Origin: a phage | Direction: 5' to 3' (one strand) | NCBI GenBank assembly: GCA_033697325.1 | Contig: GCA_033697325.1_4854.1 | Length of the DNA: 46,335 nucleotides | Part shown: positions 1 to 46,335 of the stretch, one piece after another | Numbering within the stretch: the first letter of the stretch is position 1 | Layout: the number at the start of each line of letters is the position of its first letter | Made by a program: the position numbers and the translations under genes | The notes under the pieces: model-generated | The model's input: the letters and a program-made list of their open reading frames with translations, nothing else | Told to the model about the DNA's origin: nothing | The model's database searches: none

Positions 1-792
1 GGTAATGAGAACACAGCTTTCGGTGAATACGCATTACGCGGAGGAAATTCCAGCCTACCTACGGGAACATCCATTCAGTATTCCGTCGCTGTAGGAGCTA
101 AAGCCGGTTTCAACGCGTTAGGTAATAATAATACAGCCATAGGTTACGAGGCACTATATTCTGCATCAGGATCTGATAATGTTGGTATTGGATTCGATGC
201 AGGGTTTAAAGTAACGGCTGGAGCTTTCAATGTATTTTTAGGTTCTAATTCTGGTAACGTGTCAGAGCAGGCTACAGATGTGACAAACTGCGTCCTTCTC
301 GGAGATAATACAAAATCAACCGGAAGTAACGCAGTAGCTATCGGTAGTGGGGTAACCGCGGCGCAAAACACGGTCGCAATCGGCAACAGCAGTCACACAG
401 ACATTTTCCAGTACGGAAATATAAAGCCGCAAATAGATAACACCTTTAGTATAGGAAGTTCTTCGGCAAGGTACTCACAAGTTTACGCGACTAACGGCAC
501 CATTAATACCTCTGACGAGCGGTTAAAAACCCCACTCGATTTCGACCTGTTAGACGCTGAAAAAAGAGCCGCCGTTGAGATAAAAAAACATATCGGTAAA
601 TTCAGGTGGCTAGACTCTGGCGGCAGTAAAATGCATTTTGGTGTTGGCGCTCAGACAGTTATTAGCATCTTACTTAAACATGAATTAAATCCTGAAGAGT
701 ATGGTTTCGTAATCCACGAAAAGTGGGACGCTGGTGATGGATACGGCATCAACTACGGCGAGCTGGCTATGTTTATATTAATGGCGATTTAA
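1..792 (+). CDS. Tail fiber protein, C-terminal part (5' end lies outside window), with C-terminal intramolecular chaperone (peptidase S74-like) domain
   Basis: Frame 1 is open from position 1 to stop at 790-792. Gly/Asn/Thr/Ala-rich repeats (GNxNTAxG) typical of fibers. TSDERLK motif at 508-528 followed by about 90 aa resembles the auto-cleaving chaperone domain of endosialidase and T5 pb1-type fibers. Confidence 0.75.
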   Translation, partial: GNENTAFGEYALRGGNSSLPTGTSIQYSVAVGAKAGFNALGNNNTAIGYEALYSASGSDNVGIGFDAGFKVTAGAFNVFLGSNSGNVSEQATDVTNCVLLGDNTKSTGSNAVAIGSGVTAAQNTVAIGNSSHTDIFQYGNIKPQIDNTFSIGSSSARYSQVYATNGTINTSDERLKTPLDFDLLDAEKRAAVEIKKHIGKFRWLDSGGSKMHFGVGAQTVISILLKHELNPEEYGFVIHEKWDAGDGYGINYGELAMFILMAI

Positions 793-793
793 A

Positions 794-813
794 AACCCTG
801 CCGAAACAGGGTT
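794..813. terminator. Hairpin directly after tail fiber stop; T-run is on the minus strand, so probably terminates leftward transcripts
   Basis: aaccctg-ccgaaa-cagggtt stem-loop; the reverse complement is followed by ttttaaat. Confidence 0.4.
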
Positions 814-1028
814 AATCATCCTGATAATAACGTGCATCGTAATTGATGCACGTTAAACCTACCTGATAGTTATTATCCCTTCCTGACGGTTCCATACTCT
901 GAACAAGCATTGCTACAAGTCAGTTGGTAGTTGTTTCTTTGCTAGGAATTTTAGTTAAGAAGCCATCAGCATTACAGTCTCTTGGGACGACAATATTTGT
1001 TTCAGGAACTTATGCACCAGAATTTCGA

Positions 1029-1060
1029 AACCCCACCCGCTTCGGTGGGGTTAGTTTTAT
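1029..1060. terminator. Putative bidirectional intrinsic terminator
   Basis: ccccacc-cgcttc-ggtgggg hairpin followed by ttagtttta on the plus strand. Confidence 0.45.
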
Positions 1061-1062
1061 CA

Positions 1063-1200
1063 TCAGAAGGGGATGTCGCCGTCGAAGTCCATCGGAGGCT
1101 CATTGCCTCCTTGTGGGCTTTGTTGTTTTGGCGGCTGCTGCTTTTGTTGGTTTATTCCCCATCCACCTTGTGGTTGCTGGCCTGATTGCTGGCGTGGTGG
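1063..1200 (-). pseudogene. SSB C-terminal tail coding remnant (45 codons ending MDFDGDIPF) in frame immediately after the VRR-NUC stop codon
   Basis: Minus-strand translation read codon by codon from 1200 to 1066 gives PPRQQSGQQPQGGWGINQQKQQPPKQQSPQGGNEPPMDFDGDIPF, then TGA at 1063-1065. Closely resembles the E. coli SSB linker and acidic tip. Confidence 0.45.
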
Positions 1201-1656
1201 TTAAAAGCCATCAAATATCAATGGTTCTGATGGTTTGCTATGGTTTGGATAATTCATTGCTCGCCAGTCGTTAAATGCCATCATTGCCGCTTCCCAGCCG
1301 AGACAAACACAAGCGAATGAACCTAATCCTTTTGCTGTCTTAAGGTATGCCATTTGTCCAGGCTGCCATTTTGATAAAGTATGATCCATTCTTTTCATCT
1401 CCATAACGAATGATTGCTTTCCGCTAATAATGATGTCTGACGCCCCGAAGTTTAGCGCGCCTTTTTTCTTCAGGTTTTCAACTTCATACCCTTTACGCTT
1501 TCCTTCATTTGGTACATGAATCATAACTCTTGCAAAGTCAGGGTATAGCTTCCTTATCTGATTAACAAAAGTCTCCAGTTCAGCGTCTTCTGACGGGCAC
1601 TTTTTGTTTCTGTAATCTAAATTTCCATATACCTTAACGCCTTCTGGAAAAATCAT
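1201..1656 (-). CDS. VRR-NUC domain nuclease (PD-(D/E)xK family)
   Basis: Motifs VPNEG..., GASDIII, FVMEMKR, LSKWQ match VRR-NUC. ATG at 1656-1654 overlaps the helicase stop (ATGA coupling). Confidence 0.65.
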   Translation of the reverse strand: MIFPEGVKVYGNLDYRNKKCPSEDAELETFVNQIRKLYPDFARVMIHVPNEGKRKGYEVENLKKKGALNFGASDIIISGKQSFVMEMKRMDHTLSKWQPGQMAYLKTAKGLGSFACVCLGWEAAMMAFNDWRAMNYPNHSKPSEPLIFDGF

Positions 1657-4565
1657 AATACCCCCCAATACATGCCTTTAACGTTGAAATATTTACTACC
1701 CTTATCTCTTCTGAACATAATCACTGATGGCGCGACAGCCTCATCTCTTTTAGATATTGCATCATCAATTGACATGTTATGTTCACCAAAGCACTTCTCA
1801 CAAAATTCTTCCCACTCCTTCTTCATCCATTCCTTTTCAGAGTTTGGATTGTAGAACTTGCTAACAAAAAATGGCTTCTGGTCAATAGCAAATTTTACGT
1901 GCACCAAATCTTCACCACTTGAAACGTAATGCTTCATGATGTTCATCATGGTTACGCTTGATTGCTTGGTTGCATAAGGAGACGAATCAAGCCTGTCAGC
2001 TTCTTCCTTTAGCTTTTGGTTGGGGTCAATGATTTCAGCGCCGCATGATGTGCAGTTTCTTGCCGCTATATCATTTTCAAATCCACAATCAGGACACTCT
2101 TTCACCGACCACTTATAAGTACACCTGTGCATTTCCCTTAATGGCCCGTGCATAACGTAGTTTTTACATCTTCTGCCAAAATGAGCAGGCATAGGTTTGC
2201 TTCCAATTTTTTCACCTGACTTATCAAAAATATCAATCATCACCCTGTCACCAGCCAAATCAAGCCAGTAGCCTTCTTTGTCAACTTCCAGATTTTCCGG
2301 ATTTGGGCGCGCGCCAAATTCATTGATAAAGCCACACAACGGGCATTTTACATCCATTGGTACTGATGGTTTTTTCCTTGTTGCCTTTATTTCTGGGGTA
2401 AACAAGTCTCCAGTTTCTGAAAAGTGACGTTGAATATTTCCGGCGTAATCGCTGACAAGAAAGTCTTCCTTTCCCTCATAAAGACGCGTCCCTCTGCCAA
2501 TTATTTGCTGGTAGAGTCTTGGTGACTCTGTTGCTCTCATTACTGCTATATGATCACAATGAGGAACATCCACCCCTACAGTAAGGATATTCTGATTAAC
2601 GATGTATTTAACTTTTTGTGCCTTGAAGTCTGATATTGCCTTGTTGCGATCTGCTGTTGGCATATCACCAAAAACATAACTATAAGAACCGGGAGGAAGT
2701 GACTCCATTATCTCCATAGCGTGTTTCTTGGTACTGGCAAAAATCATCGTTCCGCGCCGATTAACAGAGCGACGGATAATATCTTCAACAATTCGTGATG
2801 TTTTCCTTCCCTTGCCAACCATCGCCTTTTCAACTGAAGCTGTTGTATACCGACCCAACTTATCCTTTTCAAGACAAGACGTATCATATTCTTCAAAAAC
2901 AGGCTCTGTAACTGGTGGCGTAAGATATCCATTTTCAATGAGGAATTTAGCCTCAAGCTCATAAACAACCTTATCATAATATGGGTCAATGGCAGTTTCT
3001 TCATCCGTAGGGCCATCGAGGTAGTGCTCTTTGTAGATGTATCCAGTTCCAAGGCGGTAAGGAGTGGCGGTCATTCCAATAACACGCAGTTTTTGATTGC
3101 GACGCTTCATTTCATTAATAATAAATTTTATGGTTGGCGTGATACCATCGCACTCGTCAATAATGACAGCACCATACTTATCACCAAACATCTCTATTGA
3201 GTTCTTTATTGTAACTGGTGAACCAAACACCACAGGATGACGCAGGTTTTTGGGGCCAGCCTTTGCACTGAACATGCTGGCTGGTTCTCCTGTTAGAGAA
3301 AGATAACGCTGCCTGTTTTGCACAACTAACTCACTTGTTGGGGCAACACACAAAACGCGCTTGCCAGTATTTTTAAAAACCCAATCGGCGATTGATGCAA
3401 CAACAACGCTTTTTCCGCTGTTATGGTGAATCGTGAAATCGCTGGTCAAATACAGATGGTCCCCATCTAAAGTAAATCCATAGAAATCATCTTCTGGTAA
3501 CTCCTCCACCTTAAAACCAGTACAGAGAACATCTTTTTTTTGCTTTCTCTCTTGTGCCACCTTGTAATCAATAAGCGGTTTAAGCATATCGATATCACCA
3601 CTGATACTTACTCTGTACTTTTTGGATACAAAAACACCGTCAAGAGTCGCGTCTCCTACGCCAATATACGCAGCCAGACCTAGTGATCTCGCAACAAACG
3701 CAATATCATCAGCAAGACGACCGGATACAGTGGTTATTTCGTAATAGTTATTGCCAAGATACCCATCAGTATCAACCAAGCCGGAGAGCAGCTCTATACG
3801 CTGTTCTTTTGACGCTATTTTGTAGCACTCAGGTATAAACACAGTGTAAGAGTTTGTGTATTGCAAACCAAGTTTTTTCACTTCATTAAGAATAGCGTTG
3901 CTTTTGTGTTTTCCTCTACCATTTGTTGCCATAAGATTGTGTGTATTTGTGCCATTTTTAACAGAGTCATTAACACAACAACCAAATGACTCTGACACGC
4001 TTTTGAAGTAGTTTATTAGTACATCCTCAGTTCCTGAAAATGTAACGCTACCGTTAGCTGTGGAACCGTCACCAAGAATCATCCCAACAAAACGCGCAGG
4101 TAAAGCCTGTTTAGCCTCTGGGAAGATAACACCTGTTCTGCATAGCTTATGTATATGCTTATGCCATTTTGCTGAACTTTCGTACTCAGCGACAGTTTCG
4201 TCGATGTACGACACCTCTTGAGATGGATATTTATTCACCTGCTTTTGCTTTACTCTCTTGAGATGAAGAATGTGATTCTTGTTAACAACAAAAGAATCAC
4301 CTTTAACTGGTGTAATTTTTCTCATCTCTTCTCGCCCACGGCACAGAGCAAGCACATTTCGTGGCTTGCTGTCCGGGCCCATTAATCTATCTCCGACTGT
4401 AACATCTTCAACGCTCTTGACGCTTCCATCAAACATAATGACTTTCGTTCCTTTGGCGTGACACCCTGTAGGCAAGATGATCATGCACGATGAAACGCTT
4501 GAACGAATATGACCTATAACAGAATCAACAGCTTCTTGTTGGTATGTTCTAAGCTGTACTTTCAT
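1653..4565 (-). CDS. SF2 (DEAD/DEAH-like) DNA helicase, interrupted by an intein; C-terminal zinc-ribbon region
   Basis: Motif I LPTG|SGKS is split by the intein. DExD-like VIIDECDG and MTATPYR motifs. C-terminal CPLCG...CPDCG...CTSCG. Start chosen at ATG 4565-4563, preceded by SD gagagga. Confidence 0.85.
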   Translation of the reverse strand: MKVQLRTYQQEAVDSVIGHIRSSVSSCMIILPTGCHAKGTKVIMFDGSVKSVEDVTVGDRLMGPDSKPRNVLALCRGREEMRKITPVKGDSFVVNKNHILHLKRVKQKQVNKYPSQEVSYIDETVAEYESSAKWHKHIHKLCRTGVIFPEAKQALPARFVGMILGDGSTANGSVTFSGTEDVLINYFKSVSESFGCCVNDSVKNGTNTHNLMATNGRGKHKSNAILNEVKKLGLQYTNSYTVFIPECYKIASKEQRIELLSGLVDTDGYLGNNYYEITTVSGRLADDIAFVARSLGLAAYIGVGDATLDGVFVSKKYRVSISGDIDMLKPLIDYKVAQERKQKKDVLCTGFKVEELPEDDFYGFTLDGDHLYLTSDFTIHHNSGKSVVVASIADWVFKNTGKRVLCVAPTSELVVQNRQRYLSLTGEPASMFSAKAGPKNLRHPVVFGSPVTIKNSIEMFGDKYGAVIIDECDGITPTIKFIINEMKRRNQKLRVIGMTATPYRLGTGYIYKEHYLDGPTDEETAIDPYYDKVVYELEAKFLIENGYLTPPVTEPVFEEYDTSCLEKDKLGRYTTASVEKAMVGKGRKTSRIVEDIIRRSVNRRGTMIFASTKKHAMEIMESLPPGSYSYVFGDMPTADRNKAISDFKAQKVKYIVNQNILTVGVDVPHCDHIAVMRATESPRLYQQIIGRGTRLYEGKEDFLVSDYAGNIQRHFSETGDLFTPEIKATRKKPSVPMDVKCPLCGFINEFGARPNPENLEVDKEGYWLDLAGDRVMIDIFDKSGEKIGSKPMPAHFGRRCKNYVMHGPLREMHRCTYKWSVKECPDCGFENDIAARNCTSCGAEIIDPNQKLKEEADRLDSSPYATKQSSVTMMNIMKHYVSSGEDLVHVKFAIDQKPFFVSKFYNPNSEKEWMKKEWEEFCEKCFGEHNMSIDDAISKRDEAVAPSVIMFRRDKGSKYFNVKGMYWGVL
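3420..4463 (-). mobile_element. Intein (348 aa) with LAGLIDADG homing endonuclease domain inserted in helicase P-loop
   Basis: Begins with Cys right after LPTG and ends ...TIHHN followed by Ser of SGKS. Two LAGLIDADG-like motifs (VGMILGDGS and LSGLVDTDGYL). Confidence 0.8.
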
Positions 4566-4579
4566 AGTGTCCTCTCGAA

Positions 4580-4602
4580 TAAAAAGGGCCACGAATGGCC
4601 CT
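4580..4602 (-). terminator. Intrinsic terminator/attenuator-like hairpin between SSB-like gene and helicase
   Basis: Minus strand agggcc-attcgt-ggccct followed by ttttt, immediately upstream of the helicase SD. Confidence 0.35.
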
Positions 4603-4618
4603 GTCATTCCAATCTAAA

Positions 4619-5140
4619 TTAAAACGGCACATCATCACTAAAGTCCATAGGCGGCTCGTTAGACGGTGCAGATTGCTTAGGAGCAGGTGCTGCTTTTGTC
4701 TGTTGACGACTGAAAACGCCAGCCACATAGTTACCAGTTTTTTGCTTATCCTCAGACTCCCAAACGCGCAGAAGAAGAATCATTGGGCGATTTGCAAGCG
4801 CACTGGCAATGGCAAAATCAGTCGGCTCTTTCCCTGATGCCATCAGCTTACCACCAGCGTTTGCGTCAATTGCTGCAAGCATAGTGATAGCATTGTCGCG
4901 CTGCTTTTCTTTCGAGCTAAATACTTTCAGCTTCTGGAAGATGATGCGATTTTTATACTCACCCTCAAGGATTCGCCACTTAAGATTGAAGAATCGCTCA
5001 CCTTCCCACTGATCGTCTTTACACTCTTCAACGGCAGCAAGAACACGGCTGCCATCAGGAATTACTTCGAAACCACCACCCAGCTCAAATTCAGATTTAG
5101 ATTCAACAGCTTTACCGTCAGAAAGATTCCAGAAACCCAT
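4619..5140 (-). CDS. Putative ssDNA-binding protein with SSB-type acidic C-terminal tip (…NEPPMDFSDDVPF); fold not a canonical SSB by eye
   Basis: C-terminus APSNEPPMDFSDDVPF resembles the E. coli SSB tail. Sits next to Sak4 and Gp157-like genes. ATG at 5140 with SD gagagga. Confidence 0.55.
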   Translation of the reverse strand: MGFWNLSDGKAVESKSEFELGGGFEVIPDGSRVLAAVEECKDDQWEGERFFNLKWRILEGEYKNRIIFQKLKVFSSKEKQRDNAITMLAAIDANAGGKLMASGKEPTDFAIASALANRPMILLLRVWESEDKQKTGNYVAGVFSRQQTKAAPAPKQSAPSNEPPMDFSDDVPF

Positions 5141-5157
5141 TTTTGTGTCCTCTCGAT

Positions 5158-5637
5158 TTATTTGATGATCAGTTTTGGTTTGCCGTCGGTGATGGCACAA
5201 CCCTTAATTTCAATCCCGGCCTTTATCGCATTTTTAATTGCTGCGTTATCTGCCGACACTTTCACAACTCGGTACTGCTCAGGAAGCTGCTCAACAGGAA
5301 CAAACACATCAAGAACTGGTGACGGTTTGCCAAGAGTGATACTGAACAATTTACCTTTGATATTTGTCTTTCCTGACGCCATCATGTTTTGACGAAGATA
5401 ATCTTTAAGGTTATCTATCTTCGCAACTAAAACACGCTTACGCTCAGAAAGACGGTCAATCTCGGATTTAAGTCCAGCTTCATCAGCTTCAAGCTCACGA
5501 ATGTAAGCAGCAACCATTTCAGCCTTTCCTTCAAACTCCTCTTCAATAAGATTGATGGTATCTTCAATCTGCTCCCGTGGAATATCCTCCATCGCCAGCA
5601 GTTCATTAAGCTGTTTGGTTATCTCGTATAGATGCAT
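5158..5637 (-). CDS. Gp157-like phage protein (Sak4-associated)
   Basis: Coiled-coil N-terminus and overall resemblance to the siphovirus Gp157 family. Position between Sak4 and the SSB-like gene. Start uncertain (ATG 5637 or GTG 5652). Confidence 0.5.
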   Translation of the reverse strand: MHLYEITKQLNELLAMEDIPREQIEDTINLIEEEFEGKAEMVAAYIRELEADEAGLKSEIDRLSERKRVLVAKIDNLKDYLRQNMMASGKTNIKGKLFSITLGKPSPVLDVFVPVEQLPEQYRVVKVSADNAAIKNAIKAGIEIKGCAITDGKPKLIIK

Positions 5638-6448
5638 AATATTTAATCTCACTCAAAAGTGGGTTCTCACCTTTTTCAAAAGGAATTTCAGGTTCAAGGT
5701 TGTATCTGTTTTTAGCATTAACATACCCAATACGACCATCACCAGAGGTGATAAGAACTCGCTGACCAGTCTGAACAACCTTTCCAAACTTGGTTACCTG
5801 CCCTTTCTTATCAGTCTCAGTCCCTTTCACAAACTCCTCATTCCTGATGTAAATTACAGCATCACTAAGATTTACATAACCAGAAACAGAAGCATCATGC
5901 ATGTCAAGTGTGTAAACTGTGTATTCATCAGCATCAGGGCGATTCTTCATCTTTTTAACACCTGCGTGTGCAAGATAAATGATGCTCATCCCTTTTTCTT
6001 TGCGAAGATACTTACATGCATTTATTATTTCAGCGTGCATTTCAGAAACAACAATATATCCTTTGTTGTAACCACCAGCAGCAGAACCAACGTTGTCAAC
6101 ACCGTAATTTTCACAAACCTCATGCTCAAACATTGAATGCAGGCTTGTGATTGAGTCAATTACAAGCGTTTTGTAATTATGTTCCTCAGTAATTAATGCG
6201 CGTAGCTGTGACAGCAAGTCATCTTTTGTGCTTGTTTTTCGTTTAGCATCAGCGCGCTTCAGAACAGGAAATGAGTCAGGTTTCTTTTCATCATCCCAGT
6301 CGTCAAAAACACCAGTTATCTCTTCTGCCTGAATAAAAACTGGGCTTGGAAACAGCGCCGCAAGTGTTGTTTTGCCTACACCTGGAGTACCAACCAATGT
6401 TATGATTGGTGCTGCTGGTTTTGGTTTTTGAATCATTGATAAGCTCAT
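5606..6448 (-). CDS. Sak4-like RecA-type ATPase (ssDNA annealing / recombination)
   Basis: Walker A LVGTPGVGKTT near the N-terminus, RecA-like core, length about 280 aa. SD gagagga before ATG 6448. Confidence 0.7.
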   Translation of the reverse strand: MSLSMIQKPKPAAPIITLVGTPGVGKTTLAALFPSPVFIQAEEITGVFDDWDDEKKPDSFPVLKRADAKRKTSTKDDLLSQLRALITEEHNYKTLVIDSITSLHSMFEHEVCENYGVDNVGSAAGGYNKGYIVVSEMHAEIINACKYLRKEKGMSIIYLAHAGVKKMKNRPDADEYTVYTLDMHDASVSGYVNLSDAVIYIRNEEFVKGTETDKKGQVTKFGKVVQTGQRVLITSGDGRIGYVNAKNRYNLEPEIPFEKGENPLLSEIKYYASIRDNQTA

Positions 6449-6524
6449 AGTGTCCTCTCGATTTAACTCAGCATATCGCTGGTGTAACTTAAAGATACGT
6501 CAACGTGATGGTAAACGCAATACC

Positions 6525-6553
6525 TTGACGAAAATTTTTTTTGAGTTCATTAT
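6525..6553 (+). promoter_or_regulatory. Putative sigma70-like promoter for Cro-like gene
   Basis: TTGACG, 17-nt spacer, CATTAT. Confidence 0.35.
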
Positions 6554-6582
6554 TGCTGCATACAGATAGCAGAGGTAAACAC

Positions 6583-6825
6583 ATGAAAAGCATCGCAGAA
6601 CAGATAAGAGAAATGGAACAGACGAAGCTGTCAGAGCTGATTGATTATGTTGGAGGGCAATCACAACTGGCAAGGTTTCTTGGTGTGTCAAAACAGGCTG
6701 TTAATCAGTGGGTGTCAAGAGGAAGAATTAGCGCTACAGCAGCAATTGATGCCGATAAACTTACTGGTGGAGTTTTCAGAAAGGAAGATTTAAGGCCAGC
6801 CGTTACAAAATGGATTGTTAAATAA
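6583..6825 (+). CDS. Cro/CI-type helix-turn-helix transcriptional regulator
   Basis: HTH segment QSQLARFLGVSKQAVNQW. SD agaggtaa before ATG 6583. Own terminator downstream. Embedded on the opposite strand within the leftward replication operon. Confidence 0.65.
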   Translation: MKSIAEQIREMEQTKLSELIDYVGGQSQLARFLGVSKQAVNQWVSRGRISATAAIDADKLTGGVFRKEDLRPAVTKWIVK

Positions 6826-6828
6826 TAA

Positions 6829-6852
6829 AGCCCGCGTTTGCGGGCTTTTTGT
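6829..6852. terminator. Bidirectional intrinsic terminator
   Basis: agcccgc-gttt-gcgggct hairpin flanked by an A-run and a T-run. Confidence 0.7.
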
Positions 6853-6871
6853 TGTGTTTGCTGCCTCTTTG

Positions 6872-7267
6872 TTAAATCCCTTTCGAACTCAAGCTGTCTT
6901 TCTCTCTCCTGCCTCCGTACTCTTTGTTTACTTCCTCGTACGGAACGCCAAACGCCTTGCAGAAATTAAATAGTGCGTCACCTGCAAACACTTCGCTTGG
7001 ATGCCAGCTTCCTGAATGTCTTGCAACATCCCTGTATGAAGCTGTCACTATGCCGACATTGTTTTTGTATTTTATCCTGCAAAACAAAACGTCATCATCA
7101 ATACAGACTCCCATATTGCAACGGAACACAGGGAACTTCCAGTAGTAAACCTCCATCAGGTGTTTACCTGTCATCAGAGAGATTGCGTTGTGATGCCCAC
7201 CTTCAGGGTCTTCGGATTCAAAGTAATCAAACAATCCCTTCATTACGATGAACTTGTAGTTAATCAT
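6872..7267 (-). CDS. Hypothetical protein
   Basis: ORF of 131 aa. ATG overlaps primase stop (ATGA coupling). Confidence 0.5.
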   Translation of the reverse strand: MINYKFIVMKGLFDYFESEDPEGGHHNAISLMTGKHLMEVYYWKFPVFRCNMGVCIDDDVLFCRIKYKNNVGIVTASYRDVARHSGSWHPSEVFAGDALFNFCKAFGVPYEEVNKEYGGRREKDSLSSKGI

Positions 7268-9597
7268 ATCTCAACCTCATCATTTGTTAATTTGTAAATA
7301 ACTGCCTTGTTGGATGTTCTTTTTGCGCTTTCATCAATACAAATAACCCCATCAGATAGTAACTTATCAACGCACCTCTCAACATCTGCGCGCTTATATC
7401 CACCGTCTTTTGCTACCCCTTTAATCATTGCTGTTTTAGTCATTCCACGTTTCACATATTCTTTAACCATGGAGAACAGTCCTTCAACCCTTTCCTCCAT
7501 TGCTTTAGACTTCGCTCCGGAAATACTGTCAGCACGCATCATCAGGTCGCTTGTTGATTTAATTGTTAATGCTACCGCATATCTCAAGTGCTCCATGGTT
7601 ATAACTCCAGTATCGCACGCGAGAATGCCAGCAATCTTTGCCACCTTCACAGCACATCTGTTTATCAATGGATGATAGCCAGTACCGTTTTCTACATGCT
7701 TTCTTGCAACAGTTTTAATCCATGAGAAGAAATCCTTAGCGAGCTGAGAAACTTCAGGCGTAGCTTTTATAATCCGCCTTTCTTTTTGACTGATGATTGA
7801 GTCTGTCCAGTTTTTGTGCCCAGCTGTTCCGCCATTTATTATTGTTTTTATGGTCAGTTGCATATCCATAGGTAGATCACAGTAGTTTACGTTTTCGTTT
7901 TCGTCAGCAATCTCCTGTAACTCCTGCATAATCATTGCGCGACCCATAAGACCTGACTTAATGTTTTCTTCAGTAATAAGGCGCTTAAACTGATCATCAG
8001 TAGACACACCAAAGATTGAAAAAAATGGATTCCTTATAGCTCCATCAATTCTGTTTATCACATCATCAAACTGACACTTAATGTCAACAGGGTCTGCCTG
8101 TATCTCATTTTCCTCAATAGCCATTAACAGCATAGCCTTTCTTTTTTCGAAAGACTTAATGAAATCCTCAGTAACCCGCTGGTCACAATAAAGAACTTCT
8201 GACGTGTAAGCCTCCATGATCGCACCAGCGGTTGCCATGTTGTACTCGCTTACTTTCTGACCAACAACACTCCCAAGTTTTATCCCAATCTCATCCATGA
8301 TGATATTAAACATCTGGTTAGCGCAAAGACCTTCATATATCGCACGTTCTGAACGTATCTTACCGGCAACCGTCTTACTTAATCCTGAGCAATCAATTAT
8401 CTTTTGTAGCGCTGCAAGAACATCACCTTTACCTGAACCAGAGCCAGCGATACCAACAGCAAAAAGGTTTGGCAAAGCCTTCCTGTTTGTAAGGTAAATA
8501 TCAGATGACGCTCCGCAAATCATGGATGCAGCGTGCAATGCAGCAAGTGCTGCAATATTCTCTCGCTTCTCTGCACAGTTCTTATTAATCCACGCCGTAA
8601 GGCGACCAACAAATCCAGGGGGATAACGGACATCAACACTTTTGTACTCTACAGGGCATTCACCAACACCCATAGCCATCTCTCGCTCGAAAGACTCAAG
8701 TTTCTCAATTTCCTCTGGCGTAGCCTCAAAAGTTACTTGCCTTACCCATCCTCCCTCTTGTGCCAGATAAACAAGAGTTCCTGCGGTTATCTTGTCGTCA
8801 ATTCCATCTTTACCAAATGAATGCCATTTTGCATCCATTTCTTCTGGTCGGTATTTGCTAAACTGTGATGACCAGTTGTTCCACAGATCAAAACCATTAC
8901 CGTCAGTTGCTTCATGGATAGCCATCCCCACATTTATCCACGGATTGTACTCATCACCATCCTTGATGTATTTGAGCATGTCCTCCATTTCAGCAATGCT
9001 GTAATTTTTACTATCGAGCGTGAAAACCTCATCTTCAGATCGCTCAGGACGAAGCAGAAGTTCAATAAGTTGATATGGAGCTTCAGTTATCTCAGAAGGA
9101 GAGCCATGCTCGGCTTCATAAAAATTACCTGACTTATGGAAAGATCCGCAACCAATAACGAAACCAGATGATTTAAAGTCAATGCCATTAAATCTTCTGT
9201 CATGAGATCGCAGCTTCATTCCTTCAGGAAGTTTGTAATAGATATGGCGACCACCTCCACCAGTCTTTACCGTAAAACCAGATTCATCAGCAAGTTCAAC
9301 ATCTAACGCATCACACAACGCCTCATATCCATCATCACCACCATTCCTTGGGTCAATATCAACAACAAGGTACCCATTAACAAGAACGCCGAATGACTGT
9401 AACTTGCCATACTTAGCCATGCTTTCAATCTGCTCATCATCCCACTGAACACCAAGCTGCCAGTTACTCATAATCGGATGCTTTCCCGCAGCCTTGCATT
9501 CCGGATCGCCACAAGTACAGTTGCGCCACTCATCCATCGGATGAATGTCGATAATAGGGAAGCCGCATTTGCGATAATCTTCATAACCAATCATCAT
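7264..9597 (-). CDS. DNA primase/polymerase (prim-pol N-terminal domain) with C-terminal P-loop NTPase-like region
   Basis: VDIDPRNGGDDGYEAL and CxxC motifs resemble bifunctional prim-pol; downstream GIAGSGSGKG P-loop. ATG 9597 overlaps the upstream stop. Confidence 0.7.
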   Translation of the reverse strand: MMIGYEDYRKCGFPIIDIHPMDEWRNCTCGDPECKAAGKHPIMSNWQLGVQWDDEQIESMAKYGKLQSFGVLVNGYLVVDIDPRNGGDDGYEALCDALDVELADESGFTVKTGGGGRHIYYKLPEGMKLRSHDRRFNGIDFKSSGFVIGCGSFHKSGNFYEAEHGSPSEITEAPYQLIELLLRPERSEDEVFTLDSKNYSIAEMEDMLKYIKDGDEYNPWINVGMAIHEATDGNGFDLWNNWSSQFSKYRPEEMDAKWHSFGKDGIDDKITAGTLVYLAQEGGWVRQVTFEATPEEIEKLESFEREMAMGVGECPVEYKSVDVRYPPGFVGRLTAWINKNCAEKRENIAALAALHAASMICGASSDIYLTNRKALPNLFAVGIAGSGSGKGDVLAALQKIIDCSGLSKTVAGKIRSERAIYEGLCANQMFNIIMDEIGIKLGSVVGQKVSEYNMATAGAIMEAYTSEVLYCDQRVTEDFIKSFEKRKAMLLMAIEENEIQADPVDIKCQFDDVINRIDGAIRNPFFSIFGVSTDDQFKRLITEENIKSGLMGRAMIMQELQEIADENENVNYCDLPMDMQLTIKTIINGGTAGHKNWTDSIISQKERRIIKATPEVSQLAKDFFSWIKTVARKHVENGTGYHPLINRCAVKVAKIAGILACDTGVITMEHLRYAVALTIKSTSDLMMRADSISGAKSKAMEERVEGLFSMVKEYVKRGMTKTAMIKGVAKDGGYKRADVERCVDKLLSDGVICIDESAKRTSNKAVIYKLTNDEVEI

Positions 9598-9998
9598 TTA
9601 ATTCTCTCCACATAAGCAGTATCGCGCGTAACCGTCTTGCATCTGTACTCCCTTCTTGTGTACACGCCAACAGCGTACAAAGCATTGCGCAATTGCTTAA
9701 CGTCTTTTATCAACGTAAACTCATCAAACACAAAATGCTTCCTGACACCTTTACCCATCTTTCTCACAAACTGGTAAGTTTCTTCCTGTTTAGTTCCAAT
9801 GGGAAAATCACCACAAAAAAAACCCACCGAAGCGTCAATACCATGGGATTCACGATACTTCTCAGCAGCCTTTCTCGTTGTAAACCGTTTCGCATAATCA
9901 ATATCGTCAGTGTATGTATCATCATCAAAACGTAAATACACCGCACACGCAGAACCATCCGCATCAACACCTGGCTTGTCAAGATAATAAAATTTCAT
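9594..9998 (-). CDS. Hypothetical protein
   Basis: ORF of 134 aa with SD ggggtgag before ATG 9998. Confidence 0.5.
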   Translation of the reverse strand: MKFYYLDKPGVDADGSACAVYLRFDDDTYTDDIDYAKRFTTRKAAEKYRESHGIDASVGFFCGDFPIGTKQEETYQFVRKMGKGVRKHFVFDEFTLIKDVKQLRNALYAVGVYTRREYRCKTVTRDTAYVERIK

Positions 9999-10013
9999 AT
10001 CTCACCCCGCTCT

Positions 10014-10232
10014 TCATTTAATCCGTTTCACCCACAAACCATCTTCCTTAACCCGCGTCTTAAACATCCAGCCGCTCTTTACAGCAATCTTGCTAAGGCT
10101 CATTCTGAAACTTGGCAAATCATTAACAACAAACCGATCAAAATGAAAAACCTTCTCTTCACCAACCAACATTTTGCACACAAAATCGTGAACCTCAGCT
10201 ATCGCACTCCCGAATCGGTATTTAATATTCAT
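10014..10232 (-). CDS. Hypothetical protein
   Basis: ORF; ATG 10232 is preceded by SD agggggaaa. Confidence 0.4.
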   Translation of the reverse strand: MNIKYRFGSAIAEVHDFVCKMLVGEEKVFHFDRFVVNDLPSFRMSLSKIAVKSGWMFKTRVKEDGLWVKRIK

Positions 10233-10422
10233 CACTTTCCCCCTCATGGATTTTGAAATTTGATAAAAGTATAAAAAGATACAAGCGAGCAGTCAACACA
10301 TTTCATCGCCACCAATTGGGTTGACGCCATGTGGAAAACAGCGTATAAAAATACCACAGGAAAGAATTTTCCCTTTCACATCAAAATGTTAGACAAATCC
10401 TAAATTTGCTAATTCCATGTTA

Positions 10423-10545
10423 CGGGAAATAGGAACGTCAAGAAAATCAGATATTTAATCTCTATTTCACATTCCTGAGGAAATAGTGGGGTGGTAAAAA
10501 AAATTGAAGAGGGAAAATTATAAACCACCCTCTCGGGAAATAGGA
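10423..10545. repeat. Iteron-like direct repeats (CGGGAAATAGGA x2 plus a GGAAATAG variant) in the control region
   Basis: Exact 12-mer at 10423-10434 and 10534-10545; related copy at 10479-10486. Spacing about 55 bp. AT-rich stretch 10650-10790 follows. Confidence 0.4.
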
Positions 10546-10821
10546 AAACGGGACAAAACTGGAAGTCTTTAAAAATAAAAGGTTTTCCACTTCCAGTAAC
10601 AAAAGTTTCATGGCTAACACAATTCTTTAACAAATAACCAGCTTAATTGCTGGTTTTTGTGTTTCTGTAGCGTAATGTATTGATATCTATAATAAATATA
10701 AAGAAGATCTTAATATACTTTATAGAGGTAATAAACAAAGGTCACTATTAGTAACACATGTAACTATACATGTAAGCTAGCCTTCACTAACATTTAGTCG
10801 TGCTTTTTCTTTCTCTGTGTG

Positions 10822-10850
10822 TTGACGTAGAATCATCGTTGATGTAGATT
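10822..10850 (+). promoter_or_regulatory. Promoter for rightward small-gene operon, carrying two copies of the recurrent motif
   Basis: TTGACG(TAGA), 17-nt spacer, (TGATG)TAGATT. Confidence 0.5.
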
Positions 10851-10880
10851 GGACTCATCGAAACAAGAGAGGGTGAAGAG

Positions 10881-11027
10881 ATGAAAATCAAAGACCGTGA
10901 AGAATTTGAAGATGCACAGGCTATGGCACGCATTGCAGTTGAGCGCATAAACAACAGTATTCCTGCTGAAGCATTCTGGAATGCAGCGATGCAGGCTTTA
11001 ATATCTGCGTATGGGTTAAGCAAATGA
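10881..11027 (+). CDS. Hypothetical small protein (48 aa)
   Basis: ATG with SD gagagggtgaagag; below the 60-aa ORF track cutoff, found by reading. Confidence 0.4.
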   Translation: MKIKDREEFEDAQAMARIAVERINNSIPAEAFWNAAMQALISAYGLSK

Positions 11028-11119
11028 CAGGCGCATCATTCGAACTTATCGCCAGTCTGGTTATCGTGGCATTCATCATCATTGCAGTGGCAGTTTCTAA
11101 ATCAGGATATAAGGAGTAA
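11024..11119 (+). CDS. Hypothetical small membrane protein (31 aa)
   Basis: ATGA overlap with the upstream stop; hydrophobic core LIASLVIVAFIIIAVAV. Confidence 0.3.
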   Translation: MTGASFELIASLVIVAFIIIAVAVSKSGYKE

Positions 11120-11207
11120 CAAAATGAGAAACTGGCATAACGAACACATCATGCAGTGGTATCGCCGTCGCATCAAGGCAATTACTAACTCTTATGAGGT
11201 TTAATAA

Positions 11208-11408
11208 ATGGCAAAGACTATCTATCGTCGCGAGAAGCTGGAACCAGAACTCGGTCACGTTGGCGCGCAAAACTTTATGAGCAGGCAGGTGGAGCGAGCA
11301 GTGAACTCTCAACGATGCTCGAAGGTATGTCGAGTATGGCACAGAGATGGCGATAAACGCGTGCTGGACGAGGTAATCATCTCTGTACAGGCAAACTATC
11401 AGCTTTGA
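11208..11408 (+). CDS. Hypothetical protein
   Basis: ORF of 66 aa in the operon. Confidence 0.35.
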   Translation: MAKTIYRREKLEPELGHVGAQNFMSRQVERAVNSQRCSKVCRVWHRDGDKRVLDEVIISVQANYQL

Positions 11409-11456
11409 TATGTTTTGTTTAAACGTAAACGATTCAGCTATGTTAATGGTGGTGAT

Positions 11457-11874
11457 ATGAGTGAATTGATCATCAAGAACTGTCCGTTTTGTGGTGGTGA
11501 ACAAAAAGTTAAGCTATTGCGTTCATTTTTGGCATAAAGCTCCATACTTCCTCATTCGATGTCAATGCGGTGTGAGAATGACAAATTTTAAGGATTCAGC
11601 AGCGAAAGCTATTGCAGATTGGAACTCTGAGTCGATGGTGTTTGATATGGCAAAAGTAAAAACATACGAGTTCTGGTTTACGATGAACAGAATGTATGCA
11701 AGCAGGACAATCAGGCGAGTCCGATGGTGGAATAAGTGGCTAATCCTGTCAGGCTGCATCGTGCTGGCAAAGTGCAAATTCAAAGCGATTGACATCACCG
11801 ATGAGGATGCACTCATAATCGCAAAGATTGAGTTTGAAGAAGATGGCTATTACGAAGAAATTATGGGGGGTTAG
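11457..11874 (+). pseudogene. Lar-family restriction alleviation protein homolog, apparently frameshifted in a T5 run (11526-11530)
   Basis: Frame 3 gives MSELIIKNCPFCGGEQKVKLLRSFLA then stop. Frame 1 continues ...HKAPYFLIRCQCGVRMTNFKDSAAKAIADWNSE. Removing one T would fuse them into a Lar-like protein (CPFCGG ... C.CG ... AIxxWN). Confidence 0.55.
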
Positions 11875-11877
11875 GGT

Positions 11878-12093
11878 ATGAACAGAGCATCGCCAGTTGA
11901 ATTAAGGCAGTCGCTTGAAATGGCTAATGCTCTTGCATCAGCAGGCATCAGGTTTGTGCCAGTTCCTGTCATTAATGATGCTGGATTTAACAGATTAATG
12001 GATGAAACCAGAAAGATTCTTGATGATATGCTTGCTGAAGTGGAGCATGACACCACCAACCAGCAATTCGAAAGCCTGGCTAAAAGTGAATAG
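11878..12093 (+). CDS. Hypothetical protein
   Basis: ORF of 71 aa; GTGA overlap with the previous ORF. Confidence 0.45.
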   Translation: MNRASPVELRQSLEMANALASAGIRFVPVPVINDAGFNRLMDETRKILDDMLAEVEHDTTNQQFESLAKSE

Positions 12094-12422
12094 CTACCCG
12101 TTCATATTAATTATCAGTGCGCTCTATGTGGCGCACGCTTTAGTGGAGATGTATCTATGACCAGACACCAACGACGCCGATACACAACTGGCGCTAAAAT
12201 TTTCCTTGCTGTTTATGCGCTGGCACTGGTGACGGCTATTGCTGGGGTTGTGCATTATGTTTAACGATATTAGTGACGCAATGCAAAACATGTGGGAACG
12301 CTACTGGGGCAGTATGAAGACATGTCACTACATGATGGTACAGATAGGCAATTACATTGAGGTTGTTCCTGCCAATGGTGTGCATGACATTAAGTGCATG
12401 TGTTCAACGAGGGCTTTCGCAA

Positions 12423-12596
12423 ATGCAAACAACTAAAGCGAAGGTTTGGCAACTGGCAAAGCAGCATGAGTTGGACGATTTCATAGCGAAGGTTGCCAAA
12501 ACATTCCCTGATGCGCTTGAAATCGTTCATGTGCAGACTAGCAATGAAAACGCATGGTGCTATGCTGGCAAGCGTGATAATGATGGTGTACAATAA
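12423..12596 (+). CDS. Hypothetical small protein
   Basis: ORF with internal ATG; start uncertain. Confidence 0.3.
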   Translation: MQTTKAKVWQLAKQHELDDFIAKVAKTFPDALEIVHVQTSNENAWCYAGKRDNDGVQ

Positions 12597-12641
12597 GTGC
12601 ATAACCACTCATTGCCTCACTCATATCATCACACAACCTTT

Positions 12642-12670
12642 AACCCGCCTTGTGCGGGTTCTTTTTTTTG
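12642..12670 (+). terminator. Intrinsic terminator
   Basis: acccgc-cttgt-gcgggt hairpin followed by a T8 run. Confidence 0.65.
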
Positions 12671-12746
12671 CAATTAACGCTATGGTGTAGAATCTGTTAC
12701 AATATCGAATAACGGAAAAAAAGCGGAATATTGATGGGTTTTATCT

Positions 12747-13169
12747 ATGGCTAAAAAGCTATTCAGTAAAGAAAATCAACCACAAAACAAACGCGGGAAG
12801 GATAAGCGTAAGCTGCTTGTTGAGGCTCTTGAGAGAAAGGGTTTTAGTGAGGAAAAGCTCTATGACACCATTGTTGAGATGGCGATGATTGAGCGCGACA
12901 CTGCAATGATGAAGGAGCTTATCGTTCGGTTCAGTCCGTTGCCGAAACCAGTTGCCCCAGTCTTTGAAGTGGACTTTCCTGATGATGGAACTCCGGTACA
13001 GAAGATTGATGCTGTCATTCGCGGTATAGCCGCTGGCGTTATACCTGTGGACATTGGTAAGACATTTGCCGATGTCATCAGGACTGGGCTTGATATTGCT
13101 GAAGTTACAGAACTCGCCGCGCGCCTTGAGCGACTGGAGAAATTACTGGAGCAGCAGAATGGCTCGTAA
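12747..13169 (+). CDS. Terminase small subunit (putative)
   Basis: 140 aa, basic N-terminus, lies directly upstream of and overlaps the large terminase. Confidence 0.55.
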   Translation: MAKKLFSKENQPQNKRGKDKRKLLVEALERKGFSEEKLYDTIVEMAMIERDTAMMKELIVRFSPLPKPVAPVFEVDFPDDGTPVQKIDAVIRGIAAGVIPVDIGKTFADVIRTGLDIAEVTELAARLERLEKLLEQQNGS

Positions 13170-14583
13170 ACGCCTATCCGCACTGGCAATTGAAAAACTG
13201 GAAGCGCAGGTTGATGATGCAATGACAGATGTCGCAGAGTCTGCCATCTTTGGCATCTGCGACATGCAAAAGAACATCATTAAGCGGTTAAGGATGACAG
13301 CTACTGGCGTTGATGACGTGACCAACGCAACCACTCATGCTGACCACCTGATTCCGGCAAAGCTGGAGCGCCTGCTTTATCCCAAACGATTTAAGTTTGT
13401 CTATGGTGGCCGTGGGTCAGGGAAGACAAGAACGATTATCACCATCCTTACCGAGCGAGCAAGGTTTCGACCTGACCGCTTTGCCTGCTTTCGTGAGATT
13501 CAGCAATCCATTGAGGACTCAAGCTATCAGGAGCTTGTTGACGAAATAGCCCGCAAGGGTGAATCGGCAGAGTTTCGCGTTATCAATAATGAGATAACTC
13601 ACAAAAAGACCAAAGCGAAGTTTCGCTTCAAAGGGTTGTATCGCAATCAGACAACCATTAAGGGCTTTGCTGGTATTACCGTCGGCTGGGTAGAGGAGGC
13701 AGAGAACGTCAGTCAGACAAGCTGGGATATTCTTGTTCCCACCATCCGCGCTGCAAATTCCGAGCTGTGGTGTTCATTCAACCCCAACAAGGAAACAGAC
13801 CCAACATGGAAAAACTGGATTTCACCTTATCACTCACAGATGGTTGATGGCATATTCGAAAACGATGAAATTCTGATTATCGAATGTAACTATTCAGACA
13901 ACCCGTGGTTCTGGGACACTCCCCTGCCGTCCGCTATGGAGCAAATGAAGCGAACTGATTACGACCGTTATCGCTGGATTTGGATGGGAGCATTCAACAA
14001 GCGCAGCGACGAGCAGGTCTTTGGCGGTAAGTGGCACATTGATAACTTTGAGGTTAAGTCTGAATGGCATGGGCCATACTTCGGAATGGACTTCGGGTTT
14101 TCCACGGATCCTACCGCAATGGTTGAGGTTTATATCGAAGAATTACCCGGGGGGCGTCGCAACATTTATATTAATCGCGAGTATGGCAAGGTTGGTCTTG
14201 AGATTACCGATACACCAGCTGCGATGGAGCAATCATTCCCGATGGCTAAGCGTGCGCGATGGTATGCTGACTGCGCGCGTCCCGAAACCATAAGCCACAT
14301 CAAGCGTTCTGGCTTTGATATTCACCCGTGCACGAAATGGCCGGGTAGCGTTGAAGATGGCGTTACGTGGCTGCGCGGCTGTGACAGCATTGTCATTCAC
14401 GAACGATGCAAGGAAATGCAGAATGAGGCAGCAATGTACAGCTACAAGGTTGATAAGCTGACGGGGAATGTGCTGACTGATATTGTTGATGCATATAACC
14501 ACTACTGGGATGCGGTTCGCTACGCACTCAATGATCACATCGTCCAGCGCGGTAGCGGGATGCTAATCCGGCGCAGGCGATAA
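13159..14583 (+). CDS. Terminase large subunit
   Basis: Walker A GGRGSGKT and terminase-type ATPase plus nuclease domain architecture. ATG at 13159 in frame with the longer ORF. Confidence 0.85.
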   Translation: MARKRLSALAIEKLEAQVDDAMTDVAESAIFGICDMQKNIIKRLRMTATGVDDVTNATTHADHLIPAKLERLLYPKRFKFVYGGRGSGKTRTIITILTERARFRPDRFACFREIQQSIEDSSYQELVDEIARKGESAEFRVINNEITHKKTKAKFRFKGLYRNQTTIKGFAGITVGWVEEAENVSQTSWDILVPTIRAANSELWCSFNPNKETDPTWKNWISPYHSQMVDGIFENDEILIIECNYSDNPWFWDTPLPSAMEQMKRTDYDRYRWIWMGAFNKRSDEQVFGGKWHIDNFEVKSEWHGPYFGMDFGFSTDPTAMVEVYIEELPGGRRNIYINREYGKVGLEITDTPAAMEQSFPMAKRARWYADCARPETISHIKRSGFDIHPCTKWPGSVEDGVTWLRGCDSIVIHERCKEMQNEAAMYSYKVDKLTGNVLTDIVDAYNHYWDAVRYALNDHIVQRGSGMLIRRRR

Positions 14584-14599
14584 ATCTGCATCACCACAC

Positions 14600-14628
14600 T
14601 TGACCAATCTACACCGGGCGCATAGTAT
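14600..14628 (+). promoter_or_regulatory. Promoter between terminase and portal, driving two small accessory genes
   Basis: TTGACC, 17-nt spacer, TAGTAT; two motif copies at 14607-14615 and 14629-14638. Confidence 0.45.
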
Positions 14629-14658
14629 ATCTACATCAGGATTACCGGAGATATCACT

Positions 14659-14865
14659 ATGCGCAGCTATGCAGGGTTCACGCAGGAGGAAAAAGAGCAG
14701 GTTTATTCACTGGCGCGGGCTGGTGTGCCTGATGAAGTTATTTGTCGTCGGTATGACATCGACGAGGATTTCCTGCTGCGCGTTCTGGATGATGTCTTCG
14801 TTAACCTGCAAGAGAAGCGCGGTTACAAAGGTATCTGCTGTAAGAATGATTTTTTGAGAGGGTGA
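14659..14865 (+). CDS. Hypothetical protein
   Basis: ORF of 68 aa with SD ggag. Confidence 0.45.
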   Translation: MRSYAGFTQEEKEQVYSLARAGVPDEVICRRYDIDEDFLLRVLDDVFVNLQEKRGYKGICCKNDFLRG

Positions 14866-14869
14866 TGTG

Positions 14870-15037
14870 ATGAAAATTGAGGAAACATCTAACTGTCTGG
14901 CGATTAATGTGTTCACGGATTACGACACTATTTGTGTGCAGGATTTCACTGGAGATTATGTCAGGATTGATAAACATCAAGCTGCGCAGCTAATCGAAGT
15001 CCTGCATCACTGGGTTAATGGTGAGGAGATTGAGTGA
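14870..15037 (+). CDS. Hypothetical small protein (55 aa)
   Basis: ATG with SD gagagggtga; found by reading. Confidence 0.35.
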   Translation: MKIEETSNCLAINVFTDYDTICVQDFTGDYVRIDKHQAAQLIEVLHHWVNGEEIE

Positions 15038-15127
15038 TGAGCGTTTATTTTATGTATCAAGTCAGCAGCCACAGCAAGAAAGGAAGCTGAGCTAAGACAT
15101 GACTTTCACAAGAACCACGGCGCTTGA

Positions 15128-16589
<1,462 letters not shown>

Positions 16590-16683
16590 TATAATCATAA
16601 ATGCAGCTAGTCCGGCCAGACGAAAAGGTGAACGTAGACACCCTGCTGCATCCTCAATCTACGAACCTACTACGGGGTTACTC

Positions 16684-17817
16684 ATGGCAAAAAGACTCAC
16701 CACGGAAGAATTCATTTCTCGCGCCAGACAAAAACATGGCGACAAGTACATTTATCATAAATGTGAATACGTCAACGCAAAAACAAAAATCGTCATAACA
16801 TGTAAAGCGCACGGAGACTTCACTACCATTCCAGCATCGCACTTAAGGGGGCATGAGTGTCTTCGGTGCAGCACTGAACGAGCATCAAAGAGTAGGGTTT
16901 TGGACACTGAAAAGTTCATCATGCGTGCAATGGAAGTTCACGGTGATAGATATAGTTATGAAAATACCAACTACATTTCATCTGATGATAAAGTGGAAAT
17001 AATATGCAGCGAGCATGGGTCGTTTTATCAAAGAGCTGCAGGTCACCTATCAGGGAAAGGATGTTCTGCCTGTGCAGTAATAAGCAAGGCTGCGTCAATG
17101 TCGGTTACTGAGGATTATTTCATTGCCAAATCTATTTCGCGCCATGGCTATAAATACGATTATACGCAATCTTTCCCGCTGATAAAAAAGAAGGCAAAAA
17201 TATCATGCCCTACACATGGGGTTTTTATGCAGTCACCACTTGCACACATGCGCGGGCAAGGATGCCCAGAATGCAGCATTGAAAAGTCCAGATCTACTCT
17301 GCATTCATTTATAGAATCCGCCAGAAGGGTCCATGGATCATCATATATTTATGAAAAAGTTAAATATGTAAACTCAATAACAAAGGTTGTTATCACTTGC
17401 AAGATACATGGCGACTTCCTGCAGCAACCAAATAGACACCTATCTGGGAGGGGTTGCCCTGGTTGTGCTAAAACTGGGTTTGACAAGAACAAGGATGGAT
17501 TCGTTTACTTTCTGATGGGGGATGGCGCTGTGAAGGTTGGCATCACAAACAAACCAAAGCAAAGATTGAGTCAGCTTAAGTCTGAAACCCCATTTGAATT
17601 CTCAGTATTTTCAATTGTCAGGATGTCAGGCGTGGAGGCTATTGAACTTGAAAAATACTATCATAAAAAATATGAGAGAATTGGATTCATTGGATTTAAC
17701 GGCTGTACTGAATGGCTGAAATATTCTAAAGAATTAATGGAAGAGATAATCTATGAGACTTCTAAAAATAAACACAAAGATAACCGCTCAGCCGCGCATA
17801 TCGCAGAGCCTGACTGA
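16684..17817 (+). CDS. Homing-endonuclease-like protein: N-terminal repeat modules plus C-terminal T5orf172/MUG113-type (GIY-YIG-related) domain
   Basis: Four repeats of HGDKY.Y...K..I.C..HG.F...P..HL.G.GCP.C, then GFVYFLMGDGAVKVGITNKPKQRLSQL...EWLKY. Inserted between portal and minor head genes. Confidence 0.6.
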   Translation: MAKRLTTEEFISRARQKHGDKYIYHKCEYVNAKTKIVITCKAHGDFTTIPASHLRGHECLRCSTERASKSRVLDTEKFIMRAMEVHGDRYSYENTNYISSDDKVEIICSEHGSFYQRAAGHLSGKGCSACAVISKAASMSVTEDYFIAKSISRHGYKYDYTQSFPLIKKKAKISCPTHGVFMQSPLAHMRGQGCPECSIEKSRSTLHSFIESARRVHGSSYIYEKVKYVNSITKVVITCKIHGDFLQQPNRHLSGRGCPGCAKTGFDKNKDGFVYFLMGDGAVKVGITNKPKQRLSQLKSETPFEFSVFSIVRMSGVEAIELEKYYHKKYERIGFIGFNGCTEWLKYSKELMEEIIYETSKNKHKDNRSAAHIAEPD

Positions 17818-18706
17818 CCCGTTGGGCGCTGCGGCTCGCCTGTCGAAGATGGATAAGGTGATAACGCGCAAATACAAACAACTCAGGACTCGTGCGCTTG
17901 AGTTGTTTCGCACCATTCCGCATAGCCAGGCTAACGCAGAATCAAGCGGTCTGTATTTCTACGATTTCAGCAGTGCGCGGGCTGCTACATTCATGGATGA
18001 GTTGCAGGCGCTGGTTGACGAGATTCTGCTGGAAGGTGATGATTTTGGTCACGGCAGGATGTGGGCCAATGTGTTCATTGGTGATGCGTATCAGGCCGGA
18101 ACGCAGAAAGCTAACTCAGAACTGTCAAGCCTGTCTCCGGTTTATGCTGAGCAGAGGTCGATTGCCGCGATACTATACAGTGAGCCTTACCTGAATGGAC
18201 TCCGGCTGGCTTACACGCAAGGTTACTCAGACTGGCGCGGATTGAGTGATTATTCCCGTCAGCAGCTGGCGTCCGTCATTATGGAGGGCATTGCCCGTGG
18301 TGCTAATCCTCGCGATGTTGAGGCTGATATTGTCAAGCGTGTTGATGTATCTCACAGTTACGCAAAACAGATAGCGCAGACAGAAATCACAGGAACACTT
18401 CGGCAGGCTAACAGACGAGAGGTTATTGAGGCGCGCGAAGAGTTAGGTATTGAGACGGTGATGCTGTGGCAGTCGGCGCTGATGAAATCAACTAGAGCTT
18501 GGCATGCGTCACGGCATGGCAAGTTCTATACACCGGAAGAGATTGACACGTTTTACAGCGAGGGAGCAAACCGCAGGAACTGCCATTGCGCACAAACTCC
18601 GGCATTGTTAATGGATGGTAAGCCAGTAATTCTTGAGTCTTCGCAGGAAAGGCTTGATAAGCAGCGTGAAGCGTGGCAATCGGCAAACAAAAAGCCCTCT
18701 AAGTGA
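17753..18706 (+). CDS. Minor head / head morphogenesis protein (SPP1 gp7-like)
   Basis: Position after portal and overall resemblance to the Mu F / SPP1 gp7 family. Start uncertain (17753 or 17849). Confidence 0.6.
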   Translation: MRLLKINTKITAQPRISQSLTDPLGAAARLSKMDKVITRKYKQLRTRALELFRTIPHSQANAESSGLYFYDFSSARAATFMDELQALVDEILLEGDDFGHGRMWANVFIGDAYQAGTQKANSELSSLSPVYAEQRSIAAILYSEPYLNGLRLAYTQGYSDWRGLSDYSRQQLASVIMEGIARGANPRDVEADIVKRVDVSHSYAKQIAQTEITGTLRQANRREVIEAREELGIETVMLWQSALMKSTRAWHASRHGKFYTPEEIDTFYSEGANRRNCHCAQTPALLMDGKPVILESSQERLDKQREAWQSANKKPSK

Positions 18707-18720
18707 GGGCTTTGCTTTAT
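18692..18720 (+). terminator. Intrinsic terminator overlapping the stop codon
   Basis: aagccctc-taagt-gagggctt hairpin then tgctttat. Confidence 0.55.
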
Positions 18721-18789
18721 CTTATCAGCATACACAGAACAAATATTATTATCGCATAGCACAATATCTCTACGACGCTGAATATTGTT

Positions 18790-19392
18790 TTAATCATCCA
18801 GTTTAACACCGGGAATCTTGCCTGCTGCGATGGCGTCGTAAATAATTTCGTATTCACTATAAACCCAGTTATCACCCTCATCAGCTTCCTTCTGCATTGC
18901 CTCTATTGCTGCATCTCGCTTTCTTTCTGTTTCTGAATGGGAAGGTCGCAGGAATCTAGCTTCAAAACAACCAAGTCCGTAGCTCATGCGAATAACTGCG
19001 GTATTCTCGACATGAGCAATCACCTCTCCACTTTCACCTTGACCGTACATTAACACTCCGTCAGGGTCTACAATTTCGCAGTGCATTCCAACTGGCGGCA
19101 GACCTTTGCCGTTCCGTGCTGAGTTTTGCGAAGCTGCGAGTGCTGCTTCGTATTGCTTGCGGGTTACGATGCACTCATGCCTGTCATCGGCGAGAATGTC
19201 AATGAATGGGTTGTGCCAATCACCGCTACCCCAATCACCGCCGTACCAGTCTGTTTTTTCTTTGTTCGTATAGACTCCGCTGTGAGAACTAAAGCAAATT
19301 TGAGAGTCAGAATCCTGTACGGCAACTTCAGCAAAATAAGGCCACCCACCACGCTTAGGTAATTCTTGAACTAACAGGTCGATAAGTTTCAT
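18790..19392 (-). CDS. Hypothetical protein (200 aa)
   Basis: SD ggagga; ATGA overlap with the upstream gene. Confidence 0.5.
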   Translation of the reverse strand: MKLIDLLVQELPKRGGWPYFAEVAVQDSDSQICFSSHSGVYTNKEKTDWYGGDWGSGDWHNPFIDILADDRHECIVTRKQYEAALAASQNSARNGKGLPPVGMHCEIVDPDGVLMYGQGESGEVIAHVENTAVIRMSYGLGCFEARFLRPSHSETERKRDAAIEAMQKEADEGDNWVYSEYEIIYDAIAAGKIPGVKLDD

Positions 19393-19598
19393 TTTGTTTC
19401 CTCCACAAACTCAAATTTTGATTCGAATTCCTTTCTGCCAATACAATATTCCATATAAGATTCATTGAACTTTATCATTGGATAGTCAGCAATCAGGATG
19501 TGATTTAACCCTACAGCGGTCACAATGAATCTTGCACCCTCATTCCAATAGTGATAGCTCTTGTAAATGCCACCAACAATTACCTTCTTGTTGCTCAT
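19389..19598 (-). CDS. Hypothetical protein (69 aa)
   Basis: SD gggaga; ATGA overlaps on both sides. Confidence 0.45.
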   Translation of the reverse strand: MSNKKVIVGGIYKSYHYWNEGARFIVTAVGLNHILIADYPMIKFNESYMEYCIGRKEFESKFEFVEETK

Positions 19599-19852
19599 TT
19601 TGTTTCTCCCAATGCTTTGTTGATTGCATCCTGTGCTGATTTAAGCTCTTCTGGGTATGCATCATTCCAGTTTTGCTTATACGCTTTGCTGAGCATTTTC
19701 TGCAAAGCCTCCAGAAGCTCAGGCGCTGCGGCGATGAGGTTGGCATTATCCTTATCGGTAACATCGCACACGAATTGGCCGCCTTTACTATAGACCCCAC
19801 CAAGTTCATCATCGTAATGCCACGACCCCGGGATTCCTTTAAACTCTTTCAT
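19595..19852 (-). CDS. Hypothetical protein (85 aa)
   Basis: SD gtgagg before ATG 19852. Confidence 0.45.
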   Translation of the reverse strand: MKEFKGIPGSWHYDDELGGVYSKGGQFVCDVTDKDNANLIAAAPELLEALQKMLSKAYKQNWNDAYPEELKSAQDAINKALGETK

Positions 19853-19858
19853 GCAACC

Positions 19859-20020
19859 TCACTTAATGTACTCAATAATCTCAACTTCGCGCATCTGCAC
19901 CAGCCCAAATGGCGCAACAACTTTACCGCACGGGAGGATTTTGATTTGCTCAAGACTGAACACTCCGCAGCGTCCGTTTTCTTTGAATTTGACCATTACC
20001 ATGACTTCTTCCTCACTCAT
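19859..20020 (-). CDS. Hypothetical small protein, nearly leaderless
   Basis: ATG about 6 nt downstream of the predicted transcription start of the promoter at 20033-20063. Confidence 0.3.
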   Translation of the reverse strand: MSEEEVMVMVKFKENGRCGVFSLEQIKILPCGKVVAPFGLVQMREVEIIEYIK

Positions 20021-20032
20021 AATTTGATGTAG

Positions 20033-20063
20033 ATACTATGCACCACCACTCAATCTACGTCAA
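20033..20063 (-). promoter_or_regulatory. Leftward promoter with motif pair
   Basis: Minus strand TTGACG, then 17-19 nt, then CATAGT or TAGTAT. Confidence 0.4.
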
Positions 20064-20546
20064 CATTTGTTTCCCATGATTGCTATGAAATCCAAACCGT
20101 CTCTCTGCGTTTTTTCTCGCTGACACCGCAGAATCCTTTGAATCAAATCCGCCAAGGTTAATGTGCTTCCCGTTAACCGTTATCCTTGCAACCCACTTGC
20201 GTCTACTCTTGCACCAATGAACACCAGTCACTCCTGACGTATTCATTCTGTGTGTCTTTTGATTTTTCTGGTTTTCAGCGTGACTCACCAGTCTTAAATT
20301 CTCAATCCTGTTATCAAGCCTGTTATGGTTTATGTGGTCAATCTCCATGCCTTCAGGTATCGGGCCGTTATGCATTTCCCATATGATTCTGTGTGCAAGA
20401 TAGCGCTTACGATTATAGCGAACAATCCTGTATCCGAAATTTGTTACAGAGCCAGCAATGTCTCCGGCTTTTTTAGACGCTAGTGGAGGCATCCTCCATA
20501 GCAGATTGATGCCGTCATAATAGAAAACATCACTCCAATCTTTCAT
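20055..20546 (-). CDS. HNH homing endonuclease with AP2-type DNA-binding domain
   Basis: IDHINHNRLDNRIENLRLVSHAENQ HNH motif; C-terminal GVHWCKSRRKWVARITVNGKHINLGGF AP2-like. SD gggag. Confidence 0.75.
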   Translation of the reverse strand: MKDWSDVFYYDGINLLWRMPPLASKKAGDIAGSVTNFGYRIVRYNRKRYLAHRIIWEMHNGPIPEGMEIDHINHNRLDNRIENLRLVSHAENQKNQKTHRMNTSGVTGVHWCKSRRKWVARITVNGKHINLGGFDSKDSAVSARKNAERRFGFHSNHGKQMLT

Positions 20547-20574
20547 GTTGACTACTCCCAATATCCATACCTTC

Positions 20575-20603
20575 AATCTACATCACCAACTTATCTACGT
20601 CAA
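20575..20603 (-). promoter_or_regulatory. Leftward promoter for the HNH gene
   Basis: Minus strand TTGACG, 17-nt spacer, TAGATT; two motif copies. Confidence 0.5.
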
Positions 20604-20620
20604 CACCATTGTGGTAGAAT
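20598..20620 (+). promoter_or_regulatory. Putative rightward promoter for the lysis cassette (divergent from HNH promoter)
   Basis: TAGAAT -10 at 20615-20620, 27 nt upstream of the SD ggacaggagg. Confidence 0.3.
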
Positions 20621-20646
20621 TAATCATTATTTGGACAGGAGGCAGA

Positions 20647-20925
20647 ATGAAACTATCGCAACGCGGCAAAGAGACCTTTGGAATCACCGATGCCGTGGAT
20701 ATATCGCCTTACATCACCACCGAGACGACACAGAATCAGTTCGACGCGCTAACAAGCCTCGCCGCCGACATTGGCATTGACGCTTTCCGCAAATCAACGC
20801 TTCTTAAGAAACACAATCTACGCTGCTTCTCATGTGCTGTTGCGCATTTCATTGTGTGGGGAGAGAAGACTGGCGATAAAGCAAAACGCAGAACTGAAAA
20901 AGAGGTTTACTGGTATGGCTATTAG
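20647..20925 (+). CDS. GH24 (P22 gp19 / T4 e-type) lysozyme remnant lacking the catalytic core
   Basis: MKLSQRG... then TQNQFDALTSLAADIGIDAFRKSTLLKKHNL matches the N-terminus and C-terminal half of P22-type lysozyme, with about 50 aa of the catalytic region missing. Strong SD. Confidence 0.5.
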   Translation: MKLSQRGKETFGITDAVDISPYITTETTQNQFDALTSLAADIGIDAFRKSTLLKKHNLRCFSCAVAHFIVWGEKTGDKAKRRTEKEVYWYGY

Positions 20926-21379
20926 CAAAAACATGAAGGCATTTCTGGATATGCTGGCGTACAGCGAGGGCACGGATAACGGGCGACAGAAAACCAATAA
21001 TCATGGTTATGATGTGATTGTCGGTGGCTCTCTGTTTACTGATTATGCAGACCACCCACGCAAGCTGATTAGCCTCCCAAAGCTGGGTATCAAGTCCACT
21101 GCCGCCGGTCGCTATCAGGTGCTGGCTAAGTTTTATGATGCGTACAAAAAGCAACTGCGCCTGCCTGACTTCTCTCCTGCATCGCAGGATGCTATTGCAA
21201 TGCAGCTAATCCGCGAATGCAAAGCCACTGCCGACATCGAGGCTGGTCGCATTGCTGATGCCATCCATAAATGCCGTTCTCGCTGGGCTTCACTGCCGGG
21301 CGCTGGCTATGGTCAGCATGAGCAGAAGCTGGATAAGCTGATTGATGTGTATAAGGCCGCTGGTGGTGCTGTGGCATGA
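20915..21379 (+). CDS. Endolysin, lambda R-type lytic transglycosylase
   Basis: KAFLDMLAYSEGTDNGRQKTNNHGYDVIVGG...WASLPGAGYGQHE is near-collinear with lambda R as recalled from memory. Confidence 0.85.
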   Translation: MAISKNMKAFLDMLAYSEGTDNGRQKTNNHGYDVIVGGSLFTDYADHPRKLISLPKLGIKSTAAGRYQVLAKFYDAYKKQLRLPDFSPASQDAIAMQLIRECKATADIEAGRIADAIHKCRSRWASLPGAGYGQHEQKLDKLIDVYKAAGGAVA

Positions 21380-21612
21380 AAAAGCTAAGCAACTGGCTGC
21401 TTGGGGCGTGGATTTCATTCTGTTCGCTGTTGCAGCTGTGGCCTGATGCAATGATGCATGTATGGGTAATGATGCCGGATGACCTGAAAGCGGCGCTACC
21501 GCCAGTCGTGGTGAAAGGTGTGAGCTATTCAATCATGCTGGTTGGAGTTCTCGGCAAGATGCACGGCATGAGGAAGGAAAACCGGAGGCTGCGCGATGAT
21601 GGCAAAAGCTAA
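21376..21612 (+). CDS. Small membrane protein in lysis cassette (possible holin or antiholin)
   Basis: 78 aa with two hydrophobic segments; ATGA overlap with the endolysin stop. Confidence 0.4.
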   Translation: MKKLSNWLLGAWISFCSLLQLWPDAMMHVWVMMPDDLKAALPPVVVKGVSYSIMLVGVLGKMHGMRKENRRLRDDGKS

Positions 21613-21985
21613 ATTAATTATAATTCTGCTATTGACCGGTATTGCTATTGGCTCGCTATCATTTGGCGCTGGCTACCTGAAGGGATGGTATGCTCATAGT
21701 GATAAGGTCAATCTTGATGCCGCCAAGCGCAAACAGAACGCGGAGAATAAACAGGCAAAGTCAACCGCGCAATCACAACAGGTGCGCGTGGTGACGGAAA
21801 CTAAATACAAAACCATTTATCGAGATGTGGTGAAATATGTCTCTGACCCGAATCGTACCATTTGCACTTTTGATGATAACTATATCCGGTTGCGCCAATC
21901 AACTCTCAACGCAGACTCAGCCGTCAGCAGAAATGCTGGGGGAGGTGTGCGAATTATCAAAAGTGGCACCGAAAAACAGCGATGA
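21596..21985 (+). CDS. i-spanin (Rz/LysB-like)
   Basis: N-terminal TM helix LIIILLLTGIAIG followed by a charged coiled-coil region; position after endolysin. Confidence 0.55.
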   Translation: MMAKAKLIIILLLTGIAIGSLSFGAGYLKGWYAHSDKVNLDAAKRKQNAENKQAKSTAQSQQVRVVTETKYKTIYRDVVKYVSDPNRTICTFDDNYIRLRQSTLNADSAVSRNAGGGVRIIKSGTEKQR

Positions 21986-22082
21986 GAGCATCGTTATAGA
22001 AAACCAGAATACGGAGTGCGCCACCAAAAGGAAGATGACTATTTACGATTGGCAGGAATGGTATCGTGATAACTTCCAATAA
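21837..22082 (+). CDS. o-spanin (Rz1/LysC-like lipoprotein), overlapping the i-spanin in another frame
   Basis: Signal peptide with lipobox ITISGC; starts inside and extends beyond the i-spanin gene. Confidence 0.55.
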   Translation: MSLTRIVPFALLMITISGCANQLSTQTQPSAEMLGEVCELSKVAPKNSDESIVIENQNTECATKRKMTIYDWQEWYRDNFQ

Positions 22083-22110
22083 AAAAGCCCCGTAATGGGG
22101 CTTTTGTTTT
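22082..22110. terminator. Bidirectional intrinsic terminator
   Basis: A-run, gcccc-gtaat-ggggc hairpin, T-run. Confidence 0.7.
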
Positions 22111-22303
22111 ATGTGAGACTAATAGGATTTAGTTTATCGATAAATACATCGAATTTAACCCATGTTTGGATGTTTCTTCCGTTAGATAAGTGAATCTCGC
22201 ACCCATCACGCCCAGCAAGAGGAGTCACATCTACGATATGTGCCGAGTTTACAATAATTGCCCTGTCTTCAGTTGTAGGCCAAATGGTTAAAAACTCATT
22301 CAT
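22109..22303 (-). CDS. Hypothetical protein (64 aa)
   Basis: SD gaggg before ATG 22303. Confidence 0.45.
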   Translation of the reverse strand: MNEFLTIWPTTEDRAIIVNSAHIVDVTPLAGRDGCEIHLSNGRNIQTWVKFDVFIDKLNPISLT

Positions 22304-22413
22304 AAAGTGCCCTCATTTTATAGCCAAACATCTGCGCATTCTCATGCTCAACGCTACCAGAAAACACCAGATAGCGACGACCACGATTATCCGTAACGAT
22401 GTAGGCGGACGGC

Positions 22414-22722
22414 TCACTCTGCTGGCAATGTTGTTGGCTCATCAACAGATTCCTCGACCGCAGCTTCAACGATGCGCACCAAAGAACACTCAAGGTTCGG
22501 CGCATTATAATTGCCAGCCAGAAACAGCACGCTACCAGTGCTAATCAGCACCTGCTTTGCGTTCGCCTGAGACAGATTCTGCACGATGAATTGCGCTATC
22601 TCGGTGCCGATTTTCAGCACTGCGCTGCCGTCGCTGTTCAGTGATACCAGTTGTGCGGATGTGTCAGTAATGTTGGTGTAGTTCGCGTTTCGTTGCGCGA
22701 TTGTGATGTCGCAGAATGACAT
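22414..22722 (-). CDS. Hypothetical protein (102 aa)
   Basis: SD ggagag; stop/start overlap with the upstream gene. Confidence 0.45.
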   Translation of the reverse strand: MSFCDITIAQRNANYTNITDTSAQLVSLNSDGSAVLKIGTEIAQFIVQNLSQANAKQVLISTGSVLFLAGNYNAPNLECSLVRIVEAAVEESVDEPTTLPAE

Positions 22723-23213
22723 TATTTAATCTCTCCATTCAGTTCATTAACAATTAACGTCGCATAGCCAGCAATATCTTTCCAGCTATCATCATAAGTC
22801 GGGTCGCCATTCAGAATGCGCCCAATCTTGTGCTGAATCATATCGAGTGCCTCGCGTTGGCTTGGTGTGAGATTGTGCCAGCCATCCACTTCGCGCATGA
22901 CGAATTTTAGTTCCTGCATGATGGCTGCGCCATCTTTGAATTTGCCATAGCGGCTACCGCGCTCGGTAATGAGTTGCTCTGTTGCATCCGATTCCGGCGC
23001 GCCAATGCAATCGTTGAGGTCTTGTTCGTCATTCACCGGTATGCGAATAGCAATTACGATATCTCCAGCACCTTCGATGGTGCTGACTTTTCCTACGTAA
23101 TAGTGACCCAGGTAGTAAATTATACCTGTGAGTCCTGACTTAACTACGACGGAAGCCGTTTTATGACCATCAAAATCCTTCTCGCAACCCTTCAGATATT
23201 CCCAATTACTCAT
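22722..23213 (-). CDS. Hypothetical protein (about 163 aa)
   Basis: ATG 23213 with SD ggaga; no family recognised by eye. Confidence 0.5.
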   Translation of the reverse strand: MSNWEYLKGCEKDFDGHKTASVVVKSGLTGIIYYLGHYYVGKVSTIEGAGDIVIAIRIPVNDEQDLNDCIGAPESDATEQLITERGSRYGKFKDGAAIMQELKFVMREVDGWHNLTPSQREALDMIQHKIGRILNGDPTYDDSWKDIAGYATLIVNELNGEIK

Positions 23214-23225
23214 CACTTTCTCCAC

Positions 23226-23435
23226 TTAATCATTTTCGCGTCGCGGCATTGTGACGCGGTTGTATTCATCAACATTAAAATTGGCCCGAATCAAATCATA
23301 CATATCATCCTTTGGCATATCAGCCAGCGCCACATAGCAGCGGGCAAAGTAGCGAACATCACGGAGTGTTAGCGGCTGCCGCTTCTCCACAATACTGGTG
23401 ATAATGTCCATCGGTTCGCGTCGTGGTCTTGGCAT
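23226..23435 (-). CDS. Hypothetical protein (69 aa)
   Basis: SD aaggag before ATG 23435. Confidence 0.45.
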   Translation of the reverse strand: MPRPRREPMDIITSIVEKRQPLTLRDVRYFARCYVALADMPKDDMYDLIRANFNVDEYNRVTMPRREND

Positions 23436-23463
23436 ATTTACTACTCCTTCTCGAAAAACATCT

Positions 23464-23506
23464 TGACGTTTCTACATCACTTAGTCAATACTTATTGATG
23501 TAGATT
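23464..23506. promoter_or_regulatory. Divergent regulatory region with inverted motif pair
   Basis: TTGACG at 23464, tctacatca at 23471-23479, gatgtagatt at 23497-23506; lies between leftward and rightward operons. Confidence 0.35.
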
Positions 23507-23534
23507 GTACCACAACGGAAAAGGTGATGTGGAA

Positions 23535-23732
23535 ATGAGATACAAAGAAATAGCAGCGAGATATCAGAAAGAGGTGCGCGAGGTTATGGAAATCCTTAAC
23601 GTTCGCGAGGATACCATTAAGTTTGTGGAAACTGCCATGTGTTCACTGGCGCTTGAAGCGGAGGTTGCTGGTCGTGAAAAAGCTGACGAACTTATATCTG
23701 CGGTGGTTTATAGTTCAACCAGTAACGGTTGA
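23535..23732 (+). CDS. Hypothetical protein
   Basis: ATG with SD aggtga. Confidence 0.4.
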   Translation: MRYKEIAARYQKEVREVMEILNVREDTIKFVETAMCSLALEAEVAGREKADELISAVVYSSTSNG

Positions 23733-23792
23733 AGATGAAGGTTACCTGTGCGTTGAGCACGTTGTTATTAAATTCTACGGGAGAAATTATAA

Positions 23793-23987
23793 ATGGCGCA
23801 TGACGAACTGTACGAAGAGTCGCTAATCCAGCGACTGAATGAAGTTGATCGTACTCGCGAATGGCTGGAATGTGAGTTGCGGGAAGTGCGCAACAGACTG
23901 CAACGCAAACGCAGCCAGCAAAAAGACGTTATCGACTGGTCAGGTGATACGCCTAAATTTAACAACTTGGGAGAATGGATAAAATGA
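23793..23987 (+). CDS. Hypothetical protein (64 aa)
   Basis: SD gggaga before ATG 23793. Confidence 0.45.
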   Translation: MAHDELYEESLIQRLNEVDRTREWLECELREVRNRLQRKRSQQKDVIDWSGDTPKFNNLGEWIK

Positions 23988-24235
23988 GCGCACCACATAT
24001 GCCGATGATGAATGAACAGGGATTCTTGAGCTGCCCATTCTGTGGTTGTGATGATGTTGGTATTGCCATAGATGAGGATGGGTGGGAATACATAGAATGC
24101 GGAGATTGCTATTGCCGCACAGACGCATTCCGTAACAGAGAGCTAATGACTAAGTCATGGAACACAAGAGGTGGACACCTCTACACCGCAGAAGACTTCA
24201 ATCAGGCAGCAGGGGAACGCGTTCATGGACTATAA
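23984..24235 (+). CDS. Lar-family restriction alleviation protein homolog (intact paralog)
   Basis: SCPFCGCDD...YIECGDCYCRTDAFRNRELMTKSWNTR shows the Lar-like zinc-ribbon pattern; ATGA coupling. Confidence 0.6.
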   Translation: MSAPHMPMMNEQGFLSCPFCGCDDVGIAIDEDGWEYIECGDCYCRTDAFRNRELMTKSWNTRGGHLYTAEDFNQAAGERVHGL

Positions 24236-24713
24236 ATCACAAATCATGCACGTGATTATGATGCATCCCGGCGCAACGCGCGCATATATTGAAAAGCATT
24301 GCGGCGGCAAGCATTCAAGCACAACTACGCATCGTTTGCACGAGATGCTTGCGCTTGGCTTCATTCGGCGCGAGAGGTCAGTGATTCGTGGTGGTAAGTG
24401 GCAGTATAAATATTTCATCTCTGATGATGCCGCAGGCATTGATGATGCAATTAAGTGTTATTTGCTTGATAACGCTGGCGCAGAGGTGAAAGAGATTAGC
24501 ACCGTCACTGGCATTGATTATCGCATCGTGAAAAGCCGCATCCGCATTATGTTTCATAACGGCGACGTGACGCGAAGCTATGACCATCATAAGAAGCTGT
24601 GGCGCTACACATGGAAGGAGCAGGAAGTGAATATGAGCAATCTGTTTAATTCACTTCTTCGCAACGCAAGAGGTCATCATGGGGAAAGCGAAACGCAAGA
24701 AGCAAGAATATGA
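24225..24713 (+). CDS. Hypothetical protein (possible winged-helix DNA-binding)
   Basis: ORF of 162 aa; SD agggga. Confidence 0.45.
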   Translation: MDYKSQIMHVIMMHPGATRAYIEKHCGGKHSSTTTHRLHEMLALGFIRRERSVIRGGKWQYKYFISDDAAGIDDAIKCYLLDNAGAEVKEISTVTGIDYRIVKSRIRIMFHNGDVTRSYDHHKKLWRYTWKEQEVNMSNLFNSLLRNARGHHGESETQEARI

Positions 24714-24838
24714 ACCACTTCCGCCATGCGAAATGTCAGGAATTCCGCAACAGGAGGATGTGATTCTCACCGAAGCTGAATGGCGCAAGGTGGCAAGGGT
24801 GCAAATCATGTTCCGAAAACTTGCTGAGGACGTACTAA

Positions 24839-25351
24839 ATGAGATGGGCTATTAAGCATAAATCTGGCAGAACTCTGTTTGTAACATCGGATGAGTTTAT
24901 TGCCAATAACCGTAGAAAGATGGACTGGATAGTGGAGGAAGTGAAAATGACGAGCAGAGAGCAGTTTGAAGCAAGTTGGTTGCGACGCGGTGGTGAGACA
25001 TCAGACCTTGTCCGTTACCCTGAAAATCACCATGAGGCTGGAAGTGGTAACGTTGGCGGTCAGTACGTACTTGATGATGTACAAGGTCACTGGCAAACGT
25101 GGCAGGCATCACGCGCGGCGATTGAGATTGAGTTGCTTGCCGATAAGCGAAGGATGGACTGGCTGGTATCTAAAGCGGTTAATGTCAGAGAACCAATGGT
25201 TTATGGAAGTCACAGCATGTTTTGGTCTCAAGCCATCACGGATGAAGAAGATGATTATTACGTAACTAAACTACGTGAACAAATCGACGTAGCTATGGAA
25301 TCTGAGAAGCAATCCTCACATCTTGAATCCGTATTAAAGGTGAAAAAATGA
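24839..25351 (+). CDS. Hypothetical protein
   Basis: ORF of 170 aa; SD gagga; internal repeat MDWIVEE / MDWLVSK. Confidence 0.5.
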   Translation: MRWAIKHKSGRTLFVTSDEFIANNRRKMDWIVEEVKMTSREQFEASWLRRGGETSDLVRYPENHHEAGSGNVGGQYVLDDVQGHWQTWQASRAAIEIELLADKRRMDWLVSKAVNVREPMVYGSHSMFWSQAITDEEDDYYVTKLREQIDVAMESEKQSSHLESVLKVKK

Positions 25352-25674
25352 TCATCCCATTAAACGACATTATGAAGGCAGACATCATTCAACTCGAAGA
25401 TTATGATATGCAACTGGCGTTTGAAATCGAAACCGTTGAGCGGCAACTGCAATATGCTGACAAGAAGAATGACCGCGTATGGCATGAGAAAGCACTTAAG
25501 GCGCGCGACCACATGAAGCGCACGCGAGCACTTATTAAAACTCGTCTGGATAAGCTGTATTACGGCGAAGAAAGGATGCTTCACGGGGCGATTCTTGCGC
25601 AAATACGCAAGGAAATGCCTATTGGCAAGTTCATGTCATATGTTCATCGCGCAAAACAGGAGGCTGGGTTATGA
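25348..25674 (+). CDS. Hypothetical protein
   Basis: ORF of 108 aa; ATGA coupling. Confidence 0.5.
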   Translation: MIIPLNDIMKADIIQLEDYDMQLAFEIETVERQLQYADKKNDRVWHEKALKARDHMKRTRALIKTRLDKLYYGEERMLHGAILAQIRKEMPIGKFMSYVHRAKQEAGL

Positions 25675-25859
25675 GTGAGCCAAAATTTCCAGAGCTGCCT
25701 GTTGAGGTTCAGGTTGCATTGATTAATGCAGCAAGTGCAATGGCGACAAAGAAGATTGAGGCAATAGGCAGTGATTACAACAGGAACATAGACTGGTTTC
25801 AGAGGGAGTATCAAAAAATCTGCGACGCACTCTACAAAGAAAACAGGGGTAGACCATGA
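25671..25859 (+). CDS. Hypothetical protein
   Basis: ORF of 62 aa; ATGA coupling. Confidence 0.4.
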   Translation: MSEPKFPELPVEVQVALINAASAMATKKIEAIGSDYNRNIDWFQREYQKICDALYKENRGRP

Positions 25860-26196
25860 TTCCATTAGTGTGGATATTATCAGCCTACGCATTCGCGAGG
25901 GTATTTGAGGCTGACACTCTGTACCAGGTGATTTGCTATGGCGTTCTGTTCTGCCTTTCAGGCGCTGCGATCGCATTTATGGATGATGTGATTTCAGACT
26001 AACTCCGTATATCTTTTGTTCATCATGGGCTGCTATCATTTAATCAGGAGGTAGCCCATGAATATAATCCCTATCACTTACTTTCTCACGCTATACGCAC
26101 TCACCGACTCGCCATTATTTGCGCTAGCTACCGCCTCATGGTGCTATATCTCCCTGTGTTATAATTCGACCACAAACTAACCGTGGAGAGTTAACC

Positions 26197-28076
<1,880 letters not shown>

Positions 28077-28078
28077 TA

Positions 28079-29149
28079 ATGGAAAAGATTATTTTTACCA
28101 AAGATTTGGTAGCCAACTCCGCAGTAGTGGCTGACCAGTGGAAACATCTCACCATCGACCGTAAAGTGTTCTGCAACGCAGAAGCTGAACTGGCGAAAAC
28201 CTACGGTGTTAACGCCACCGCACTGGTAACGAAAGATTACTGGCGCGACGTGGATAACGTTACCACCCGCGTTTTCCGCAACGAAGCTGGTCAGGACATG
28301 ATGGCTGACCTGATGGGTATCGCGGCAAACATCAACATCGGCAAGACTGTGGCAATCAGCCGCATCGCTTCCGATGCTGGTAAGGTCGTCCGCACCCTGT
28401 CTGGTCAGGAGCCGGAAGATTTGGATAAAACTCGCTACGATTACACTGGCGATGTGATTCCAATCTTCAAAACTGGCTACAGCCGCGAATGGCGCGAACT
28501 GCTGGGTATGCAATCTGAAGGTTTTGACCCGCTGCTGGACGATCAGGCCAACGTCACCTTCAACCTGCGTTCCGATATGGCGCAGTATCTGTTGACTGGC
28601 GACCAGACTCTAAACGTGAATGGCGTTTACACTGGTTACGGCATCACTAACCACCCGAACACCGTTCAGGTTAACCTGAGCACTTCACCAGGCCTGAATA
28701 TCGACCTGCAAACCGCAACGCCTGACCAAATCGTGACCTTCTTCAATCAGGATTTCCAGGCTATTCTGGATGCGCAGAACGTATTTGAGCAGGTGACTCT
28801 GTGGGTTTCCCCGGCAGTACGTCGCAGCTTCATGCGTCCGTATTCTAACGCAGCTGGCTTCAAAGGCGGCACGGTTGAGCAGTACATCACTCAGTTCGGC
28901 AATGGTCGCATCGGTAAGATTGGCACCAACTTCCTGCTGACTGGTAACCATTTCGTTGGCTACGTTCGCAACGACATGTACATCCGTCCGCGTGTTGCTC
29001 AGCCTGTTTCCACCTATGCGGCAGCCCGCGTCAACCCGCACGATAACTTTAACTTTATGGTATGGTCTGCTTACGGAATCCAGATACGCAAGGATTTCGC
29101 TGGTCGTTCGAAAGTATTTAACGGCTATGGGACGCAACCCCCGCTGTAA
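28079..29149 (+). CDS. Major capsid protein
   Basis: 356 aa, position and composition consistent with an HK97-fold major capsid protein; followed by a strong terminator. Confidence 0.7.
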   Translation: MEKIIFTKDLVANSAVVADQWKHLTIDRKVFCNAEAELAKTYGVNATALVTKDYWRDVDNVTTRVFRNEAGQDMMADLMGIAANINIGKTVAISRIASDAGKVVRTLSGQEPEDLDKTRYDYTGDVIPIFKTGYSREWRELLGMQSEGFDPLLDDQANVTFNLRSDMAQYLLTGDQTLNVNGVYTGYGITNHPNTVQVNLSTSPGLNIDLQTATPDQIVTFFNQDFQAILDAQNVFEQVTLWVSPAVRRSFMRPYSNAAGFKGGTVEQYITQFGNGRIGKIGTNFLLTGNHFVGYVRNDMYIRPRVAQPVSTYAAARVNPHDNFNFMVWSAYGIQIRKDFAGRSKVFNGYGTQPPL

Positions 29150-29150
29150 T

Positions 29151-29177
29151 AAAAAAAGGGGCGAAAGCCCCTTTGTG
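29151..29177 (+). terminator. Intrinsic terminator after major capsid gene
   Basis: A7 run, gggg-cgaaag-cccc hairpin, tttgtg. Confidence 0.65.
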
Positions 29178-29192
29178 AATTTGAGGTGAATA

Positions 29193-29414
29193 ATGGCTAA
29201 ATACGAAGTCATCGCTCGCGGAATCTTTGTTAAAGAGAAAGGCAAGATTCGTGAATTGCAGCTTGGCGAGGTGATTACCGAACCAGACGAGCATCTGCTG
29301 CCAAAACTGCGCATCATGCCTGACCTGCCAAAGACGTTTGAGGTTGCCACGCATACAAAAGAAGGTGACAGCAAACAAAAACGCCGTCGTCACGCAGGTA
29401 GCGAAGATGAATAA
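29193..29414 (+). CDS. Hypothetical protein (73 aa)
   Basis: SD gaggtga before ATG 29193. Confidence 0.45.
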   Translation: MAKYEVIARGIFVKEKGKIRELQLGEVITEPDEHLLPKLRIMPDLPKTFEVATHTKEGDSKQKRRRHAGSEDE

Positions 29415-29417
29415 ATA

Positions 29418-29440
29418 AAGCCCTCGATTGAGGGCTTGTC
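29418..29440. terminator. Bidirectional intrinsic terminator
   Basis: aagccctc-gatt-gagggctt hairpin; T-rich on the minus strand after the PP-loop gene stop. Confidence 0.55.
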
Positions 29441-29441
29441 A

Positions 29442-30254
29442 TTAATTCTCATTAGAAAATGCTTCGCAACTCTCGCTGCATGAACCAGTATCGTACTGGC
29501 GCATTGACGTCATTCGTGATGCCAGTTCATCCCTGCTTACATCGTTAAATAAAACTATAACGTCGCCAAGACTTCTGTTTGAGCGATACATTATCTTGTC
29601 TGATTTTTTATCTTCATCCTGAATCATCTTCCAAAACTCAGCAGCAAGTTCCGGCTCATCCTTTGCAGCAAGTGCAACTTTCTGCAGGCTCTTCTTGATG
29701 CAGAAAACGCAATTACCAAGATGCTCCTGAATACCAAGGTCGAATGGTTGCATTGACCACCAGTCAAGGATATCCTGCTTTTCAAAGTCGCTAATGTCTG
29801 CAAGGTAATGAAAACCGTCACCTCGGTTCTTTAACCGGTTTGGTTCATCGGACCTGATGCCAAGCCATCTTTCGTAGTTTCCTTTCCCGTATTTTTCATT
29901 ACAGTATTTAGTGAATGGCACGGTCTTCATTCTGTCGGTGCAGAATGCTCCACCAACGTATGGATGACCATACTTACGCAACATTCTCCGCCACGGCTCA
30001 AGGTCTGGACCAATCTCATCGACGGTTAGCTGCTCATACGTACTTGCCTTACGCATTTGCATATTTGGAACCACGCGAATACATGTCACGGCGACATTGA
30101 AATGCTTTGCGAAGTTGCGAATAAACTCATACGTTTTTGGGTGCTCTGCTCCAGTATCCATAAAGATAATTTCGGCTTCTGGGTGTATCTTTAGCACCTC
30201 CAGCGTCATAAACGCTGAAGTTCTACCGCCTGAAAAGCTAATAACTTGATTCAT
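29442..30254 (-). CDS. PP-loop ATP pyrophosphatase, PAPS reductase-like (DndC/IbrA-like N-domain)
   Basis: N-terminal SFSGGRTS PP-loop motif; 270 aa; SD aaaggag; own promoter. Confidence 0.7.
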   Translation of the reverse strand: MNQVISFSGGRTSAFMTLEVLKIHPEAEIIFMDTGAEHPKTYEFIRNFAKHFNVAVTCIRVVPNMQMRKASTYEQLTVDEIGPDLEPWRRMLRKYGHPYVGGAFCTDRMKTVPFTKYCNEKYGKGNYERWLGIRSDEPNRLKNRGDGFHYLADISDFEKQDILDWWSMQPFDLGIQEHLGNCVFCIKKSLQKVALAAKDEPELAAEFWKMIQDEDKKSDKIMYRSNRSLGDVIVLFNDVSRDELASRMTSMRQYDTGSCSESCEAFSNEN

Positions 30255-30287
30255 GTCCGTCGCTCCTTTCTTATATCTACATCACTC

Positions 30288-30316
30288 ATATTGCGGTCAT
30301 TAGGTATCTACGTCAA
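30288..30316 (-). promoter_or_regulatory. Leftward promoter for PP-loop gene with motif pair
   Basis: Minus strand TTGACG, 17-nt spacer, CAATAT; motif copies at 30275-30284 and 30306-30315. Confidence 0.35.
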
Positions 30317-30358
30317 TATTTATTATAAACAAAACACCTAGTCAGGGTCTTTTGATTG

Positions 30359-30901
30359 CTACAGACGCATAGGCATAACAACAATCTTCGCAGTCTCGCC
30401 AGATGGCGCGCTAAGGCAGCAAACTGCGGCATTTGTGTTTCCATTCAGTTCAAACTTAACGCTACTGAATTTATGGTTAAACAGCTTCGCCACTTTCTCA
30501 ATATCAACAAGGTAGCCAGCATTGAAGCCAATTTCCTCTGTTGGTAAGGTCTGCTTCGGTATAACACGATCAATATCAGGGAATCGACCATCAATCTCTT
30601 CACAGATACCAGCGCCCACAATTGTGTCCATATGGCCAAAATGATAGGTAACGATTCCAGATTTTGTATCGATTATCGCATGGTTATATTTCTTTGTCGG
30701 AGACTTGCTGACCTTTACAATTATATTTTCAGCAATCTCGTTGTCATGACCGCCACCAATGAATGCGCGATGACCGTCAGTTGACGCAATGCGACCATCA
30801 GTCATGAAGCAGATGCCGTTCAGGTAGTAGCGCGCATCATTGCGCGCCTGAAATATTAATGCTGACTCAAGTAATAATTTGCTGATTTTTAGTTTCATCA
30901 T
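30359..30901 (-). CDS. Truncated DNA polymerase III beta sliding clamp (DnaN) homolog: domain II plus C-terminal half of domain III
   Basis: DARYYLNG...ASTDGHRA, DGRFPDIDRVIPK, EEIGFNAGYLVD and C-terminal IVVMPMRL line up with E. coli DnaN residues about 130-366 as recalled from memory. Domain I is absent. Confidence 0.65.
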   Translation of the reverse strand: MMKLKISKLLLESALIFQARNDARYYLNGICFMTDGRIASTDGHRAFIGGGHDNEIAENIIVKVSKSPTKKYNHAIIDTKSGIVTYHFGHMDTIVGAGICEEIDGRFPDIDRVIPKQTLPTEEIGFNAGYLVDIEKVAKLFNHKFSSVKFELNGNTNAAVCCLSAPSGETAKIVVMPMRL

Positions 30902-31071
30902 TTCACCTTAATCATGTGCTGTTTTGCAACCTTCAGGCATTCTTCAAAAATGCCACCTTTCTTAGCGCTCTGATTGCGCTTGTAATACTGAATTGCCGCA
31001 TCAATTGCCATCTGGTCGATATCAGGCAGCTTGGTGCGAAGTTGTTTTTCGATGAATTGTTCTGGTGTCAT
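30898..31071 (-). CDS. Hypothetical small protein (57 aa)
   Basis: Translationally coupled on both sides; below the ORF track cutoff. Confidence 0.4.
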   Translation of the reverse strand: MTPEQFIEKQLRTKLPDIDQMAIDAAIQYYKRNQSAKKGGIFEECLKVAKQHMIKVK

Positions 31072-31880
31072 CACATCTTCTCCAGAATTGCCATAACCTC
31101 GTGAATGTCAGCAACAGGAATCTGGATAAATTCCTCATCCTCTGCCACAACATGGCCAGCAGGTAGAATCACGTGTTCTGCCGGCTTCAATAACTCAATC
31201 AGGCGGTCTACTGGCTTAATCTTTTTCGACTTCAGCACTTTTGCTGTGACCTTGTCTTTGCCTTGCGCCTTCGCTTCTTCCACGGCCTCGTCGATAACTT
31301 TTACCGCATCATCGCCATGCTCGCGCGTTACTGCTACGGCATTTGCATAGCTGATTTGTCCGGCACTGATGCGCGCTTTCACTTCCGCTGGCACATCACC
31401 CAGCGACAGGTGCATTTGCACGTCAGATACTGAGCGACCTACCTTTTTGGCTATTTCCTCGTTGGTCCAGCCAAATCCTTTCAGTCGCGTGTAAGCCTTT
31501 GCGCGCTCAAACGGGTCAAGTTGCTTGCCCTGACTTGATGACACCATGAAGGCGATTTTGTCCGCCTCGTCGCCAGTGAAATCCTTACATTCAATGCGAA
31601 CGATTGGCGCACCACGCTCAATGGCACGCAATGCGCCGAGATAGCGGTGCTGACCGTCAAGAATGCGGATTCCCTTCTCATCTGGAATAACTGTTAACGC
31701 TGGTAATGGCTGACCGGACTCCCAGCACTGCGCGAAATATTCGACATGCTGTTCATCTGCTTCACGGATGTTGTATCCCGGCTCAAGATAGATTTGCTCC
31801 ACTGGAACGAGATAGGTTTTGTTTACCGCGATGCCGTTGCGCGTCTCTTTGTCTGAATAGATTTTGCTGAGTGTTTTCAT
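31071..31880 (-). CDS. DGQHR-domain / ParB-like protein with HTH
   Basis: Exact DGQHR motif in IRILDGQHRYLGAL; HTH-like WTNEEIAKKVGRSVSDVQMHL; SD aagga. Confidence 0.7.
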   Translation of the reverse strand: MKTLSKIYSDKETRNGIAVNKTYLVPVEQIYLEPGYNIREADEQHVEYFAQCWESGQPLPALTVIPDEKGIRILDGQHRYLGALRAIERGAPIVRIECKDFTGDEADKIAFMVSSSQGKQLDPFERAKAYTRLKGFGWTNEEIAKKVGRSVSDVQMHLSLGDVPAEVKARISAGQISYANAVAVTREHGDDAVKVIDEAVEEAKAQGKDKVTAKVLKSKKIKPVDRLIELLKPAEHVILPAGHVVAEDEEFIQIPVADIHEVMAILEKM

Positions 31881-31883
31881 TGT

Positions 31884-32063
31884 TTATCCTTGAAATCCAT
31901 GTGAGTAAGCATAGTTATATGCATCTTCTGAGTTATCAAAATATTCATAATCAGTCCATCCATCGCGAATAAACTGGCAGCACCAGTGGGCTGGAATGCC
32001 TTCGTCTGATGCTTGATAAAAAACATCAACAACCACAACTTCTGTTTCACCTTCCATTTTCAT
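31884..32063 (-). CDS. Hypothetical small acidic protein
   Basis: First gene of the leftward island operon; ATG 32063 with SD agaggtg. Confidence 0.4.
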   Translation of the reverse strand: MKMEGETEVVVVDVFYQASDEGIPAHWCCQFIRDGWTDYEYFDNSEDAYNYAYSHGFQG

Positions 32064-32098
32064 CACCTCTAACATTTATTGTTGTTTCTACGTCACTA

Positions 32099-32127
32099 AC
32101 TATAAACACCTCATCAATCTACGTCAA
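32099..32127 (-). promoter_or_regulatory. Leftward promoter for the island operon
   Basis: Minus strand TTGACG, 17-nt spacer, TATAGT; motif copies at 32086-32095 and 32117-32126. Confidence 0.5.
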
Positions 32128-32144
32128 CAGGAATATGCTAAAAT
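32122..32144 (+). promoter_or_regulatory. Rightward extended -10 promoter
   Basis: TGcTAAAAT at 32136-32144. Confidence 0.4.
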
Positions 32145-32293
32145 CATGCTAATCAAACAACAGGAGATTCAAACATGGGTTCAACAAATGGTCCTTCCCG
32201 TTCACGCGCTACTGGCAACACTAAAACTGGCGGCAAAACTGGCGCAGTGGAGCCAAACGGCTCTACCCGCTCACCATCGCGCGGTAAAAAATA

Positions 32294-32734
32294 ATGTTCG
32301 GCGCAGACATTGCCATCATGATCATGTATGTGTTGGGATTCGCCTGCACGGGCATGATTGCGTTTCTGGTGTTCATTCCGGCAATGGTGATGTCTGCGTA
32401 TCTTGGATGGGTGCTTGTTGGTTCATTTCCCGCCGAATATCTGTATTACCTTGCGCAGTCTATGGTCTGGTTATTTCCGGCTATTGCCTTGCGCAAAAGT
32501 ACAAAGATGGCGATCTGCGTGCTGACGATGAGCCTTTACGAATGGCTGGTTGCGATAGAGTCATTCGTATGGGAATTTATCACGCCTGTAGAAACGCCGC
32601 TTCATGCGCAGTACGCATTTATTATTATCGGCATCCATCTGTTCATCCTTTCCATCACTTTTAAATGGGGCGGCGAAATTGGACATTATTCTTGGCGTGG
32701 TCGCCATTGTTTTTTCGCTGATTCAAATCTATAA
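32294..32734 (+). CDS. Putative membrane protein (frame and extent uncertain)
   Basis: Several hydrophobic helices; overlaps two other hydrophobic ORFs in different frames. Confidence 0.3.
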   Translation: MFGADIAIMIMYVLGFACTGMIAFLVFIPAMVMSAYLGWVLVGSFPAEYLYYLAQSMVWLFPAIALRKSTKMAICVLTMSLYEWLVAIESFVWEFITPVETPLHAQYAFIIIGIHLFILSITFKWGGEIGHYSWRGRHCFFADSNL

Positions 32735-32766
32735 GTGCTGGAAACATATCATCAGCGAGACACGCA

Positions 32767-33051
32767 ATGAACGGAGCACTAAGGCAATTCGCAGAGCAGA
32801 TTATAAGCGGAACGACAGGACAGGTGATTGATAAGGCTGGATATGCTTCTATTGGCACCGGTATCGGTCTGAAAGTTGCAGAACAAACACCTGTCACGCA
32901 ATCTTATTTTGAGGCTATGATTCCACACAGCCTGACAGAGTGGGCGGCAGTAGCGTCAATCCTCGGCGCTCTTTCTCTGGTAATAAAGAACCTGTTTGAA
33001 ATGTGGTGGAAAGTACGGGAGTCGAAAAAAAATGGCAGCACCAACACCTGA
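32767..33051 (+). CDS. Putative small membrane protein (holin-like topology)
   Basis: C-terminal TM AAVASILGALSLVI followed by a charged tail. Confidence 0.3.
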   Translation: MNGALRQFAEQIISGTTGQVIDKAGYASIGTGIGLKVAEQTPVTQSYFEAMIPHSLTEWAAVASILGALSLVIKNLFEMWWKVRESKKNGSTNT

Positions 33052-33424
33052 AGAATTAGTAAGCCAGATGGCATCCCGTGGAATGACTATCACCACAACG
33101 GATGCGTCTGGCATTCTGTGCCTTGTGGCATCAATCAGCGAATGCCTTGAGCTGAATTACCCCAATGATGAATGCCGACAAAATGCGATCATGTTGTGGG
33201 CTTCAATCCTGATTGGGGCTAATACCGCAGGCCGCTACGTCACTAGTCAGAGTGCACCATCCGGAGCGTCGCAATCATTCGCTTATGGCAGCAAGCCGTG
33301 GGTGGCACTTTATAACCAGATGAAATTACTGGACAGCGCGGGATGCACTGGCGATTTAGTGGAAGACCCTGACGGAAGCGGTAAGCCGTGGTTTGCGGTT
33401 GTGCGTGGGAGTAAATGCAAATGA
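33032..33424 (+). CDS. Putative head-tail connector protein (gp6-like)
   Basis: Size and position immediately upstream of head-tail joining genes; N-terminal PTPEEL region. Confidence 0.4.
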   Translation: MAAPTPEELVSQMASRGMTITTTDASGILCLVASISECLELNYPNDECRQNAIMLWASILIGANTAGRYVTSQSAPSGASQSFAYGSKPWVALYNQMKLLDSAGCTGDLVEDPDGSGKPWFAVVRGSKCK

Positions 33425-33762
33425 CTTCGCTGGCTCGGTTCTCCTACACACAACCATGCACCATCTGGCACAAAAGCGGCACTGATAAGTACGGCAAGCC
33501 AACTTTTGACGCCCCAGTGAGCATCATGTGCGATTATGGATTTAACGATGATGTATCGACTGACGCGAAAGGCAATGAGATTGTGCAGAAAAATACCTTC
33601 TGGACAGAATACACTGGCGCTAAAGTGGGTGATTACATCATGATTGGAACAGTGACAGAAGTTGACCCGCTGGCGGCTGGCGCAAACCAGATTCTGAACG
33701 TGATTAATTATGGCAACACCCTGAATAGGGCAGAGCCACCCGACTTTGCACTGGTGACATAA
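33421..33762 (+). CDS. Putative head-tail joining / head closure protein
   Basis: ATGA coupling; size and position. Confidence 0.4.
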   Translation: MTSLARFSYTQPCTIWHKSGTDKYGKPTFDAPVSIMCDYGFNDDVSTDAKGNEIVQKNTFWTEYTGAKVGDYIMIGTVTEVDPLAAGANQILNVINYGNTLNRAEPPDFALVT

Positions 33763-34160
33763 TGCCAGCGAAATTAAGAGGCATCCGGCAGGCAGTAGAA
33801 AGAACATCGCAGATTGTGGATGAGATAATCGCCACAAAAGCTGTACGTGCAATCAAGTCAGCGACATACATCATCCGCACCGAATCAGCAACGCTAACGC
33901 CAATTGATACATCGACGCTGATTAACAGTCAGTTTGATACCGTGGAAGTTAGCGGAACGCGAATCACTGGCAAAGTTGGCTACTCTGCAAAATATGCGCT
34001 GTACGTTCACAATGCCAGTGGCAAACTTGCAGGTAAGCCGCGCAGCAACGGCAATGGCACATACTGGTCACCGGGCGCTGAACCGCAATTTTTAACCAAA
34101 GGGGCGCAGCGCACGAAAGACCTTGTTGATAGCGTGATTAAGGAGGAGATGAAACTGTGA
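33762..34160 (+). CDS. Putative tail component (HK97 gp10-like)
   Basis: Size and position; stop/start overlap. Confidence 0.4.
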   Translation: MPAKLRGIRQAVERTSQIVDEIIATKAVRAIKSATYIIRTESATLTPIDTSTLINSQFDTVEVSGTRITGKVGYSAKYALYVHNASGKLAGKPRSNGNGTYWSPGAEPQFLTKGAQRTKDLVDSVIKEEMKL

Positions 34161-34531
34161 ATATGCTTGAACTGGTTGACGCATATCTTCAGGATGCCGG
34201 ATTATACGATGGCTGGACTTCGCAGTTGCAGTTCTGGAATGATACCGGAGATGGCAGCGAGCAATTTATTGTCCTGCAATCCAATGGTGGTACGCAGGTG
34301 ATGGATGGCCTCGGCGGTGACTTCTATTTCTCATTATATATTGTCGGCAAACATGGACAGTATAACGTTTCGGATGTTGACGCTAAAGCCAATGAGATTA
34401 TCGAATACATCAAAACCCATCCGATTGATTCATGCGTTAACTACATCCAGTTGCAGGCACCACTCGGAAGACCAATGCTGACGGAAGAGAAGCGACCTGT
34501 GCATGAGTTGCTTTTGCGGGTTGTGAAATAA
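34157..34531 (+). CDS. Putative tail completion / terminator protein
   Basis: Size and position upstream of the major tail gene; GTGA overlap with SD aggagg. Confidence 0.4.
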   Translation: MNMLELVDAYLQDAGLYDGWTSQLQFWNDTGDGSEQFIVLQSNGGTQVMDGLGGDFYFSLYIVGKHGQYNVSDVDAKANEIIEYIKTHPIDSCVNYIQLQAPLGRPMLTEEKRPVHELLLRVVK

Positions 34532-34534
34532 ATA

Positions 34535-34556
34535 AAGCCGCATAAAGCGGCTTTTA
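34535..34556. terminator. Bidirectional intrinsic terminator
   Basis: agccgc-ataaa-gcggct hairpin then tttt; also sits right after the tRNA 3' end on the minus strand. Confidence 0.6.
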
Positions 34557-34559
34557 ATT

Positions 34560-34636
34560 TGGTGGACACGGACGGATTTGAACCTTCAATCAGCCGATTA
34601 TGAGTCGGTTGCTTTAACCAATTAAGCTACGCGTCC
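34560..34636 (-). tRNA. tRNA with CAU anticodon (elongator Met or lysidine-modified Ile2; not initiator-like)
   Basis: 77-nt cloverleaf folded by hand: 7-bp acceptor stem including one GU, D-arm with GG, anticodon loop CUCAUAA, T-loop GGTTCAAATCC, discriminator A, encoded CCA. G1-C72 pair argues against initiator. Confidence 0.75.
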
Positions 34637-34660
34637 ATAAGTGCTGGTTTAAGCATTGCC

Positions 34661-34726
34661 AGCGTGCTTTCTTAATATCCAGCCCCGTAACCCATACATA
34701 CCCCTATATATGATTGCGATAATGCT
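34661..34726. repeat. 13-bp perfect inverted repeat (cttaatatccagc / gctggatattaag) with 40-nt loop
   Basis: Lies in the non-coding stretch between the tRNA and the leftward promoter at 35067-35095. Confidence 0.5.
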
Positions 34727-35066
34727 GGATATTAAGTGTTGTGGCGTTTCGCGATTAACTGAAACTGGCATAACAATGGATGCAAACCTATCCAAATAAT
34801 CAAGATGGCATTACCACAACGGAAAGAGCACTGGCTAACCAAGCGCGCCGACTCTTCACGATTATCGACTCAATGCTCTTACCTGTTGTGTGCCCATTAT
34901 TAATCACACCGGGCCAGTGCGCCGAATTTGTTTACAAGGAATCGGAAGACCTTGCTGACTTACAGGCTATTACGCCGCCATCAGAACAACATCATCGTTT
35001 GCATTTATCTTTGTGGTCAGTTTCTAAAAAGTCCGCAAAGTCGCTCACGAAAACTATCTGAAATAC

Positions 35067-35095
35067 AATCTACACCACAAAATAATCACTGTCAA
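35067..35095 (-). promoter_or_regulatory. Leftward promoter pointing at the non-coding region and tRNA
   Basis: Minus strand TTGACA, 17-nt spacer, TAGATT. Confidence 0.5.
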
Positions 35096-35110
35096 CACCT
35101 GTGATATAAT
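35090..35110 (+). promoter_or_regulatory. Rightward extended -10 promoter for tail genes
   Basis: TGaTATAAT at 35102-35110. Confidence 0.5.
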
Positions 35111-35146
35111 CACCACGTTAGCAGCTAACACAATTCGGAGATCGAA

Positions 35147-35863
35147 ATGGCTATTTGTGCAAATGATAAGGGCGTTCTGGTCGGTCGCATGACACGACTG
35201 TTCCTTGCTGAGGGGTGCGGCGACGCAGTTCCGGAGGCAGGAGACTGGAAGTATTTAGGCTCAACCACCAGTAAAGGCGTTGACTACTCGCCGCAGACCA
35301 CCACGTCGGAGGCAGATACCGCTGGCGGTTTTGTTTCCACTCTCGTTACCAGCTCTGATATGACCATCAGCGCAGAGGTGGAAATCCGCAAGAATGACCC
35401 AAGCGATGAATTTGGCTTCCACCGTCTGGTTGAGATTTACGCCACTGAACTGAAAGCGCGTCGTCAGCCTTCTTTGTGGGTACGCGAGGTAACTGGCGCA
35501 ACTATCGTTACTGCGTACTGCAACATTACCAGCATCAGCTACGAAGGTGGCACTAACGACATCGTGACTGGCAGCCTTGAGTTCAAGGTTTACGATTCTG
35601 ACAGCGTTACCGTCGAAAGCCTTGAACCTCTGGCGTTCACCACCGACCTGCCATCAACTGGCAGCACTGGCAGTCCGTTAACGGTTGCTGTTGAAGGTGG
35701 CGTCGCACCATACACCTACGTCTGGCGCAAAGATGGTGTGGTTGTTGGTGGTGAGTCTGGCTCATCACTGGCAAGCCCTACAGCTGGCGTATACACCGTC
35801 ACGGTAACAGATTCATCTACTGACCCGGAAGTTATTATCAGCACGGCGTGCACCGTATCCTGA
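35147..35863 (+). CDS. Major tail protein with C-terminal Ig-like domain
   Basis: 238 aa; C-terminal PYTYVWRKDGVVVGG...AGVYTVTVTDSS is Ig-like; SD ggaga; position before chaperone and tape measure genes. Confidence 0.6.
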   Translation: MAICANDKGVLVGRMTRLFLAEGCGDAVPEAGDWKYLGSTTSKGVDYSPQTTTSEADTAGGFVSTLVTSSDMTISAEVEIRKNDPSDEFGFHRLVEIYATELKARRQPSLWVREVTGATIVTAYCNITSISYEGGTNDIVTGSLEFKVYDSDSVTVESLEPLAFTTDLPSTGSTGSPLTVAVEGGVAPYTYVWRKDGVVVGGESGSSLASPTAGVYTVTVTDSSTDPEVIISTACTVS

Positions 35864-35867
35864 TAAA

Positions 35868-35896
35868 GAAAAAGCCCCGAAAGGGGCTTTGTTTTA
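35868..35896. terminator. Bidirectional intrinsic terminator
   Basis: agcccc-gaaa-ggggct hairpin with A-run before and T-run after. Confidence 0.65.
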
Positions 35897-36100
35897 TTCT
35901 TGTGGTGGTTCCGGTAGTGGCATCCAGTGGGTCACATTAACTTCATCATAATATGATTGGTCGTAAGAATAAATATCCCAACTAACATGCTCTCCATATC
36001 GTAGATAAAAGCCTTCATGAACTTGCTTTAAATTATCGTAAACAATTACATCCTCGCCTTCTTCAGGCATTCGCTCACTACACTTAATCCACTGGCTCAT
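35894..36100 (-). CDS. DUF551-like phage protein
   Basis: MSQWIKC..ERMPEEGE...THWMPLPEPP hallmark as recalled; ATGA coupling. Confidence 0.5.
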   Translation of the reverse strand: MSQWIKCSERMPEEGEDVIVYDNLKQVHEGFYLRYGEHVSWDIYSYDQSYYDEVNVTHWMPLPEPPQE

Positions 36101-36429
36101 AATTTATCCTCATTCATTTCCAGAAAGACAATCATGGCAGCGCGGAGTGGGTTTGTATCGAATGTTGTCTCTCCACCTTGACCATCTGCAAACCATATAT
36201 CTCGATGGGCGCTTGGGATTACCGATATAAAATTATTTGTAATAATCGGCCATGCATCAGCTGGGTTGTTGCATGGGTCAAACTTTCGCTTAATATTTTT
36301 GTCATCAAAAAAGAAGAATCCATCGGAACATATGTGAGCCAACCCACCATTGGGGCAAAGGTTACTACTAACAAAAAAGAAAACCTTTTGCGCTATTTCC
36401 AAGTCACTCATATCTTCATAATTTTTCAT
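36097..36429 (-). CDS. Hypothetical protein (110 aa)
   Basis: SD aaggtga; ATGA coupling. Confidence 0.45.
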   Translation of the reverse strand: MKNYEDMSDLEIAQKVFFFVSSNLCPNGGLAHICSDGFFFFDDKNIKRKFDPCNNPADAWPIITNNFISVIPSAHRDIWFADGQGGETTFDTNPLRAAMIVFLEMNEDKL

Positions 36430-36569
36430 ATCACCTTATCCTCATCAAAAATCACACCAATCACACGAAGCAAATCTTTCGCCATGCGCTCTGCTTCTTC
36501 GTAATCGTAACCTGCATCGACATACAAATCAGTATAAAAAATCAAGTCAGCTTTTGTTTGTTCGTTCAT
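36426..36569 (-). CDS. Hypothetical small protein (47 aa)
   Basis: ATGA coupling at both ends; found by reading. Confidence 0.35.
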   Translation of the reverse strand: MNEQTKADLIFYTDLYVDAGYDYEEAERMAKDLLRVIGVIFDEDKVI

Positions 36570-36760
36570 TTTTTATCGTCACTCTTAACTAATGCCCAAA
36601 CAAGCGCCGCAACCCAGCCAATAAAACTCCATCCTACAAGAATATTCAGCACACAGATTGCTGTCGTGTTTGTGTGCTTTCTTTGCAATGCCACAAATGA
36701 TGGGAGAAGATAAGCAAATACAACAAACCCAGCGAAAAGCAACAAAATAACAACATCCAT
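36566..36760 (-). CDS. Small membrane protein (64 aa, two TM helices)
   Basis: SD gaggtga; hydrophobic segments. Confidence 0.45.
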   Translation of the reverse strand: MDVVILLLFAGFVVFAYLLPSFVALQRKHTNTTAICVLNILVGWSFIGWVAALVWALVKSDDKK

Positions 36761-36795
36761 AACTCACCTCAGTCATATCTCGTTTCGATGACTTG

Positions 36796-36824
36796 AATCT
36801 ACATCACCGCCTAGCAGGTGTCAA
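36796..36824 (-). promoter_or_regulatory. Leftward promoter for accessory operon
   Basis: Minus strand TTGACA, 17-nt spacer, TAGATT; motif at 36797-36806. Confidence 0.5.
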
Positions 36825-36844
36825 CACCACTGAGATGATATAAT
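36819..36844 (+). promoter_or_regulatory. Rightward extended -10 promoter
   Basis: TGaTATAAT at 36836-36844. Confidence 0.45.
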
Positions 36845-36873
36845 CAACATCAGTTAAATTCAGGATGCAAAAC

Positions 36874-37581
36874 ATGAGCAATCGCACGCCACTAACAGAA
36901 ATCGGAGAGATGCGCATCTCGCTTTCCGACAGGAGTTTTTTCTTCAAGCCATCATTCCGCGCCATGAATGAAATCGGCACACCAAAAGAAATCGTCGAGG
37001 TGTACGCTAAGCTCAATGGCATTGATTATGTTGCGCCATTGCAGCACGTTGAGTACTTACCATTTGGCGCGCAGATGCAGGTCATGAAGACTATCAGTAA
37101 GCCAGTATATGGTCGACATGTACTGAGCGCAGCCTATATCGTCATGCAGTCATGCTGTGAAGATGATATTTCCATGCTGATTGGTGGATGGAAGCCAACT
37201 CCGCGCGGCGTGCGATACGTTCCCGGCATCATGCCAGTGAACGACATTATTATTATTGCGCGCAACCTGATGGAGCATGGCATCATCGGCAAATCACCAC
37301 TCAAAGTTCCTGAACGTCTGGAAGAGCATGGCAAGAAAACCACAAACGAGTTTCATGCATCGCAATACATTATCTCAGCACGCACGCATTTCGATATGAC
37401 GCGCGATGAAGCCGAAAACCTGTCCATGACAGAGTTTCAGATGATGATTAAAAATAAATATCCAGAGCCAAAAGGATTAACGAAAGAAGAGCGCGCGGCA
37501 GAGTACGATCAGGCTAAAGCAGACCGTGAGCGCATGAAGGCACTGGCTGAACGCAAAGCGAAAAAAGCGAGGAATACATAA
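36874..37581 (+). CDS. Putative tail assembly chaperone (position-based)
   Basis: Directly upstream of the tape measure gene with a basic C-terminus; no second frameshift ORF seen. Confidence 0.35.
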   Translation: MSNRTPLTEIGEMRISLSDRSFFFKPSFRAMNEIGTPKEIVEVYAKLNGIDYVAPLQHVEYLPFGAQMQVMKTISKPVYGRHVLSAAYIVMQSCCEDDISMLIGGWKPTPRGVRYVPGIMPVNDIIIIARNLMEHGIIGKSPLKVPERLEEHGKKTTNEFHASQYIISARTHFDMTRDEAENLSMTEFQMMIKNKYPEPKGLTKEERAAEYDQAKADRERMKALAERKAKKARNT

Positions 37582-39953
37582 TGGCTGAAGAAGTCGGCGG
37601 AATTGTCTATGAAGTCGGGATGGATGTTAAAGGCCTGAAAGCTGGCGCGACAACAGCCAATAAGACTTTGGACGACCTTGAATCATCAACCAACAAAACC
37701 ACAAATGCGCTTGGCAAGTTGGATAAAAACGCCAGAAATGCTGGCAACGGGATGAAGAATGCTGGCGGCGCAGCTTCAGGGCTTAAAACCAGCATGTCGA
37801 TGCTTGCTGGCGCAATATCCGTGTCACTGATTATCGAATGGGGCAAGCGATTCCTTGAGGTTGCCGATAACATGACACAGCTTCAGGCAAGGATAAAAAG
37901 GTTAACAGGAGATGCTGAGACCGCGAAGGAAACCTTCAATTCGCTGACAAACATCGCCTCAACCACTGGCGCAAGCCTAAGTGATACCACGGGGCTGTGG
38001 GAAACATTGACGTCATCACTGAAAGAGGCAGGCGCGACAAATGCGCAGGTTCTTAACCTTACAGATACCCTGCAAAAAATAGGTAGAATCGGCGGGTCAT
38101 CAACCGAAGAAATGGCGAACGCATTACGTCAGTTCGGTCAGTCAATCGCATCTGGCACAATCCGCGCCGAAGAATTTAACTCCATCCTTGAACAGATGCC
38201 TGAACTTGCACGCCAGATAGCCGCTGGACTTGGCATTTCAATGGGTGAACTTCGCGCCAGAATGCTTGACGGAAAACTGACGGCGGAAGATGCGCTAAAT
38301 GCCATTCAGGACAGAACAAGCGTAGTTAACGCTGAGTTCGCAAAACTACCGCGCTCTATATCTCAGGCGACTGGTAGTCTTGAAACATCATTTGCAAAAA
38401 TGATAGCAAGCATAAACGACGCAACAGGAGCTAGTTCTGCCTTCGTTTCAGTTATTGACTCTATTACCTCAGCAATCAACAGACTAACTGGTCAAACTGT
38501 AAGTGCGGCAGAGGTTATTTCTGATTTGACGTCAACTGCCGAAATGTTCAGTCGCAGGGCGAGAACTTGGTCATGGGTTGGCATTGACGGATGGGCGGCA
38601 CAAAATCAGGCAATAGCCGCGGTAGCAAATCAGGCTGCAACTTTGGTTTCAGACATGGATGCCGTAACGAAGTCAACAGGAGAAGCAGCAGAAGCGCAGG
38701 CGCATTTGACAGTGCCGCAAACACCACCAAAGGACGGGAAAGGAAAGGGCAAAAGCGCCGAAGAGAGACAAGCTGAATCAGTAGCTGAAAAGCTGGAAAA
38801 ATTACGCCAGCAAACCATGCTCAATGCCACATCTACCAGCGAACTATCACGCGAGCAAGCAATTCTCAATGCGCAGCAATCGCTTGGCAAGGCCGCCACT
38901 CAGGAGCAAATAAAACTGGCTGGCGAGTACGCTGCGAAGATTTGGGACCAGAAAAATGCACTGAAGGAGCAGGCGGAAGCGGAGAAAGAAAGGCAGCGCG
39001 TAGAAAAATCATATCAGGGATTACGTGCCATTGCGTCACCAACGACTGGCATTGACAGTGAATACCAGCAACGCATGGCTGACCTTGATGCCTACGCCGC
39101 AGCATATCCGCAAAAAATCACGGAGATTGAACAGACTCGCTCAGCAATAGAGGCTCAGTACCGCCAGCAACGAATTGATGCCATGTGGGCTGAATGGCAG
39201 CAACAAAGCCTCGGTGCGCAACTGTTCGGCACCGCGCTTGATTCAGCAATGAGCACAGCATCAAACAGCATAACCGGATTGTTGACAGGCACAATGAGCG
39301 TTCAGGATGCCATGCGCAGTCTCGGCTCTACGGTGCTGAACTCTCTGGTAAACAGTTTCGTCGAAATGGGCGTGCAGTGGGTAAAATCTGCGGTCATGGG
39401 ACAGACTGCACAGGTTGCGGCTACAGCAACTACAACGGCGGCGCAAACGGCAGGACTGGCAACCACAACAGCAGCATCCACTGCGGCGGCAGCCACCACC
39501 ACGGCGGCATGGACTCCTGCGGCGATCGTAGCATCAATCGGCTCATTCGGTGGGGCGGCTGCAATTGGGGTTGGTGCCGTTCTAGGGGCGCTGGCGATGG
39601 GTATTGCTGGAAAGCGTAAAAATGGCGGCCCAGTTAGCGCAGGAAGTATGTACGAAGTTGGCGAGGGAAACGCACCAGAAATATTCCAGGCAAGCACAGG
39701 CAGGCAATACATGATACCTGGTAACTCAGGAAAGGTTATCAGCAATAAGGATATTTCCGGTGGAGGTGGCGGAGTTGTGGTTTATAATAATGTTTACAAT
39801 AATTCAAGCAATGCCAGCGCAACAAGCAGAGCCACTGATAACGGTGATGGTTCGATAACTATTGAGACATTTATATCCGATATGAATGAAGGCGGACCGA
39901 TGAGCCAATCTATCTCAAGGAACTTTAATACCAACAGGAGAGCAACCGAATAA
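37581..39953 (+). CDS. Tail tape measure protein
   Basis: 790 aa, alpha-helical Ala/Thr/Gln-rich, lambda-family tape-measure-like N-terminus; TAATG junction. Confidence 0.85.
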   Translation: MAEEVGGIVYEVGMDVKGLKAGATTANKTLDDLESSTNKTTNALGKLDKNARNAGNGMKNAGGAASGLKTSMSMLAGAISVSLIIEWGKRFLEVADNMTQLQARIKRLTGDAETAKETFNSLTNIASTTGASLSDTTGLWETLTSSLKEAGATNAQVLNLTDTLQKIGRIGGSSTEEMANALRQFGQSIASGTIRAEEFNSILEQMPELARQIAAGLGISMGELRARMLDGKLTAEDALNAIQDRTSVVNAEFAKLPRSISQATGSLETSFAKMIASINDATGASSAFVSVIDSITSAINRLTGQTVSAAEVISDLTSTAEMFSRRARTWSWVGIDGWAAQNQAIAAVANQAATLVSDMDAVTKSTGEAAEAQAHLTVPQTPPKDGKGKGKSAEERQAESVAEKLEKLRQQTMLNATSTSELSREQAILNAQQSLGKAATQEQIKLAGEYAAKIWDQKNALKEQAEAEKERQRVEKSYQGLRAIASPTTGIDSEYQQRMADLDAYAAAYPQKITEIEQTRSAIEAQYRQQRIDAMWAEWQQQSLGAQLFGTALDSAMSTASNSITGLLTGTMSVQDAMRSLGSTVLNSLVNSFVEMGVQWVKSAVMGQTAQVAATATTTAAQTAGLATTTAASTAAAATTTAAWTPAAIVASIGSFGGAAAIGVGAVLGALAMGIAGKRKNGGPVSAGSMYEVGEGNAPEIFQASTGRQYMIPGNSGKVISNKDISGGGGGVVVYNNVYNNSSNASATSRATDNGDGSITIETFISDMNEGGPMSQSISRNFNTNRRATE

Positions 39954-39954
39954 A

Positions 39955-39982
39955 AAGAAGCCCCTTATGGGGCTTTGTTTTA
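39955..39982. terminator. Bidirectional intrinsic terminator
   Basis: aagcccc-ttat-ggggctt hairpin with A-run and T-run. Confidence 0.65.
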
Positions 39983-40630
39983 AATCTTATCAGCGCATTT
40001 ACGTACGACCCTCGGTATCGTTTCTTTCAGTTCATCCCATGAGTTGACCGCTTCCATATCCAGAAGTGTGACAAGAGACTTCTGGATATCACTGCGTAAC
40101 TGGTTAGTTTTTGCATCCTGAGAGTCCCATGTGTCAAACCCAGTAACTTCACGGATATCTATCGACTCCTTGACTGACTTTGCCACCTGAATGAAATGCC
40201 CACTATGACCAATTCTACCCTCAGTACGTTCAAGCATTCTGCTGACGGCAGCATTAAGTTCCACGAAACTTACCGCACCAATATTTCGCAACTCAACCTG
40301 TCTCTGCGTAATGAATCGGTCGATGACAAGGAAATGGAAATATGTGCTGTATTGCTCTGCTATATATACAGCCAGATGCAAGCAAGCAAAAGTGGAACCA
40401 TTCCTGCCTCGCGTTGATTTTATTGCGCTATCGATACCAAGTTGCTTTTCGCACTCAGCCTTGAAATCCTTAAATGCATCAGTTGCCATTACCTGTCGTA
40501 TTTCTCTTGTCCTCATCCCATTATCCAGTCTCCAGCGGTTCATCTGGTTAACAAGCTCATTAACGTTAATAAAATTTTCACGGTCGAAAGTGATCTCTCC
40601 GTACGGAAACTCTAATGTTTGCAGTTTCAT
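39980..40630 (-). CDS. KilA-N domain protein (antirepressor/kil-like accessory gene)
   Basis: N-terminal FINVNEL...NGSTFACLHLAVYIAEQYS resembles KilA-N; SD aggaga. Confidence 0.5.
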   Translation of the reverse strand: MKLQTLEFPYGEITFDRENFINVNELVNQMNRWRLDNGMRTREIRQVMATDAFKDFKAECEKQLGIDSAIKSTRGRNGSTFACLHLAVYIAEQYSTYFHFLVIDRFITQRQVELRNIGAVSFVELNAAVSRMLERTEGRIGHSGHFIQVAKSVKESIDIREVTGFDTWDSQDAKTNQLRSDIQKSLVTLLDMEAVNSWDELKETIPRVVRKCADKI

Positions 40631-40660
40631 GATTATTTCTCCTGTTTAATGTGACAATTA

Positions 40661-40684
40661 AATTCTACATTCAAATGTAGAATT
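40661..40684. promoter_or_regulatory. Perfect palindrome AATTCTACATT-CA-AATGTAGAATT (candidate operator) overlapping the leftward promoter
   Basis: 11-bp inverted repeat with 2-bp spacer built from the TCTACAT core of the recurrent motif; TAGAAT -10 and palindromic TTGCAA -35 (18-nt spacer) on the minus strand. Confidence 0.45.
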
Positions 40685-40749
40685 TTTGCAAGCTATTTTA
40701 GATGGCAAAACATCATGGAACGAATGCATTTTAAACCAGCTCATGATGG

Positions 40750-40777
40750 AGTGGTGAAACTTGCGCCGTGCTAAAAT
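40750..40777 (+). promoter_or_regulatory. Rightward extended -10 promoter for tail tip genes
   Basis: TGcTAAAAT at 40769-40777, 27 nt before ATG 40805. Confidence 0.35.
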
Positions 40778-40804
40778 ACATCAACAAAGCGAAGAGGATT
40801 TCAC

Positions 40805-44597
<3,793 letters not shown>

Positions 44598-44608
44598 TTA
44601 AATTTGCT

Positions 44609-44632
44609 GAAGCCCCTCACGGGGCTTTGTTC
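44609..44632. terminator. Bidirectional intrinsic terminator
   Basis: agcccc-tcac-ggggct hairpin; the loop contains the stop codon of the leftward T5orf172-type gene. Confidence 0.6.
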
Positions 44633-45492
44633 ATTATCTCATCCATTAATTCAGATGAATACTTAAGCCACTCAGTTGCGCCATCAAACCCCGTCAGTCC
44701 TGCACTTTCGTATTTCTTATGAAAATACTTCTCCAATGCTGCTGCGTTAACTCCCGTCATTTTAATATGATGAATTTCATTGAAATTGAACGGAGTCTCC
44801 CTCTTAAGAGTTGCTAGCCGCTGGGTGATCTTATTTGTTATCCCGACCTTTATCCCATACTCACTAATTAAAAAGTAAACATAAGCATTTTTTGTCTTGT
44901 CAAATCCACTCTTTGCACAACCAGGGCAACCGCGCCCCTTAAGGTGATTGGAAGGAGTAACCATGAAATCACCATGAATACCACATGTGACAATGACTTT
45001 CTCTGATACCTTTTTGCATATTGTTTTATCATATTTATACCTAAAAGAGTGAATCAGATTAGATTTAAAAACAAAGTCATGTGTATTAACCCTTCCTTTA
45101 CCAGAGCATTTTTGGCAACCTTGACCACTCAAGTGCTTATCTGGAGATTTCAAAAAATCACCATGCTTTTTGCATGTTATTATTATCTTACTGGTTCCGT
45201 TTTTATATACTGTTTTTCCGTAATCATACAAATCACCATGCTTTAACTTTGCTTTCATTATGAACTCTTCGGTGTTCATCGTCATCCTTGATGATGCGCA
45301 CTCAGCTTGACATTTAATGCATCCTCGACCAAGTAGGTGGTTAGCAGCCCTCTGCTTAAACTCTCCGTGTTTCTTGCAAATTATTGTTACGTAAGATTTA
45401 TTGCCGTTGTATTCAACCATTGAGTAATCATACTTATCCCCATGGATCAATATCGACTTTGACACAAAGTCATTAGTTGTCATTCTTTTCAT
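44617..45492 (-). CDS. Homing-endonuclease-like protein, paralog of 16684-17817 (repeat modules plus T5orf172/MUG113-type domain)
   Basis: Three repeats of HGDKYDY...I.C.KHG.F...P..HL.G.GC.KC, then AYVYFLISEYGIKVGITNKITQRLATL...EWLKY. Confidence 0.6.
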   Translation of the reverse strand: MKRMTTNDFVSKSILIHGDKYDYSMVEYNGNKSYVTIICKKHGEFKQRAANHLLGRGCIKCQAECASSRMTMNTEEFIMKAKLKHGDLYDYGKTVYKNGTSKIIITCKKHGDFLKSPDKHLSGQGCQKCSGKGRVNTHDFVFKSNLIHSFRYKYDKTICKKVSEKVIVTCGIHGDFMVTPSNHLKGRGCPGCAKSGFDKTKNAYVYFLISEYGIKVGITNKITQRLATLKRETPFNFNEIHHIKMTGVNAAALEKYFHKKYESAGLTGFDGATEWLKYSSELMDEIMNKAP

Positions 45493-45569
45493 ATTTGGCT
45501 TTCATTGCTGGACAATATTATCATGATACAATCCTAGCAATAGTTGCGCAACGATCAAATGAGGACGTT

Positions 45570-46335
45570 ATGACCACACAGCCTACGAATTTACCAATTC
45601 CTAGCGAAAACCCTAGAGATTTAAAGTTCAACTCCGGGTGCTTCGATAAAGTGATTAACTCAAATGAAAATTATTATATAGACAGGTTTGGGGTAAGAAG
45701 GTTTACGATTGCTGGCTTTCAGTACACAGCAGAAGAAGCGATTCGTAAATTCGGATATATCACGATGGACAGCTTCGAAGATGGTGCGACACTGACGCTT
45801 CCCAATCAGACCCTGCGTTATGAAGCGAACGGAGAATATTATCGCTGGGATGGGGAGTTTCCAAAAATAGTTCCAGCTGGTTCAACTCCAGATAGCACAG
45901 GCGAGGTTAAATTAGGAGCGTGGGTTAGTGTTGGTGATGCATCTTTGCGCAGTGACTTAGCAAAAACAAATGGTGCAGGATTAATCGGAGGTTTATCAAA
46001 ACCGATTACGTCCTGGGGTGCTGTAGGTGATGGTGTTACAAATAACACATCAGCATTCAATTCTGCTGAGGATTCACAGTTTAATGATATATACATACCT
46101 GAAGGTAACTTCAAGGTTGATAATATTACCTTTAATAAACGGTATTGGGGGCCAGGTATTGTGGTAATCGATCACAAATCTGATTTCACTGGCGTGGGAA
46201 TTAACGACATGACCGTGTCAGGAATATACAATGGACAGCAAGATCTAAATGCAATTGTAAGAATAAAAGAAGCTTCAAATCCTGATAAGCTTGAATTCAG
46301 TACAGATAATGGAGTTACATGGCATGACACGATAG
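45570..46335 (+). CDS. Second tail fiber / tailspike gene, N-terminal part (3' end outside window)
   Basis: ATG 45570 with SD gagga; open to the end of the window. Conserved fiber N-terminus (ENPRDLKFNSG) and GAVGDGVTNNTSAFNSAE resembling the start of a beta-helix depolymerase domain. Confidence 0.7.
   Translation, partial: MTTQPTNLPIPSENPRDLKFNSGCFDKVINSNENYYIDRFGVRRFTIAGFQYTAEEAIRKFGYITMDSFEDGATLTLPNQTLRYEANGEYYRWDGEFPKIVPAGSTPDSTGEVKLGAWVSVGDASLRSDLAKTNGAGLIGGLSKPITSWGAVGDGVTNNTSAFNSAEDSQFNDIYIPEGNFKVDNITFNKRYWGPGIVVIDHKSDFTGVGINDMTVSGIYNGQQDLNAIVRIKEASNPDKLEFSTDNGVTWHDTI

What the first reader, a model, noticed from the sequence alone, without database searches (positions are those of the whole stretch)
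1063..1200. SSB-type C-terminal tail encoded in frame immediately after the nuclease stop codon
The 45 codons after the VRR-NUC TAA stop, in the same frame, encode a textbook SSB linker and acidic tip ending MDFDGDIPF, then a TGA. This could be a recent nonsense mutation that severed an SSB-tail fusion from the nuclease, a readthrough extension, or the relic of a deleted ssb gene that happens to lie in frame. A nuclease carrying an SSB tail would dock onto the SSB interaction network.
Basis: seen in the sequence. Interest (0 to 1): 0.72.

Follow-up and report, generated by a model that had tools for sequence, protein, structure and literature searches.

The report
Leftover ssb gene tail, not translated
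The SSB-like tail after the nuclease stop codon is real, but it is a non-coding leftover of a phage ssb gene, sitting where tail-spike gene cassettes are swapped between phages, and its shared reading frame with the nuclease is a coincidence.

Summary
On the minus strand the nuclease gene (1656..1201) ends in TAA. The next 45 codons in the same frame (1200..1066) read PPRQQSGQQPQGGWGINQQKQQPPKQQSPQGGNEPPMDFDGDIPF, followed by TGA TGA TAA and a hairpin.

The segment is 86-94% identical in DNA to the last ~45 codons of intact ssb genes of T1-like phages (IME207, DS8, ZCEC08). In those phages ssb is the last gene before the same terminator and a convergent tail-fibre gene.

I examined about 30 distinct relatives carrying this nuclease:
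- All keep the nuclease stop codon (TAA, TAG or TGA).
- 19 carry the remnant in frame, with two junction types.
- 2 carry it in the +1 frame.
- 9 lack it.
- One in-frame copy has an internal TAG.

No fused ORF exists among 5.8 billion proteins.

Remnant sequences interleave with intact ssb 3' ends. In two cases homology to an ssb-bearing phage starts within the remnant's first six bases and runs more than 1.5 kb into the tail-fibre gene. So the remnant marks the left edge of an exchanged cassette and is overwritten from functional ssb genes, which explains its coding-like conservation.

A severed fusion is not supported. Readthrough has no positive evidence. The phage's real SSB-tipped protein is a DUF669 SSB at 5140..4619. 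The finding is ordinary and of low interest.

The parts
1201..1656 (-). VRR-NUC-fold nuclease gene (151 aa) with its TAA stop at 1203..1201. Its ATG overlaps the helicase TGA (ATGA).
   Evidence: Searches give the reading frame. The AF2 model has pLDDT 86.7 and its top Foldseek hit is 4qbl, a VRR_NUC domain protein. D74, E86 and K88 are invariant in 37 homologues. There is no Pfam hit.
1066..1200 (-). Non-coding remnant of the last 45 codons of a T1-like phage ssb gene (disordered linker plus acidic tip NEPPMDFDGDIPF). It lies in frame with the nuclease, directly after its stop.
   Evidence: It aligns to IME207 SSB residues 124-166 and to the 3' ends of ssb in L026-L045.
1057..1065 (-). The triple stop TGA TGA TAA inherited from the ssb gene end.
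   Evidence: The same TGATGATAA follows intact ssb genes.
1029..1052 (-). Hairpin terminator shared with ssb-terminal phages and with relatives that have no remnant. It probably ends the helicase-nuclease transcript.
   Evidence: dG -19.1 kcal/mol, z -2.0. The conserved CCCCGCCGAAGCGGGG appears.
812..915 (-). Second remnant in the same intergenic stretch: the 3' end of a 9NA/Sashavirus-type tail tip protein gene (…AMLVQSMEPSGRDNNYQVGLTCINYDARYYQDD*).
   Evidence: 97-99% identity to 9NA, SP069, FSL SP-062, PJ16 and Sashavirus. Translation.
794..813 (.). Second hairpin, between the tail-tip remnant and the convergent tail-fibre gene.
   Evidence: dG -13.3 kcal/mol, z -3.2.
1..792 (+). 3' part of the convergent tail fibre/tailspike gene. 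This is the cassette whose left boundary the remnants mark.
   Evidence: ORF ending at 792. P817 tail fibre gene 83% identical across 1-1060, ST4 86% across 1-659.
4619..5140 (-). The phage's own SSB-type protein (DUF669, 173 aa), ending …SAPSNEPPMDFSDDVPF. It shows the phage does not depend on the remnant for an SSB-tipped protein.
   Evidence: Pfam DUF669 E 1.2e-5. phrog_9002 'single strand DNA binding protein' E 3e-69.

Best explanation
The 135 bases after the nuclease stop are an untranslated remnant of the 3' end of a T1-like phage ssb gene. They sit in the 3' untranslated stretch between the nuclease stop and the terminator that ssb normally uses.

In one lineage of these siphophages (IME207, DS8, LPST10 and others) the early operon ends helicase - nuclease - exonuclease - RecT - ssb - terminator, facing a convergent tail-fibre gene. 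In the window's lineage (Sf11, Sa179lw, YX3973, 6991 and others) the operon ends at the nuclease. The recombination functions (Gp157, Sak4-like ATPase, DUF669 SSB) lie upstream of the helicase.

The boundary between the last early gene and the tail-fibre cassette is a hot spot for cassette exchange. One or a few illegitimate joins placed an ssb 3' fragment directly behind the nuclease stop. Since then, homologous crossovers inside the fragment, with co-infecting ssb-bearing phages, have repeatedly overwritten its sequence while swapping the tail-fibre cassette.

This accounts for three coding-like features: the open frame, indels in multiples of three, and mostly synonymous differences. They are inherited from functional donor genes rather than maintained in place.

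Shown: homology, synteny, junction types, frame variation, loss, interleaving with intact genes, and contiguous homology blocks. Inferred: the order of events (import with a cassette versus in-place deletion), and that the fragment's persistence owes something to its use as a homology arm.
For: - Intact ssb at the syntenic position in IME207 and DS8, with the same triple stop and terminator.
- The window holds no OB-domain, exonuclease or RecT homologue of that module.
- Census of relatives: type A junction in frame (10 distinct loci), type B in frame (9), type C in the +1 frame (L174, L180), no remnant in 9 loci. An internal TAG occurs in L011.
- No protein joins nuclease and tail among 5.8 billion. 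Nuclease clusters are all 151-152 aa.
- Every variant seen in remnants also occurs in intact ssb genes: GGW-insert versus QRQQQ linker, DDSIPF, NEPT, the DF deletion, SSTQKTP.
- Remnants are not monophyletic. Several have an intact ssb as nearest neighbour.
- The L016 remnant plus downstream is 93.2% identical over 1632 nt to ssb-bearing L038, starting at remnant base 1. L021 is 98.7% identical over 1567 nt to L048.
- Downstream modules are shared between the two nuclease clades.
- Reciprocal and parallel remnants exist. There is a VRR-NUC 3' fragment behind intact ssb in L034 and L036. There is a 5'-truncated ssb pseudogene behind the tail tip gene in Sashavirus BDX09P1 and L028. There is a 9NA tail-tip gene remnant at window 812-915, also present in P817.
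Against: - pN/pS among remnants (0.14) is as low as among intact ssb tails (0.21). Taken alone this would suggest protein-level selection. I attribute it to donor genes, but that is an inference.
- The two commonest junction types are both in frame and flush with the stop codon. Type B has an ATG immediately after the TGA in 8 of 9 loci.
- The remnant is retained in the most populous nuclease clusters (341 and 182 member sequences).
- The stop context UAA-C/UAG-C is, from my own knowledge of E. coli termination, a relatively weak one.
- No expression data exist for this region. The Sf11 mass spectrometry covers virions only (PMC12724387).
Confidence: 0.85

Rival explanations
1. Leaky or programmed readthrough of the nuclease stop makes a minor nuclease-SSB-tail fusion. 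The fusion would dock on host proteins that bind the SSB C-terminus.
For: The remnant is in frame in 19 of 21 remnant-bearing loci. The extension is open for 45 codons. C follows the stop in type A. pN/pS is low.
Against: - The remnant is in the +1 frame in L174 and L180, absent in 9 loci, and carries a second in-frame TAG in L011.
- Three different stop codons are used. The only tRNA gene found is tRNA-Met, so there is no suppressor.
- No fused ORF occurs in any relative or in 5.8 billion proteins.
- The nuclease's own C-terminus always ends in Phe on a disordered tail. An extension would bury that end.
- The coding-like pattern is explained by exchange with intact ssb genes.
Confidence: 0.04
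2. The segment encodes a separately translated small peptide. In type B this would be a 24-aa product re-initiated at the TGA-ATG. In type A it would be a 9-aa MDFD(D/G)DIPF started from the internal ATG, 13 nt after AAGGAGG. The peptide would act as a decoy for the host SSB C-terminal tip.
For: ATG directly follows TGA in 8 of 9 type B loci. AAGGAGG lies upstream of the Met codon in type A. The tip sequence is well kept.
Against: - L023 has ATT instead of ATG.
- Type A has no start at the junction.
- The AAGGAGG is simply the Q-G-G codons present in the intact ssb genes too, and 13 nt is long for a Shine-Dalgarno spacing (my own knowledge).
- Type C and the remnant-free relatives show the segment is dispensable.
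- The window's tip carries D->G inside the acidic triplet.
Confidence: 0.04
3. A recent nonsense mutation split a once-continuous nuclease::SSB-tail gene.
For: The TAA/TAG lines up with a CAA/AAA codon of intact ssb (Q or K), one transition away.
Against: The stop is universal across nuclease subtypes that are only 63-68% identical, including relatives with no tail. No continuous ORF occurs anywhere. More distant homologues end even earlier.
Confidence: 0.01
4. Origin variant: the lineage once carried its own exonuclease-RecT-ssb module behind this nuclease and lost it by an in-place deletion of about 2.4 kb. In this view the fragment was not imported with a tail-fibre cassette.
For: The two lineages show perfect synteny of helicase - nuclease … terminator - tail fibre. 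The junction is fixed within each clade. The terminator is shared.
Against: - No phage in the samples combines this nuclease subtype with the exo-RecT-ssb module.
- Many subtypes have the terminator directly after the stop.
- Three different junction positions within ssb would need three deletions, or later trimming.
- Remnants demonstrably move with cassettes, even into unrelated Sashaviruses.
Confidence: 0.3

Closest known systems
C-terminal linker and acidic tip of bacterial-type SSB (Pfam PF00436 proteins; E. coli SSB …SNEPPMDFDDDIPF)
   Same: The sequence is the same: Gln/Pro/Gly-rich linker and NEPPMDFD(G/D)DIPF tip. It is 86% identical in protein to IME207 SSB residues 124-166, and the DNA matches phage ssb 3' ends.
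   Different: There is no OB domain, no start codon and no promoter of its own. It begins immediately after another gene's stop codon. The central Asp of the DDD triplet is Gly in the window.
Gene remnants at novel joints in mosaic phage genomes, and horizontal exchange of tail-fibre/tailspike cassettes (as described for lambdoid phages and for P2/Mu/T-even tail fibres; cited from my own knowledge, with the Sf11 tailspike paper PMC12724387 for this group)
   Same: A fragment of the donor's neighbouring gene is carried along with an exchanged cassette. Homology to other phages starts abruptly inside a gene. Reciprocal fragments occur in other genomes.
   Different: This particular remnant (an ssb 3' end behind a VRR-NUC-fold nuclease) has, as far as I could find, not been described. 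It is unusually widespread, and its content keeps being renewed from intact genes.
Programmed stop-codon readthrough extensions (e.g. the Qβ A1 read-through protein; from my own knowledge)
   Same: An open in-frame extension lies directly after a stop codon.
   Different: In real cases the extension is conserved in frame and is essential. Here it is out of frame, interrupted or absent in relatives.
DUF669 phage SSB with an SSB-type tip, encoded in the same window (5140..4619)
   Same: It carries the same kind of tip (SNEPPMDFSDDVPF) on a protein that is not a canonical OB-fold SSB.
   Different: It is a complete, conserved gene with a start and a folded domain. Distant marine relatives keep a DDEIPF/DDDLPF end. 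It is functional, not a remnant.

Membership tests
Functional ssb gene (PF00436 SSB) | N-terminal OB-fold DNA-binding domain | tested here: not met
   tblastn with IME207 and E. coli SSB finds only residues 124-166 / 129-178 at 1197..1066. No OB part appears anywhere in the window.
Functional ssb gene (PF00436 SSB) | Disordered linker and acidic C-terminal tip ending IPF | tested here: met
   PHROG SSB families match residues 16-45.
Functional ssb gene (PF00436 SSB) | Own start codon and open reading frame | tested here: not met
   The segment starts right after the nuclease TAA with CCA. The only in-frame ATG is the Met nine codons from the end.
Translated in-frame extension of the nuclease (fusion or readthrough product) | Continuous nuclease-tail ORF in at least some relatives | tested here: not met
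   About 30 distinct loci all have the stop. In the 5.8-billion-protein search all nuclease homologues are 151-152 aa and cover at most 77% of the hypothetical fusion.
Translated in-frame extension of the nuclease (fusion or readthrough product) | Frame relationship conserved wherever the tail is present | tested here: not met
   In L174 and L180 the tip QQ(T/P)PNS(P/Q)PMEDDIPF* is in the +1 frame.
Translated in-frame extension of the nuclease (fusion or readthrough product) | Extension free of stop codons and present in relatives | tested here: not met
   L011 has TAG in the linker. Nine loci of six nuclease subtypes have no tail at all.
Translated in-frame extension of the nuclease (fusion or readthrough product) | Protein-level selection acting in place | tested here: inconclusive
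   pN/pS is 0.14 among remnants versus 0.21 among intact tails. But remnants interleave with intact genes and share long homology blocks with them, so the signal can be inherited.
Translated in-frame extension of the nuclease (fusion or readthrough product) | Detectable product in infected cells | not testable with these tools
   The only proteomics found covers Sf11 virions (PMC12724387).
Gene remnant at a mosaic (cassette-exchange) joint | Homologous to the end of an intact gene at the syntenic position in related phages | tested here: met
Gene remnant at a mosaic (cassette-exchange) joint | Homology with donor-type genomes runs from the remnant into the neighbouring cassette | tested here: met
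   L016/L038: 93.2% over 1632 nt from remnant base 1. L021/L048: 98.7% over 1567 nt. The window's own block ends at the terminator (163 nt, 88%).
Gene remnant at a mosaic (cassette-exchange) joint | Variable presence, frame and integrity among relatives; analogous remnants elsewhere | tested here: met
   (presence and frame). L011 and BDX09P1 have internal stops. A nuclease fragment lies behind ssb in L034 and L036. A tail-tip remnant lies at window 812-915.
VRR-NUC nuclease (label used for the upstream gene) | Match to Pfam VRR_NUC profile | tested here: not met
   No hit at E<=0.01 or E<=5. No PDB sequence-profile hit.
VRR-NUC nuclease (label used for the upstream gene) | VRR-NUC fold with PD-(D/E)xK catalytic residues | tested here: met
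   The AF2 model has pLDDT 86.7. Foldseek's top six hits are 4qbl chains, E 2.8e-4 to 2e-3, TM up to 0.64/0.78, rmsd 1.8 A. D74, E86 and K88 are invariant in 37 homologues.

The most novel reading that the evidence does not exclude
The remnant is not inert. A small fraction of ribosomes might read through the weak UAA-C stop, giving a VRR-NUC nuclease with a host-type SSB tip. Alternatively ribosomes might re-initiate behind the stop (TGA-ATG in the 6991-like clade), giving a free SSB-tip peptide. Either product would tap or jam the host's SSB-partner network during infection. In the lineages where the remnant happens to be in frame, this would add to its persistence.
Probability: 0.04. Interest if true: 0.7.

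Novelty: new member of a known kind. Interest (0 to 1): 0.18.

Why it matters
Mainly as a caution. An open, well-conserved, mostly synonymous-varying frame behind a stop codon looks like a hidden extension. Here that signature is borrowed from functional ssb genes by recombination.

It also gives a clear worked example of how tail-spike cassettes move among T1-like phages and 9NA/Sasha-like phages. Each move leaves 3' fragments of whatever gene was next door: ssb, the nuclease, or the tail tip protein. Such fragments can be used to trace the history of host-range cassettes. They might also serve as natural homology arms when engineering these phages.

If the small-probability translated reading were true, it would be the first nuclease or peptide borrowing the SSB tip. 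The evidence here does not point that way.

Tried and rejected
- Codon-position and pN/pS tests. Variable sites in type A tails are [11,10,22] by codon position, against [9,8,54] in the nuclease. pN/pS is 0.14 among remnants and 0.21 among intact tails. At first sight this suggests selection. I rejected it as evidence of translation because remnants interleave with intact genes and share contiguous blocks with them.
- Suppressor tRNA. ARAGORN finds only a tRNA-Met.
- Could the nuclease's own C-terminal extension (…SEPLIFDGF) be an older, degraded SSB tip? Shuffle tests give p from 0.003 to 0.9 depending on the pair, uncorrected for multiple testing. Not supported.
- Pfam and PDB sequence searches for the nuclease returned nothing useful. 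Only the fold comparison placed it.
- The Sf11 annotation has a 60-aa 'gp12' over this DNA. By its coordinates it is in the +1 frame relative to gp11, so it does not correspond to the SSB-tail frame and is probably a spurious call.
- Literature searches found no description of this remnant or of SSB tips on nucleases.
- Distant nuclease homologues (<=55% identity) have neither the C-terminal extension nor any tip after the stop.
- Do remnant-free relatives share cassettes with ssb phages? In my small sample only the 30-35 nt terminator matched. Uninformative.

Full report
**What is there**

All features lie on the minus strand. The gene at 1656..1201 encodes a 151-aa nuclease whose ATG overlaps the stop of the upstream helicase gene, and it ends in TAA (1203..1201). 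Read on in the same frame, 1200..1066 gives 45 sense codons: PPRQQSGQQPQGGWGINQQKQQPPKQQSPQGGNEPPMDFDGDIPF. After these come TGA TGA TAA (1065..1057) and a G+C-rich hairpin at 1052..1029.

The resemblance to SSB is homology, not chance:
- IME207 SSB residues 124-166 align at 86% identity, E 2e-21.
- E. coli SSB aligns at E 8e-10.
- The DNA is 86-94% identical to the 3' ends of annotated ssb genes in IME207, DS8, ZCEC08 and LPST10.

**The upstream gene**

It has no Pfam hit, even at E<=5, and no PDB sequence-profile hit. An AlphaFold model built on 37 homologues (pLDDT 86.7) matches the stand-alone VRR_NUC structure 4qbl best (Foldseek E 2.8e-4, TM 0.64/0.78, rmsd 1.8 A). D74, E86 and K88 are invariant. 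The 'VRR-NUC' label is acceptable by fold.

**Context in related phages**

In IME207 and DS8 the order is helicase, a distant homologue of this nuclease, a small ORF, exonuclease, RecT-type recombinase, ssb, the same TGATGATAA and terminator, then a convergent tail-fibre gene.

In the window, and in Sf11, Sa179lw, ECO111 5-P and YX3973, the operon ends at the nuclease and only the ssb tail segment follows. The window has no homologue of the OB domain, exonuclease or RecT of that module. Instead, upstream of the helicase it carries:
- a Gp157-family protein;
- a Sak4-like AAA_24 ATPase;
- a DUF669 single-strand-binding protein (5140..4619) that itself ends SAPSNEPPMDFSDDVPF.

So the phage has a genuine SSB-tipped protein elsewhere.

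**Census of relatives**

I gathered relatives from GenBank phages, IMG/VR and metagenome assemblies and scored what follows the nuclease stop.

| Junction type | Nuclease end | Stop | What follows | Distinct loci |
|---|---|---|---|---|
| A | …LIFDGF | TAA or TAG | 38-45 tail codons, in frame | 10 |
| B (nuclease ~64% identical) | …IQIDSF | TGA | ATG (once ATT), then KPSNTSKPPANEPPMDFDDDIPF, in frame | 9 |
| C | …IIKEF / …VITEF | TGA | QQ(T/P)PNS(P/Q)PMEDDIPF*, in the +1 frame | 2 |
| No remnant (six nuclease subtypes) | various | TAA, TAG or TGA | conserved terminator CCCCGCCGAAGCGGGG within 7-21 nt of the stop (L181/L182 contigs end after 14 nt, showing only its first bases) | 9 |

L011, a type A locus, has an extra TAG inside the linker.

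Every locus has a stop after a C-terminal Phe at the homologous position. A search of 5.8 billion proteins with the hypothetical fusion found only 151-152-aa nucleases, covering at most 77% of the query, and ordinary SSBs. No protein joins the two.

These facts rule out a recently severed fusion. They also remove the regularities a programmed readthrough would require. Two of three junction types being in frame is unremarkable: by chance, P(at least 2 of 3) is about 0.26.

**Why the segment looks coding**

Differences among remnants are mostly synonymous. pN/pS is 0.14, against 0.21 among intact ssb tails. All indels are multiples of three.

However, every variant found in remnants also exists in intact ssb genes of other phages:
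- the GGW-containing linker of the window versus the QRQQQ linker;
- DDSIPF;
- NEPT;
- the loss of DF;
- SSTQKTP.

Type B remnants match a second group of intact ssb genes (L046, L048, L053, L055, L056). Remnants do not form a clade, and several have an intact ssb 3' end as their nearest neighbour.

Most tellingly, the L016 remnant and the following 1.5 kb are 93.2% identical to ssb-bearing L038, starting at the first base of the remnant. L021 is 98.7% identical over 1567 nt to L048. Downstream modules are also shared between type A and type B phages.

The remnant is therefore the left edge of a tail-fibre cassette exchanged with ssb-terminal phages. Its sequence is repeatedly replaced from genes that are under protein-level selection. 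The coding-like signature is inherited.

**Parallel remnants**

The same boundary has left other fragments:
- L034 and L036 are ssb-bearing phages. Each carries, behind ssb, a decayed 3' fragment of this nuclease type (…GWEAAMMAFNDWRSKNYPKQNE**).
- Sashavirus BDX09P1 and contig L028 are unrelated 58-kb phages. Each carries a 5'-truncated T1-type ssb pseudogene behind its tail tip gene, and BDX09P1's copy has an internal stop.
- The window has a second remnant at 915..812. It is 97-99% identical to the 3' end of the 9NA/Sasha tail tip protein gene, followed by its own hairpin.
- Phage P817 has the same terminator, tail-tip remnant and tail-fibre arrangement, behind a different SSB-like gene.
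- The adjacent gene in Sf11 is a P22/Sf6-like tailspike. Its authors suggest such tail components may be acquired horizontally (PMC12724387).

**Mechanism, with what is shown and what is inferred**

Shown:
- The segment is an ssb 3' fragment in the untranslated stretch between the nuclease stop and the ssb-type terminator.
- It takes part in exchange with intact ssb genes.
- Its presence, length, frame and integrity vary among relatives.

Inferred:
- One or a few illegitimate joins created the junctions. Whether by import with a cassette or by in-place loss of exo-RecT-ssb remains open. I lean to import, because no phage combines this nuclease subtype with that module and many subtypes lack any remnant.
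- Persistence may be helped by the fragment's use as a 70-135-bp homology arm for capturing new tail-fibre cassettes.

Not excluded:
- Low-level translation, by readthrough or by re-initiation at TGA-ATG in type B. I put each at about 4%.

**Comparison and novelty**

The sequence is an SSB tail, but the locus fails the tests for an ssb gene: no OB domain and no start. It also fails the tests for a translated extension: no continuous ORF anywhere, frame not conserved, interrupted or absent in relatives. It meets the features of a gene remnant at a mosaic joint.

That kind of object is well known in phage genomics. This particular, widespread and continually refreshed ssb remnant appears undescribed. 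It is a new member of a known kind and of low general interest.

Noticed in passing
window 4619-5140 (-): A DUF669-family single-strand-binding protein (173 aa), just upstream of the helicase, ends in a host-type SSB tip (…SAPSNEPPMDFSDDVPF). Distant marine relatives of the module keep DDEIPF/DDDLPF ends. This is the phage's real SSB-tipped protein, on a non-canonical SSB fold.
   Followed up: partly
window 3420-4463 (-), inside the helicase gene 1653-4565: The SF2 helicase carries a 348-residue intein (Hint plus LAGLIDADG homing endonuclease domains). It is inserted in the Walker A motif (PTG|C…HN|SGKS). Relatives have helicases of 620-636 aa without it.
   Followed up: partly
window 812-915 (-), hairpin 794-813: A second gene remnant lies in the same intergenic stretch: the last ~34 codons of a 9NA/Sashavirus-type tail tip protein gene, 97-99% identical to 9NA, SP069, PJ16 and Sashavirus. 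It is followed by its own hairpin. A decayed copy sits at the same place in phage P817.
   Followed up: yes
window 1204-1251 (-), nuclease residues 136-151: The nuclease has a disordered C-terminal extension absent from distant homologues. It is highly variable between subtypes but always ends in …[I/F][D/N/K/E]x-Phe (FDGF, IDSF, IDNF, INHF, IKEF, IESF, IDRF). This could be a docking motif of its own. Similarity to the SSB tip was not statistically supported.
   Followed up: partly
L034 ~4150-4340 and L036 ~4170-4345: Two ssb-bearing T1-like phages carry, between ssb and the tail-fibre gene, a decayed 3' fragment of the ECO95-type VRR-NUC-fold nuclease. This is the mirror image of the window's ssb remnant.
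   Followed up: yes
L106 (Sashavirus BDX09P1) 3120-3521; L028 3501-3917: Unrelated 58-kb Sashavirus-type genomes hold a 5'-truncated T1-type ssb pseudogene (residues ~28-166) directly after the tail tip protein gene. BDX09P1's copy has an internal stop and DDLIPF.
   Followed up: partly
L008 (Escherichia phage ECO95 1-6-1) ~4424: This 'unverified' assembly has an in-frame TAG ten codons before the normal end of the nuclease. Cluster P0015, of 33 sequences, has GAG (Glu) at that position. It is either a true nonsense variant or an assembly error.
   Followed up: no
window 34560-34636 (-): A single tRNA-Met (CAT) gene, the only tRNA in the window.
   Followed up: no
L001 (Sf11) 2990-3172: GenBank annotates a 60-aa hypothetical 'gp12' across the remnant. 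By its coordinates it is in the +1 frame relative to the nuclease and the SSB-tail frame, so it is probably a spurious gene call.
   Followed up: partly

What the first reader, a model, noticed from the sequence alone, without database searches (positions are those of the whole stretch)
3420..4463. LAGLIDADG intein splitting the helicase Walker A motif
The helicase reads LPTG, then a 348-aa insert beginning with Cys and ending HN, then SGKS. That is the classic intein architecture, with an internal double-LAGLIDADG endonuclease. The helicase must be spliced to be active.
Basis: partly seen in the sequence, partly recalled or inferred. Interest (0 to 1): 0.6.

Follow-up and report, generated by a model that had tools for sequence, protein, structure and literature searches.

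The report
Homing intein splitting phage helicase P-loop
A phage RadD-like DNA helicase gene carries a 348-residue self-splicing protein insert (an intein with its own homing endonuclease) inside its ATP-binding loop; this is a real but ordinary example of a very common kind of selfish element.

Summary
On the minus strand, window 3420..4463 encodes 348 in-frame residues (Cys1 ... His-Asn, then Ser+1). They sit between LPTG and SGKS of an SF2 helicase (ORF 1653..4565/4607). Pfam, PDB sequence search and a confident AlphaFold model (pLDDT 94) all identify a PI-SceI-type intein: a Hint splicing domain plus a double-LAGLIDADG endonuclease. Shigella phage Sf11 and Escherichia phage ECO111 5-P carry the same helicase without the insert. 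They read LPTGSGKSVVV, exactly the predicted spliced product. That product aligns without a gap to E. coli RadD across the Walker A motif.

It is not new in kind. Similar inteins are already annotated in Jerseyvirus helicases, and more than 15,000 cluster representatives match this intein. Most of the closest ones sit at the same TG|(S/T/C)GK site.

Four local points are of modest interest:
- The site lies 3 residues upstream of the "classic" GK|T P-loop site.
- The intein is far more diverged from its Klebsiella phage YX3973 counterpart than the helicase around it.
- It is not annotated in the NCBI record.
- A usually conserved endonuclease lysine is Val here.

Splicing and homing are inferred, not shown.

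The parts
1653..4565 (-). Helicase precursor gene (970 aa from the likely start ATG at 4565; the longest ORF extends to an ATG at 4607, 984 aa). The end coordinate 1653 includes the stop codon.
   Evidence: ORF list. RBS-like GAGAGGA lies before the ATG at 4565. The exact 970-aa product is NCBI HEI0268529.1 'DEAD/DEAH box helicase family protein [E. coli]' and a Logan gene call.
4464..4565 (-). N-extein: 34 aa ending ...CMIILPTG, the first half of Walker A / SF2 motif I.
   Evidence: It is 102/102 nt identical to intein-less Shigella phage Sf11 gp10.
3420..4463 (-). Intein: 348 aa, class 1, PI-SceI-type (Hint splicing domain with an inserted double-LAGLIDADG homing endonuclease).
   Evidence: Pfam Hom_end_hint 8.5e-24, Hom_end and LAGLIDADG_3. 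PI-SceI at 1.1e-22. AF2 pLDDT 94.2, pTM 0.92. Foldseek 1ef0 (PI-SceI) E=3.9e-24, TM 0.78. Absent from Sf11, ECO111 5-P and RSU-F4K5.
4425..4463 (-). Splicing block A (CHAKGTKVIMFDG). Cys1 is the N-terminal nucleophile.
   Evidence: Cys1 is invariant in 53 aligned relatives.
4260..4301 (-). Splicing block B (GDSFVVNKNHILHL). It reads N61-x-x-H64 where many inteins have TxxH.
   Evidence: H64 is invariant and N61 is present in 50 of 53 relatives.
4059..4100 (-). LAGLIDADG motif 1 (PARFVGMILGDGST). Asp132 aligns with the PI-SceI catalytic Asp218.
   Evidence: HMMER alignment. D132 is present in 51 of 53 relatives.
3756..3800 (-). LAGLIDADG motif 2 (RIELLSGLVDTDGYL). Asp233 aligns with the PI-SceI catalytic Asp326.
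   Evidence: HMMER alignment. D231 is present in 53 of 53 and D233 in 51 of 53 relatives.
3840..3842 (-). Val208 codon, at the position of PI-SceI Lys301. Nearly all relatives have Lys or Arg here.
3447..3491 (-). Splicing block F (DDFYGFTLDGDHLYL), containing conserved Asp335.
   Evidence: D335 is present in 48 of 53 relatives, with N in the rest.
3420..3446 (-). Splicing block G (TSDFTIHHN), with penultimate His347 and terminal Asn348.
   Evidence: N348 is invariant and H347 is present in 50 of 53 relatives.
3417..3419 (-). +1 Ser codon (AGC), the C-extein nucleophile and first residue of SGKS.
   Evidence: Intein-less Sf11 and ECO111 5-P use TCT here, RSU-F4K5 uses AGC, and Sa179lw and gmqsjt-1 have Ala (GCA).
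1653..3419 (-). C-extein: 588 aa plus stop. It holds the rest of Walker A (SGKS), the RadD-like SF2 helicase core, zinc ribbons and a C-terminal domain.
   Evidence: Pfam ResIII and Helicase_C. E. coli RadD 6jde at E=3.2e-97, colinear. PHROG 16 'DNA helicase' at 8.7e-87.

Best explanation
Window 3420..4463 (-) is a class 1 intein of the PI-SceI (Hom_end_hint) type, carrying a double-LAGLIDADG homing endonuclease. It is inserted between Gly34 and Ser35 of the Walker A motif (LPTG|SGKS) of a phage-encoded RadD-like SF2 helicase. The helicase is translated as a 970-aa precursor.

Inferred splicing mechanism: Cys1 makes an N-S acyl shift, the Ser+1 side chain attacks the thioester, and Asn348 cyclises with help from His347 to release the intein. 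An O-N shift then leaves a normal peptide bond. The result is a 622-aa helicase with an intact P-loop, identical in sequence at the junction to the intein-less orthologs.

Inferred homing mechanism: during co-infection the free intein acts as a site-specific endonuclease. It cuts intein-less helicase alleles around ...CTTGCCTACAGGG^TCTGGAAAAAGC..., and repair from the intein-bearing genome copies the intein in.

Shown here: the anatomy, the conserved residues, the fold, the empty-site alleles and purifying selection. Not shown: splicing, DNA cleavage and homing.
For: - Boundaries and reading frame.
- Sequence signatures: Pfam Hint, Hom_end and LAGLIDADG on the insert, with ResIII and Helicase_C on the flanks. 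PI-SceI at E=1.1e-22, with both catalytic Asp aligned.
- Fold: AF2 model pLDDT 94.2. Foldseek top hits are PI-SceI (TM 0.78), TliVMA intein, PI-PfuI and Prp8 inteins, with I-DmoI for the endonuclease lobe.
- Conserved residues: C1, H64 and N348 are invariant, and N61, D132, D233, D335 and H347 are at least 90% conserved among 53 relatives.
- Empty sites: Sf11 gp10 (636 aa as annotated, equal to the window's longest ORF minus the 348-aa insert), ECO111 5-P and RSU-F4K5 read LPTGSGKSVVV. The N-extein DNA is 100% and the C-extein DNA 93% identical to Sf11.
- Spliced product: colinear with E. coli RadD through the P-loop.
- Selection, window versus YX3973: exteins omega about 0.02. Intein pN is 0.19 (endonuclease part 0.23) against saturated pS of 0.84.
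- Distribution: the same intein at the same site sits on several 47-49 kb contigs of about phage-genome length.
- Precedent: related inteins are already annotated in Jerseyvirus helicases.
Against: There is no experimental evidence for splicing or cleavage. Block B has Asn rather than the common Thr, but this is the family norm (50 of 53). Residue 208 is Val where PI-SceI has Lys301 and about 95% of relatives have Lys or Arg, so one of the two endonuclease active sites may be weakened. Only one deposited phage (YX3973) carries an intein at this site, so current homing activity is not demonstrated.
Confidence: 0.92

Rival explanations
1. The intein splices, but its endonuclease is attenuated, acts as a nickase, or is dead. 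The element would then persist by vertical descent and by ordinary recombination of flanking DNA between co-infecting phages, not by active homing.
For: Val208 replaces the Lys301-equivalent that is Lys or Arg in 47 of 53 relatives and in 121 of 123 motif matches. PMC2425494 reports that the pseudosymmetric lysines of PI-SceI and I-SceI matter for cleavage rate in a strand-specific way. In 50,697 deposited phage genomes only YX3973 carries a related intein at the DNA level.
Against: Both catalytic Asp residues are conserved. The Val is shared by alleles that are saturated at synonymous sites, and the endonuclease region is still under purifying selection (pN 0.23 vs pS 0.84). That is not expected for a dead domain. 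Presence/absence polymorphism among about 93-95% identical helicase genes fits ongoing gain and loss. According to PMC2425494 the lysines are 'important but not essential'.
Confidence: 0.2
2. The intein has been co-opted as a conditional switch. Splicing, and therefore helicase activity, would respond to a cue in the infected cell such as redox state, zinc, ssDNA or temperature, as proposed for mycobacterial DnaB and archaeal RadA inteins.
For: The position in the P-loop guarantees that the precursor is inactive. The literature argues that P-loop inteins may be selectively retained (PMC4760082). Conditional splicing of the P-loop intein DnaBi1 is documented (PMC6195587, listed). The intein holds seven Cys residues including Cys1.
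Against: Nothing in the sequence demands it. Closely related phages do well without the intein, so it is dispensable. The intact endonuclease and patchy distribution are the signature of a selfish element.
Confidence: 0.08
3. The insert is a non-splicing remnant or a native accessory domain, so the helicase either works with it in place or is a pseudogene.
For: None specific. This is only the general fact that splicing has not been observed.
Against: All splicing residues are intact. Orthologs lack the insert precisely. The insert separates G34 from S35-G36-K37-S38 of the P-loop. The flanking helicase sequence is under strong purifying selection in intein-bearing alleles (omega 0.02-0.035), so it must still be functional.
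Confidence: 0.02

Closest known systems
PI-SceI, the Saccharomyces cerevisiae VMA1 intein (PDB 1VDE, 1LWS, 1EF0)
   Same: Same Pfam families (Hom_end_hint, Hom_end). Best sequence match among solved structures (E=1.1e-22) and best structural match (TM 0.78). Shared features are Cys1, a C-terminal HN, and two LAGLIDADG motifs whose Asp residues align with D218 and D326. The N-terminus is very similar: CHAKGTKVIMFDGS against CFAKGTNVLMADGS.
   Different: It is about 22% identical overall and 106 residues shorter (348 vs 454). The host protein is a phage SF2 helicase rather than a V-ATPase. The +1 residue is Ser, not Cys. Block B reads NxxH. The Lys301 equivalent is Val.
Jerseyvirus helicase inteins, e.g. 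Salmonella phage vB_SenS-Ent1 gp34, annotated 'intein ... homing endonuclease of the LAGLIDADG type'
   Same: Also a 348-aa intein of the same family (38% identity), also in the Walker A motif of a phage helicase, and already annotated as such in GenBank.
   Different: It is inserted three residues further downstream (GSGK|T, the 'classic' site) in a different, non-orthologous helicase. It starts CLKRGT and ends THN, with Thr at +1.
Klebsiella phage YX3973 helicase (QAX91953.1)
   Same: Orthologous helicase (exteins 98% aa) with an intein at exactly the same site, LPTG|C...HHN|SGKS.
   Different: The intein is only 71% aa and 67% nt identical, and is 346 aa long. It is not annotated as an intein. 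RefSeq labels the gene 'terminase large subunit'.
Classic P-loop inteins: mycobacteriophage TerL1-a, bacterial DnaB-b, archaeal MCM-a and RFC-a (Kelley 2016, PMC5050341; Novikova 2016, PMC4760082)
   Same: [quoted passage not shown]
   Different: The classic site is between the invariant Lys and Thr/Ser (GK|T). Here it is between the Gly and the variable residue (G|SGKS). In my surveys the G|xGK site is nonetheless the majority among this intein's closest relatives: 120 of 151 copies.

Membership tests
Intein (class 1) | In-frame insertion in a conserved host protein that is precisely absent from orthologs | tested here: met
   Sf11, ECO111 5-P and RSU-F4K5 read LPTGSGKSVVV. The difference from the window is exactly 1044 nt.
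Intein (class 1) | Cys or Ser as first residue (block A nucleophile) | tested here: met
   Cys1 is invariant in 53 relatives.
Intein (class 1) | Block B (T/N)xxH with conserved His | tested here: met
   N61-K-N-H64. His is present in 53 of 53 and Asn in 50 of 53 relatives.
Intein (class 1) | C-terminal His-Asn followed by Cys, Ser or Thr at +1 | tested here: met
   H347-N348 followed by Ser+1. N348 is invariant.
Intein (class 1) | Hint fold | tested here: met
   AF2 pLDDT 94.2. Foldseek matches PI-SceI, TliVMA, PI-PfuI and Prp8 inteins. Pfam Hom_end_hint scores 85 bits against a cut-off of 32.
Intein (class 1) | Autocatalytic protein splicing that yields ligated exteins and free intein | not testable with these tools
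   This needs expression followed by a western blot or mass spectrometry.
LAGLIDADG homing endonuclease (monomeric, two-motif) | Two LAGLIDADG motifs, each ending in a catalytic acidic residue | tested here: met
   D132 and D233 align with PI-SceI D218 and D326. Each is conserved in 51 of 53 relatives.
LAGLIDADG homing endonuclease (monomeric, two-motif) | Pseudo-dimeric alpha-beta-beta-alpha-beta-beta-alpha fold | tested here: met
   Foldseek matches I-DmoI (TM on target about 0.6) and the endonuclease domains of PI-SceI and PI-PfuI.
LAGLIDADG homing endonuclease (monomeric, two-motif) | Peripheral active-site lysines (PI-SceI K301 and K403 equivalents) | tested here: inconclusive
   The K301 equivalent is Val208, against Lys or Arg in about 95% of relatives. 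Conserved Lys301 and Lys310 (window numbering) lie near the K403 region, but the alignment there is uncertain.
LAGLIDADG homing endonuclease (monomeric, two-motif) | Site-specific cleavage of the intein-less allele, and homing | not testable with these tools
   Only indirect evidence is available: presence/absence polymorphism and purifying selection.
RadD-like SF2 helicase (host protein) | Colinear similarity to E. coli RadD, including Walker A, DEAH-type motif II, the helicase C domain and the zinc ribbon | tested here: met
   6jde at E=3.2e-97, residues 4-407 and 444-507 aligned. Pfam ResIII and Helicase_C.

The most novel reading that the evidence does not exclude
The intein lineage at the TG|(S/T/C)GK position may be a distinct, very successful branch of PI-SceI-like inteins. 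Its endonucleases would recognise DNA encoding the P-loop itself and so hop between non-homologous NTPases. In this phage group several anciently diverged alleles (window type, the 94% type, and the 71% YX3973 type) compete for one site in an almost identical helicase. The clade-specific loss of the Lys301-equivalent would then mark an altered, possibly nicking, cleavage mechanism. A further possibility is that splicing doubles as a regulatory switch for the phage RadD-like helicase.
Probability: 0.12. Interest if true: 0.5.

Novelty: new member of a known kind. Interest (0 to 1): 0.22.

Why it matters
Mostly it matters for annotation. The NCBI record calls this product a plain 'DEAD/DEAH box helicase family protein', and the YX3973 ortholog is labelled 'terminase large subunit' in RefSeq, because intein sequence contaminates phage protein-family profiles. 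Recognising the intein gives the true helicase, a 622-aa RadD homolog, and flags a mobile element. The locus would also be a convenient natural system for studying intein homing in coliphages. It offers intein-plus and intein-minus phages with about 93-95% identical helicase genes, at least three diverged intein alleles at one site, and 'immune' alleles with Ala at +1. It does not change what is known about inteins.

Tried and rejected
- Native helicase domain: rejected, because the intein-less orthologs are precise.
- Free-standing homing endonuclease gene or a frameshifted insertion: rejected, because there is one continuous ORF with Hint blocks at both ends.
- Second intein copy in the window: tblastn of the intein against the window found only itself.
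- Same insertion site as the annotated Jerseyvirus, Jedunavirus, Vibrio phage and Bas95 helicase inteins: rejected. Those sit at GxGK|T, three residues downstream.
- Clean phylogenetic separation of the two site classes: a neighbour-joining tree of 60 inteins was star-like, with the classes mostly but not wholly segregated and no support values, so I draw no conclusion from it.
- Presence in complete E. coli RefSeq genomes: no match.
- Literature on an intein in the Sf11, YX3973 or Sa179lw phage group, or on RadD inteins: none found in the searchable library.
- The primary papers on PI-SceI Lys301 and Lys403 could not be retrieved. Their role is taken from PMC2425494 and from memory.
- dS for the inteins could not be computed, because synonymous sites are saturated.
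Full report
**Observation.** The window's longest ORF in this region lies on the minus strand, 1653..4607, and is 984 aa. Translating 3420..4463 (-) gives exactly 348 residues. They begin CHAKGTKVIMFDG and end TSDFTIHHN. They are preceded by ...SSCMIILPTG and followed by SGKSVVVASI. The likely start codon is the ATG at 4565, not 4607. It follows a GAGAGGA Shine-Dalgarno-like sequence. The resulting 970-aa protein is the form recorded in NCBI (HEI0268529.1, 'DEAD/DEAH box helicase family protein [Escherichia coli]', third-party annotation) and called on a 46,949-bp Logan contig.

**What the insert is.**
- Pfam on the insert alone gives Hom_end_hint (E=8.5e-24, 85 bits against a cut-off of 32), Hom_end (1.4e-7) and LAGLIDADG_3 (4.8e-7). 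The flanks carry ResIII and Helicase_C.
- The best solved relative is PI-SceI, the yeast VMA1 intein (E=1.1e-22). In that alignment Asp132 and Asp233 of the two LAGLIDADG motifs fall on the catalytic Asp218 and Asp326.
- An alignment with 52 metagenomic relatives shows Cys1, His64 (block B) and Asn348 invariant. Asn61, Asp132, Asp233, Asp335 (block F) and His347 are at least 90% conserved.
- An AlphaFold2 model built on that alignment is confident (pLDDT 94.2, pTM 0.92).
- Foldseek against the PDB returns PI-SceI first (E=3.9e-24, TM 0.78). It then returns the TliVMA intein, PI-PfuI and Prp8 inteins for the Hint part, and I-DmoI for the endonuclease lobe.
- This is a class 1 intein with a monomeric two-motif LAGLIDADG endonuclease.

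**Empty sites.**
- Shigella phage Sf11 gp10 is annotated at 636 aa. That equals the window's longest ORF minus the 348-aa insert, and corresponds to the 622-aa product counted from the likely start. It reads ...CMIILPTGSGKSVVVASI..., exactly the predicted spliced product.
- Its DNA is 102/102 identical to the window's N-extein and 93% identical across the C-extein.
- Escherichia phage ECO111 5-P and Klebsiella phage RSU-F4K5 are likewise empty.
- The spliced sequence aligns without a gap to E. coli RadD (PDB 6jde, E=3.2e-97) through vlptgagks, and on through the helicase core and the zinc ribbon.
- The host protein is therefore a phage RadD-like SF2 helicase. The intein sits between Gly34 and Ser35 of motif I / Walker A, three residues before the invariant Lys37.
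- The gene lies in a replication/recombination module: prim-pol, Cro-like repressor, AAA_24 ATPase, Gp157, a DUF669 protein with an acidic DDVPF tail, the helicase, and a small gene that relatives annotate as a VRR-NUC-type nuclease (no Pfam match here).

**How it most likely works.** This part is inferred from the established class 1 mechanism and is not shown here. Cys1 forms a thioester. Ser+1 attacks it to give a branched intermediate. Asn348 cyclises, assisted by His347, and an O-N shift restores the peptide bond. This yields an intact LPTGSGKS P-loop. Until then the ATP-binding loop is split by 348 residues, so the precursor should be inactive. The released intein should cut intein-less alleles around CTTGCCTACAGGG^TCTGGAAAAAGC, and repair would copy the intein in.

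Two indirect observations fit a living element.
- The helicase flanks are under strong purifying selection in intein-bearing alleles (omega 0.02-0.035).
- Between the window and YX3973 inteins, non-synonymous divergence (pN 0.19; 0.23 in the endonuclease part) is far below synonymous divergence, which is saturated (pS 0.84).

**Comparison with what is known.**
- Inteins of this family are already annotated in phage helicases, for example Salmonella phage vB_SenS-Ent1 gp34 (also 348 aa), St162, 5sent1 and Bas95.
- A tblastn search of 50,697 phage records finds 786 records with a related intein. Mycobacteriophages and Salmonella phages are the most numerous.
- Those annotated helicase inteins, and those of Klebsiella phage MEW1 and Vibrio phage 393E50-1, are inserted at GxGK|T. 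Kelley et al. call this the 'classic' P-loop site (PMC5050341).
- The window's intein sits three residues upstream, at G|SGKS. This is not rare. Of 59 full-length relatives from the first protein search, 28 are at G|(S/T/C)GK and 31 at GK|(S/T). They occur in PhoH, AAA+, RecA-like, DnaB, thymidine kinase, KaiC-like and SF2 proteins.
- Of 151 intein copies in the 150 best 50%-cluster representatives, 120 are at the TG|xGK position (109 followed by S or T, plus 11 of the 12 'other') and 30 are at GK|x.
- The exhaustive search found 15,065 representatives at E<=1e-3 and 3,146 at E<=1e-30.
- Clustering of inteins in P-loops, and probable hopping between P-loops of unrelated proteins, are described in the literature (PMC4760082; PMC10710043).
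- The finding is a new member of a known kind.

**Local peculiarities.**
1. The only deposited phage with an intein at this site is Klebsiella phage YX3973. Its exteins are 98% aa and 92% nt identical to the window's, but its intein is 71% aa and 67% nt identical. Public assemblies also hold a 346-aa allele about 94% identical to the window's intein, on contigs of roughly 47-49 kb. At least three diverged alleles therefore occupy one site in a nearly constant helicase. This implies that the intein and host gene have separate histories.
2. The +1 Ser codon is AGC in intein-bearing alleles and in empty RSU-F4K5, but TCT in empty Sf11 and ECO111 5-P. Sa179lw and gmqsjt-1 have Ala at that position (GAGKS) and a divergent N-terminal helicase segment, which could not support splicing at this site.
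3. Residue 208 is Val where PI-SceI has Lys301 and about 95% of relatives have Lys or Arg. The Val is shared by the whole local clade. According to PMC2425494, the two pseudosymmetric lysines are important but not essential, and they act strand-specifically. Cleavage may therefore be altered, and I keep an attenuated-endonuclease rival at about 0.2.

**Verdict.** It is ordinary in kind, and useful mainly for correct annotation and as a tractable coliphage homing system. Interest 0.22.

Noticed in passing
window 20055..20576 (-): A 173-aa ORF with HNH_3 (E=5.7e-25) and AP2 domains. It lies antisense inside the plus-strand late gene block and looks like a free-standing HNH homing endonuclease gene.
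   Followed up: partly
window 44617..45492 (-): A 291-aa ORF with T5orf172/MUG113 (GIY-YIG-like) and DUF723/DUF4379 zinc-finger hits. It is probably a second free-standing homing-endonuclease-like gene.
   Followed up: partly
window 3420..4463 (-); NC_054652.1 and NC_020204.1: The intein alone matches PHROG 19299 'terminase large subunit' (9e-20) and phrog_510 'DNA primase'. These profiles therefore contain intein sequence. That probably explains why RefSeq labels the intein-bearing helicases of phages YX3973 and JD001 as 'terminase large subunit'.
   Followed up: partly
L003 (Sa179lw) 4877..5092; L009 (gmqsjt-1) 3015..3392: Relatives carry different small extra ORFs between the DUF669/SSB-like gene and the helicase. 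They also have a divergent helicase N-terminus with GAGKS. This gene junction is a mosaic hot spot.
   Followed up: partly
window 3420..4463 vs L001 (YX3973): The proportion of synonymous differences between the two inteins (0.80-0.93) exceeds the 0.75 expected for random sequence. This may be a codon-usage difference or an artefact of the Nei-Gojobori method.
   Followed up: no
window 4619..5200 (-): A DUF669-family protein ending in the acidic tail ...DDVPF, like the C-terminal tails of SSB proteins, lies immediately upstream of the helicase. RefSeq calls the YX3973 counterpart a single-strand DNA binding protein.
   Followed up: no
one search hits P0136, P0137, P0139: Several of the best-scoring metagenomic proteins match the intein in two or three separate stretches. 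That suggests host proteins carrying more than one intein of this family.
   Followed up: no

What the first reader, a model, noticed from the sequence alone, without database searches (positions are those of the whole stretch)
4619..5140. Second SSB-like acidic tail on a protein that does not look like a canonical OB-fold SSB
The protein ends in APSNEPPMDFSDDVPF, very close to the E. coli SSB tip, but its N-terminal 150 aa lack the usual SSB motifs. It sits in a Sak4 / Gp157-like recombination cluster. It may be a non-canonical ssDNA-binding partner of Sak4 or a tail-mimic that recruits or titrates host SSB-interacting proteins. Together with the remnant at 1063-1200, the window carries two SSB-tail copies.
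Basis: partly seen in the sequence, partly recalled or inferred. Interest (0 to 1): 0.5.

Follow-up and report, generated by a model that had tools for sequence, protein, structure and literature searches.

The report
Known phage SSB with host-like tail
This gene encodes an already described type of phage single-stranded-DNA-binding protein (the DUF669 family, the usual partner of the Sak4 recombinase) whose last 16 residues copy the host SSB tail almost exactly, so it is real but ordinary.

Summary
Window 4619-5140 (minus strand) encodes a 173-aa protein ending in APSNEPPMDFSDDVPF. That tail matches the last 16 residues of E. coli SSB at 14 positions, and the last 51 nt match the chromosomal ssb gene at 43 positions.

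The body of the protein is not a canonical SSB (no PF00436 match). It scores above Pfam's threshold for DUF669 and matches PHROG 9002, "single strand DNA binding protein" (3e-69). RefSeq already annotates the 95-99% identical proteins of Shigella phage Sf11, Sa179lw and YX3973 as SSB.

The order Sak4, SSB, helicase is conserved down to 42-45% identical relatives. Published work showed that the DUF669-linked SSB of phage HK620 binds ssDNA and stimulates Sak4 annealing through its last six residues.

The best reading is therefore the phage's only SSB, with a tail that docks Sak4 and probably host SSB partners. The phage group encodes no DNA polymerase.

The second tail (1066-1200) is a non-coding scar of a canonical phage ssb gene.

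Novelty: already known. Interest: low.

The parts
4619..5140 (-). Coding sequence of the 173-aa DUF669-family phage SSB, stop codon 4619-4621 included
   Evidence: Translation. Pfam DUF669 at 25.9 bits, cut-off 21. PHROG 9002 'single strand DNA binding protein', 3.1e-69. 120 listed homologues.
5117..5140 (-). Codons 1-8 (MGFWNLSD): a conserved N-terminal arm followed by a variable, low-confidence linker (residues 9-23). Inferred to be an inter-subunit arm, as in PrgE.
   Evidence: F3 is nearly invariant and M(G/S)FWN is conserved in 53 aligned homologues. pLDDT is below 50 for residues 14-23. [quoted passage not shown]
4712..5071 (-). Residues 24-143: divergent OB-fold core. Strands at 31-45, 48-59 and 66-71, a helical insert at 78-115 carrying the invariant MLAAIDANAGGKL motif, then strands at 120-128 and 135-143.
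4670..4711 (-). Residues 144-157: disordered, fast-evolving linker
   Evidence: pLDDT below 50. Among 60 close relatives, 23 of the 30 tail columns vary against 17 of the 143 core columns.
4622..4669 (-). Residues 158-173, APSNEPPMDFSDDVPF: acidic tip, 14/16 identical to the E. coli SSB C-terminus. Inferred docking peptide for Sak4 and for host SSB partners.
   Evidence: F167, D170, P172 and F173 are invariant among close relatives. 9 of 13 comparable codons are the same as in E. coli ssb, against 4.8 expected (P 0.012). The tip is required for Sak4 stimulation in HK620.
5148..5154 (-). Shine-Dalgarno-like GAGAGGA, 7 nt upstream of the ATG
   Evidence: Read directly from the sequence.
4585..4602 (-). 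Terminator-like G+C-rich hairpin followed by a T run, directly after the SSB stop and before the likely helicase start (ATG at 4565). Possibly a partial terminator that sets a high SSB:helicase ratio.
   Evidence: Consensus scan. A role as attenuator is inference only.
5606..6448 (-). Sak4-like RecA-fold annealase, first gene of the operon
   Evidence: Pfam AAA_24, 5.7e-27. PHROG 124 'Sak4-like ssDNA annealing protein', 3.9e-45.
5158..5652 (-). Gp157-family protein (named 'Mu Gam-like end protection' in PHROGs), between Sak4 and SSB
   Evidence: Pfam Sipho_Gp157, 3.1e-38. PHROG 253.
6644..6673 (-). Sigma-70-like promoter candidate (TTGCCA, 18 nt, CATAAT) upstream of Sak4
   Evidence: Best-scoring site of the scan, 10 of 12 matches. 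The number of sites found was no greater than in shuffled sequence, so this is weak evidence.
1653..4565 (-). ResIII/DEAD helicase, downstream in the same orientation. It carries a Hint + LAGLIDADG intein.
   Evidence: Pfam ResIII, DEAD, Helicase_C, Hom_end_hint, Hom_end and LAGLIDADG_3. The Sf11 helicase gene is far shorter (1911 nt, about 636 codons, against 970 aa here).
1201..1656 (-). VRR-NUC-like nuclease gene, last gene of the module
   Evidence: PHROG 824. Annotated as VRR-NUC in gmqsjt-1 and RSU-F4K5.
1066..1200 (-). Second SSB tail: the last 45 codons (disordered linker plus tip) of a canonical Skate/IME207-type phage ssb gene. It has no start codon and follows the VRR-NUC stop codon in frame. 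Interpreted as a recombination scar.
   Evidence: 77-86% nt identity to the 3' end of functional ssb genes of Skate, IME207, Akira and other phages. Protein comparison.
1029..1052 (.). Bidirectional terminator hairpin between the replication/recombination module and the convergent tail-fibre gene
   Evidence: The same hairpin sits after functional ssb in Skate, where it is annotated as a terminator.

Best explanation
The gene encodes the phage's own, and only, single-stranded-DNA-binding protein, a member of the DUF669 family.

Architecture:
- a short conserved N-terminal arm;
- a divergent OB-fold core with a helical insert;
- a disordered linker;
- an acidic tip that copies the host SSB tip (...NEPPMDFSDDVPF).

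It is transcribed with Sak4 and Gp157, ahead of a helicase and a VRR-NUC nuclease.

Proposed mechanism:
1. The OB core coats ssDNA made during phage replication and recombination. It probably forms a multimer or filament held together by the N-terminal arm, as in PrgE.
2. DNA binding exposes the C-terminal tip.
3. The tip recruits Sak4 onto SSB-coated ssDNA and stimulates ATP-dependent strand annealing.
4. The phage group encodes a primase-polymerase/helicase but no replicative DNA polymerase. A host-identical tip therefore probably keeps phage ssDNA connected to host proteins that read the SSB tip, such as Pol III chi, primosome and repair factors.

Shown here: family membership, OB fold, tail identity, conserved gene linkage, and absence of another SSB.
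Shown by others for a remote relative (HK620): ssDNA binding and tip-dependent stimulation of Sak4.
Inferred: ssDNA binding by this particular protein, its oligomeric state, its contact with Sak4, and its contacts with host partners.
For: - Family: Pfam DUF669 above the gathering score. PHROG 9002 'single strand DNA binding protein' at 3e-69, plus weaker matches to five other SSB PHROGs.
- Prior annotation: near-identical proteins are annotated as SSB in RefSeq records of Sf11, Sa179lw, YX3973 and VLCpiS13c.
- Sequence link to PrgE: PrgE and this protein both match PHROG 378.
- Tail: of the 120 listed homologues, all but about ten (truncated, extended or frame-shifted entries) end in an acidic tip with a final F. 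F167, D170, P172 and F173 are invariant among close relatives even though the tail is otherwise about 35-fold more variable per site than the core.
- Gene linkage: the order Sak4, SSB, helicase, with Prim-Pol nearby, is conserved in 86% and in 42-45% identical relatives.
- No other SSB: canonical SSB queries hit only the two tails in the window. The Sf11 genome lists no other SSB and no DNA polymerase.
- Literature: DUF669 was proposed as a highly diverged OB-fold SSB with acidic tails, found in viruses that lack other SSBs (PMC4889955). HK620 SSB binds ssDNA and stimulates Sak4 through its last six residues (PMC5928155). sak4 genes usually lie next to DUF669 SSB and ResIII helicase genes (PMC8093625).
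Against: - No experiment exists on this protein or on any close relative.
- The only characterised Sak4-cognate SSB (HK620) shows no detectable similarity to this subfamily in my tests. hhalign probability was 0.1 with a single sequence, the PHROG differs (743), and HK620 SSB itself does not reach Pfam DUF669 at E 0.1.
- The two Sak4 proteins are also only remotely related. The Sak4-docking step is therefore an analogy at family level.
- The AlphaFold model is of moderate confidence (mean pLDDT 71, pTM 0.59).
- PrgE, the closest structure, binds dsDNA as well as ssDNA and is not a typical SSB.
- Contacts with host partners are inferred only from tail identity.
Confidence: 0.85

Rival explanations
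1. Tail-mimic or decoy. The main role of the protein is to present a host-type SSB tip that titrates or redirects host SSB-interacting proteins (ExoI, RecQ, PriA, RecO, UDG and others). In this reading ssDNA binding is secondary or absent.
For: The tip is 14/16 identical to host SSB and similar at the DNA level. Some relatives carry the exact host sequence APSNEPPMDFDDDIPF.
Against: The OB core is far more conserved than the tail, so selection acts mainly on the fold. The family is linked to SSB function by fold, by context and by experiment on HK620. It is the only SSB candidate in the genome. A decoy would not need a 140-residue conserved OB domain.
Confidence: 0.07
2. The protein is itself a strand-annealing protein of the T7 gp2.5 type (SSB and annealase in one) and acts independently of Sak4.
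For: One homologue (60% identity, Yersinia phage vB_YenS_P400) is named 'ssDNA annealing protein' by its depositors. The architecture of an OB fold plus an acidic tail ending in F resembles gp2.5 (my own knowledge of gp2.5).
Confidence: 0.05
3. N4-SSB-like dual role. Besides binding ssDNA, the C-terminus activates host RNA polymerase at phage late promoters.
For: N4 SSB is linked to DUF669 by HHsearch (98% probability, PMC4889955). It activates E. coli RNA polymerase through C-terminal residues S260, K264 and K265 (PMC2784036).
Against: The tail here is acidic and of the host-SSB type, with no lysine-rich end. Unlike N4, this phage group has no virion or second RNA polymerase system in the Sf11 annotation. 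No direct similarity to N4 SSB was tested here.
Confidence: 0.03

Closest known systems
Pfam DUF669 (PF05037) / PHROG 9002 phage SSBs, e.g. Shigella phage Sf11 gp9 (YP_010053053.1)
   Same: Direct member. Pfam score is above threshold and the PHROG match runs full length. The gene region is 94-96% identical at the DNA level to those of Sf11, YX3973 and Sa179lw, whose proteins carry the same tail and sit in the same operon.
   Different: Nothing of substance. The tip reads SDDVPF here and DDDIPF in Sf11.
SSB of phage HK620 (HkaK/Abc1, NP_112044), the experimentally characterised Sak4-cognate SSB
   Same: Encoded next to sak4. Described as DUF669-linked. Has a C-terminal tail ending in PF that is needed to load and stimulate Sak4. 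Shown to be a bona fide ssDNA binder (PMC5928155).
   Different: No detectable sequence similarity in my tests, and a different PHROG (743 against 9002). The tip is NDYPPF rather than the host-like DFSDDVPF. The gene lies directly after sak4 with no Gp157 between. HK620 is a temperate Lederbergvirus.
PrgE of Enterococcus plasmid pCF10 (PDB 8s4s / 8s4t)
   Different: 14% identity. Plasmid-borne, inside a type IV secretion operon. Binds dsDNA as well as ssDNA and is not essential for conjugation. The tail ends in EEDW, not in a host-SSB tip.
E. coli SSB (PF00436 family)
   Same: The last 16 residues are 14/16 identical and the last 51 nt are 43/51 identical. The logic of the architecture is the same: OB domain, disordered linker, acidic tip.
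   Different: The OB domains show no profile-level similarity. The linker here is 14 residues, against about 50 in E. coli SSB. The oligomeric state here is unknown.
Phage N4 SSB (gp45)
   Same: Linked to DUF669 by HHsearch. Acts in replication and recombination. Its gene also lies next to a sak4 gene.
   Different: N4 SSB is longer (its activating residues are numbered S260-K265) and carries a lysine-containing C-terminal region that activates RNA polymerase. It was not compared directly here.

Membership tests
Pfam DUF669 (PF05037) phage SSB family | Match to the family HMM above the gathering score | tested here: met
   25.9 bits against a cut-off of 21, residues 23-141 on profile positions 10-127 of 138. 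Most close homologues carry a precomputed PF05037 hit.
Pfam DUF669 (PF05037) phage SSB family | Acidic C-terminal tail typical of SSBs (Kazlauskas et al. 2016) | tested here: met
   The tail NEPPMDFSDDVPF is present. Nearly all of the 120 listed homologues end in an acidic tip with a final F.
Pfam DUF669 (PF05037) phage SSB family | The genome encodes no other known SSB | tested here: met
   tblastn with canonical SSBs hits only the two tails in the window. The Sf11 annotation lists only gp9 as SSB.
Pfam DUF669 (PF05037) phage SSB family | Diverged OB fold | tested here: met
Canonical bacterial-type SSB (PF00436 / NCBIfam PRK09010) | Match of the N-terminal OB domain to the family profile | tested here: not met
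   No PF00436 hit at E 0.1. PRK09010 matches only residues 138-173, at 25.5 bits against a cut-off of 260. hhalign against eight canonical SSBs aligns only the tail.
Canonical bacterial-type SSB (PF00436 / NCBIfam PRK09010) | C-terminal tip of the form D-F-D-D-D-I-P-F | tested here: met
   14 of 16 residues are identical to E. coli SSB.
Sak4-cognate SSB (HK620 type) | Gene adjacent to, and in one operon with, a sak4 gene | tested here: met
   Sak4 lies two genes upstream in the same orientation. The two are directly adjacent in 42-45% identical relatives.
Sak4-cognate SSB (HK620 type) | Sequence homology to HK620 SSB | tested here: not met
   hhalign of the subfamily profile against HK620 SSB gives probability 0.1. 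The PHROGs differ. This is a weak test, because the HK620 side was a single sequence.
Sak4-cognate SSB (HK620 type) | The C-terminal residues are required for loading Sak4 and stimulating annealing | not testable with these tools
   This needs biochemistry. Only the presence of a conserved tip ending in PF is shown.
PrgE-like OB-fold proteins | Structural similarity of the OB core with extra helices | tested here: met
PrgE-like OB-fold proteins | N-terminal arm that drives oligomerisation on DNA | tested here: inconclusive
   The conserved MGFWNLSD arm followed by a flexible linker is present. Its role was not tested.
T7 gp2.5-like SSB/annealase (DUF2815, PF10991) | Match to the family profile or fold | tested here: not met

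The most novel reading that the evidence does not exclude
Two linked ideas remain open.

1. The 16-residue host-identical tip was captured at the DNA level from an enterobacterial ssb gene and is kept matched to the host. This would let a structurally unrelated phage SSB plug phage ssDNA into the host SSB interaction network (Pol III chi and other partners), in addition to loading Sak4.

2. The second, canonical-ssb tail, which follows the VRR-NUC stop codon in frame, is not a dead scar. It would be expressed at a low level, by stop-codon read-through here or as the ATG-started 22-24-codon mini-ORF seen in RSU-F4K5 and VLCpiS13c. The product would be an SSB-tip extension on the nuclease or a free tip decoy.
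Probability: 0.1. Interest if true: 0.5.

Novelty: already known. Interest (0 to 1): 0.15.

Why it matters
It matters little beyond correct annotation. The gene is the SSB of a Sak4-type recombination and replication module, and this pairing is already described and exploited for recombineering.

Two points are modestly useful.

- This subfamily pairs a non-canonical OB core with a tip that is nearly identical to the host SSB tip, and similar at the codon level. That makes it a clean natural example of tail matching between phage and host SSBs, and a candidate for portable Sak4/SSB recombineering pairs in Enterobacterales.
- The ssb scar next to the tail-fibre gene marks a mosaic junction shared with Skate/IME207-like phages.

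Tried and rejected
Searches that led nowhere:
- A profile of the subfamily (A1) searched against all PDB sequences gave nothing significant. No close relative has a solved structure, and the link to PrgE is by fold and through PHROG 378 only.
- hhalign of A1 against the single sequences of HK620 SSB and PrgE found no similarity. Pfam gave no hit for either protein. Homology to the characterised HK620 SSB therefore could not be confirmed here.
- BLASTP of the window Sak4 against HK620 Sak4 was not significant.

Ideas considered and rejected:
- That the DUF669 tail was copied from the remnant at 1066-1200. Aligned by eye from the tip, the remnant's codons differ from the DUF669 tail at most synonymous positions and in the residues before NEPP (QGG against APS), whereas E. 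coli ssb matches 43/51 nt (sequences).
- That the remnant is a translated gene. Its variable sites are biased towards third codon positions (16 of 22, P 2e-4), and it follows the VRR-NUC stop codon in frame in seven phages. Against this, it has no ATG, GTG or TTG start in the Sf11 clade. It is absent from gmqsjt-1 and from the Citrobacter-type relative. Its two alleles, with and without GGWGxNQ, mirror the two alleles of functional ssb genes in IME207/Skate and in Akira/ZCEC08/LPST10. The RSU-F4K5 form is the 3' end of a ZCKP8-type ssb. Exchange with functional ssb genes at a mosaic junction explains the pattern without translation.
- A +1 shift at TTTT-AA. It leads into the wrong frame.
- A suppressor tRNA. 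Only a tRNA-Met gene is present.

Full report
**1. Observation**

Window 4619-5140 carries, on the minus strand, an ORF of 173 codons plus a TAA stop. It translates to MGFWNLSDGKAVESK...QSAPSNEPPMDFSDDVPF*. The ATG at 5140 is the real start. It is preceded by GAGAGGA with a 7-nt spacer, and every homologue begins with M(G/S)FWN.

APSNEPPMDFSDDVPF aligns with APSNEPPMDFDDDIPF at 14 of 16 residues (E 2.8e-4). The myosin entries in that list are fusion constructs that carry the same SSB tail.

At the DNA level, the last 51 nt match the 3' end of chromosomal ssb in 5420 of 5426 complete E. coli genomes. Identity is 43/51 for the listed best hits (E 2e-5). Of the 13 codons that encode the same residue and could differ synonymously, 9 are identical. 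The phage's own codon usage predicts 4.8 (P 0.012). In the APSNEPPMDF block the figure is 8 of 9 (P about 0.001), but that block was chosen after seeing the data.

The body of the protein has no canonical SSB signature.
- Pfam returns only DUF669.
- NCBIfam's SSB model matches only residues 138-173, far below its cut-off.
- A profile-profile comparison of 53 homologues with eight canonical SSBs aligns only the tail (probability 93.6%).

The neighbours are as stated: Sak4 (AAA_24, PHROG 124) and Gp157 lie directly upstream.

**2. What the window is**

The region is 94-96% identical to Shigella phage Sf11 (genus Cedarrivervirus), Klebsiella phage YX3973, Escherichia phage Sa179lw and others. About 80% identical versions occur in Klebsiella phages RSU-F4K5, VLCpiS13c and 6991. 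In the RefSeq versions of these records the orthologue is already annotated "single strand DNA binding protein". Its neighbours are annotated "Sak4-like ssDNA annealing protein" and "Mu Gam-like end protection".

**3. Family and fold**

- The protein scores 25.9 bits on Pfam DUF669 (cut-off 21).
- It scores 3e-69 over its full length on PHROG 9002, "single strand DNA binding protein". Weaker matches go to five other SSB PHROGs, including 378.
- A search of 5.8 billion proteins returned 180 relatives down to about 42% identity.
- An AlphaFold2 model built on 53 of them has mean pLDDT 71, with 78-89 in the core. It shows strands at 31-45, 48-59 and 66-71, helices at 78-115, and strands at 120-128 and 135-143. 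This is the order of elements in an OB fold, with an enlarged helical insert. Residues 14-23 and 148-168 are disordered.
- Foldseek agrees: PrgE at E 3e-5, then RPA and bacterial and mitochondrial SSBs.
- The BFVD viral library returns 85 hits at E below 1e-3, many of them named DUF669 or SSB.
- PrgE itself matches PHROG 378 (9e-8), as does the window protein (3e-6). This gives an indirect sequence link that agrees with the fold match.

PrgE was solved bound to ssDNA. It binds "like beads on a string", and its N-terminal tail contacts the next monomer (PMC11137577). PrgE also ends in an acidic tail with a terminal aromatic residue. The window protein has the same layout: a conserved N-terminal arm (F3 nearly invariant), a variable linker, the OB core and an acidic tail.

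The columns invariant across the subfamily include W55, R65, F68, W127 and G136, and the helix motif MLAAIDANAGG.

**4. Context**

The gene order, all on the minus strand, is:
1. a promoter-like site (6644-6673);
2. Sak4 (5606-6448);
3. Gp157 (5158-5652);
4. SSB (4619-5140);
5. a terminator-like hairpin (4585-4602);
6. a ResIII/DEAD helicase (1653-4565);
7. a VRR-NUC-like nuclease (1201-1656);
8. the ssb remnant (1066-1200);
9. a bidirectional terminator (1029-1052).

A Prim-Pol/D5-type primase-helicase lies at 7264-9597.

The block Sak4, Gp157, SSB, helicase, nuclease recurs in an 86% identical Citrobacter-type relative. In three lineages only 42-45% identical, the SSB gene follows Sak4 directly. 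There it is followed by a YqaJ exonuclease, the helicase and a small protein, with Prim-Pol upstream.

The complete Sf11 annotation lists no DNA polymerase and no other SSB. tblastn of canonical SSBs against the window hits only the two tails.

**5. Literature**

- Kazlauskas et al. linked DUF669 to the SSB of phage N4 (98% HHsearch probability). They noted the acidic C-terminal tails and the absence of other SSBs in DUF669-bearing viruses, and proposed highly diverged OB folds (PMC4889955).
- Hutinet et al. showed that the DUF669-linked protein encoded next to sak4 in phage HK620 is a bona fide SSB. [quoted passage not shown] Its last six residues (NDYPPF) are required for Sak4 to bind SSB-coated ssDNA. 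Up to 80% of sak4 genes lie next to such an ssb gene (PMC5928155).
- A survey of Firmicutes phages describes the same neighbourhood: Gam-like or orf157-like genes, sak4, DUF669 SSB and a ResIII helicase (PMC8093625).

**6. Mechanism proposed**

The protein is the phage's SSB. The OB core coats ssDNA, and the tip is the docking peptide for Sak4. This last step is an analogy with HK620.

The phage depends on the host replicase, and its tip is the host tip. The tip therefore probably also serves the host proteins that read the SSB C-terminus. This is inference, resting on established knowledge of the E. coli SSB interaction network as cited.

Among 60 close relatives, the core has 17 variable columns out of 143, and the tail has 23 out of 30. 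That is about 35-fold more variation per site in the tail. F167, D170, P172 and F173 never change. This is the pattern expected of a disordered linker with a short functional tip.

More distant relatives keep only the generic ending, such as DDDIPF, DDDVGF or DSDIPF. The extended NEPPMDF block is confined to the enterobacterial clade. Together with the codon-level similarity, this points to capture from, or exchange with, an enterobacterial-type ssb gene. That conclusion is suggestive, not proven.

**7. Limits**

- I could not reproduce homology between this subfamily and HK620 SSB.
- The two Sak4 proteins are only remotely related.
- Nothing was tested biochemically.
- PrgE is an atypical DNA binder that also binds dsDNA.

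**8. The second tail**

Minus-strand 1066-1200 encodes PPRQQSGQQPQGGWGINQQKQQPPKQQSPQGGNEPPMDFDGDIPF followed by TGA TGA TAA. It is 77-86% identical in DNA to the 3' end of functional canonical ssb genes of Skate, IME207, Akira, LPST10 and many other siphoviruses. In those phages ssb is the last gene before a terminator and a convergent tail-spike gene, which is the position the remnant occupies here.

The remnant has no start codon. It begins directly after the VRR-NUC stop codon and is in frame with it. The same holds in Sf11, Sa179lw, YX3973 and ECO111.

RSU-F4K5 and VLCpiS13c carry a shorter version that begins with ATG: MKPSTTQKPPANEPPMDFDDDIPF. It derives from a ZCKP8-type ssb.

Differences among the remnants fall mostly at third codon positions (16 of 22, P 2e-4), which at first suggests that the remnant is translated. 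However, the two remnant alleles, with and without GGWGxNQ, mirror the two alleles seen in functional ssb genes. The remnant has also decayed or is absent in gmqsjt-1 and in the Citrobacter-type phage.

I therefore read it as the scar of a module exchange, kept similar to functional ssb genes by recombination at a mosaic junction next to the tail-fibre cassette. The in-frame position after the nuclease stop codon, at two different junctions, remains unexplained. Low-level read-through or a mini-ORF cannot be excluded.

**9. Verdict**

The protein belongs to a described family whose role alongside Sak4 is already established, and its close relatives are already annotated as SSB. Novelty: already known. 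Interest: low.

Noticed in passing
window 1066-1200 (minus strand); L001, L006, L007, L008, L011, L012: The canonical-ssb tail remnant follows the VRR-NUC stop codon (TAA, TAG or TGA) in frame in seven phages. Two different junctions occur, and in RSU-F4K5 and VLCpiS13c the remnant starts with its own ATG, giving a 22-24-codon mini-ORF that ends in DDDIPF. Variable sites are biased towards third codon positions (16 of 22). Exchange with functional ssb genes explains most of this, but the in-frame position is unexplained.
   Followed up: partly
window 1653-4565 (minus strand), about residues 35-380 of the helicase: The ResIII/DEAD helicase is interrupted, apparently within its Walker A region (ILPTG | C...HHN | SGKS, read from the translation), by an intein with Hint and LAGLIDADG homing-endonuclease domains. 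The protein is 970 aa here, whereas the Sf11 helicase gene is 1911 nt (about 636 codons). YX3973 also has a long version, mis-annotated as terminase.
   Followed up: partly
window 4585-4602 (minus strand): A G+C-rich hairpin with a T run sits between the SSB stop codon and the helicase start. It may be a partial terminator that gives more SSB than helicase. The listed helicase ORF start at 4607 is probably wrong. The ATG at 4565 has the same TCGAGAGGACAC ribosome-binding sequence as the SSB gene.
   Followed up: no
window 1201-1656 (minus strand) and its orthologues: The VRR-NUC-like nuclease itself ends in a short motif with a terminal Phe (IFDGF, ISDGF, IDSF or INNF in different phages). This is reminiscent of the C-terminal docking tips of phage replication proteins.
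   Followed up: no
window 259-792 (plus strand): The convergent tail-fibre gene ends in an endosialidase-type catalytic fragment plus a Peptidase_S74 intramolecular chaperone domain. The tail-spike and tail-fibre genes at this position differ between related phages, consistent with cassette exchange beside the ssb scar.
   Followed up: no
L027, L029, L031 (42-45% identical relatives): In distant relatives Gp157 is missing and a YqaJ-type exonuclease follows the SSB gene, giving a Sak4, SSB, exonuclease, helicase module. Gp157 and YqaJ may be alternative end-processing or end-protection partners.
   Followed up: no

What the first reader, a model, noticed from the sequence alone, without database searches (positions are those of the whole stretch)
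10250..10880. 630-bp control region with iteron-like repeats and an AT-rich segment
Between the leftward replication genes and the rightward small-gene operon lies a stretch with two exact CGGGAAATAGGA 12-mers and a third partial copy, an 8-bp inverted repeat (10560-10596) and an AT-rich block (10650-10790). The only ORF of 60 aa or more here is a doubtful 74-aa minus-strand ORF (10409-10633). This is a candidate replication origin or regulatory RNA locus.
Basis: seen in the sequence. Interest (0 to 1): 0.5.

Follow-up and report, generated by a model that had tools for sequence, protein, structure and literature searches.

The report
Likely phage replication origin with iterons
The 630-bp gap between this phage's two early gene blocks is most likely its replication origin, an ordinary kind of element not yet described for this phage group; it has short protein-binding repeats in interchangeable "specificity types", a host bending-protein site and the genome's most AT-rich stretch.

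Summary
CGGGAAATAGGAA occurs twice exactly (10423, 10534). The core GGAAATAG has a third direct copy (10479) and an inverted copy (10462). The AT-rich block is the lowest-GC 120 bp in the 46-kb genome. The 74-aa ORF is not conserved.

Comparing 18 related loci gives this anatomy:
- Back-to-back early promoters P_L and P_R1.
- A ~280-bp stretch that exists in at least five specificity types, each with its own 9-mer repeated in both orientations (GGGAAATAG here).
- One conserved IHF-consensus site in every type.
- A conserved terminator, then a 99%-conserved AT-rich palindrome, then promoter P_R2.

The adjacent 777-aa Prim-Pol/helicase ends in a predicted winged helix. Its variable residues sit in the recognition helix and wing, and they form classes that match the repeat classes. 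Two small winged-helix genes next to the region (73 and 134 aa) look accessory.

In the related phage seszw, the homologous region survived every published genome-reduction mutant, while the small winged-helix gene and most neighbouring genes were deleted.

Best reading (about 0.55): an iteron-type, IHF-assisted origin crossed by a short non-coding transcript. It is a new member of a known kind and works like P4 ori/alpha and the lactococcal phage c2 origin. There is no origin mapping or binding data. Interest is moderate.

The parts
10268..10296 (-). P_L, the leftward early promoter: TTGACT, 17-nt spacer, TATACT. It drives the 73-aa, 134-aa and Prim-Pol genes.
   Evidence: The consensus scan scores it 10 of 12. 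TGTGTTGAC is shared with P_R2, and TGGGTTGAC in P_R1 differs at one base. The hexamers are kept in all type A loci and three of the five type B loci.
10321..10349 (+). P_R1, a rightward promoter: TTGACG, 17-nt spacer, TATAAA. It reads into the repeat region. A weak repeat copy, GGAAAACAG at 10333-10341, lies in its spacer.
   Evidence: Read from the sequence; the scan missed it because the last base of the -10 is A. TTGAC[AG], 17 nt, TAT[ATC]A[AC] is present at the same position in all 14 loci of types A-D although the spacers differ. Type E has TTGACA, 17 nt, NATACT.
10423..10435 (+). Iteron copy 1, CGGGAAATAGGAA.
   Evidence: Conserved in gmqsjt-1, ECO111 5-P, L025 and L026.
10445..10457 (+). 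IHF-consensus site AATCAGATATTTA (WATCARNNNNTTR), between iteron copies 1 and 2.
   Evidence: Every one of 18 loci of all types has a match at a matching position, against 0.02-0.13 expected per locus. The consensus positions are kept while the N4 varies, and the orientation is flipped in types D and E. Also present in Skatevirus and Bas81.
10462..10470 (-). Iteron copy 2 in inverted orientation (CTATTTCAC on the + strand), about 38 bp from copy 1.
   Evidence: The same + / 38 bp / - arrangement is found in types A, B and C.
10478..10486 (+). Iteron copy 3, AGGAAATAG. It is specific to this window and absent in the other type-A genomes.
10488..10530 (.). G-run and C-run inverted repeat (GGGGTGGT ... 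ACCACCC) around a 28-nt A-rich spacer. This is the centre of the repeat array.
   Evidence: Read from the sequence. Longer G and C homopolymer runs occupy the same place in relatives, including distant ones. Function is unknown.
10534..10546 (+). Iteron copy 4, CGGGAAATAGGAA, followed by a weaker AACGGGACAAAA.
   Evidence: The core is conserved in the type-A relatives.
10558..10597 (.).
   Evidence: I12. It is broken without compensation in gmqsjt-1 and ECO111 5-P.
10636..10665 (+). Intrinsic terminator AACCAGC-TTAATT-GCTGGTT plus a T-run. It marks the predicted 3' end of the P_R1 transcript.
   Evidence: The stem is invariant and the loop variable in all 12 loci then held and in the eight loci added later.
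10660..10820 (.). Conserved AT-rich block, proposed as the DNA-unwinding element. It holds the imperfect palindrome 10686-10726 centred on AAGATCTT (GATC at 10706-10709) and the direct repeat ACATGTAA at 10756 and 10768.
   Evidence: It contains the lowest-GC 120-bp window of the genome. Positions 10686-10725 are 99% conserved over 11 loci, against 73-89% in most of the downstream coding sequence. The GATC is conserved in all loci. The palindrome occurs nowhere else in the genome.
10822..10850 (+). P_R2: TTGACG, 17-nt spacer, TAGATT. It is the promoter of the rightward small-gene operon, which starts at 10881.
   Evidence: Conserved in most of the 155 phage records that match this stretch, including Skatevirus and Bas81.
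7264..7473 (-). C-terminal winged-helix domain (about residues 709-777) of the 777-aa Prim-Pol/PriCT-2/DUF3987 protein (whole gene 7264-9597). It is the candidate reader of the iterons.
9594..9998 (-). L (134 aa): an N-terminal domain of about 60 aa plus a winged helix paralogous to S. Accessory protein.
   Evidence: Alignment. Identity clusters follow types A, B and E. L is absent in types C and D, Skatevirus and the Klebsiella/Yersinia relatives, and broken in L027.
10014..10235 (-). S (73 aa): a minimal winged-helix protein and the first gene of the leftward operon. Accessory protein.

Best explanation
The region is most likely the phage's origin of replication, sharing the space with its divergent early promoters.

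Proposed mechanism:
1. The Prim-Pol/helicase binds the type-specific 9-mers through its C-terminal winged helix. Here the 9-mer is GGGAAATAG: three direct and one inverted strong copy, plus weaker ones.
2. Host IHF binds the conserved site between the inverted copies and bends the DNA, so a compact complex forms.
3. The helicase loads and opens the adjacent AT-rich block, and the Prim-Pol domain primes.
4. P_R1 sends a ~290-nt non-coding transcript across the repeats, and the conserved terminator stops it at the edge of the AT-rich block. This transcription may activate or prime the origin, as in phage c2, or may simply be regulated by protein bound at the repeats.
5. The small winged-helix proteins S and L modulate the process rather than drive it.

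What the sequence shows:
- the repeats and their types;
- the layout of the region;
- the IHF consensus;
- the promoters and terminator, as consensus matches conserved across relatives;
- the conservation pattern;
- the predicted winged-helix folds;
- the co-variation of the Prim-Pol tail with repeat class.

What is inferred:
- that replication starts here;
- who binds the repeats;
- that IHF binds its site;
- that the AT-rich block melts;
- that the transcript exists and matters.
For: 1. The repeats are non-random: a 20-fold local enrichment of the 8-mer.

2. The stretch between P_R1 and the terminator occurs in at least five types, each with its own 9-mer in both orientations:
- A: GGGAAATAG
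- B/C: GGGAAGCGG
- D: GGCAAATAG
- E: GGCATTTAG
- E': GGCAATTAG
The layout is conserved. Wider relatives carry GGGATAA, CGGTAAA, GACTTTAGA or TTTAGAGAC repeats in the equivalent gap. The Skatevirus array of four direct copies at 10-11 bp spacing next to an AT-rich tract is a textbook iteron layout.

3. An IHF consensus is present in 18 of 18 loci, against 0.02-0.13 expected.

4. The lowest-GC segment of the genome lies beside the repeats. It is 99% conserved and is the best-conserved DNA locally.

5. The Prim-Pol/helicase ends in a predicted winged helix. Its variable positions cluster in H2, H3 and the wing, and its classes A / B+C / D+E+E' / Klebsiella / Yersinia match the repeat classes.

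6. Window versus YX3973 is 92-100% identical over nearly all of 5501-9600 (two 100-bp dips to 80% and 86%), with a far deeper dip at the Prim-Pol C-terminal codons (67-81%). The next divergent stretch is L, S and the repeats.

7. The recombinant L021 has type-B repeats and an otherwise A-like Prim-Pol, but carries the B-type wing residues 763-766.

8. In seszw, the homologous 514 bp was fully retained in every mutant record listed, and about 70 seszw records match at 99% identity or more. The adjacent 2 kb fell to 21-26% coverage, and the S homologue was deleted. The experiment is described in PMC9825161.

9. No ORF is conserved in the region, and the repeat type does not follow the packaging genes.

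10. There is a precedent. The origins of c2-type phages lie between two tandem early promoters at a divergent junction, carry no ORF, and come in several sequence types (PMC7150918).
Against: - There is no direct evidence that replication starts here.
- The GC-skew minimum is confounded with gene orientation.
- DnaA boxes are not conserved.
- The winged-helix classes do not separate D, E and E', whose repeats differ at two central bases.
- The number of independent lineages is small, so part of the co-variation could reflect shared ancestry.
- The C-terminal model rests on a two-sequence alignment (mean pLDDT 61.9), and only about 50 of the 204 modelled residues are confident.
- The CiPGr design targeted annotated genes, so retention of an intergenic region is weaker evidence than a failed deletion. 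It also fits the region simply carrying essential promoters.
- The strict IHF consensus is absent in the Klebsiella and Yersinia relatives.
- The near-perfect conservation of the palindrome calls for a sequence-specific reader that has not been identified; AT-richness alone would not demand it.
Confidence: 0.55

Rival explanations
1. The region is an early-transcription control region only. The repeats would be operators for type-specific regulators (the L and/or S winged-helix proteins, or the Prim-Pol tail acting as an autorepressor) that set the activity of P_L, P_R1 and P_R2, with replication starting elsewhere. This can also coexist with the origin reading, as in iteron plasmids where the initiator also represses its own promoter.
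For: Three sigma-70-type promoters with related extended -35 sequences lie in the region. A weak repeat copy overlaps P_R1 in types A, B and C, and in Sf11 a good copy fills the spacer. Two winged-helix genes are the first genes of the leftward operon. L clusters follow types A, B and E. Retention in the seszw mutants would equally follow from essential promoters.
Against: Most copies lie 70-230 bp downstream of P_R1 and more than 270 bp upstream of P_R2, not over promoter hexamers. There are up to 12 copies per locus, with an IHF site and an AT-rich block, which is more than an operator set needs. S does not track repeat type and is dispensable in seszw. L is missing in types C and D, Skatevirus and the Klebsiella/Yersinia relatives, and broken in L027. 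The conserved Cro-like regulator does not vary with type.
Confidence: 0.2
2. The functional product is a ~290-nt non-coding RNA made from P_R1 (about 10356-10660, + strand). It would be a regulatory RNA, or a replication primer or activator whose type-specific sequence acts as RNA.
For: A promoter and a terminator conserved in position bracket a variable, ORF-free interior in all types. The predicted fold is more stable than shuffles (z = -3.1). Between E and E', the inner inverted pair changes on both arms (TAAATGCC/GGCATTTA to TAATTGCC/GGCAATTA). In phage c2 the early transcript through the origin is reported as essential (cited in PMC7150918).
Against: The opposite strand folds at least as well (z = -3.65), so the signal comes from DNA-level inverted repeats. 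There is no Rfam match even at E <= 1. Individual copies depart from the consensus independently rather than in compensating pairs. All copies of a type share one sequence, which stems do not require. The conserved IHF consensus, with its flipped orientation in D and E, is a duplex-DNA feature. The 10558-10597 hairpin is broken without compensation in close relatives.
Confidence: 0.12
3. The region is a packaging recognition site (pac-like or cosB-like), or the boundary of a terminal repeat, with repeats bound by the small terminase and bent by IHF.
For: The Sf11 GenBank record has an exact 335-bp terminal overlap whose inner boundary falls in the A-run between the inverted repeats. From textbook knowledge, the layout 'inverted protein sites around an IHF site' resembles lambda cosB (R3-I1-R2), and P1 pac has repeats flanking the cut.
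Against: Relatives are reported as terminally redundant and permuted, without fixed ends (KlebP_265, PMC11769527), or as headful packagers (STGO-35-1, PMC8954984). The window and other assemblies open elsewhere and show no overlap here. The site is 2.2 kb from the terminase genes. The pre-TerL 140-aa protein and TerL are mosaic in a pattern that does not follow repeat type: the window's gp140 equals that of types B and E but is only 43% identical to type-A ECO111. The Sf11 boundary sits at homopolymer runs that commonly break assemblies.
Confidence: 0.05

Closest known systems
Satellite phage P4 ori/crr with the alpha protein (primase, helicase and C-terminal winged-helix origin-binding domain). 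From textbook knowledge; not retrieved here.
   Same: One multifunctional replicase carries a primase, a helicase and a C-terminal winged helix. The origin is built of short octamer/nonamer repeats in both orientations. By coincidence both proteins are 777 aa.
   Different: The primase here is an archaeo-eukaryotic Prim-Pol with PriCT-2, which to my knowledge differs from the P4 alpha primase type (not checked here). There was no sequence match to any solved structure. No second cis site like crr was seen. The repeats differ, and here they come in several exchangeable types.
Origins of lactococcal c2-type (Ceduovirus) phages, lying between promoters PE1 and PE2.
   Same: The origin lies in the non-coding junction between divergently oriented gene blocks. 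It is bracketed by the first two tandem early promoters and has no ORF or ribosome-binding site. It occurs in several unrelated sequence types within otherwise similar phages, and a non-coding early transcript crosses it (PMC7150918 and the references cited there).
   Different: The c2 origins replicate plasmids without any phage protein, so the host machinery and the transcript are enough. Here a phage replicase with a type-matched DNA-binding tail is the likely initiator. The host is Gram-positive and there is no sequence relationship.
Iteron plasmid origins and their winged-helix initiators (mini-F RepE, R6K pi, pSC101 RepA).
   Different: S is a single 73-aa winged helix, whereas RepE and pi have two. 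S does not track repeat type and is dispensable in a relative. The repeats are 9 bp rather than 19-22 bp. No conserved DnaA box is present.
SaPI (staphylococcal pathogenicity island) replicons: Pri/Rep with an iteron origin. From memory.
   Same: Short iterons flank an AT-rich segment, and the helicase specificity is matched to the iteron type and differs between otherwise related elements.
   Different: Primase and helicase are separate proteins there. I did not test any sequence or structural relationship.
Phage lambda ori with the O protein and transcriptional activation. Textbook knowledge.
   Same: Iterons lie next to an AT-rich region, nearby transcription is needed for firing, and lambdoid phages show ori/O specificity types.
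   Different: Lambda ori lies inside the O gene, and O recruits the host DnaB through P. Here the origin is intergenic and the phage brings its own helicase-primase.

Membership tests
Iteron-type replication origin | A cluster of several copies of one short repeat in non-coding DNA, more than chance gives | tested here: met
   Four strong copies plus weaker ones in 279 bp, a 20-fold enrichment. Relatives carry up to 12 copies.
Iteron-type replication origin | An adjacent AT-rich segment able to act as an unwinding element | tested here: met
   The lowest-GC 120 bp of the genome starts at 10655 (24.2% GC).
Iteron-type replication origin | A cognate initiator, encoded nearby, whose DNA-binding domain matches the repeats | tested here: inconclusive
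   The classes of the Prim-Pol/helicase C-terminal winged helix match the repeat classes, and there is a local divergence island. The classes do not separate D, E and E', and there are no binding data.
Iteron-type replication origin | Host accessory sites (IHF and/or DnaA boxes) | tested here: met
   An IHF consensus is present in 18 of 18 loci. DnaA boxes are not conserved, which is acceptable for an origin served by its own helicase.
Iteron-type replication origin | Replication actually initiates here, or the fragment confers autonomous replication | not testable with these tools
   The only indirect support is that the homologous region is retained in every seszw reduction mutant listed.
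P4 alpha-type replicase and origin | A single protein with primase, helicase and C-terminal winged-helix origin-binding domains | tested here: met
   Prim-Pol, PriCT-2 and DUF3987, and a predicted C-terminal winged helix. This is a match in domain logic only.
P4 alpha-type replicase and origin | Sequence homology to P4 alpha | tested here: not met
   Pfam finds Prim-Pol, PriCT-2 and DUF3987, which to my knowledge are not the domains of P4 alpha. There is no match to any solved chain at E <= 1. This system therefore works like P4 alpha but is not a member of its family.
c2-type transcribed origin | A non-coding stretch between two tandem early promoters at a divergent junction, with no ORF, in several sequence types | tested here: met
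   P_R1 and P_R2, no conserved ORF and at least five types. Description of the family taken from PMC7150918.
c2-type transcribed origin | Replicates without phage proteins, and the early transcript is essential | not testable with these tools
   This needs plasmid replication assays and a P_R1 knockout.
Any described RNA family (Rfam 15) | A match to a covariance model | tested here: not met
   At the gathering threshold the whole window gives only a tRNA. Positions 10200-10900 give nothing at E <= 1.
Packaging site (lambda cosB or P1 pac type) | Genome ends or the packaging series start at the site | tested here: inconclusive
   The overlap boundary of the Sf11 record lies here, but relatives are reported as permuted or headful (PMC11769527, PMC8954984). 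There are no raw reads to test.
Packaging site (lambda cosB or P1 pac type) | The specificity of the site co-varies with the terminase recognition subunit | tested here: not met
   The mosaic patterns of gp140 and TerL do not follow repeat type.

The most novel reading that the evidence does not exclude
The repeat types together with the matched winged-helix tail of the Prim-Pol/helicase would form exchangeable 'replication specificity cassettes' in virulent phages. These would act like plasmid incompatibility groups, deciding which co-infecting relatives can use each other's replicase. The P_R1 transcript would be a type-specific origin RNA that primes or licenses firing, as in c2 or ColE1, rather than a by-product.
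Probability: 0.15. Interest if true: 0.65.

Novelty: new member of a known kind. Interest (0 to 1): 0.4.

Why it matters
The phages of this group (Cedarrivervirus, Buchananvirus, Skatevirus and unclassified relatives, proposed as "Skateviridae" in PMC11769527) are being developed against Salmonella, E. coli, Shigella and Klebsiella. They are also being used for genome reduction. None of the papers I retrieved describes their origin of replication.

A defined origin with a defined specificity determinant would have three uses:
- It tells engineers which non-coding DNA must be kept.
- It explains why this intergenic block is a hotspot of mosaic exchange.
- It offers a compact test case for how an initiator and its repeats change specificity by single-base steps (GGGAAATAG, GGCAAATAG, GGCAATTAG, GGCATTTAG).

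The kind of element is classical, so it would not surprise a specialist.

Tried and rejected
1. Protein-coding reading of the 74-aa ORF. Rejected: its length and frame differ within type A, and nothing is shared across types.

2. Known RNA families. None match.

3. CsrA-sponge idea (many GGA triplets). Dropped: types D and E lack GGA in their repeats.

4. S (73 aa) as the repeat reader. Rejected:
- S of type-A L025 is 95% identical to type-B S.
- S of Sf11 (type C) and Sa179lw (type D) share an identical putative recognition helix although their repeats differ.
- The S homologue is deleted in viable seszw mutants.

5. L (134 aa) as the universal reader. Rejected: L is absent in types C and D and in wider relatives, and broken in L027, although it may assist.

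6. DnaA-dependent origin. The two DnaA-box matches in the window are not conserved.

7. The AT-rich palindrome as a repeated operator. It occurs nowhere else in the genome and does not resemble the DNA upstream of the Cro-like gene.

8. A sigma-70 promoter inside the AT-rich block. None was found by the scan.

9. Terminal repeat or pac site. See the fourth rival explanation.

10. Homologue search with the Prim-Pol C-terminal 204 aa. It returned one truncated protein, so the second AF2 model is shallow.

11. No supplementary tables of PMC9825161 are held. I could not confirm whether the ORF annotated inside the seszw intergenic region was explicitly targeted for deletion.
Full report
**What the window is.** The 46-kb window is a siphophage genome. 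It is related at about 87% identity over the region to Escherichia phage ECO111 5-P and Salmonella phage gmqsjt-1, and more distantly to Shigella phage Sf11 (Cedarrivervirus), E. coli phage Sa179lw (Buchananvirus) and Klebsiella phage YX3973. It has no match in complete E. coli genomes.

To the left of the finding, on the minus strand, lie three genes:
- a 73-aa gene (10014-10235; I call it S);
- a 134-aa gene (9594-9998; L);
- a 777-aa Prim-Pol/PriCT-2/DUF3987 primase-helicase (7264-9597).

Further left are a Cro-like regulator and a Sak4-type annealing protein. To the right a string of small genes starts at 10881.

**Checking the observation.**
- The exact repeat is 13 nt, CGGGAAATAGGAA, at 10423 and 10534.
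- The core GGAAATAG recurs at 10479.
- An inverted copy, CTATTTCAC, sits at 10462.
- A 13-nt exact repeat arises in 1.5% of Markov simulations.
- The 8-mer with up to 1 mismatch is 20-fold enriched in the 279-bp core relative to the genome.
- The inverted repeat at 10558-10597 has 9-nt arms, but it is broken in the closest relatives.
- The AT-rich block holds the lowest-GC 120-bp window of the whole genome.
- The 74-aa ORF changes length and start within its own type, and nothing like it is shared across types.

**Anatomy.** The sequence and a four-way alignment, later extended to 18 loci, give this order of elements:
1. P_L (minus strand; TTGACT, 17 nt, TATACT; 10268-10296).
2. P_R1 (plus strand; TTGACG, 17 nt, TATAAA; 10321-10349).
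3. A variable stretch of about 280 bp that carries the repeats.
4. A terminator hairpin with an invariant stem and a variable loop (10636-10655 plus a T-run).
5. A highly conserved AT-rich block (10660-10820).
6. P_R2 (10822-10850).
7. The first rightward gene.

P_R1 keeps its hexamers and its position in all 14 loci of types A-D although the spacers differ, and type E has TTGACA, 17 nt, NATACT. Promoter and terminator calls are consensus matches supported by conservation. No transcript has been observed.

**The repeats come in types.** The stretch between P_R1 and the terminator is not alignable between many relatives, yet it keeps the same design with a different 9-mer:

| Type | Repeat | Loci |
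|---|---|---|
| A | GGGAAATAG | window, gmqsjt-1, ECO111 5-P, L025, L026 |
| B and C | GGGAAGCGG / GGGAAGCC | ECO95 1-6-1, L008, L021, L024, L027; Sf11, L007, L009 |
| D | GGCAAATAG | Sa179lw, L012 |
| E | GGCATTTAG | YX3973, L019, L022 |
| E' | GGCAATTAG | L020 |

- Neighbouring types differ by single bases, and all copies within a genome change together.
- Types A-C share the order plus copy, 38 bp, minus copy, about 65 bp of A-rich DNA, then plus copies.
- Types D and E have three to six minus copies followed by three to six plus copies.
- Individual copies depart from their consensus independently rather than in compensating pairs. That is what sites for a common binding factor look like, not RNA stems.

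More distant relatives show the same thing in the equivalent gap:
- Skatevirus KFS-SE2 and Seszw_1 carry GGGATAA, with four direct copies 10-11 bp apart next to an AT-rich tract and four or five more beyond it.
- Bas81 carries CGGTAAA.
- Klebsiella phages VLCpiS13c and 6991 carry GACTTTAGA.
- Yersinia phage P400 carries TTTAGAGAC.

**DNA-level signals.** Each of the 18 loci of types A-E has a match to the IHF consensus WATCARNNNNTTR at a matching position among the repeats, against 0.02-0.13 expected per locus. The consensus positions are held while the four free positions vary, and the site is flipped in types D and E. Skatevirus and Bas81 also have one; the Klebsiella and Yersinia relatives lack a strict match.

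The palindrome at 10686-10725, centred on a conserved GATC, is 99% conserved over 11 loci. Most of the coding sequence downstream is 73-89% conserved. DnaA boxes are not conserved.

RNA folding gives z = -3.1 for the plus strand and -3.65 for the minus strand, so there is no strand preference. Rfam gives nothing.

**Who reads the repeats.** I tested three candidates.

- S of type-A L025 is 95% identical to type-B S.
- S of Sf11 (type C) and of Sa179lw (type D) are 85% identical with the same putative recognition helix.
- In seszw, the S homologue is cleanly deleted in viable evolved mutants.

*L (134 aa).* It is an S paralogue with an extra N-terminal domain. Its clusters do follow types A, B and E. 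But L is absent in types C and D and in all wider relatives, and broken in L027. It can at most be an accessory factor.

*The Prim-Pol/helicase.* It is 91-100% identical across types, yet its variable positions pile up at residues 724-766.
- The variable residues map to H2, one face of H3, strand 2 and the wing tip.
- Their classes (A; B+C; D+E+E'; Klebsiella; Yersinia) match the repeat classes.
- Between the window and YX3973, nucleotide identity is 92-100% over nearly all of 5501-9600 (two 100-bp dips to 80% and 86%). The one deep dip to 67-81% lies at the C-terminal codons of the Prim-Pol gene. That dip is 2.3 kb from the repeats and flanked by near-identical sequence.
- The recombinant L021 has type-B repeats and an A-like Prim-Pol elsewhere, but carries the B-type wing residues 763-766.

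This is the best available lead for the repeat reader. It has limits: few independent lineages, no separation of D, E and E', and no binding data.

**Experimental hint from the literature.** Yuan and colleagues reduced the genome of the Skatevirus seszw by iterative CRISPR deletion of annotated genes (PMC9825161), and the mutant genomes are public.
- The 514-bp intergenic region homologous in position and design to this finding was fully covered, at 98.8% identity or more, in every seszw mutant record listed. That includes the smallest, at 35,993 bp.
- The adjoining 2 kb of small genes falls to 21-26% coverage in the smallest mutants.
- Late mutants carry point changes inside repeats. One of them turns a degenerate copy into the consensus.

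This fits an essential cis element. It would equally follow from essential promoters, and I could not check whether the region was itself targeted.

**Rivals.**
- *A pure transcription-control region.* This remains possible and is not exclusive of an origin. The number and placement of the copies, the IHF site, the AT-rich block and the dispensability or absence of S and L argue that control is not the whole story.
- *An RNA product.* A transcript is predicted, but nothing indicates that its structure matters.
- *A packaging site.* This was prompted by an exact 335-bp terminal overlap in the Sf11 record, whose boundary lies between the inverted repeats. However, relatives are reported as permuted or headful (PMC11769527, PMC8954984), this window shows no such overlap, and the mosaic types of the pre-TerL protein and TerL do not follow repeat type.

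**Comparison with known systems.**
- It works like the P4 ori/alpha system: one protein with primase, helicase and a winged-helix origin binder, and short repeats in both orientations. It is not a member, because the domains are Prim-Pol and DUF3987 and no sequence match exists.
- Its placement and its non-coding transcript parallel the origins of lactococcal c2-type phages. Those lie between PE1 and PE2 at the divergent junction, lack ORFs and occur in several sequence types (PMC7150918).
- It shares repeats, an AT-rich segment and an IHF site with iteron plasmids.

**Verdict.** The origin interpretation is the best supported (about 0.55) but unproven. The element is a new member of a known kind, and interest is moderate.

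Noticed in passing
window 10488-10530; L001, L003, L013, L033, L034 and L035 at the equivalent places: Homopolymer G or C runs flanked by A-runs recur at the centre of the repeat array, even in distant relatives. The window has GGGGTGGT/ACCACCC, gmqsjt-1 has G10...C8, Sf11 has G8, the Klebsiella phages have two C7-C9 runs, and Yersinia P400 has two GGGGGGTACC motifs after A-runs. Their function is unknown; they could mark a priming or start site.
   Followed up: partly
L013 (Sf11, MF158038) 1-335 and 46120-46454: The GenBank record has an exact 335-bp terminal overlap. Its inner boundary lies in the A-run between the inverted repeats of the intergenic region. It is probably an assembly overlap of a permuted genome, but a real terminal repeat is not excluded.
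   Followed up: partly
L033 (VLCpiS13c), L034 (Yersinia P400), L035 (phage 6991): In these relatives the Prim-Pol and gp131 block is inverted relative to the window. It directly follows the Cro-like gene and lacks the S and L genes. The repeat and AT-rich gap lies after gp131, still just upstream of the small-gene operon.
   Followed up: partly
L031 and L032 (seszw mutants 290L and 290S) against L030: The genome-reduced seszw mutants have lost the S-like gene and carry point mutations inside repeats: GGGATAAG to GGGGTAAG, and in 290L TGAGATAAAAC to TGGGATAAAAC, which creates a consensus copy. The ORF annotated as 'putative membrane protein' inside this intergenic region is not kept intact.
   Followed up: partly
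window 9594-9998 (-); L027 3001-3219: L is a fusion of an N-terminal domain of about 60 aa with an S-like winged helix. In L027 (an NCBI Salmonella assembly contig) it is split into fragments, which suggests it is dispensable.
   Followed up: partly
window 12747-13169 and 13054-14583: The packaging genes are mosaic. The 140-aa protein before TerL is 98.6% identical to those of ECO95 1-6-1 and YX3973 but only 43% to those of ECO111 5-P and Sf11. TerL is 96.6% identical to ECO111 5-P but 55-61% to the others.
   Followed up: partly
window 10014-10247 (-): The real start of the S gene is probably the ATG at 10235, preceded by AGGGGG, giving 73 aa as annotated in gmqsjt-1. The ATG at 10247 listed by the ORF finder (77 aa) is less likely.
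   Followed up: partly
window 34560-34636 (-): A single tRNA-Met gene (anticodon CAT). Sf11 instead carries tRNA-Ser and tRNA-Arg.
   Followed up: no
window 6541-6825 (+): The Cro/YdaS-type HTH gene sits alone on the plus strand between leftward genes and is 91-98% conserved across all repeat types. Its likely start is the ATG at 6584 (80 aa). Its target sites were not identified.
   Followed up: no

Follow-up and report, generated by a model that had tools for sequence, protein, structure and literature searches.

A conserved asymmetric box in the early promoters of a Skatevirus-like phage and its relatives, and its likely role as an operator

A short asymmetric sequence, called here the box, is a real, non-random and promoter-associated element of the phage genome analysed. 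It occurs in nearly all non-structural ('early') promoters of this lytic phage (46 kb) and of its relatives in several genera, 'early' and 'late' being labels inferred from gene content. The window, which is the whole stretch of 46,335 nucleotides that was analysed, comprises nearly the whole genome of a Skatevirus-like siphophage. On balance, the box is probably a clade-wide cis-regulatory site, most likely the operator of one regulator that overlaps sigma-70-type early promoters. A preliminary description had proposed a promoter class or one regulator's operator; this remains the best reading, although the Cro-like protein that it named as the regulator has to be given up. Binding of the box by a protein, repression as its effect, and the identity of the binder are our inferences.

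The consensus, W-A-TCTAC-R-TCA-(A), is 10-12 bp long, and dyad symmetry is absent both from the box and from its 14-bp extended consensus. A scan of both strands of the window for ATCTACRTCA finds 11 copies, where dinucleotide shuffles give 0.22 on average and 2 at most, and simulation of intergenic DNA alone with a first-order Markov model gives 0.016. When one mismatch is allowed, there are 21 matches versus 5.9 expected, and the additional paired copies (10823, 23470, 32086, 35068) are those that the preliminary description had listed. All nine of its loci exist. Seven are paired, with start-to-start distances (Table 1) within the 16-32 bp given there for most sites, while 35068 and 36797 are single. 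Intergenic DNA makes up 10% of the window according to our own gene calls, and ten of the 11 exact copies are fully intergenic; the other one, 20053-20062, straddles the 3' end of the inserted HNH gene. The siting at strand switches was overstated, since only five loci are divergent (10823, 20576, 23470, 32086, 36797), while 14607, 20026, 30275 and 35068 are flanked by co-directional genes.

Table 1. Predicted promoters, box copies and regulator genes in the window. Scan denotes a promoter recovered by the independent consensus scan.
Feature	Position	Strand	Elements	Paired box starts; distance (bp)
Cro/YdaS-like HTH protein	6583..6825	+	Pfam YdaS_toxin, P22_Cro	
Box promoter TTGACGTAGAA-N7-TGATGTAGATT	10822..10850	+	-35 TTGACG 10822-10827; -10 TAGATT 10845-10850; two direct boxes	10823/10840; 17
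Degenerate box TGGTGTAGAA	12683-12692 (in 12683..12703)	+	adjoins TGTTACAAT 12695-12703, upstream of terminase genes	
Promoter TTGACC-17-TAGTAT	14600..14638	+	degenerate box ATCTACACC 14607-14615 in spacer; exact box 14629-14638 at about -6..+4; type V alignment	14607/14629; 22
68-aa protein, candidate binder	14659..14865	+	predicted HTH-like helical fold; model pLDDT 82	
Promoter TTGACG-17-CATAGT	20025..20065	-	TTGACG 20063-20058; scan 20063-20035; box 20053-20062 at -35, inverted box 20025-20034 at about -6..+4; type II alignment	20025/20053; 28
Promoter TTGACGTAGAT-N7-TGATGTAGATT	20575..20605	-	boxes 20593-20602 and 20576-20585; scan TTGACG-17-TAGATT 20603-20575	20576/20593; 17
Lysis-cassette extended -10 TGGTAGAAT	20612..20620	+	cassette 20647 onward	
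Divergent region, convergent box pair	23463..23512		boxes 23470-23479 (+), 23496-23505 (-); TTGACG 23463-23468; TTGACT on complement 23483-23488; TGGTACAAT 23512-23504 (-); type IV alignment	23470/23496; 26
Tandem winged-helix ('MarR-like') protein, weakened candidate	24225..24713	+	phrog_1687; two winged-helix domains in model	
PAPS-reductase moron promoter	30275..30316	-	gene 29442-30254; box 30306-30315 at -35 (TTGACG); box 30275-30284 downstream, about +1	30275/30306; 31
ParB/KorB-like HTH protein, candidate binder	31071..31880	-	Pfam HTH_ParB 2.5e-11, KorB 9e-6	
ParB-like operon promoter TTGACG-17-TATAGT	32086..32129	-	hexamers (scan) 32127-32099; box 32117-32126 at -35, box 32086-32095 at about -3..+7; type III alignment	32086/32117; 31
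Lipoprotein and head-tail connector operon extended -10 TGCTAAAAT	32136..32144	+		
Promoter TTGACA-17-TAGATT	35067..35110 region	-	hexamers (scan) 35095-35067; one-mismatch box 35068-35077	
Major tail gene TGATATAAT	35102-35110	+	overlapped by leftward box promoter	
Superinfection-immunity cluster promoter TTGACA-17-TAGATT	36796..36844 region	-	hexamers (scan) 36824-36796; box 36797-36806	
Tail operon TGATATAAT	36836-36844	+	back-to-back with leftward immunity-cluster promoter	

The complement of the motif had been said, correctly, to supply the -35 TTGACG or the -10 TAGATT of leftward promoters, and an independent consensus scan recovers five box promoters on the minus strand, with scores of 9-10 of 12. 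With spaced hexamers upstream of a gene, the predicted box promoters have the make-up of sigma-70 promoters. Two boxes 17 bp apart amount to a complete promoter, because TTGACGTAGAT gives the -35 and TGATGTAGATT the -10. The box is also a conserved, recurrent site over the core promoter that extends beyond the bases read by the polymerase, as is expected of an operator. In six genomes (the window and relatives L001-L005) there are 74 copies: 23 are of a -35 type, 17-19 of a -10 type, and 34 (46%) are neither; 40 are a hexamer with a partner hexamer at 16-18 bp. Sigma-70 hexamers alone thus account for about half of the copies. The non-hexamer copies lie elsewhere in the core promoter (in the spacer or around +1), between about -35 and +10. 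They take either orientation and six registers or more; the registers extend from -34 to +7. The bases TAGATTSA that follow the -35 hexamer are conserved among paralogous promoters otherwise sharing nothing, and sigma-70 does not require them. A gene starts within 160 nt in the TGAYGTAGA direction for 70 of the 74 copies, mostly at 21-60 nt, as against 54 in the opposite direction.

The predicted promoter at 10822 would drive small early ORFs from 10881 and has orthologous sites in L001-L003 (type VI). At 14600, both boxes read ATCTAC toward the gene, and the first gene encodes a 68-aa HTH-like protein. The 20025 promoter would drive ORFs 20002-18790, and its neighbour at 20575 would serve the gene of an HNH endonuclease (20055-20546), which is an insertion. 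Its 13-mer ATCTACGTCAACA at 20593-20605 duplicates 20053-20065, so that a repeat flanks the HNH insert. From the divergent region at 23463, transcription would run leftward into 23435 and rightward into 23535. In L003, the PAPS-reductase cassette, again with two boxes, occupies a different genomic position, and the left half of the region at 32086 is identical in this phage, L004 and L005. The 35095-35067 promoter faces an unannotated conserved element and tRNA-Met (34560-34636, minus strand). The leaders at 10850 and 36797 have TCATCGAAAC in common, and since the paralogy of some promoter pairs extends outside the box, part of the similarity stems from common descent.

Each of L001-L005 has 9-14 exact copies. 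Even in distant relatives, the Roufvirus-like phages of Klebsiella and Aeromonas, the enrichment is as strong and affects orthologous promoter regions. Phage Bas77 has nine copies versus 0.17 expected; the 9-mer TCTACRTCA occurs ten times each in Klebsiella phage BUCT541 and Aeromonas phage pIS4-A, versus about 0.5 expected. The hosts of box-bearing phages are Salmonella, Escherichia, Klebsiella, Aeromonas and Vibrio. In MAFFT alignments of six orthologous promoter regions (types I-VI), the box is kept while the spacers diverge, and it is the sole invariant part in the six genomes. In the endolysin region, Skate-like and Rouf-like phages differ in the second copy, which has the opposite orientation and a shifted position. 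The imported replication module of this phage (1-10232) has no DNA-level counterpart in Bas77, and by tblastn a single protein of weak similarity is all that it has in common with the five relatives. It is free of exact boxes, whereas the relatives have boxes in their native replication modules. The annotations of the relatives include neither an integrase nor an immunity repressor.

The record of the relative ASO78B (MZ726796.1) annotates three box sites, those of type I (36796..36844 here) among them, as 'similar to TTGACA(N15-18)TATAAT', i.e., as sigma-70-like promoters. It treats the three as unrelated host-type promoters; in this record and the literature searched, no mention of a shared box, of extra copies or of their conservation was found. 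The annotation agrees with a reading that requires no dedicated binder and that we consider possible but rather unlikely, in which a family of strong early promoters for host sigma-70 has the box as its common core and was spread by duplication of promoters or of promoters with morons. The extra conserved bases would then reflect common descent or fine tuning for a host or phage-modified RNA polymerase; early promoters of T4 and T5 have an extended consensus. This would suit the 54% of copies that are a correctly spaced -35 or -10 hexamer, the perfect 17-bp spacer yielded by copies 17 bp apart, the paralogy of some leaders, and the mobility of box cassettes, as seen for the HNH insert with its 13-bp duplicate and for the PAPS-reductase gene with two boxes in L003. 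However, the remaining 46%, which take both orientations and at least six registers, speak against it, as do the inversion of an orthologous second copy between clades and the invariance of the box, positions not read by sigma-70 included, across genera in which the rest of the intergenic DNA cannot be aligned. An operator is favoured over a polymerase recognition element because the box is conserved across genera while its register and orientation vary, nearly half of the copies, in either orientation, are not part of a hexamer, and an orthologous copy is flipped between clades.

The operons for structural proteins and lysis all lie on the plus strand and have predicted extended -10 promoters (TGnTAnAAT) without a -35. 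Of 14 matches to this pattern, 13 are on the plus strand, and nine of these are upstream of structural or lysis operons. Four extended -10 promoters stand back-to-back with box promoters, and given these overlaps, occupancy of one by polymerase or a regulator should affect the other. At the lysis promoter, box 20593-20602 covers -34..-25, and the extended -10 is kept as TGATA(G/A)AAT in all relatives (type II); at the connector promoter, box 32117-32126 has the same register. An occupied box at -34..-25 would hinder these two late promoters as well, which is a complication for the operator reading. Alternatively, the box could be an activator or sigma-appropriation site for the rightward promoters, similar to the T4 MotA box at -30, with a phage factor at ATCTACGTCA replacing the -35 contact, turning on the lysis and morphogenesis operons and blocking the overlapping early promoter. 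We think this improbable. At the lysis and connector promoters, which have no -35, the box does sit exactly 12 nt upstream of TGnTA(G/A)AAT, with the same spacing in Rouf-like phages, but only these two of about nine extended -10 promoters in this phage have it in that register. It lies at about -49..-40 for 35102 and about -54..-45 for 36836, and promoters 26157, 15128 and 40769 have no box even at one mismatch. Moreover, 20 of the 74 copies have no gene in the direction of the rightward promoter, and homologues of MotA or AsiA did not appear among the 20 proteins scanned.

The breadth of hosts, and the 13-bp box repeat flanking the HNH insertion, might also be explained if the box were the site of a host protein conserved across Gammaproteobacteria, or a non-transcriptional element such as a microhomology used in module exchange or a signal for replication or packaging. 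This is the least probable of the explanations. A stretch of 10-13 bp is too short for regular homologous recombination, and we know of no match to the box among the consensus sites of FNR, CRP, NarL, MetJ, DnaA, IHF and LexA. The tight coupling of the box to gene starts and core promoter positions argues for a transcriptional role.

If the box is an operator, one sequence-specific protein would recognise it, with one protein unit per asymmetric box, and the bound protein would keep RNA polymerase off the early promoters. The box itself, in one of its orientations, doubles as a promoter part, as -35 or -10. The operons affected would be the small early ORFs, the morons, the ParB-like/RusA/methylase operon and the immunity cluster, and in the relatives also replication genes.

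The preliminary description had suggested the Cro-like protein as the regulator. Its gene lies in the replication module, and the protein has no tblastn homologue in any of the five box-bearing relatives compared; it is thus rejected as the conserved binder. The ParB/KorB-like protein is 80-99% identical in all relatives, is retained in a genome-reduced mutant and in phage Akira, and is encoded in an operon whose promoter has two boxes. It matches Spo0J (6.6e-13), Noc and KorB (8qa8) in the PDB, while its CTP-binding motif is degenerate in this phage (GQHRYLGA). The box lacks the dyad symmetry of palindromic ParB/KorB sites, and ParB-like homologues (40-43% identity) occur in phages OS31 and JH01 with only 0-2 boxes; co-occurrence outside the clade ties no candidate to the box. 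Identity of the 68-aa protein is 97-100% among Skate-like phages and 53-55% in Rouf-like ones, and its gene is the first after a two-box promoter in both clades. Its top fold matches are HTH DNA binders, KorA (5clv) among them, none of which is significant. The tandem winged-helix protein is restricted to this clade and dispensable: its gene is deleted in the viable seszw_290S, and it is naturally missing in Akira, where a 41-aa remnant is left and all boxes are kept. The ParB/KorB-like and 68-aa proteins rank about equally as putative binders, ahead of the tandem winged-helix protein; the Cro-like protein is excluded.

Several known systems resemble the box in part. Generic sigma-70 predictions in genomes of the clade (ASO78B) fall at the same sites as box promoters. 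T4 middle promoters have a MotA box at -30 and an excellent or extended -10, and are used with AsiA. Two promoters here similarly have an asymmetric box near -30 in place of a -35, before an extended -10; unlike in T4, most boxes belong to promoters with a TTGAC -35, and the fixed register occurs at two of about nine extended -10 promoters, rather than throughout a class without a -35.

In plasmid RK2, KorB (of the ParB family) and KorA are global regulators with operators over many promoters. Here too, sites are dispersed over most promoters of the replicon, and the phage encodes a conserved ParB/KorB-like and a small HTH-like protein, although KorB and KorA operators are dimer-bound palindromes. 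The heptads of the pSM19035 omega repressor, and the iterons to which Rep binds as a monomer with two winged helices, are like the box non-palindromic repeats, direct or inverted, within promoters, and the latter offer a model for a two-winged-helix protein reading an asymmetric site. However, omega heptads are contiguous 7-bp units, whereas box copies are 17-31 bp apart without constant phasing, and the tandem winged-helix protein of this phage is dispensable and absent from Akira.

In mycobacteriophage L5 and other cluster A phages, operators and 'stoperators' are reportedly bound by the repressor gp71. L5 is a temperate phage whose immunity repressor is the binder, and most of its sites are downstream of promoters and act on elongation. 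The phages with the box are lytic, with no evident immunity repressor, sites inside core promoters and binders that are only candidates. The sites themselves are nevertheless alike: both are asymmetric and about 13 bp long, each genome has many copies, all in short intergenic regions, their orientation correlates with transcription, and one version overlaps the -35 through its own TTGAC-like hexamer. The L5 site, which has no dyad symmetry, is read by one protein.

The box, ATCTACRTCA or in complement TGAYGTAGAT, is a real and strongly non-random element that is conserved across genera. The two strands of the window hold 11 exact copies, where 0.22 are expected from shuffled sequence and no shuffle gave more than two; this is the enrichment scan proposed in the preliminary description, and the nine loci and pairings claimed there are all present. 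When one mismatch is allowed, 21 matches are found against 5.9 expected, and the extra copies adjoining exact ones are those already listed in that description. By our own gene calls the intergenic share of the window is 10%, and a Markov model of the intergenic sequence alone gives an expectation of 0.016 copies. The placement is less uniform than had been described. Ten of the 11 exact copies are wholly intergenic, but the remaining one extends into the final codons of an HNH gene that has been inserted, and the strand-switch location ascribed to the loci is a true divergent arrangement at five and not at the other four. Start-to-start spacings within the pairs are 17, 22, 28, 17, 26, 31 and 31 bp.

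The window (46,335 bp, 45% G+C) represents the near-complete genome of a lytic siphophage. Over 60-80% of its central part, megablast gives about 90% identity to the Escherichia phages swi2 (Swiduovirus), Bas77-81, C1 and ASO78B, the Salmonella phages IME207, LPST10, VSt472, Skate and seszw, and Shigella phage Sf11. Weaker matches are to Klebsiella phages, Aeromonas phage pIS4-A (Roufvirus) and Vibrio phage pYD38-A. Bas77, which is collinear with the window from 10.8 kb onward, shows a similar enrichment (nine copies, 0.17 expected), and the 9-mer TCTACRTCA occurs 10 times each in Klebsiella phage BUCT541 and pIS4-A, where about 0.5 are expected. Copies from six genomes (the window and five box-bearing relatives), 74 in all, align to W-A-TCTAC-R-TCA-(A); the only other conservation is a weaker T-S lying two to three bases upstream. 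Several matches of the exact 14-mer TCAATCTACGTCAA in one contig are seen in IMG/VR only where the contig measures 44-49 kb, which is the genome size of this clade. Orthologous promoter regions were aligned in six sets (tail/immunity, endolysin, ParB operon/connector, the inverted pair, after terminase, and the early left end); what stays constant in each set is the box, together with the hexamers and some of the -10 elements, whereas spacers and flanks vary. Between the Skate-like and Rouf-like clades, the second box of the endolysin region is flipped and displaced. No description of the box as a shared element was found in the full-text literature searched, Swiduovirus, Roufvirus and Skatevirus included, or in deposited annotations; the motif string matched unrelated papers only, and the prior record of these sites in both sources consists of generic sigma-70 promoter calls. 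Nor did the literature searched yield a description of the transcription programme of these genera.

Read as the complement, TTGACGTAGAT holds a -35 and TGATGTAGATT a -10, and copies 17 bp apart create a promoter spacer of exactly 17 bp. The hexamers that the preliminary description had assigned to the complement are supported by an independent consensus scan and by the GenBank record of ASO78B, where three orthologous sites are annotated as sigma-70-like promoters. Box orientation is tied to genes: a gene start lies at most 160 nt away in the TGAYGTAGA direction for 70 of the 74 copies, mostly at 21-60 nt, compared with 54 of 74 in the opposite direction. By type, 23 copies provide a -35 and 17-19 a -10, and 34 (46%) do neither.

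Coordinates of box promoters, box copies, candidate proteins and neighbouring features in the window
Feature	Position (nt)	Strand or direction	Details
Complete two-copy promoter	10822-10850	rightward	17-bp spacing
Complete two-copy promoter	20603-20575	leftward (minus)	17-bp spacing; consensus scan, 9-10/12 matches
Promoters from independent consensus scan	36824-36796; 35095-35067; 32127-32099; 20063-20035	minus	9-10/12 matches
Non-hexamer copies in spacer just past -35	14607; 23470		ATCTAC reading towards gene
Non-hexamer copies right after -10	14629; 20025; 23496		ATCTAC towards gene; 23496 relative to minus-strand TGGTACAAT
Non-hexamer copies at about -3 to +7	32086; 30275		TGAYGTAGA towards gene
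Extended -10 promoters back-to-back with leftward box promoter	20612; 32136; 35102; 36836	plus
Replication module	1-10232		970-aa protein, 777-aa protein, Sak4-like AAA_24, Cro/YdaS-like HTH
Cro/YdaS-like protein	6583-6825
Non-coding region	10233-10880		648 bp
Repeat CGGGAAATAGGAA	10423-10435; 10534-10546
68-aa candidate binder	14659-14865		follows a two-box promoter as first gene in both clades
Tandem winged-helix 'MarR-like' protein	24225-24713		phrog_1687
ParB-like candidate binder	31071-31880		Pfam HTH_ParB and KorB; PDB Spo0J (6.6e-13), ParB, Noc, KorB
HNH endonuclease gene	20055-20546	minus	HNH_3 (5e-25) and AP2-like domain
HNH insertion relative to Bas77	20053-20605		inside the endolysin divergent promoter
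13-bp direct repeat ATCTACGTCAACA	20053-20065; 20593-20605		flanks of the HNH insert
PAPS-reductase-like moron with two-box promoter	29442-30316		955-1830 in phage AB4P2
Stretch between tRNA-Met and major tail gene	34808-35058; also 34921-35093	minus (34921-35093)	about 170-250 bp
Weak ORF	34780-35061	plus	protein-level matches in relatives
Near-perfect palindrome AAATTCTACATTCAAATGTAGAATTT	40660-40685		divergent region before distal tail genes

In the -35 copies, paralogous promoters that otherwise share nothing have the eight bases past the hexamer (TAGATTSA) in common. These positions after the -35 hexamer are not read by sigma-70. A tandem upstream promoter using this TAGATT as its -10 was rejected, since no -35-like hexamer is seen by eye 16-18 bp upstream (32118, 20594). 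If the box had no binder, it would mark an ordinary family of paralogous host-type promoters. To our knowledge, none of the consensus sequences of the host regulators FNR, CRP, NarL, MetJ, DnaA, IHF and LexA fits it. Because its register varies, both orientations occur and its conservation exceeds the polymerase contacts, the box looks like an operator. We class it as a probable phage-specific operator that forms part of early promoters and would be recognised by a putative regulator; the earlier promoter or operator reading is right in kind. Box promoters serve small ORFs and genes for DUF7540, Lar-like, ParB-like, RusA, PAPS reductase, HNH and superinfection-immunity proteins. Early genes and morons would be expected to include such genes, and it is from content that we infer the timing.

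A second promoter class is the extended -10 element TGnTAnAAT, which occurs 14 times in the window (8.9 expected), 13 of them on the plus strand. Nine of these elements, all lacking a -35, precede the operons for terminase, portal, lysis, capsid, connector, major tail, tail assembly and distal tail. In the lysis and connector promoters, positions -34 to -25 are taken up by the box, with the spacing kept in Rouf-like phages; this resembles a T4 MotA box, and the box might serve as an activator site there. However, the register differs at 35102 and 36836, and the extended -10 promoters at 26157, 15128 and 40769 are without a box even at one mismatch; for these reasons activation is ranked below repression.

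No exact box copy is found in the replication module at the left end. This module is without a DNA-level match in Bas77, and only one of its 13 predicted proteins, the 970-aa protein, has a tblastn match, a weak one, in the five relatives (24-34% identity). The absence of exact boxes suggests that a foreign module, controlled in its own way, has recently replaced the original. The adjoining non-coding region is probably an origin or a genome end. Relatives carry other, GTGGGGCAGG-type repeats at the equivalent position, and in Akira, a natural isolate, TGGGGCAGGT and GTTGCCCCACGTT are annotated there as terminal repeat regions.

The Cro/YdaS-like protein, named as regulator in the preliminary description, is rejected as binder: it has no homologue in any of the five box-bearing relatives, and it sits in this imported module with no exact box. 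The control region of its gene showed no inverted or direct repeats resembling a box operator set.

Phages of the Skatevirus-, Swiduovirus-, Shuimuvirus-, Akiravirus- and Roufvirus-like groups are often isolated for therapy or biocontrol. One of them served as a genome-reduction chassis, and its viable mutant seszw_290S (MZ375352; PMC9825161) lacks the gene for the 'MarR-like' protein. This protein is confined to the clade, and its predicted structure (pLDDT 80) has two winged helices in tandem, an architecture that would suit an asymmetric site. Fold matches to the model (E about 3e-4) include RPC34/62, SelB and YceH, likewise tandem winged-helix proteins, and the second recognition helix is conserved. 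Akira keeps 14 boxes, non-hexamer copies among them, and only a 41-aa remnant of the gene; given this and its dispensability in seszw_290S, the protein was downgraded. Both seszw_290S and Akira keep the two candidate binders, the ParB-like and 68-aa proteins, whose conservation is unusually high. The ParB-like protein shares 80% identity with its Rouf-like homologues, rising to 98.5% or more in nearly all the Skate-like phages listed, and its own operon promoter carries two boxes. There are two counterpoints to it: the box is without dyad symmetry, and the homologues in lambdoid Serratia phage OS31 and in Alteromonas phage JH01, 40-43% identical, have no accompanying box. A palindrome in JH01, TAACGTTA, was dismissed as a counterpart, being unrelated and scattered in coding DNA; its 25 copies across that genome are mostly inside genes. 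Among Skate-like phages the 68-aa protein keeps 97-100% identity even where the neighbouring terminase drops to about 60%, and so appears to be under unusually strong constraint for a small protein. It is modelled as a short helical HTH-like bundle (pLDDT 82), and the nearest folds are all HTH DNA binders (NarL/GerE, CENP-B, resolvase, KorA), none significant.

The cassettes evidently move together with a two-box promoter. The HNH insert carries one, and the PAPS-reductase cassette, whose protein is 97% identical in the window and AB4P2, lies after the capsid operon in the former and adjoins terminase in the latter; therefore, gene and promoter moved as a unit.

Two further elements were noted. 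The leftward box promoter 35095-35067 aims into the stretch beyond tRNA-Met, which has 79-97% DNA identity to unrelated phages, mostly in their unannotated gaps: Pollock (Schitoviridae), where the copy adjoins a tRNA cluster, Shigella phage B2, and Klebsiella and Salmonella phages of about 143-161 kb. Rfam gave only sub-threshold tmRNA-like matches here, on the minus strand (27 bits, E=0.0013), and at the gathering threshold tRNA-Met alone matched in the whole window. The stretch may represent a tRNA-like element, a degenerate tRNA or a small mobile gene. The arms of the palindrome AAATTCTACATTCAAATGTAGAATTT hold TTCTACAT, the left part of the box, in inverted orientation and separated by a short gap; the palindrome may be a site of the dimer type recognised by the same putative factor, or a coincidence.

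A bolder proposal, which we consider unlikely, is that one asymmetric 12-bp operator in the -35, -10 or +1 region of every early promoter acts as a genome-wide switch bound by the ParB/KorB-like protein. This protein would bind boxes as single units, possibly with the 68-aa HTH protein as partner in a KorB/KorA-like pairing; occupancy would silence early transcription and would rebalance the overlapping back-to-back extended -10 late promoters. If true, a ParB-family global transcription regulator would read a non-palindromic site in a virulent phage, and ParB-family gene silencing would extend to lytic phages and asymmetric sites.

Whatever its binder, the box marks essentially all non-structural promoters and so gives a ready map of the early regulon, and it offers an engineering handle because insert cassettes evidently bring their own two-box promoter along.

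Motifs of this kind are common in phages. T4 MotA boxes, the KorB/KorA operators of RK2 and omega heptads resemble the box only in part. The closest analogue in behaviour is the operator/stoperator of mycobacteriophage L5; L5 differs from the lytic phage described here in being temperate and in having sites that mostly affect elongation, but the L5 site is asymmetric, multi-copy, intergenic and orientation-linked, and it likewise contains a TTGAC -35.

What the first reader, a model, noticed from the sequence alone, without database searches (positions are those of the whole stretch)
11457..11874. Lar-like anti-restriction gene disrupted by a single-base frameshift in a T5 run
The N-terminal CPFCGG zinc ribbon and the downstream C.CG...AIADWN part are in different frames and meet at ttttt (11526-11530). 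Removing one T restores a Lar-like protein. This could be a sequencing error, a genuine pseudogene, or slippage-controlled expression. An intact Lar-like paralog exists at 23984-24235.
Basis: seen in the sequence. Interest (0 to 1): 0.5.

Follow-up and report, generated by a model that had tools for sequence, protein, structure and literature searches.

The report
Frameshifted Lar-fusion gene in a phage
A small zinc-ribbon gene of the Lar family, in a T1-like coliphage, is broken by one extra T; this is most likely an ordinary, recent loss-of-function mutation in a dispensable accessory gene, not a regulated frameshift.

Summary
ATG 11457 opens a 26-codon ORF (MSELIIKNCPFCGGEQKVKLLRSFLA*). The rest of the Lar-type zinc ribbon continues in the +1 frame from the T5 run at 11526-11530. 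Only the T-deleted reading passes Pfam's Lar threshold (35.3 bits, cut-off 28.6).

The repaired ORF is not a ~62-aa Lar. It is a 138-aa in-frame fusion of Lar to the next conserved gene (phrog_10786, own start at 11647). Four relatives carry a separate, intact 62-aa Lar. Eight distinct metagenomic proteins carry the intact fusion, and the two whose DNA I could read have T4 or T3 at this site. So the two halves belong to one gene, and the slippery run is not conserved.

There are no features of programmed frameshifting. None of 62 other conserved genes is broken. An independent Logan assembly (SRR24462278) reproduces T5 exactly.

Best reading: a genuine, recent frameshift that kills the Lar part of a lineage-specific fusion gene, while the downstream gene keeps its own start (about 0.75). 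A sequencing error is about 0.15 and functional slippage about 0.05. The Lar paralog at 23984-24235 is confirmed. Low interest.

The parts
11445..11456 (+). Ribosome-binding/start motif aatggtggtgat just upstream of the Lar ATG. In Lar-less relatives the same motif sits directly upstream of the phrog_10786 ATG.
   Evidence: about 30 relatives have ...aatggtgatgatATGGCAAAAG. The window has the motif twice, before 11457 and before 11647, so the Lar cassette was inserted between this motif and the ATG of the resident gene.
11457..11537 (+). 5' fragment of the Lar-type gene: a 26-codon ORF, MSELIIKNCPFCGGEQKVKLLRSFLA*, holding the first CxxC zinc knuckle and ending at a premature TAA.
   Evidence: Pfam PF14354 gives 19.0 bits, below the 28.6 cut-off.
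11526..11530 (+). T5 run, the site of the +1 insertion. The closest intact sibling has T4 (TCA TTT TGT CAT), the next has T3 (TCA TTT GGG CAT), and stand-alone Lar genes have TCA TCT GAC CAT.
   Evidence: Alignments.
11530..11625 (+). 3' half of the Lar domain in the +1 frame (WHKAPYFLIRCQCGVRMTNFKDSAAKAIADWN), with the second zinc knuckle CxC.
   Evidence: Against the intact sibling SRR29134139 it differs by 3 nt only: 2 synonymous changes and 1 at the junction codon.
11624..11625 (+). Position of a clade-specific 1-nt deletion (GGAA-CTC versus GGAATCGC). It removed Lar's own TGA stop and fused the Lar frame to the downstream gene.
   Evidence: The deletion is shared by the window and by the intact fusions L040 and L041. 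It is absent from IME207, VSt472 and LPST49 (KFSST1 was aligned only), whose Lar ends ...DWNRRADGV*.
11634..11646 (+). Duplicated start motif gatggtgtttgat, the phrog_10786 gene's own ribosome-binding region. In stand-alone Lar genes the same bases encode the tail DGV*.
11647..11874 (+). Conserved downstream gene (phrog_10786, unknown function): 75 aa, MAKVKTYEFW...EEIMGG*. It is intact and keeps its own start, so it should still be expressed despite the frameshift.
   Evidence: phrog_10786 at 1e-40. It is 88% identical to Sa179lw gp48. More than 100 homologs of 77 aa were found.
11865..11870 (+). G6 run unique to the window. Of 36 relatives, 28 have G5, the rest have 2-4, and none has G6. It changes the C-terminus from MGVRV* (ATGA overlap with the next gene) to MGG*.
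23984..24235 (+). Intact, distantly related second Lar-family gene (83 aa from ATG 23984).
   Evidence: PF14354 at 37.3 bits. phrog_599 'Lar-like' at 3.4e-13. 33% identical to Rac Lar/RalR over 46 aa. Syntenic with Sa179lw gp83. Only the CPFCG knuckle aligns with the broken copy.

Best explanation
This is a genuine and evolutionarily recent +1 insertion (T4 to T5 at 11526-11530). It inactivates the Lar-type zinc-ribbon part of an accessory gene in a T1-like (Drexlerviridae-type) coliphage.

History, inferred from comparisons:
1. A 62-codon Lar cassette was inserted between the ribosome-binding motif and the ATG of the resident phrog_10786 gene, duplicating that motif.
2. In one sub-lineage a 1-nt deletion removed Lar's stop codon, producing a 138-140-aa Lar-phrog_10786 fusion ORF that survives intact in several phages.
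3. In the window's phage an extra T now ends translation after 26 codons.

Consequences (inferred). Ribosomes starting at 11457 make a 26-aa peptide with half a zinc ribbon, which is presumably inert. The phrog_10786 protein is still made from its own start at 11647. Any Lar-type activity must come from the intact paralog at 23984-24235.

What the intact domain does is known only by analogy with the founding member. Rac Lar alleviates EcoKI (type IA) restriction and enhances modification. The same protein, RalR, has also been reported as a non-specific DNase toxin.
For: Structure of the lesion:
- The Lar domain passes Pfam's threshold only when the two frames are joined.
- Four relatives have an intact stand-alone 62-aa Lar.
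- Eight distinct intact fusion proteins of 140-153 aa occur on 12 contigs.
- Only the window has T5.

Evidence that the T5 is real:
- 62 conserved genes of Sa179lw each hit the window in a single frame. These include the 777-aa primase and the 828-aa tail protein, and none is broken.
- Logan contig SRR24462278_68 is 100.000% identical to window 8208-15093, including T5 and G6.
- The frameshift-dependent 98-aa ORF is also in an NCBI TPA E. coli assembly (HEI0268540.1).

Evidence that it is recent:
- The Lar half downstream of the shift has no stop codon.
- It differs from the intact sibling by only 2 synonymous and 1 junction change.
- Pairwise dN/dS for the restored Lar is 0.19.

Evidence that the Lar part is dispensable:
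- Most relatives lack this Lar altogether.
- One intact fusion, P0163, has lost the second zinc cysteine (CPFF).
- The window has Q at P16, a position where all 12 other sequences have P.
- A second Lar-family gene is present.

Downstream gene: its start motif is conserved.
Against: - The window has two window-unique +1 homopolymer changes within 345 bp (T5 and G6). That is the signature expected of homopolymer miscalls.
- The absence of any secondary decay is equally what a sequencing error would give.
- The Logan and NCBI assemblies probably derive from the same reads, so they rule out an assembler or editing slip but not a platform error or a mixed population.
- The sequencing platform is unknown to me.
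Confidence: 0.75

Rival explanations
1. Sequencing or consensus error. The true phage has T4 (and perhaps G5) and encodes an intact 138-140-aa Lar-phrog_10786 fusion like its siblings.
For: - Both window-unique indels are +1 changes in homopolymers 335 bp apart.
- The Lar frame downstream of the shift is perfectly preserved.
- With T4 the protein matches the intact fusions at 83-87% identity.
Against: - None of 62 other conserved genes is frameshifted, although the window holds 49 T5, 16 T6 and 3 T8 runs and many A runs.
- A second, independent assembly (Logan) of SRR24462278 gives the same bases over the 6.9 kb compared (window 8208-15093).
- A 5-base run is short for a consensus-level error.
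- The tail at the G run varies naturally in relatives: L007 has G4 and P0164 ends MGSGYE.
Confidence: 0.15
2. Recoding or contingency locus. The T5 run is a +1 slippery site (tRNA-Phe shifting UUU_U) or a slippage-prone tract. It would let a fraction of ribosomes, transcripts or genomes make the full fusion, tuning Lar dosage.
For: - UUU UUG allows tRNA-Phe to re-pair in the +1 frame, and a stop lies two codons downstream.
- The downstream Lar frame is intact.
- Lar/RalR is reported to be toxic when overproduced (PMC4041452), so low-level expression could be useful.
Against: - The run is not conserved. The two intact fusions whose DNA was read have T4 or T3 in frame, all eight fusion proteins are single uninterrupted ORFs, and stand-alone Lar genes have no T run here.
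- There is no Shine-Dalgarno-like stimulator upstream.
- The A-site codon is UUG, not a stop or a very rare codon.
- The surrounding RNA is less structured than shuffled controls (z = +2.08).
- From general knowledge, T5 is far below the run length of about 8-9 needed for appreciable transcriptional slippage.
- T5 runs are common in this genome (49 of them).
Confidence: 0.05
3. The two halves are normally separate genes, or the match is a chance resemblance, so nothing is broken.
For: None found. The 98-aa ORF is annotated simply as a hypothetical protein in NCBI.
Against: All 12 comparable sequences have both halves in one ORF. Each half alone fails the Pfam threshold while the joined reading passes.
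Confidence: 0.01

Closest known systems
Lar-like proteins of related T1-like phages (IME207 gp88 YP_009322801, VSt472 gp76 YP_010053759, KFSST1 XYM60787; unannotated in LPST49)
   Same: Orthologous. They sit at the same genomic position and use the same start motif. DNA identity is 81-84% (79% for LPST49), and Lar-domain protein identity is 69-71%. All have CPFCGGE...YFLIRCxCG...RMTNF...AIxDWN.
   Different: They are intact, 62 aa, with their own TGA stop and a separate downstream gene. The window's copy has lost that stop (it is fused) and carries the extra T.
Intact Lar-phrog_10786 fusion ORFs in Logan/NCBI contigs (P0001, P0002, P0160-P0165; e.g. SRR29134139_60524, SRR26326233_9249)
   Same: Same architecture, and the two whose DNA was read (P0001, P0002) share the same 1-nt deletion that creates the fusion. 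They are 83-87% identical to the T-deleted window protein.
   Different: They are uninterrupted (T4 or T3 in the two whose DNA was read) and mostly end in MGVRV*. The window has T5 and ends MGG*.
Rac prophage Lar = RalR (E. coli K-12 b1348, 64 aa), founding member of Pfam PF14354
   Same: Same Pfam family. The alignment covers 63 residues at 25% identity, including CPFCG, the second Cys pair and the WN motif (pairwise E 3e-05). Both are small phage accessory genes.
   Different: The relationship is very distant. Rac Lar is stand-alone and paired with the sRNA RalA. Its reported activities, EcoKI restriction alleviation (King & Murray 1995, cited in PMC4041452) and non-specific DNase toxicity (PMC4041452), have not been tested for any T1-like phage member.
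Lambda Ral
   Same: A functional analogue of Rac Lar. It is a small phage protein that speeds de novo methylation by type IA enzymes and so alleviates restriction (PMC12707154).
   Different: It was not compared here. It serves only as a mechanistic analogy for what an intact Lar domain might do.
Programmed +1 frameshifting of the prfB type
   Same: A P-site tRNA could re-pair in the +1 frame on a U-rich run.
   Different: The prfB site is conserved across species and has an in-frame stop in the A site and an upstream Shine-Dalgarno stimulator (general knowledge). None of these is present here.

Membership tests
Pfam PF14354 Lar_restr_allev (Lar family) | Profile score above the curated gathering threshold (28.6 bits) | tested here: met
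   Met only for the T-deleted reading: 35.3 bits, residues 6-57. The real ORFs score 19.0 and 14.5 bits and fail. phrog_599 'Lar-like' at 5.4e-07.
Pfam PF14354 Lar_restr_allev (Lar family) | Four-cysteine zinc ribbon (CxxC ... CxC) and the C-terminal WN motif | tested here: met
   C9, C12, C35, C37 and W55-N56 are present in the restored sequence. All but C12 are invariant across the 13 sequences; C12 is replaced by F only in P0163. As the sequence stands, the two cysteine pairs lie in different frames.
Pfam PF14354 Lar_restr_allev (Lar family) | Detectable similarity to the founding member, Rac Lar/RalR | tested here: met
   25% identity over 63 aa, pairwise E 3e-05. Weak, but colinear over the whole domain.
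Pfam PF14354 Lar_restr_allev (Lar family) | An intact, translatable gene for a small stand-alone protein (~60-70 aa) | tested here: not met
   The gene is frameshifted at 11526-11530 with a premature TAA at 11535. Even when repaired, the ORF is a 138-aa fusion.
Pfam PF14354 Lar_restr_allev (Lar family) | Alleviates type IA (EcoKI) restriction and enhances modification | not testable with these tools
   This needs plating efficiency of unmodified phage on EcoKI r+m+ versus r-m- hosts. No paper found reports such a test for the T1-like phage members; the 9 papers found for the annotation term were listed by title and abstract, not read.
Programmed ribosomal +1 frameshift site | Slippery sequence and two-frame arrangement conserved among relatives | tested here: not met
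   All 12 relatives have a single uninterrupted ORF. In the six whose DNA was read, the site is T4, T3 or TCATCT.
Programmed ribosomal +1 frameshift site | Stimulatory elements: a slow or stop codon in the A site, an upstream SD-like sequence, or a flanking structure | tested here: not met
   The A-site codon is UUG. The upstream sequence AAGCTATTGCGTTCA has no SD-like run. The RNA fold z-score is +2.08.
Sequencing artefact (homopolymer miscall) | Other genes in the same assembly broken at homopolymers | tested here: not met
   62 of 62 matched Sa179lw CDSs hit the window in a single frame. The split hits of stop-to-stop ORFs that I followed up lie in non-coding or wrong-strand frames or at mosaic boundaries; a few were not followed up.
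Sequencing artefact (homopolymer miscall) | The indel is not reproduced by an independent assembly or by the reads | tested here: inconclusive
   The Logan contig of SRR24462278 reproduces T5 and G6 exactly. It probably derives from the same reads as the window, and read-level counts are not available.

The most novel reading that the evidence does not exclude
The Lar-phrog_10786 fusion may not be an accident of a lost stop codon. It could be a functional two-product gene, giving the full fusion plus a 75-77-aa protein from the retained internal start. That would point to phrog_10786, a protein of unknown function conserved in more than 100 T1-like phages, as a partner in the same host-takeover or anti-restriction pathway. 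The short T/G tract at codons 24-25 (T3, T4 and T5 across the three DNAs I could read) would then act as a mutational on/off switch for the Lar moiety in phage populations.
Probability: 0.1. Interest if true: 0.45.

Novelty: new member of a known kind. Interest (0 to 1): 0.2.

Why it matters
It matters little beyond annotation.

- **Annotation.** The locus should be recorded as a frameshifted Lar-family pseudogene (11457-11646) followed by an intact phrog_10786 gene (11647-11874). It should not be recorded as the 98-aa or 127-aa 'hypothetical protein' that gene callers produce.
- **Accessory-gene turnover.** The locus shows how accessory genes change in T1-like phages. A cassette was inserted at a duplicated start motif. 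It was then fused to its neighbour by loss of one base, and finally lost through a homopolymer indel.
- **Phage practice.** This phage should be assumed to rely on its second Lar-family gene, if on any, for Lar-type activity.
- **A modest lead.** The fusion links Lar with phrog_10786, which is worth one experiment.

Tried and rejected
- **Exact-pattern scans.** I searched for closer relatives carrying the window's variant of the T-run region. TTGCGTTCAN{3,7}GGCATAAAGC in IMG/VR gave 3 hits, all unrelated chance matches. TTAAGCTATTGCGTTCATTT gave 1 unrelated hit in JGI metagenomes and none in IMG/VR.
- **Second homolog search.** A search with the 59-aa restored Lar domain returned 'no candidate' because of the word-index limit. 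It was uninformative and cost one search.
- **Structure prediction.** AlphaFold2 on the intact fusion P0002 with a 45-sequence alignment gave mean pLDDT 37.5 and pTM 0.25, which is unusable, so I ran no fold search.
- **DNA of further fusions.** The T-run state is therefore known at DNA level for only two intact fusions.
- **E. coli genomes.** A megablast of the locus against complete E. coli genomes found nothing, so it is not a prophage region there.
- **Closest whole-genome relative.** ECO111 5-P (92% identity) lacks this Lar cassette, so it could not serve as an ortholog.
- **Split tblastn hits.** Hits of relatives' stop-to-stop ORFs suggested other frameshifts. The ones I followed up fell in non-coding frames, on the wrong strand, at mosaic boundaries or in an intergenic A run upstream of the major tail gene; a few were not followed up.
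- **Compensating indels.** I considered that the +1 at the T run and the -1 at 11624/11625 compensate each other. I rejected this because the -1 is shared with the two intact fusions whose DNA was read.

Full report
**What the window is.** The 46.3-kb window is a T1-like siphophage of enterobacteria. Its closest record is Escherichia phage ECO111 5-P, at about 92% identity over about 70% of the window. Other relatives are Sa179lw, Sf11, VSt472, IME207 and many Salmonella phages. The finding lies in a short rightward operon of small accessory genes. The operon is bounded by a terminator-like hairpin at 10636-10655, a promoter-like site at 10822-10850 and another terminator-like hairpin at 12642-12660.

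**Checking the observation.**
- ATG 11457 opens MSELIIKNCPFCGGEQKVKLLRSFLA and stops at TAA 11535-11537.
- TTTTT occupies 11526-11530.
- The +1 frame is open from 11491 to TAG 11872-11874 and contains WHKAPYFLIRCQCGVRMTNFKDSAAKAIADWN.
- Deleting one T gives a single 138-codon ORF.
- On Pfam PF14354 (Lar_restr_allev, cut-off 28.6 bits) the joined protein scores 35.3 bits over residues 6-57. The two real ORFs score 19.0 and 14.5 bits.
- The DNA aligns end to end with loci in IME207 and VSt472 (83-84% identity, E 4e-128).

The split domain is therefore real and not a chance resemblance. The second Lar-family gene at 23984-24235 is also real. It scores 37.3 bits on PF14354 and 3.4e-13 on phrog_599, and it is syntenic with Sa179lw gp83. 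It is only remotely related to the broken copy.

**What relatives show.** IME207, VSt472, KFSST1 and LPST49 each have an intact 62-codon Lar gene, MSELIIKKCPFCGGEPKVKPWRSSDHEKPYFLIRCSCGARMTNFRESAEQAIDDWNRRADGV*. It is unannotated in LPST49. A separate gene for a 77-aa protein, MAKVKTYEFW...EEIMGVRV*, follows it. That downstream gene is phrog_10786, of unknown function (1e-40). It is present in more than 100 related phages, most of which have no Lar at this position.

In Lar-less genomes the motif aatggtgatgat directly precedes the ATG of the downstream gene. In Lar-bearing genomes the motif precedes the Lar ATG, and a second copy (gatggtgtttgat) precedes the downstream ATG, where it also encodes the Lar tail DGV*. 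Lar is therefore an inserted cassette flanked by a duplicated start motif.

**The unexpected part: a fusion.** With one T removed, the window's Lar frame does not stop. It runs through SESMVFD into the ATG of phrog_10786 and on to 11874. A protein search found two intact proteins of this architecture, P0001 (153 aa) and P0002 (140 aa), 87-88% identical to the repaired window protein over 99% of its length. Their contigs (L040, L041) share with the window a 1-nt deletion (GGAA-CTC versus GGAATCGC, between window 11624 and 11625) that removes Lar's stop codon.

The 90%-identity cluster of P0002 holds six more intact fusions (P0160-P0165, 140-141 aa), some on contigs of up to 47.6 kb. In total there are eight distinct intact fusion proteins on 12 contigs. 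A phmmer scan of 1.84 billion cluster representatives found no other representative that matches both halves, so the fusion is confined to this small clade.

At the frameshift site the closest intact sibling reads TCA TTT TGT CAT (T4) and the next reads TCA TTT GGG CAT (T3). The window reads TCATTTTTGGCAT (T5). So the window differs from its intact siblings by one extra base at this site.

**Is the extra T real?** Points in favour of an artefact:
- The window has a second unique +1 homopolymer change 335 bp downstream, G6 at 11865-11870. Among 36 relatives 28 have G5, the rest have 2-4, and none has G6. It changes the C-terminus from MGVRV* to MGG*.
- The Lar half downstream of the shift shows no decay. 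Against SRR29134139 it has 2 synonymous changes and 1 junction change. dN/dS for the restored domain is 0.19.

Points against an artefact:
- 62 annotated Sa179lw proteins each hit the window in a single frame, despite dozens of T5-T8 and A5-A8 runs.
- The split hits I followed up from a cruder screen fell in non-coding frames or at mosaic joints.
- Logan contig SRR24462278_68 (46,949 nt), produced by a different assembly pipeline, is 100.000% identical to window 8208-15093, including T5 and G6.
- The frameshift-dependent 98-aa ORF is also present in NCBI as HEI0268540.1, 'TPA: hypothetical protein SIE67_004071 [Escherichia coli]'. I infer that the window is a phage contig from a third-party assembly of an E. 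coli isolate run, probably the same reads.
- The tail at the G run varies naturally in relatives: L007 has G4 and P0164 ends MGSGYE.

I put a genuine mutation at about 0.75 and a read-level error at about 0.15.

**Is it programmed?** No evidence supports this.
- The run is not conserved.
- There is no SD-like stimulator, and the A-site codon is UUG.
- The local RNA is less structured than shuffled controls (z = +2.08).
- T5 runs are common in this genome.
- From general knowledge, transcriptional slippage needs considerably longer runs.

Low-level spontaneous +1 slippage at UUU_U cannot be excluded, but nothing marks it as selected.

**Mechanism and consequences (inferred).** Translation from 11457 yields a 26-aa peptide with one zinc knuckle, and the Lar domain is lost. 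phrog_10786 keeps its start motif and ATG at 11647 and should still be made. Several observations fit loss of a dispensable accessory function:
- The Lar moiety is absent from most relatives.
- One intact fusion, P0163, has lost a zinc cysteine (CPFF).
- The window carries Q at the otherwise invariant P16.
- A second Lar-family gene exists in the window.

**What the intact domain does.** This rests on the founding member only. Rac Lar alleviates EcoKI restriction and enhances modification (King & Murray 1995, cited as ref. 30 in PMC4041452). Lambda Ral is a functional analogue that accelerates de novo methylation by type IA enzymes (PMC12707154). The same Rac protein is now annotated as RalR, a non-specific DNase toxin with the sRNA antitoxin RalA (PMC4041452). 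The restored window protein is 25% identical to it over 63 residues. I found no functional test of the T1-like phage members; the 9 papers found for the annotation term were seen only as titles and abstracts.

**Verdict.** The finding is correct and is mostly ordinary. It is a recently frameshifted Lar-family gene and a new member of a known kind. The added detail is that this lineage had fused the gene to its downstream neighbour. Interest 0.2.

Noticed in passing
window 1653-4607 (minus strand); insert at about 3420-4463: The UvsW/ResIII-type helicase gene carries an in-frame 1044-nt (348-aa) insertion relative to Sa179lw gp35. The insertion splits the Walker A motif (ILPTG|CHAKGT ... TIHHN|SGKS). 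Pfam hits: Hom_end_hint at 81 bits, Hom_end, and LAGLIDADG_3. This is an intein with a homing endonuclease.
   Followed up: partly
window 11865-11870: A G6 run unique to the window: 28 of 36 relatives have G5, the rest have 2-4, and none has G6. It shortens the phrog_10786 C-terminus from MGVRV* to MGG* and removes the ATGA stop/start overlap with the next gene (ATG 11878). It is the second window-unique +1 homopolymer change in the same locus.
   Followed up: yes
window 11445-11459 and 11634-11649: The start motif (a)atggtgNtgatATG is duplicated on either side of the Lar cassette. Lar-less relatives have a single copy in front of phrog_10786. This suggests cassette insertion by recombination at a conserved ribosome-binding/start sequence.
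   Followed up: yes
window 34560-34636 (minus strand): A tRNA-Met (CAT) gene lies between the head/tail genes and the major tail protein promoter region (ARAGORN; Rfam RF00005 at 63.4 bits).
   Followed up: no
window 8208-15093 = Logan SRR24462278_68 (L044/L046/L049): The window is identical to a 46,949-nt Logan contig, which is 614 nt longer than the window. Its 98-aa ORF is in an NCBI third-party assembly labelled Escherichia coli (HEI0268540.1, locus tag SIE67_004071). The phage was apparently co-sequenced with an E. coli isolate, through a carrier state or contamination.
   Followed up: partly
L045, L047, L048 (metagenomic relatives sharing the identical 71-aa protein of window 11878-12093): These relatives carry an N6_Mtase-domain gene upstream of the DUF7540 gene. 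They also have an intein (Hom_end_hint/LAGLIDADG) in the large terminase and an HNH gene. None of these is present at the corresponding places in the window.
   Followed up: no
P0163, P0164, P0165 (intact fusion relatives): The first zinc knuckle varies within the fusion clade: CPFF (second Cys lost), CLFC and CSFC. This hints at relaxed constraint on the Lar moiety once it is fused.
   Followed up: partly
window about 35030 (intergenic, upstream of the major tail protein gene at 35147): The length of an A run differs among the window, ECO111 5-P and Sa179lw, next to a strong promoter-like TTGACA...TATAAT-type sequence (CTGTCAACACCTGTGATATAAT). This is natural homopolymer variation in non-coding DNA.
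   Followed up: partly
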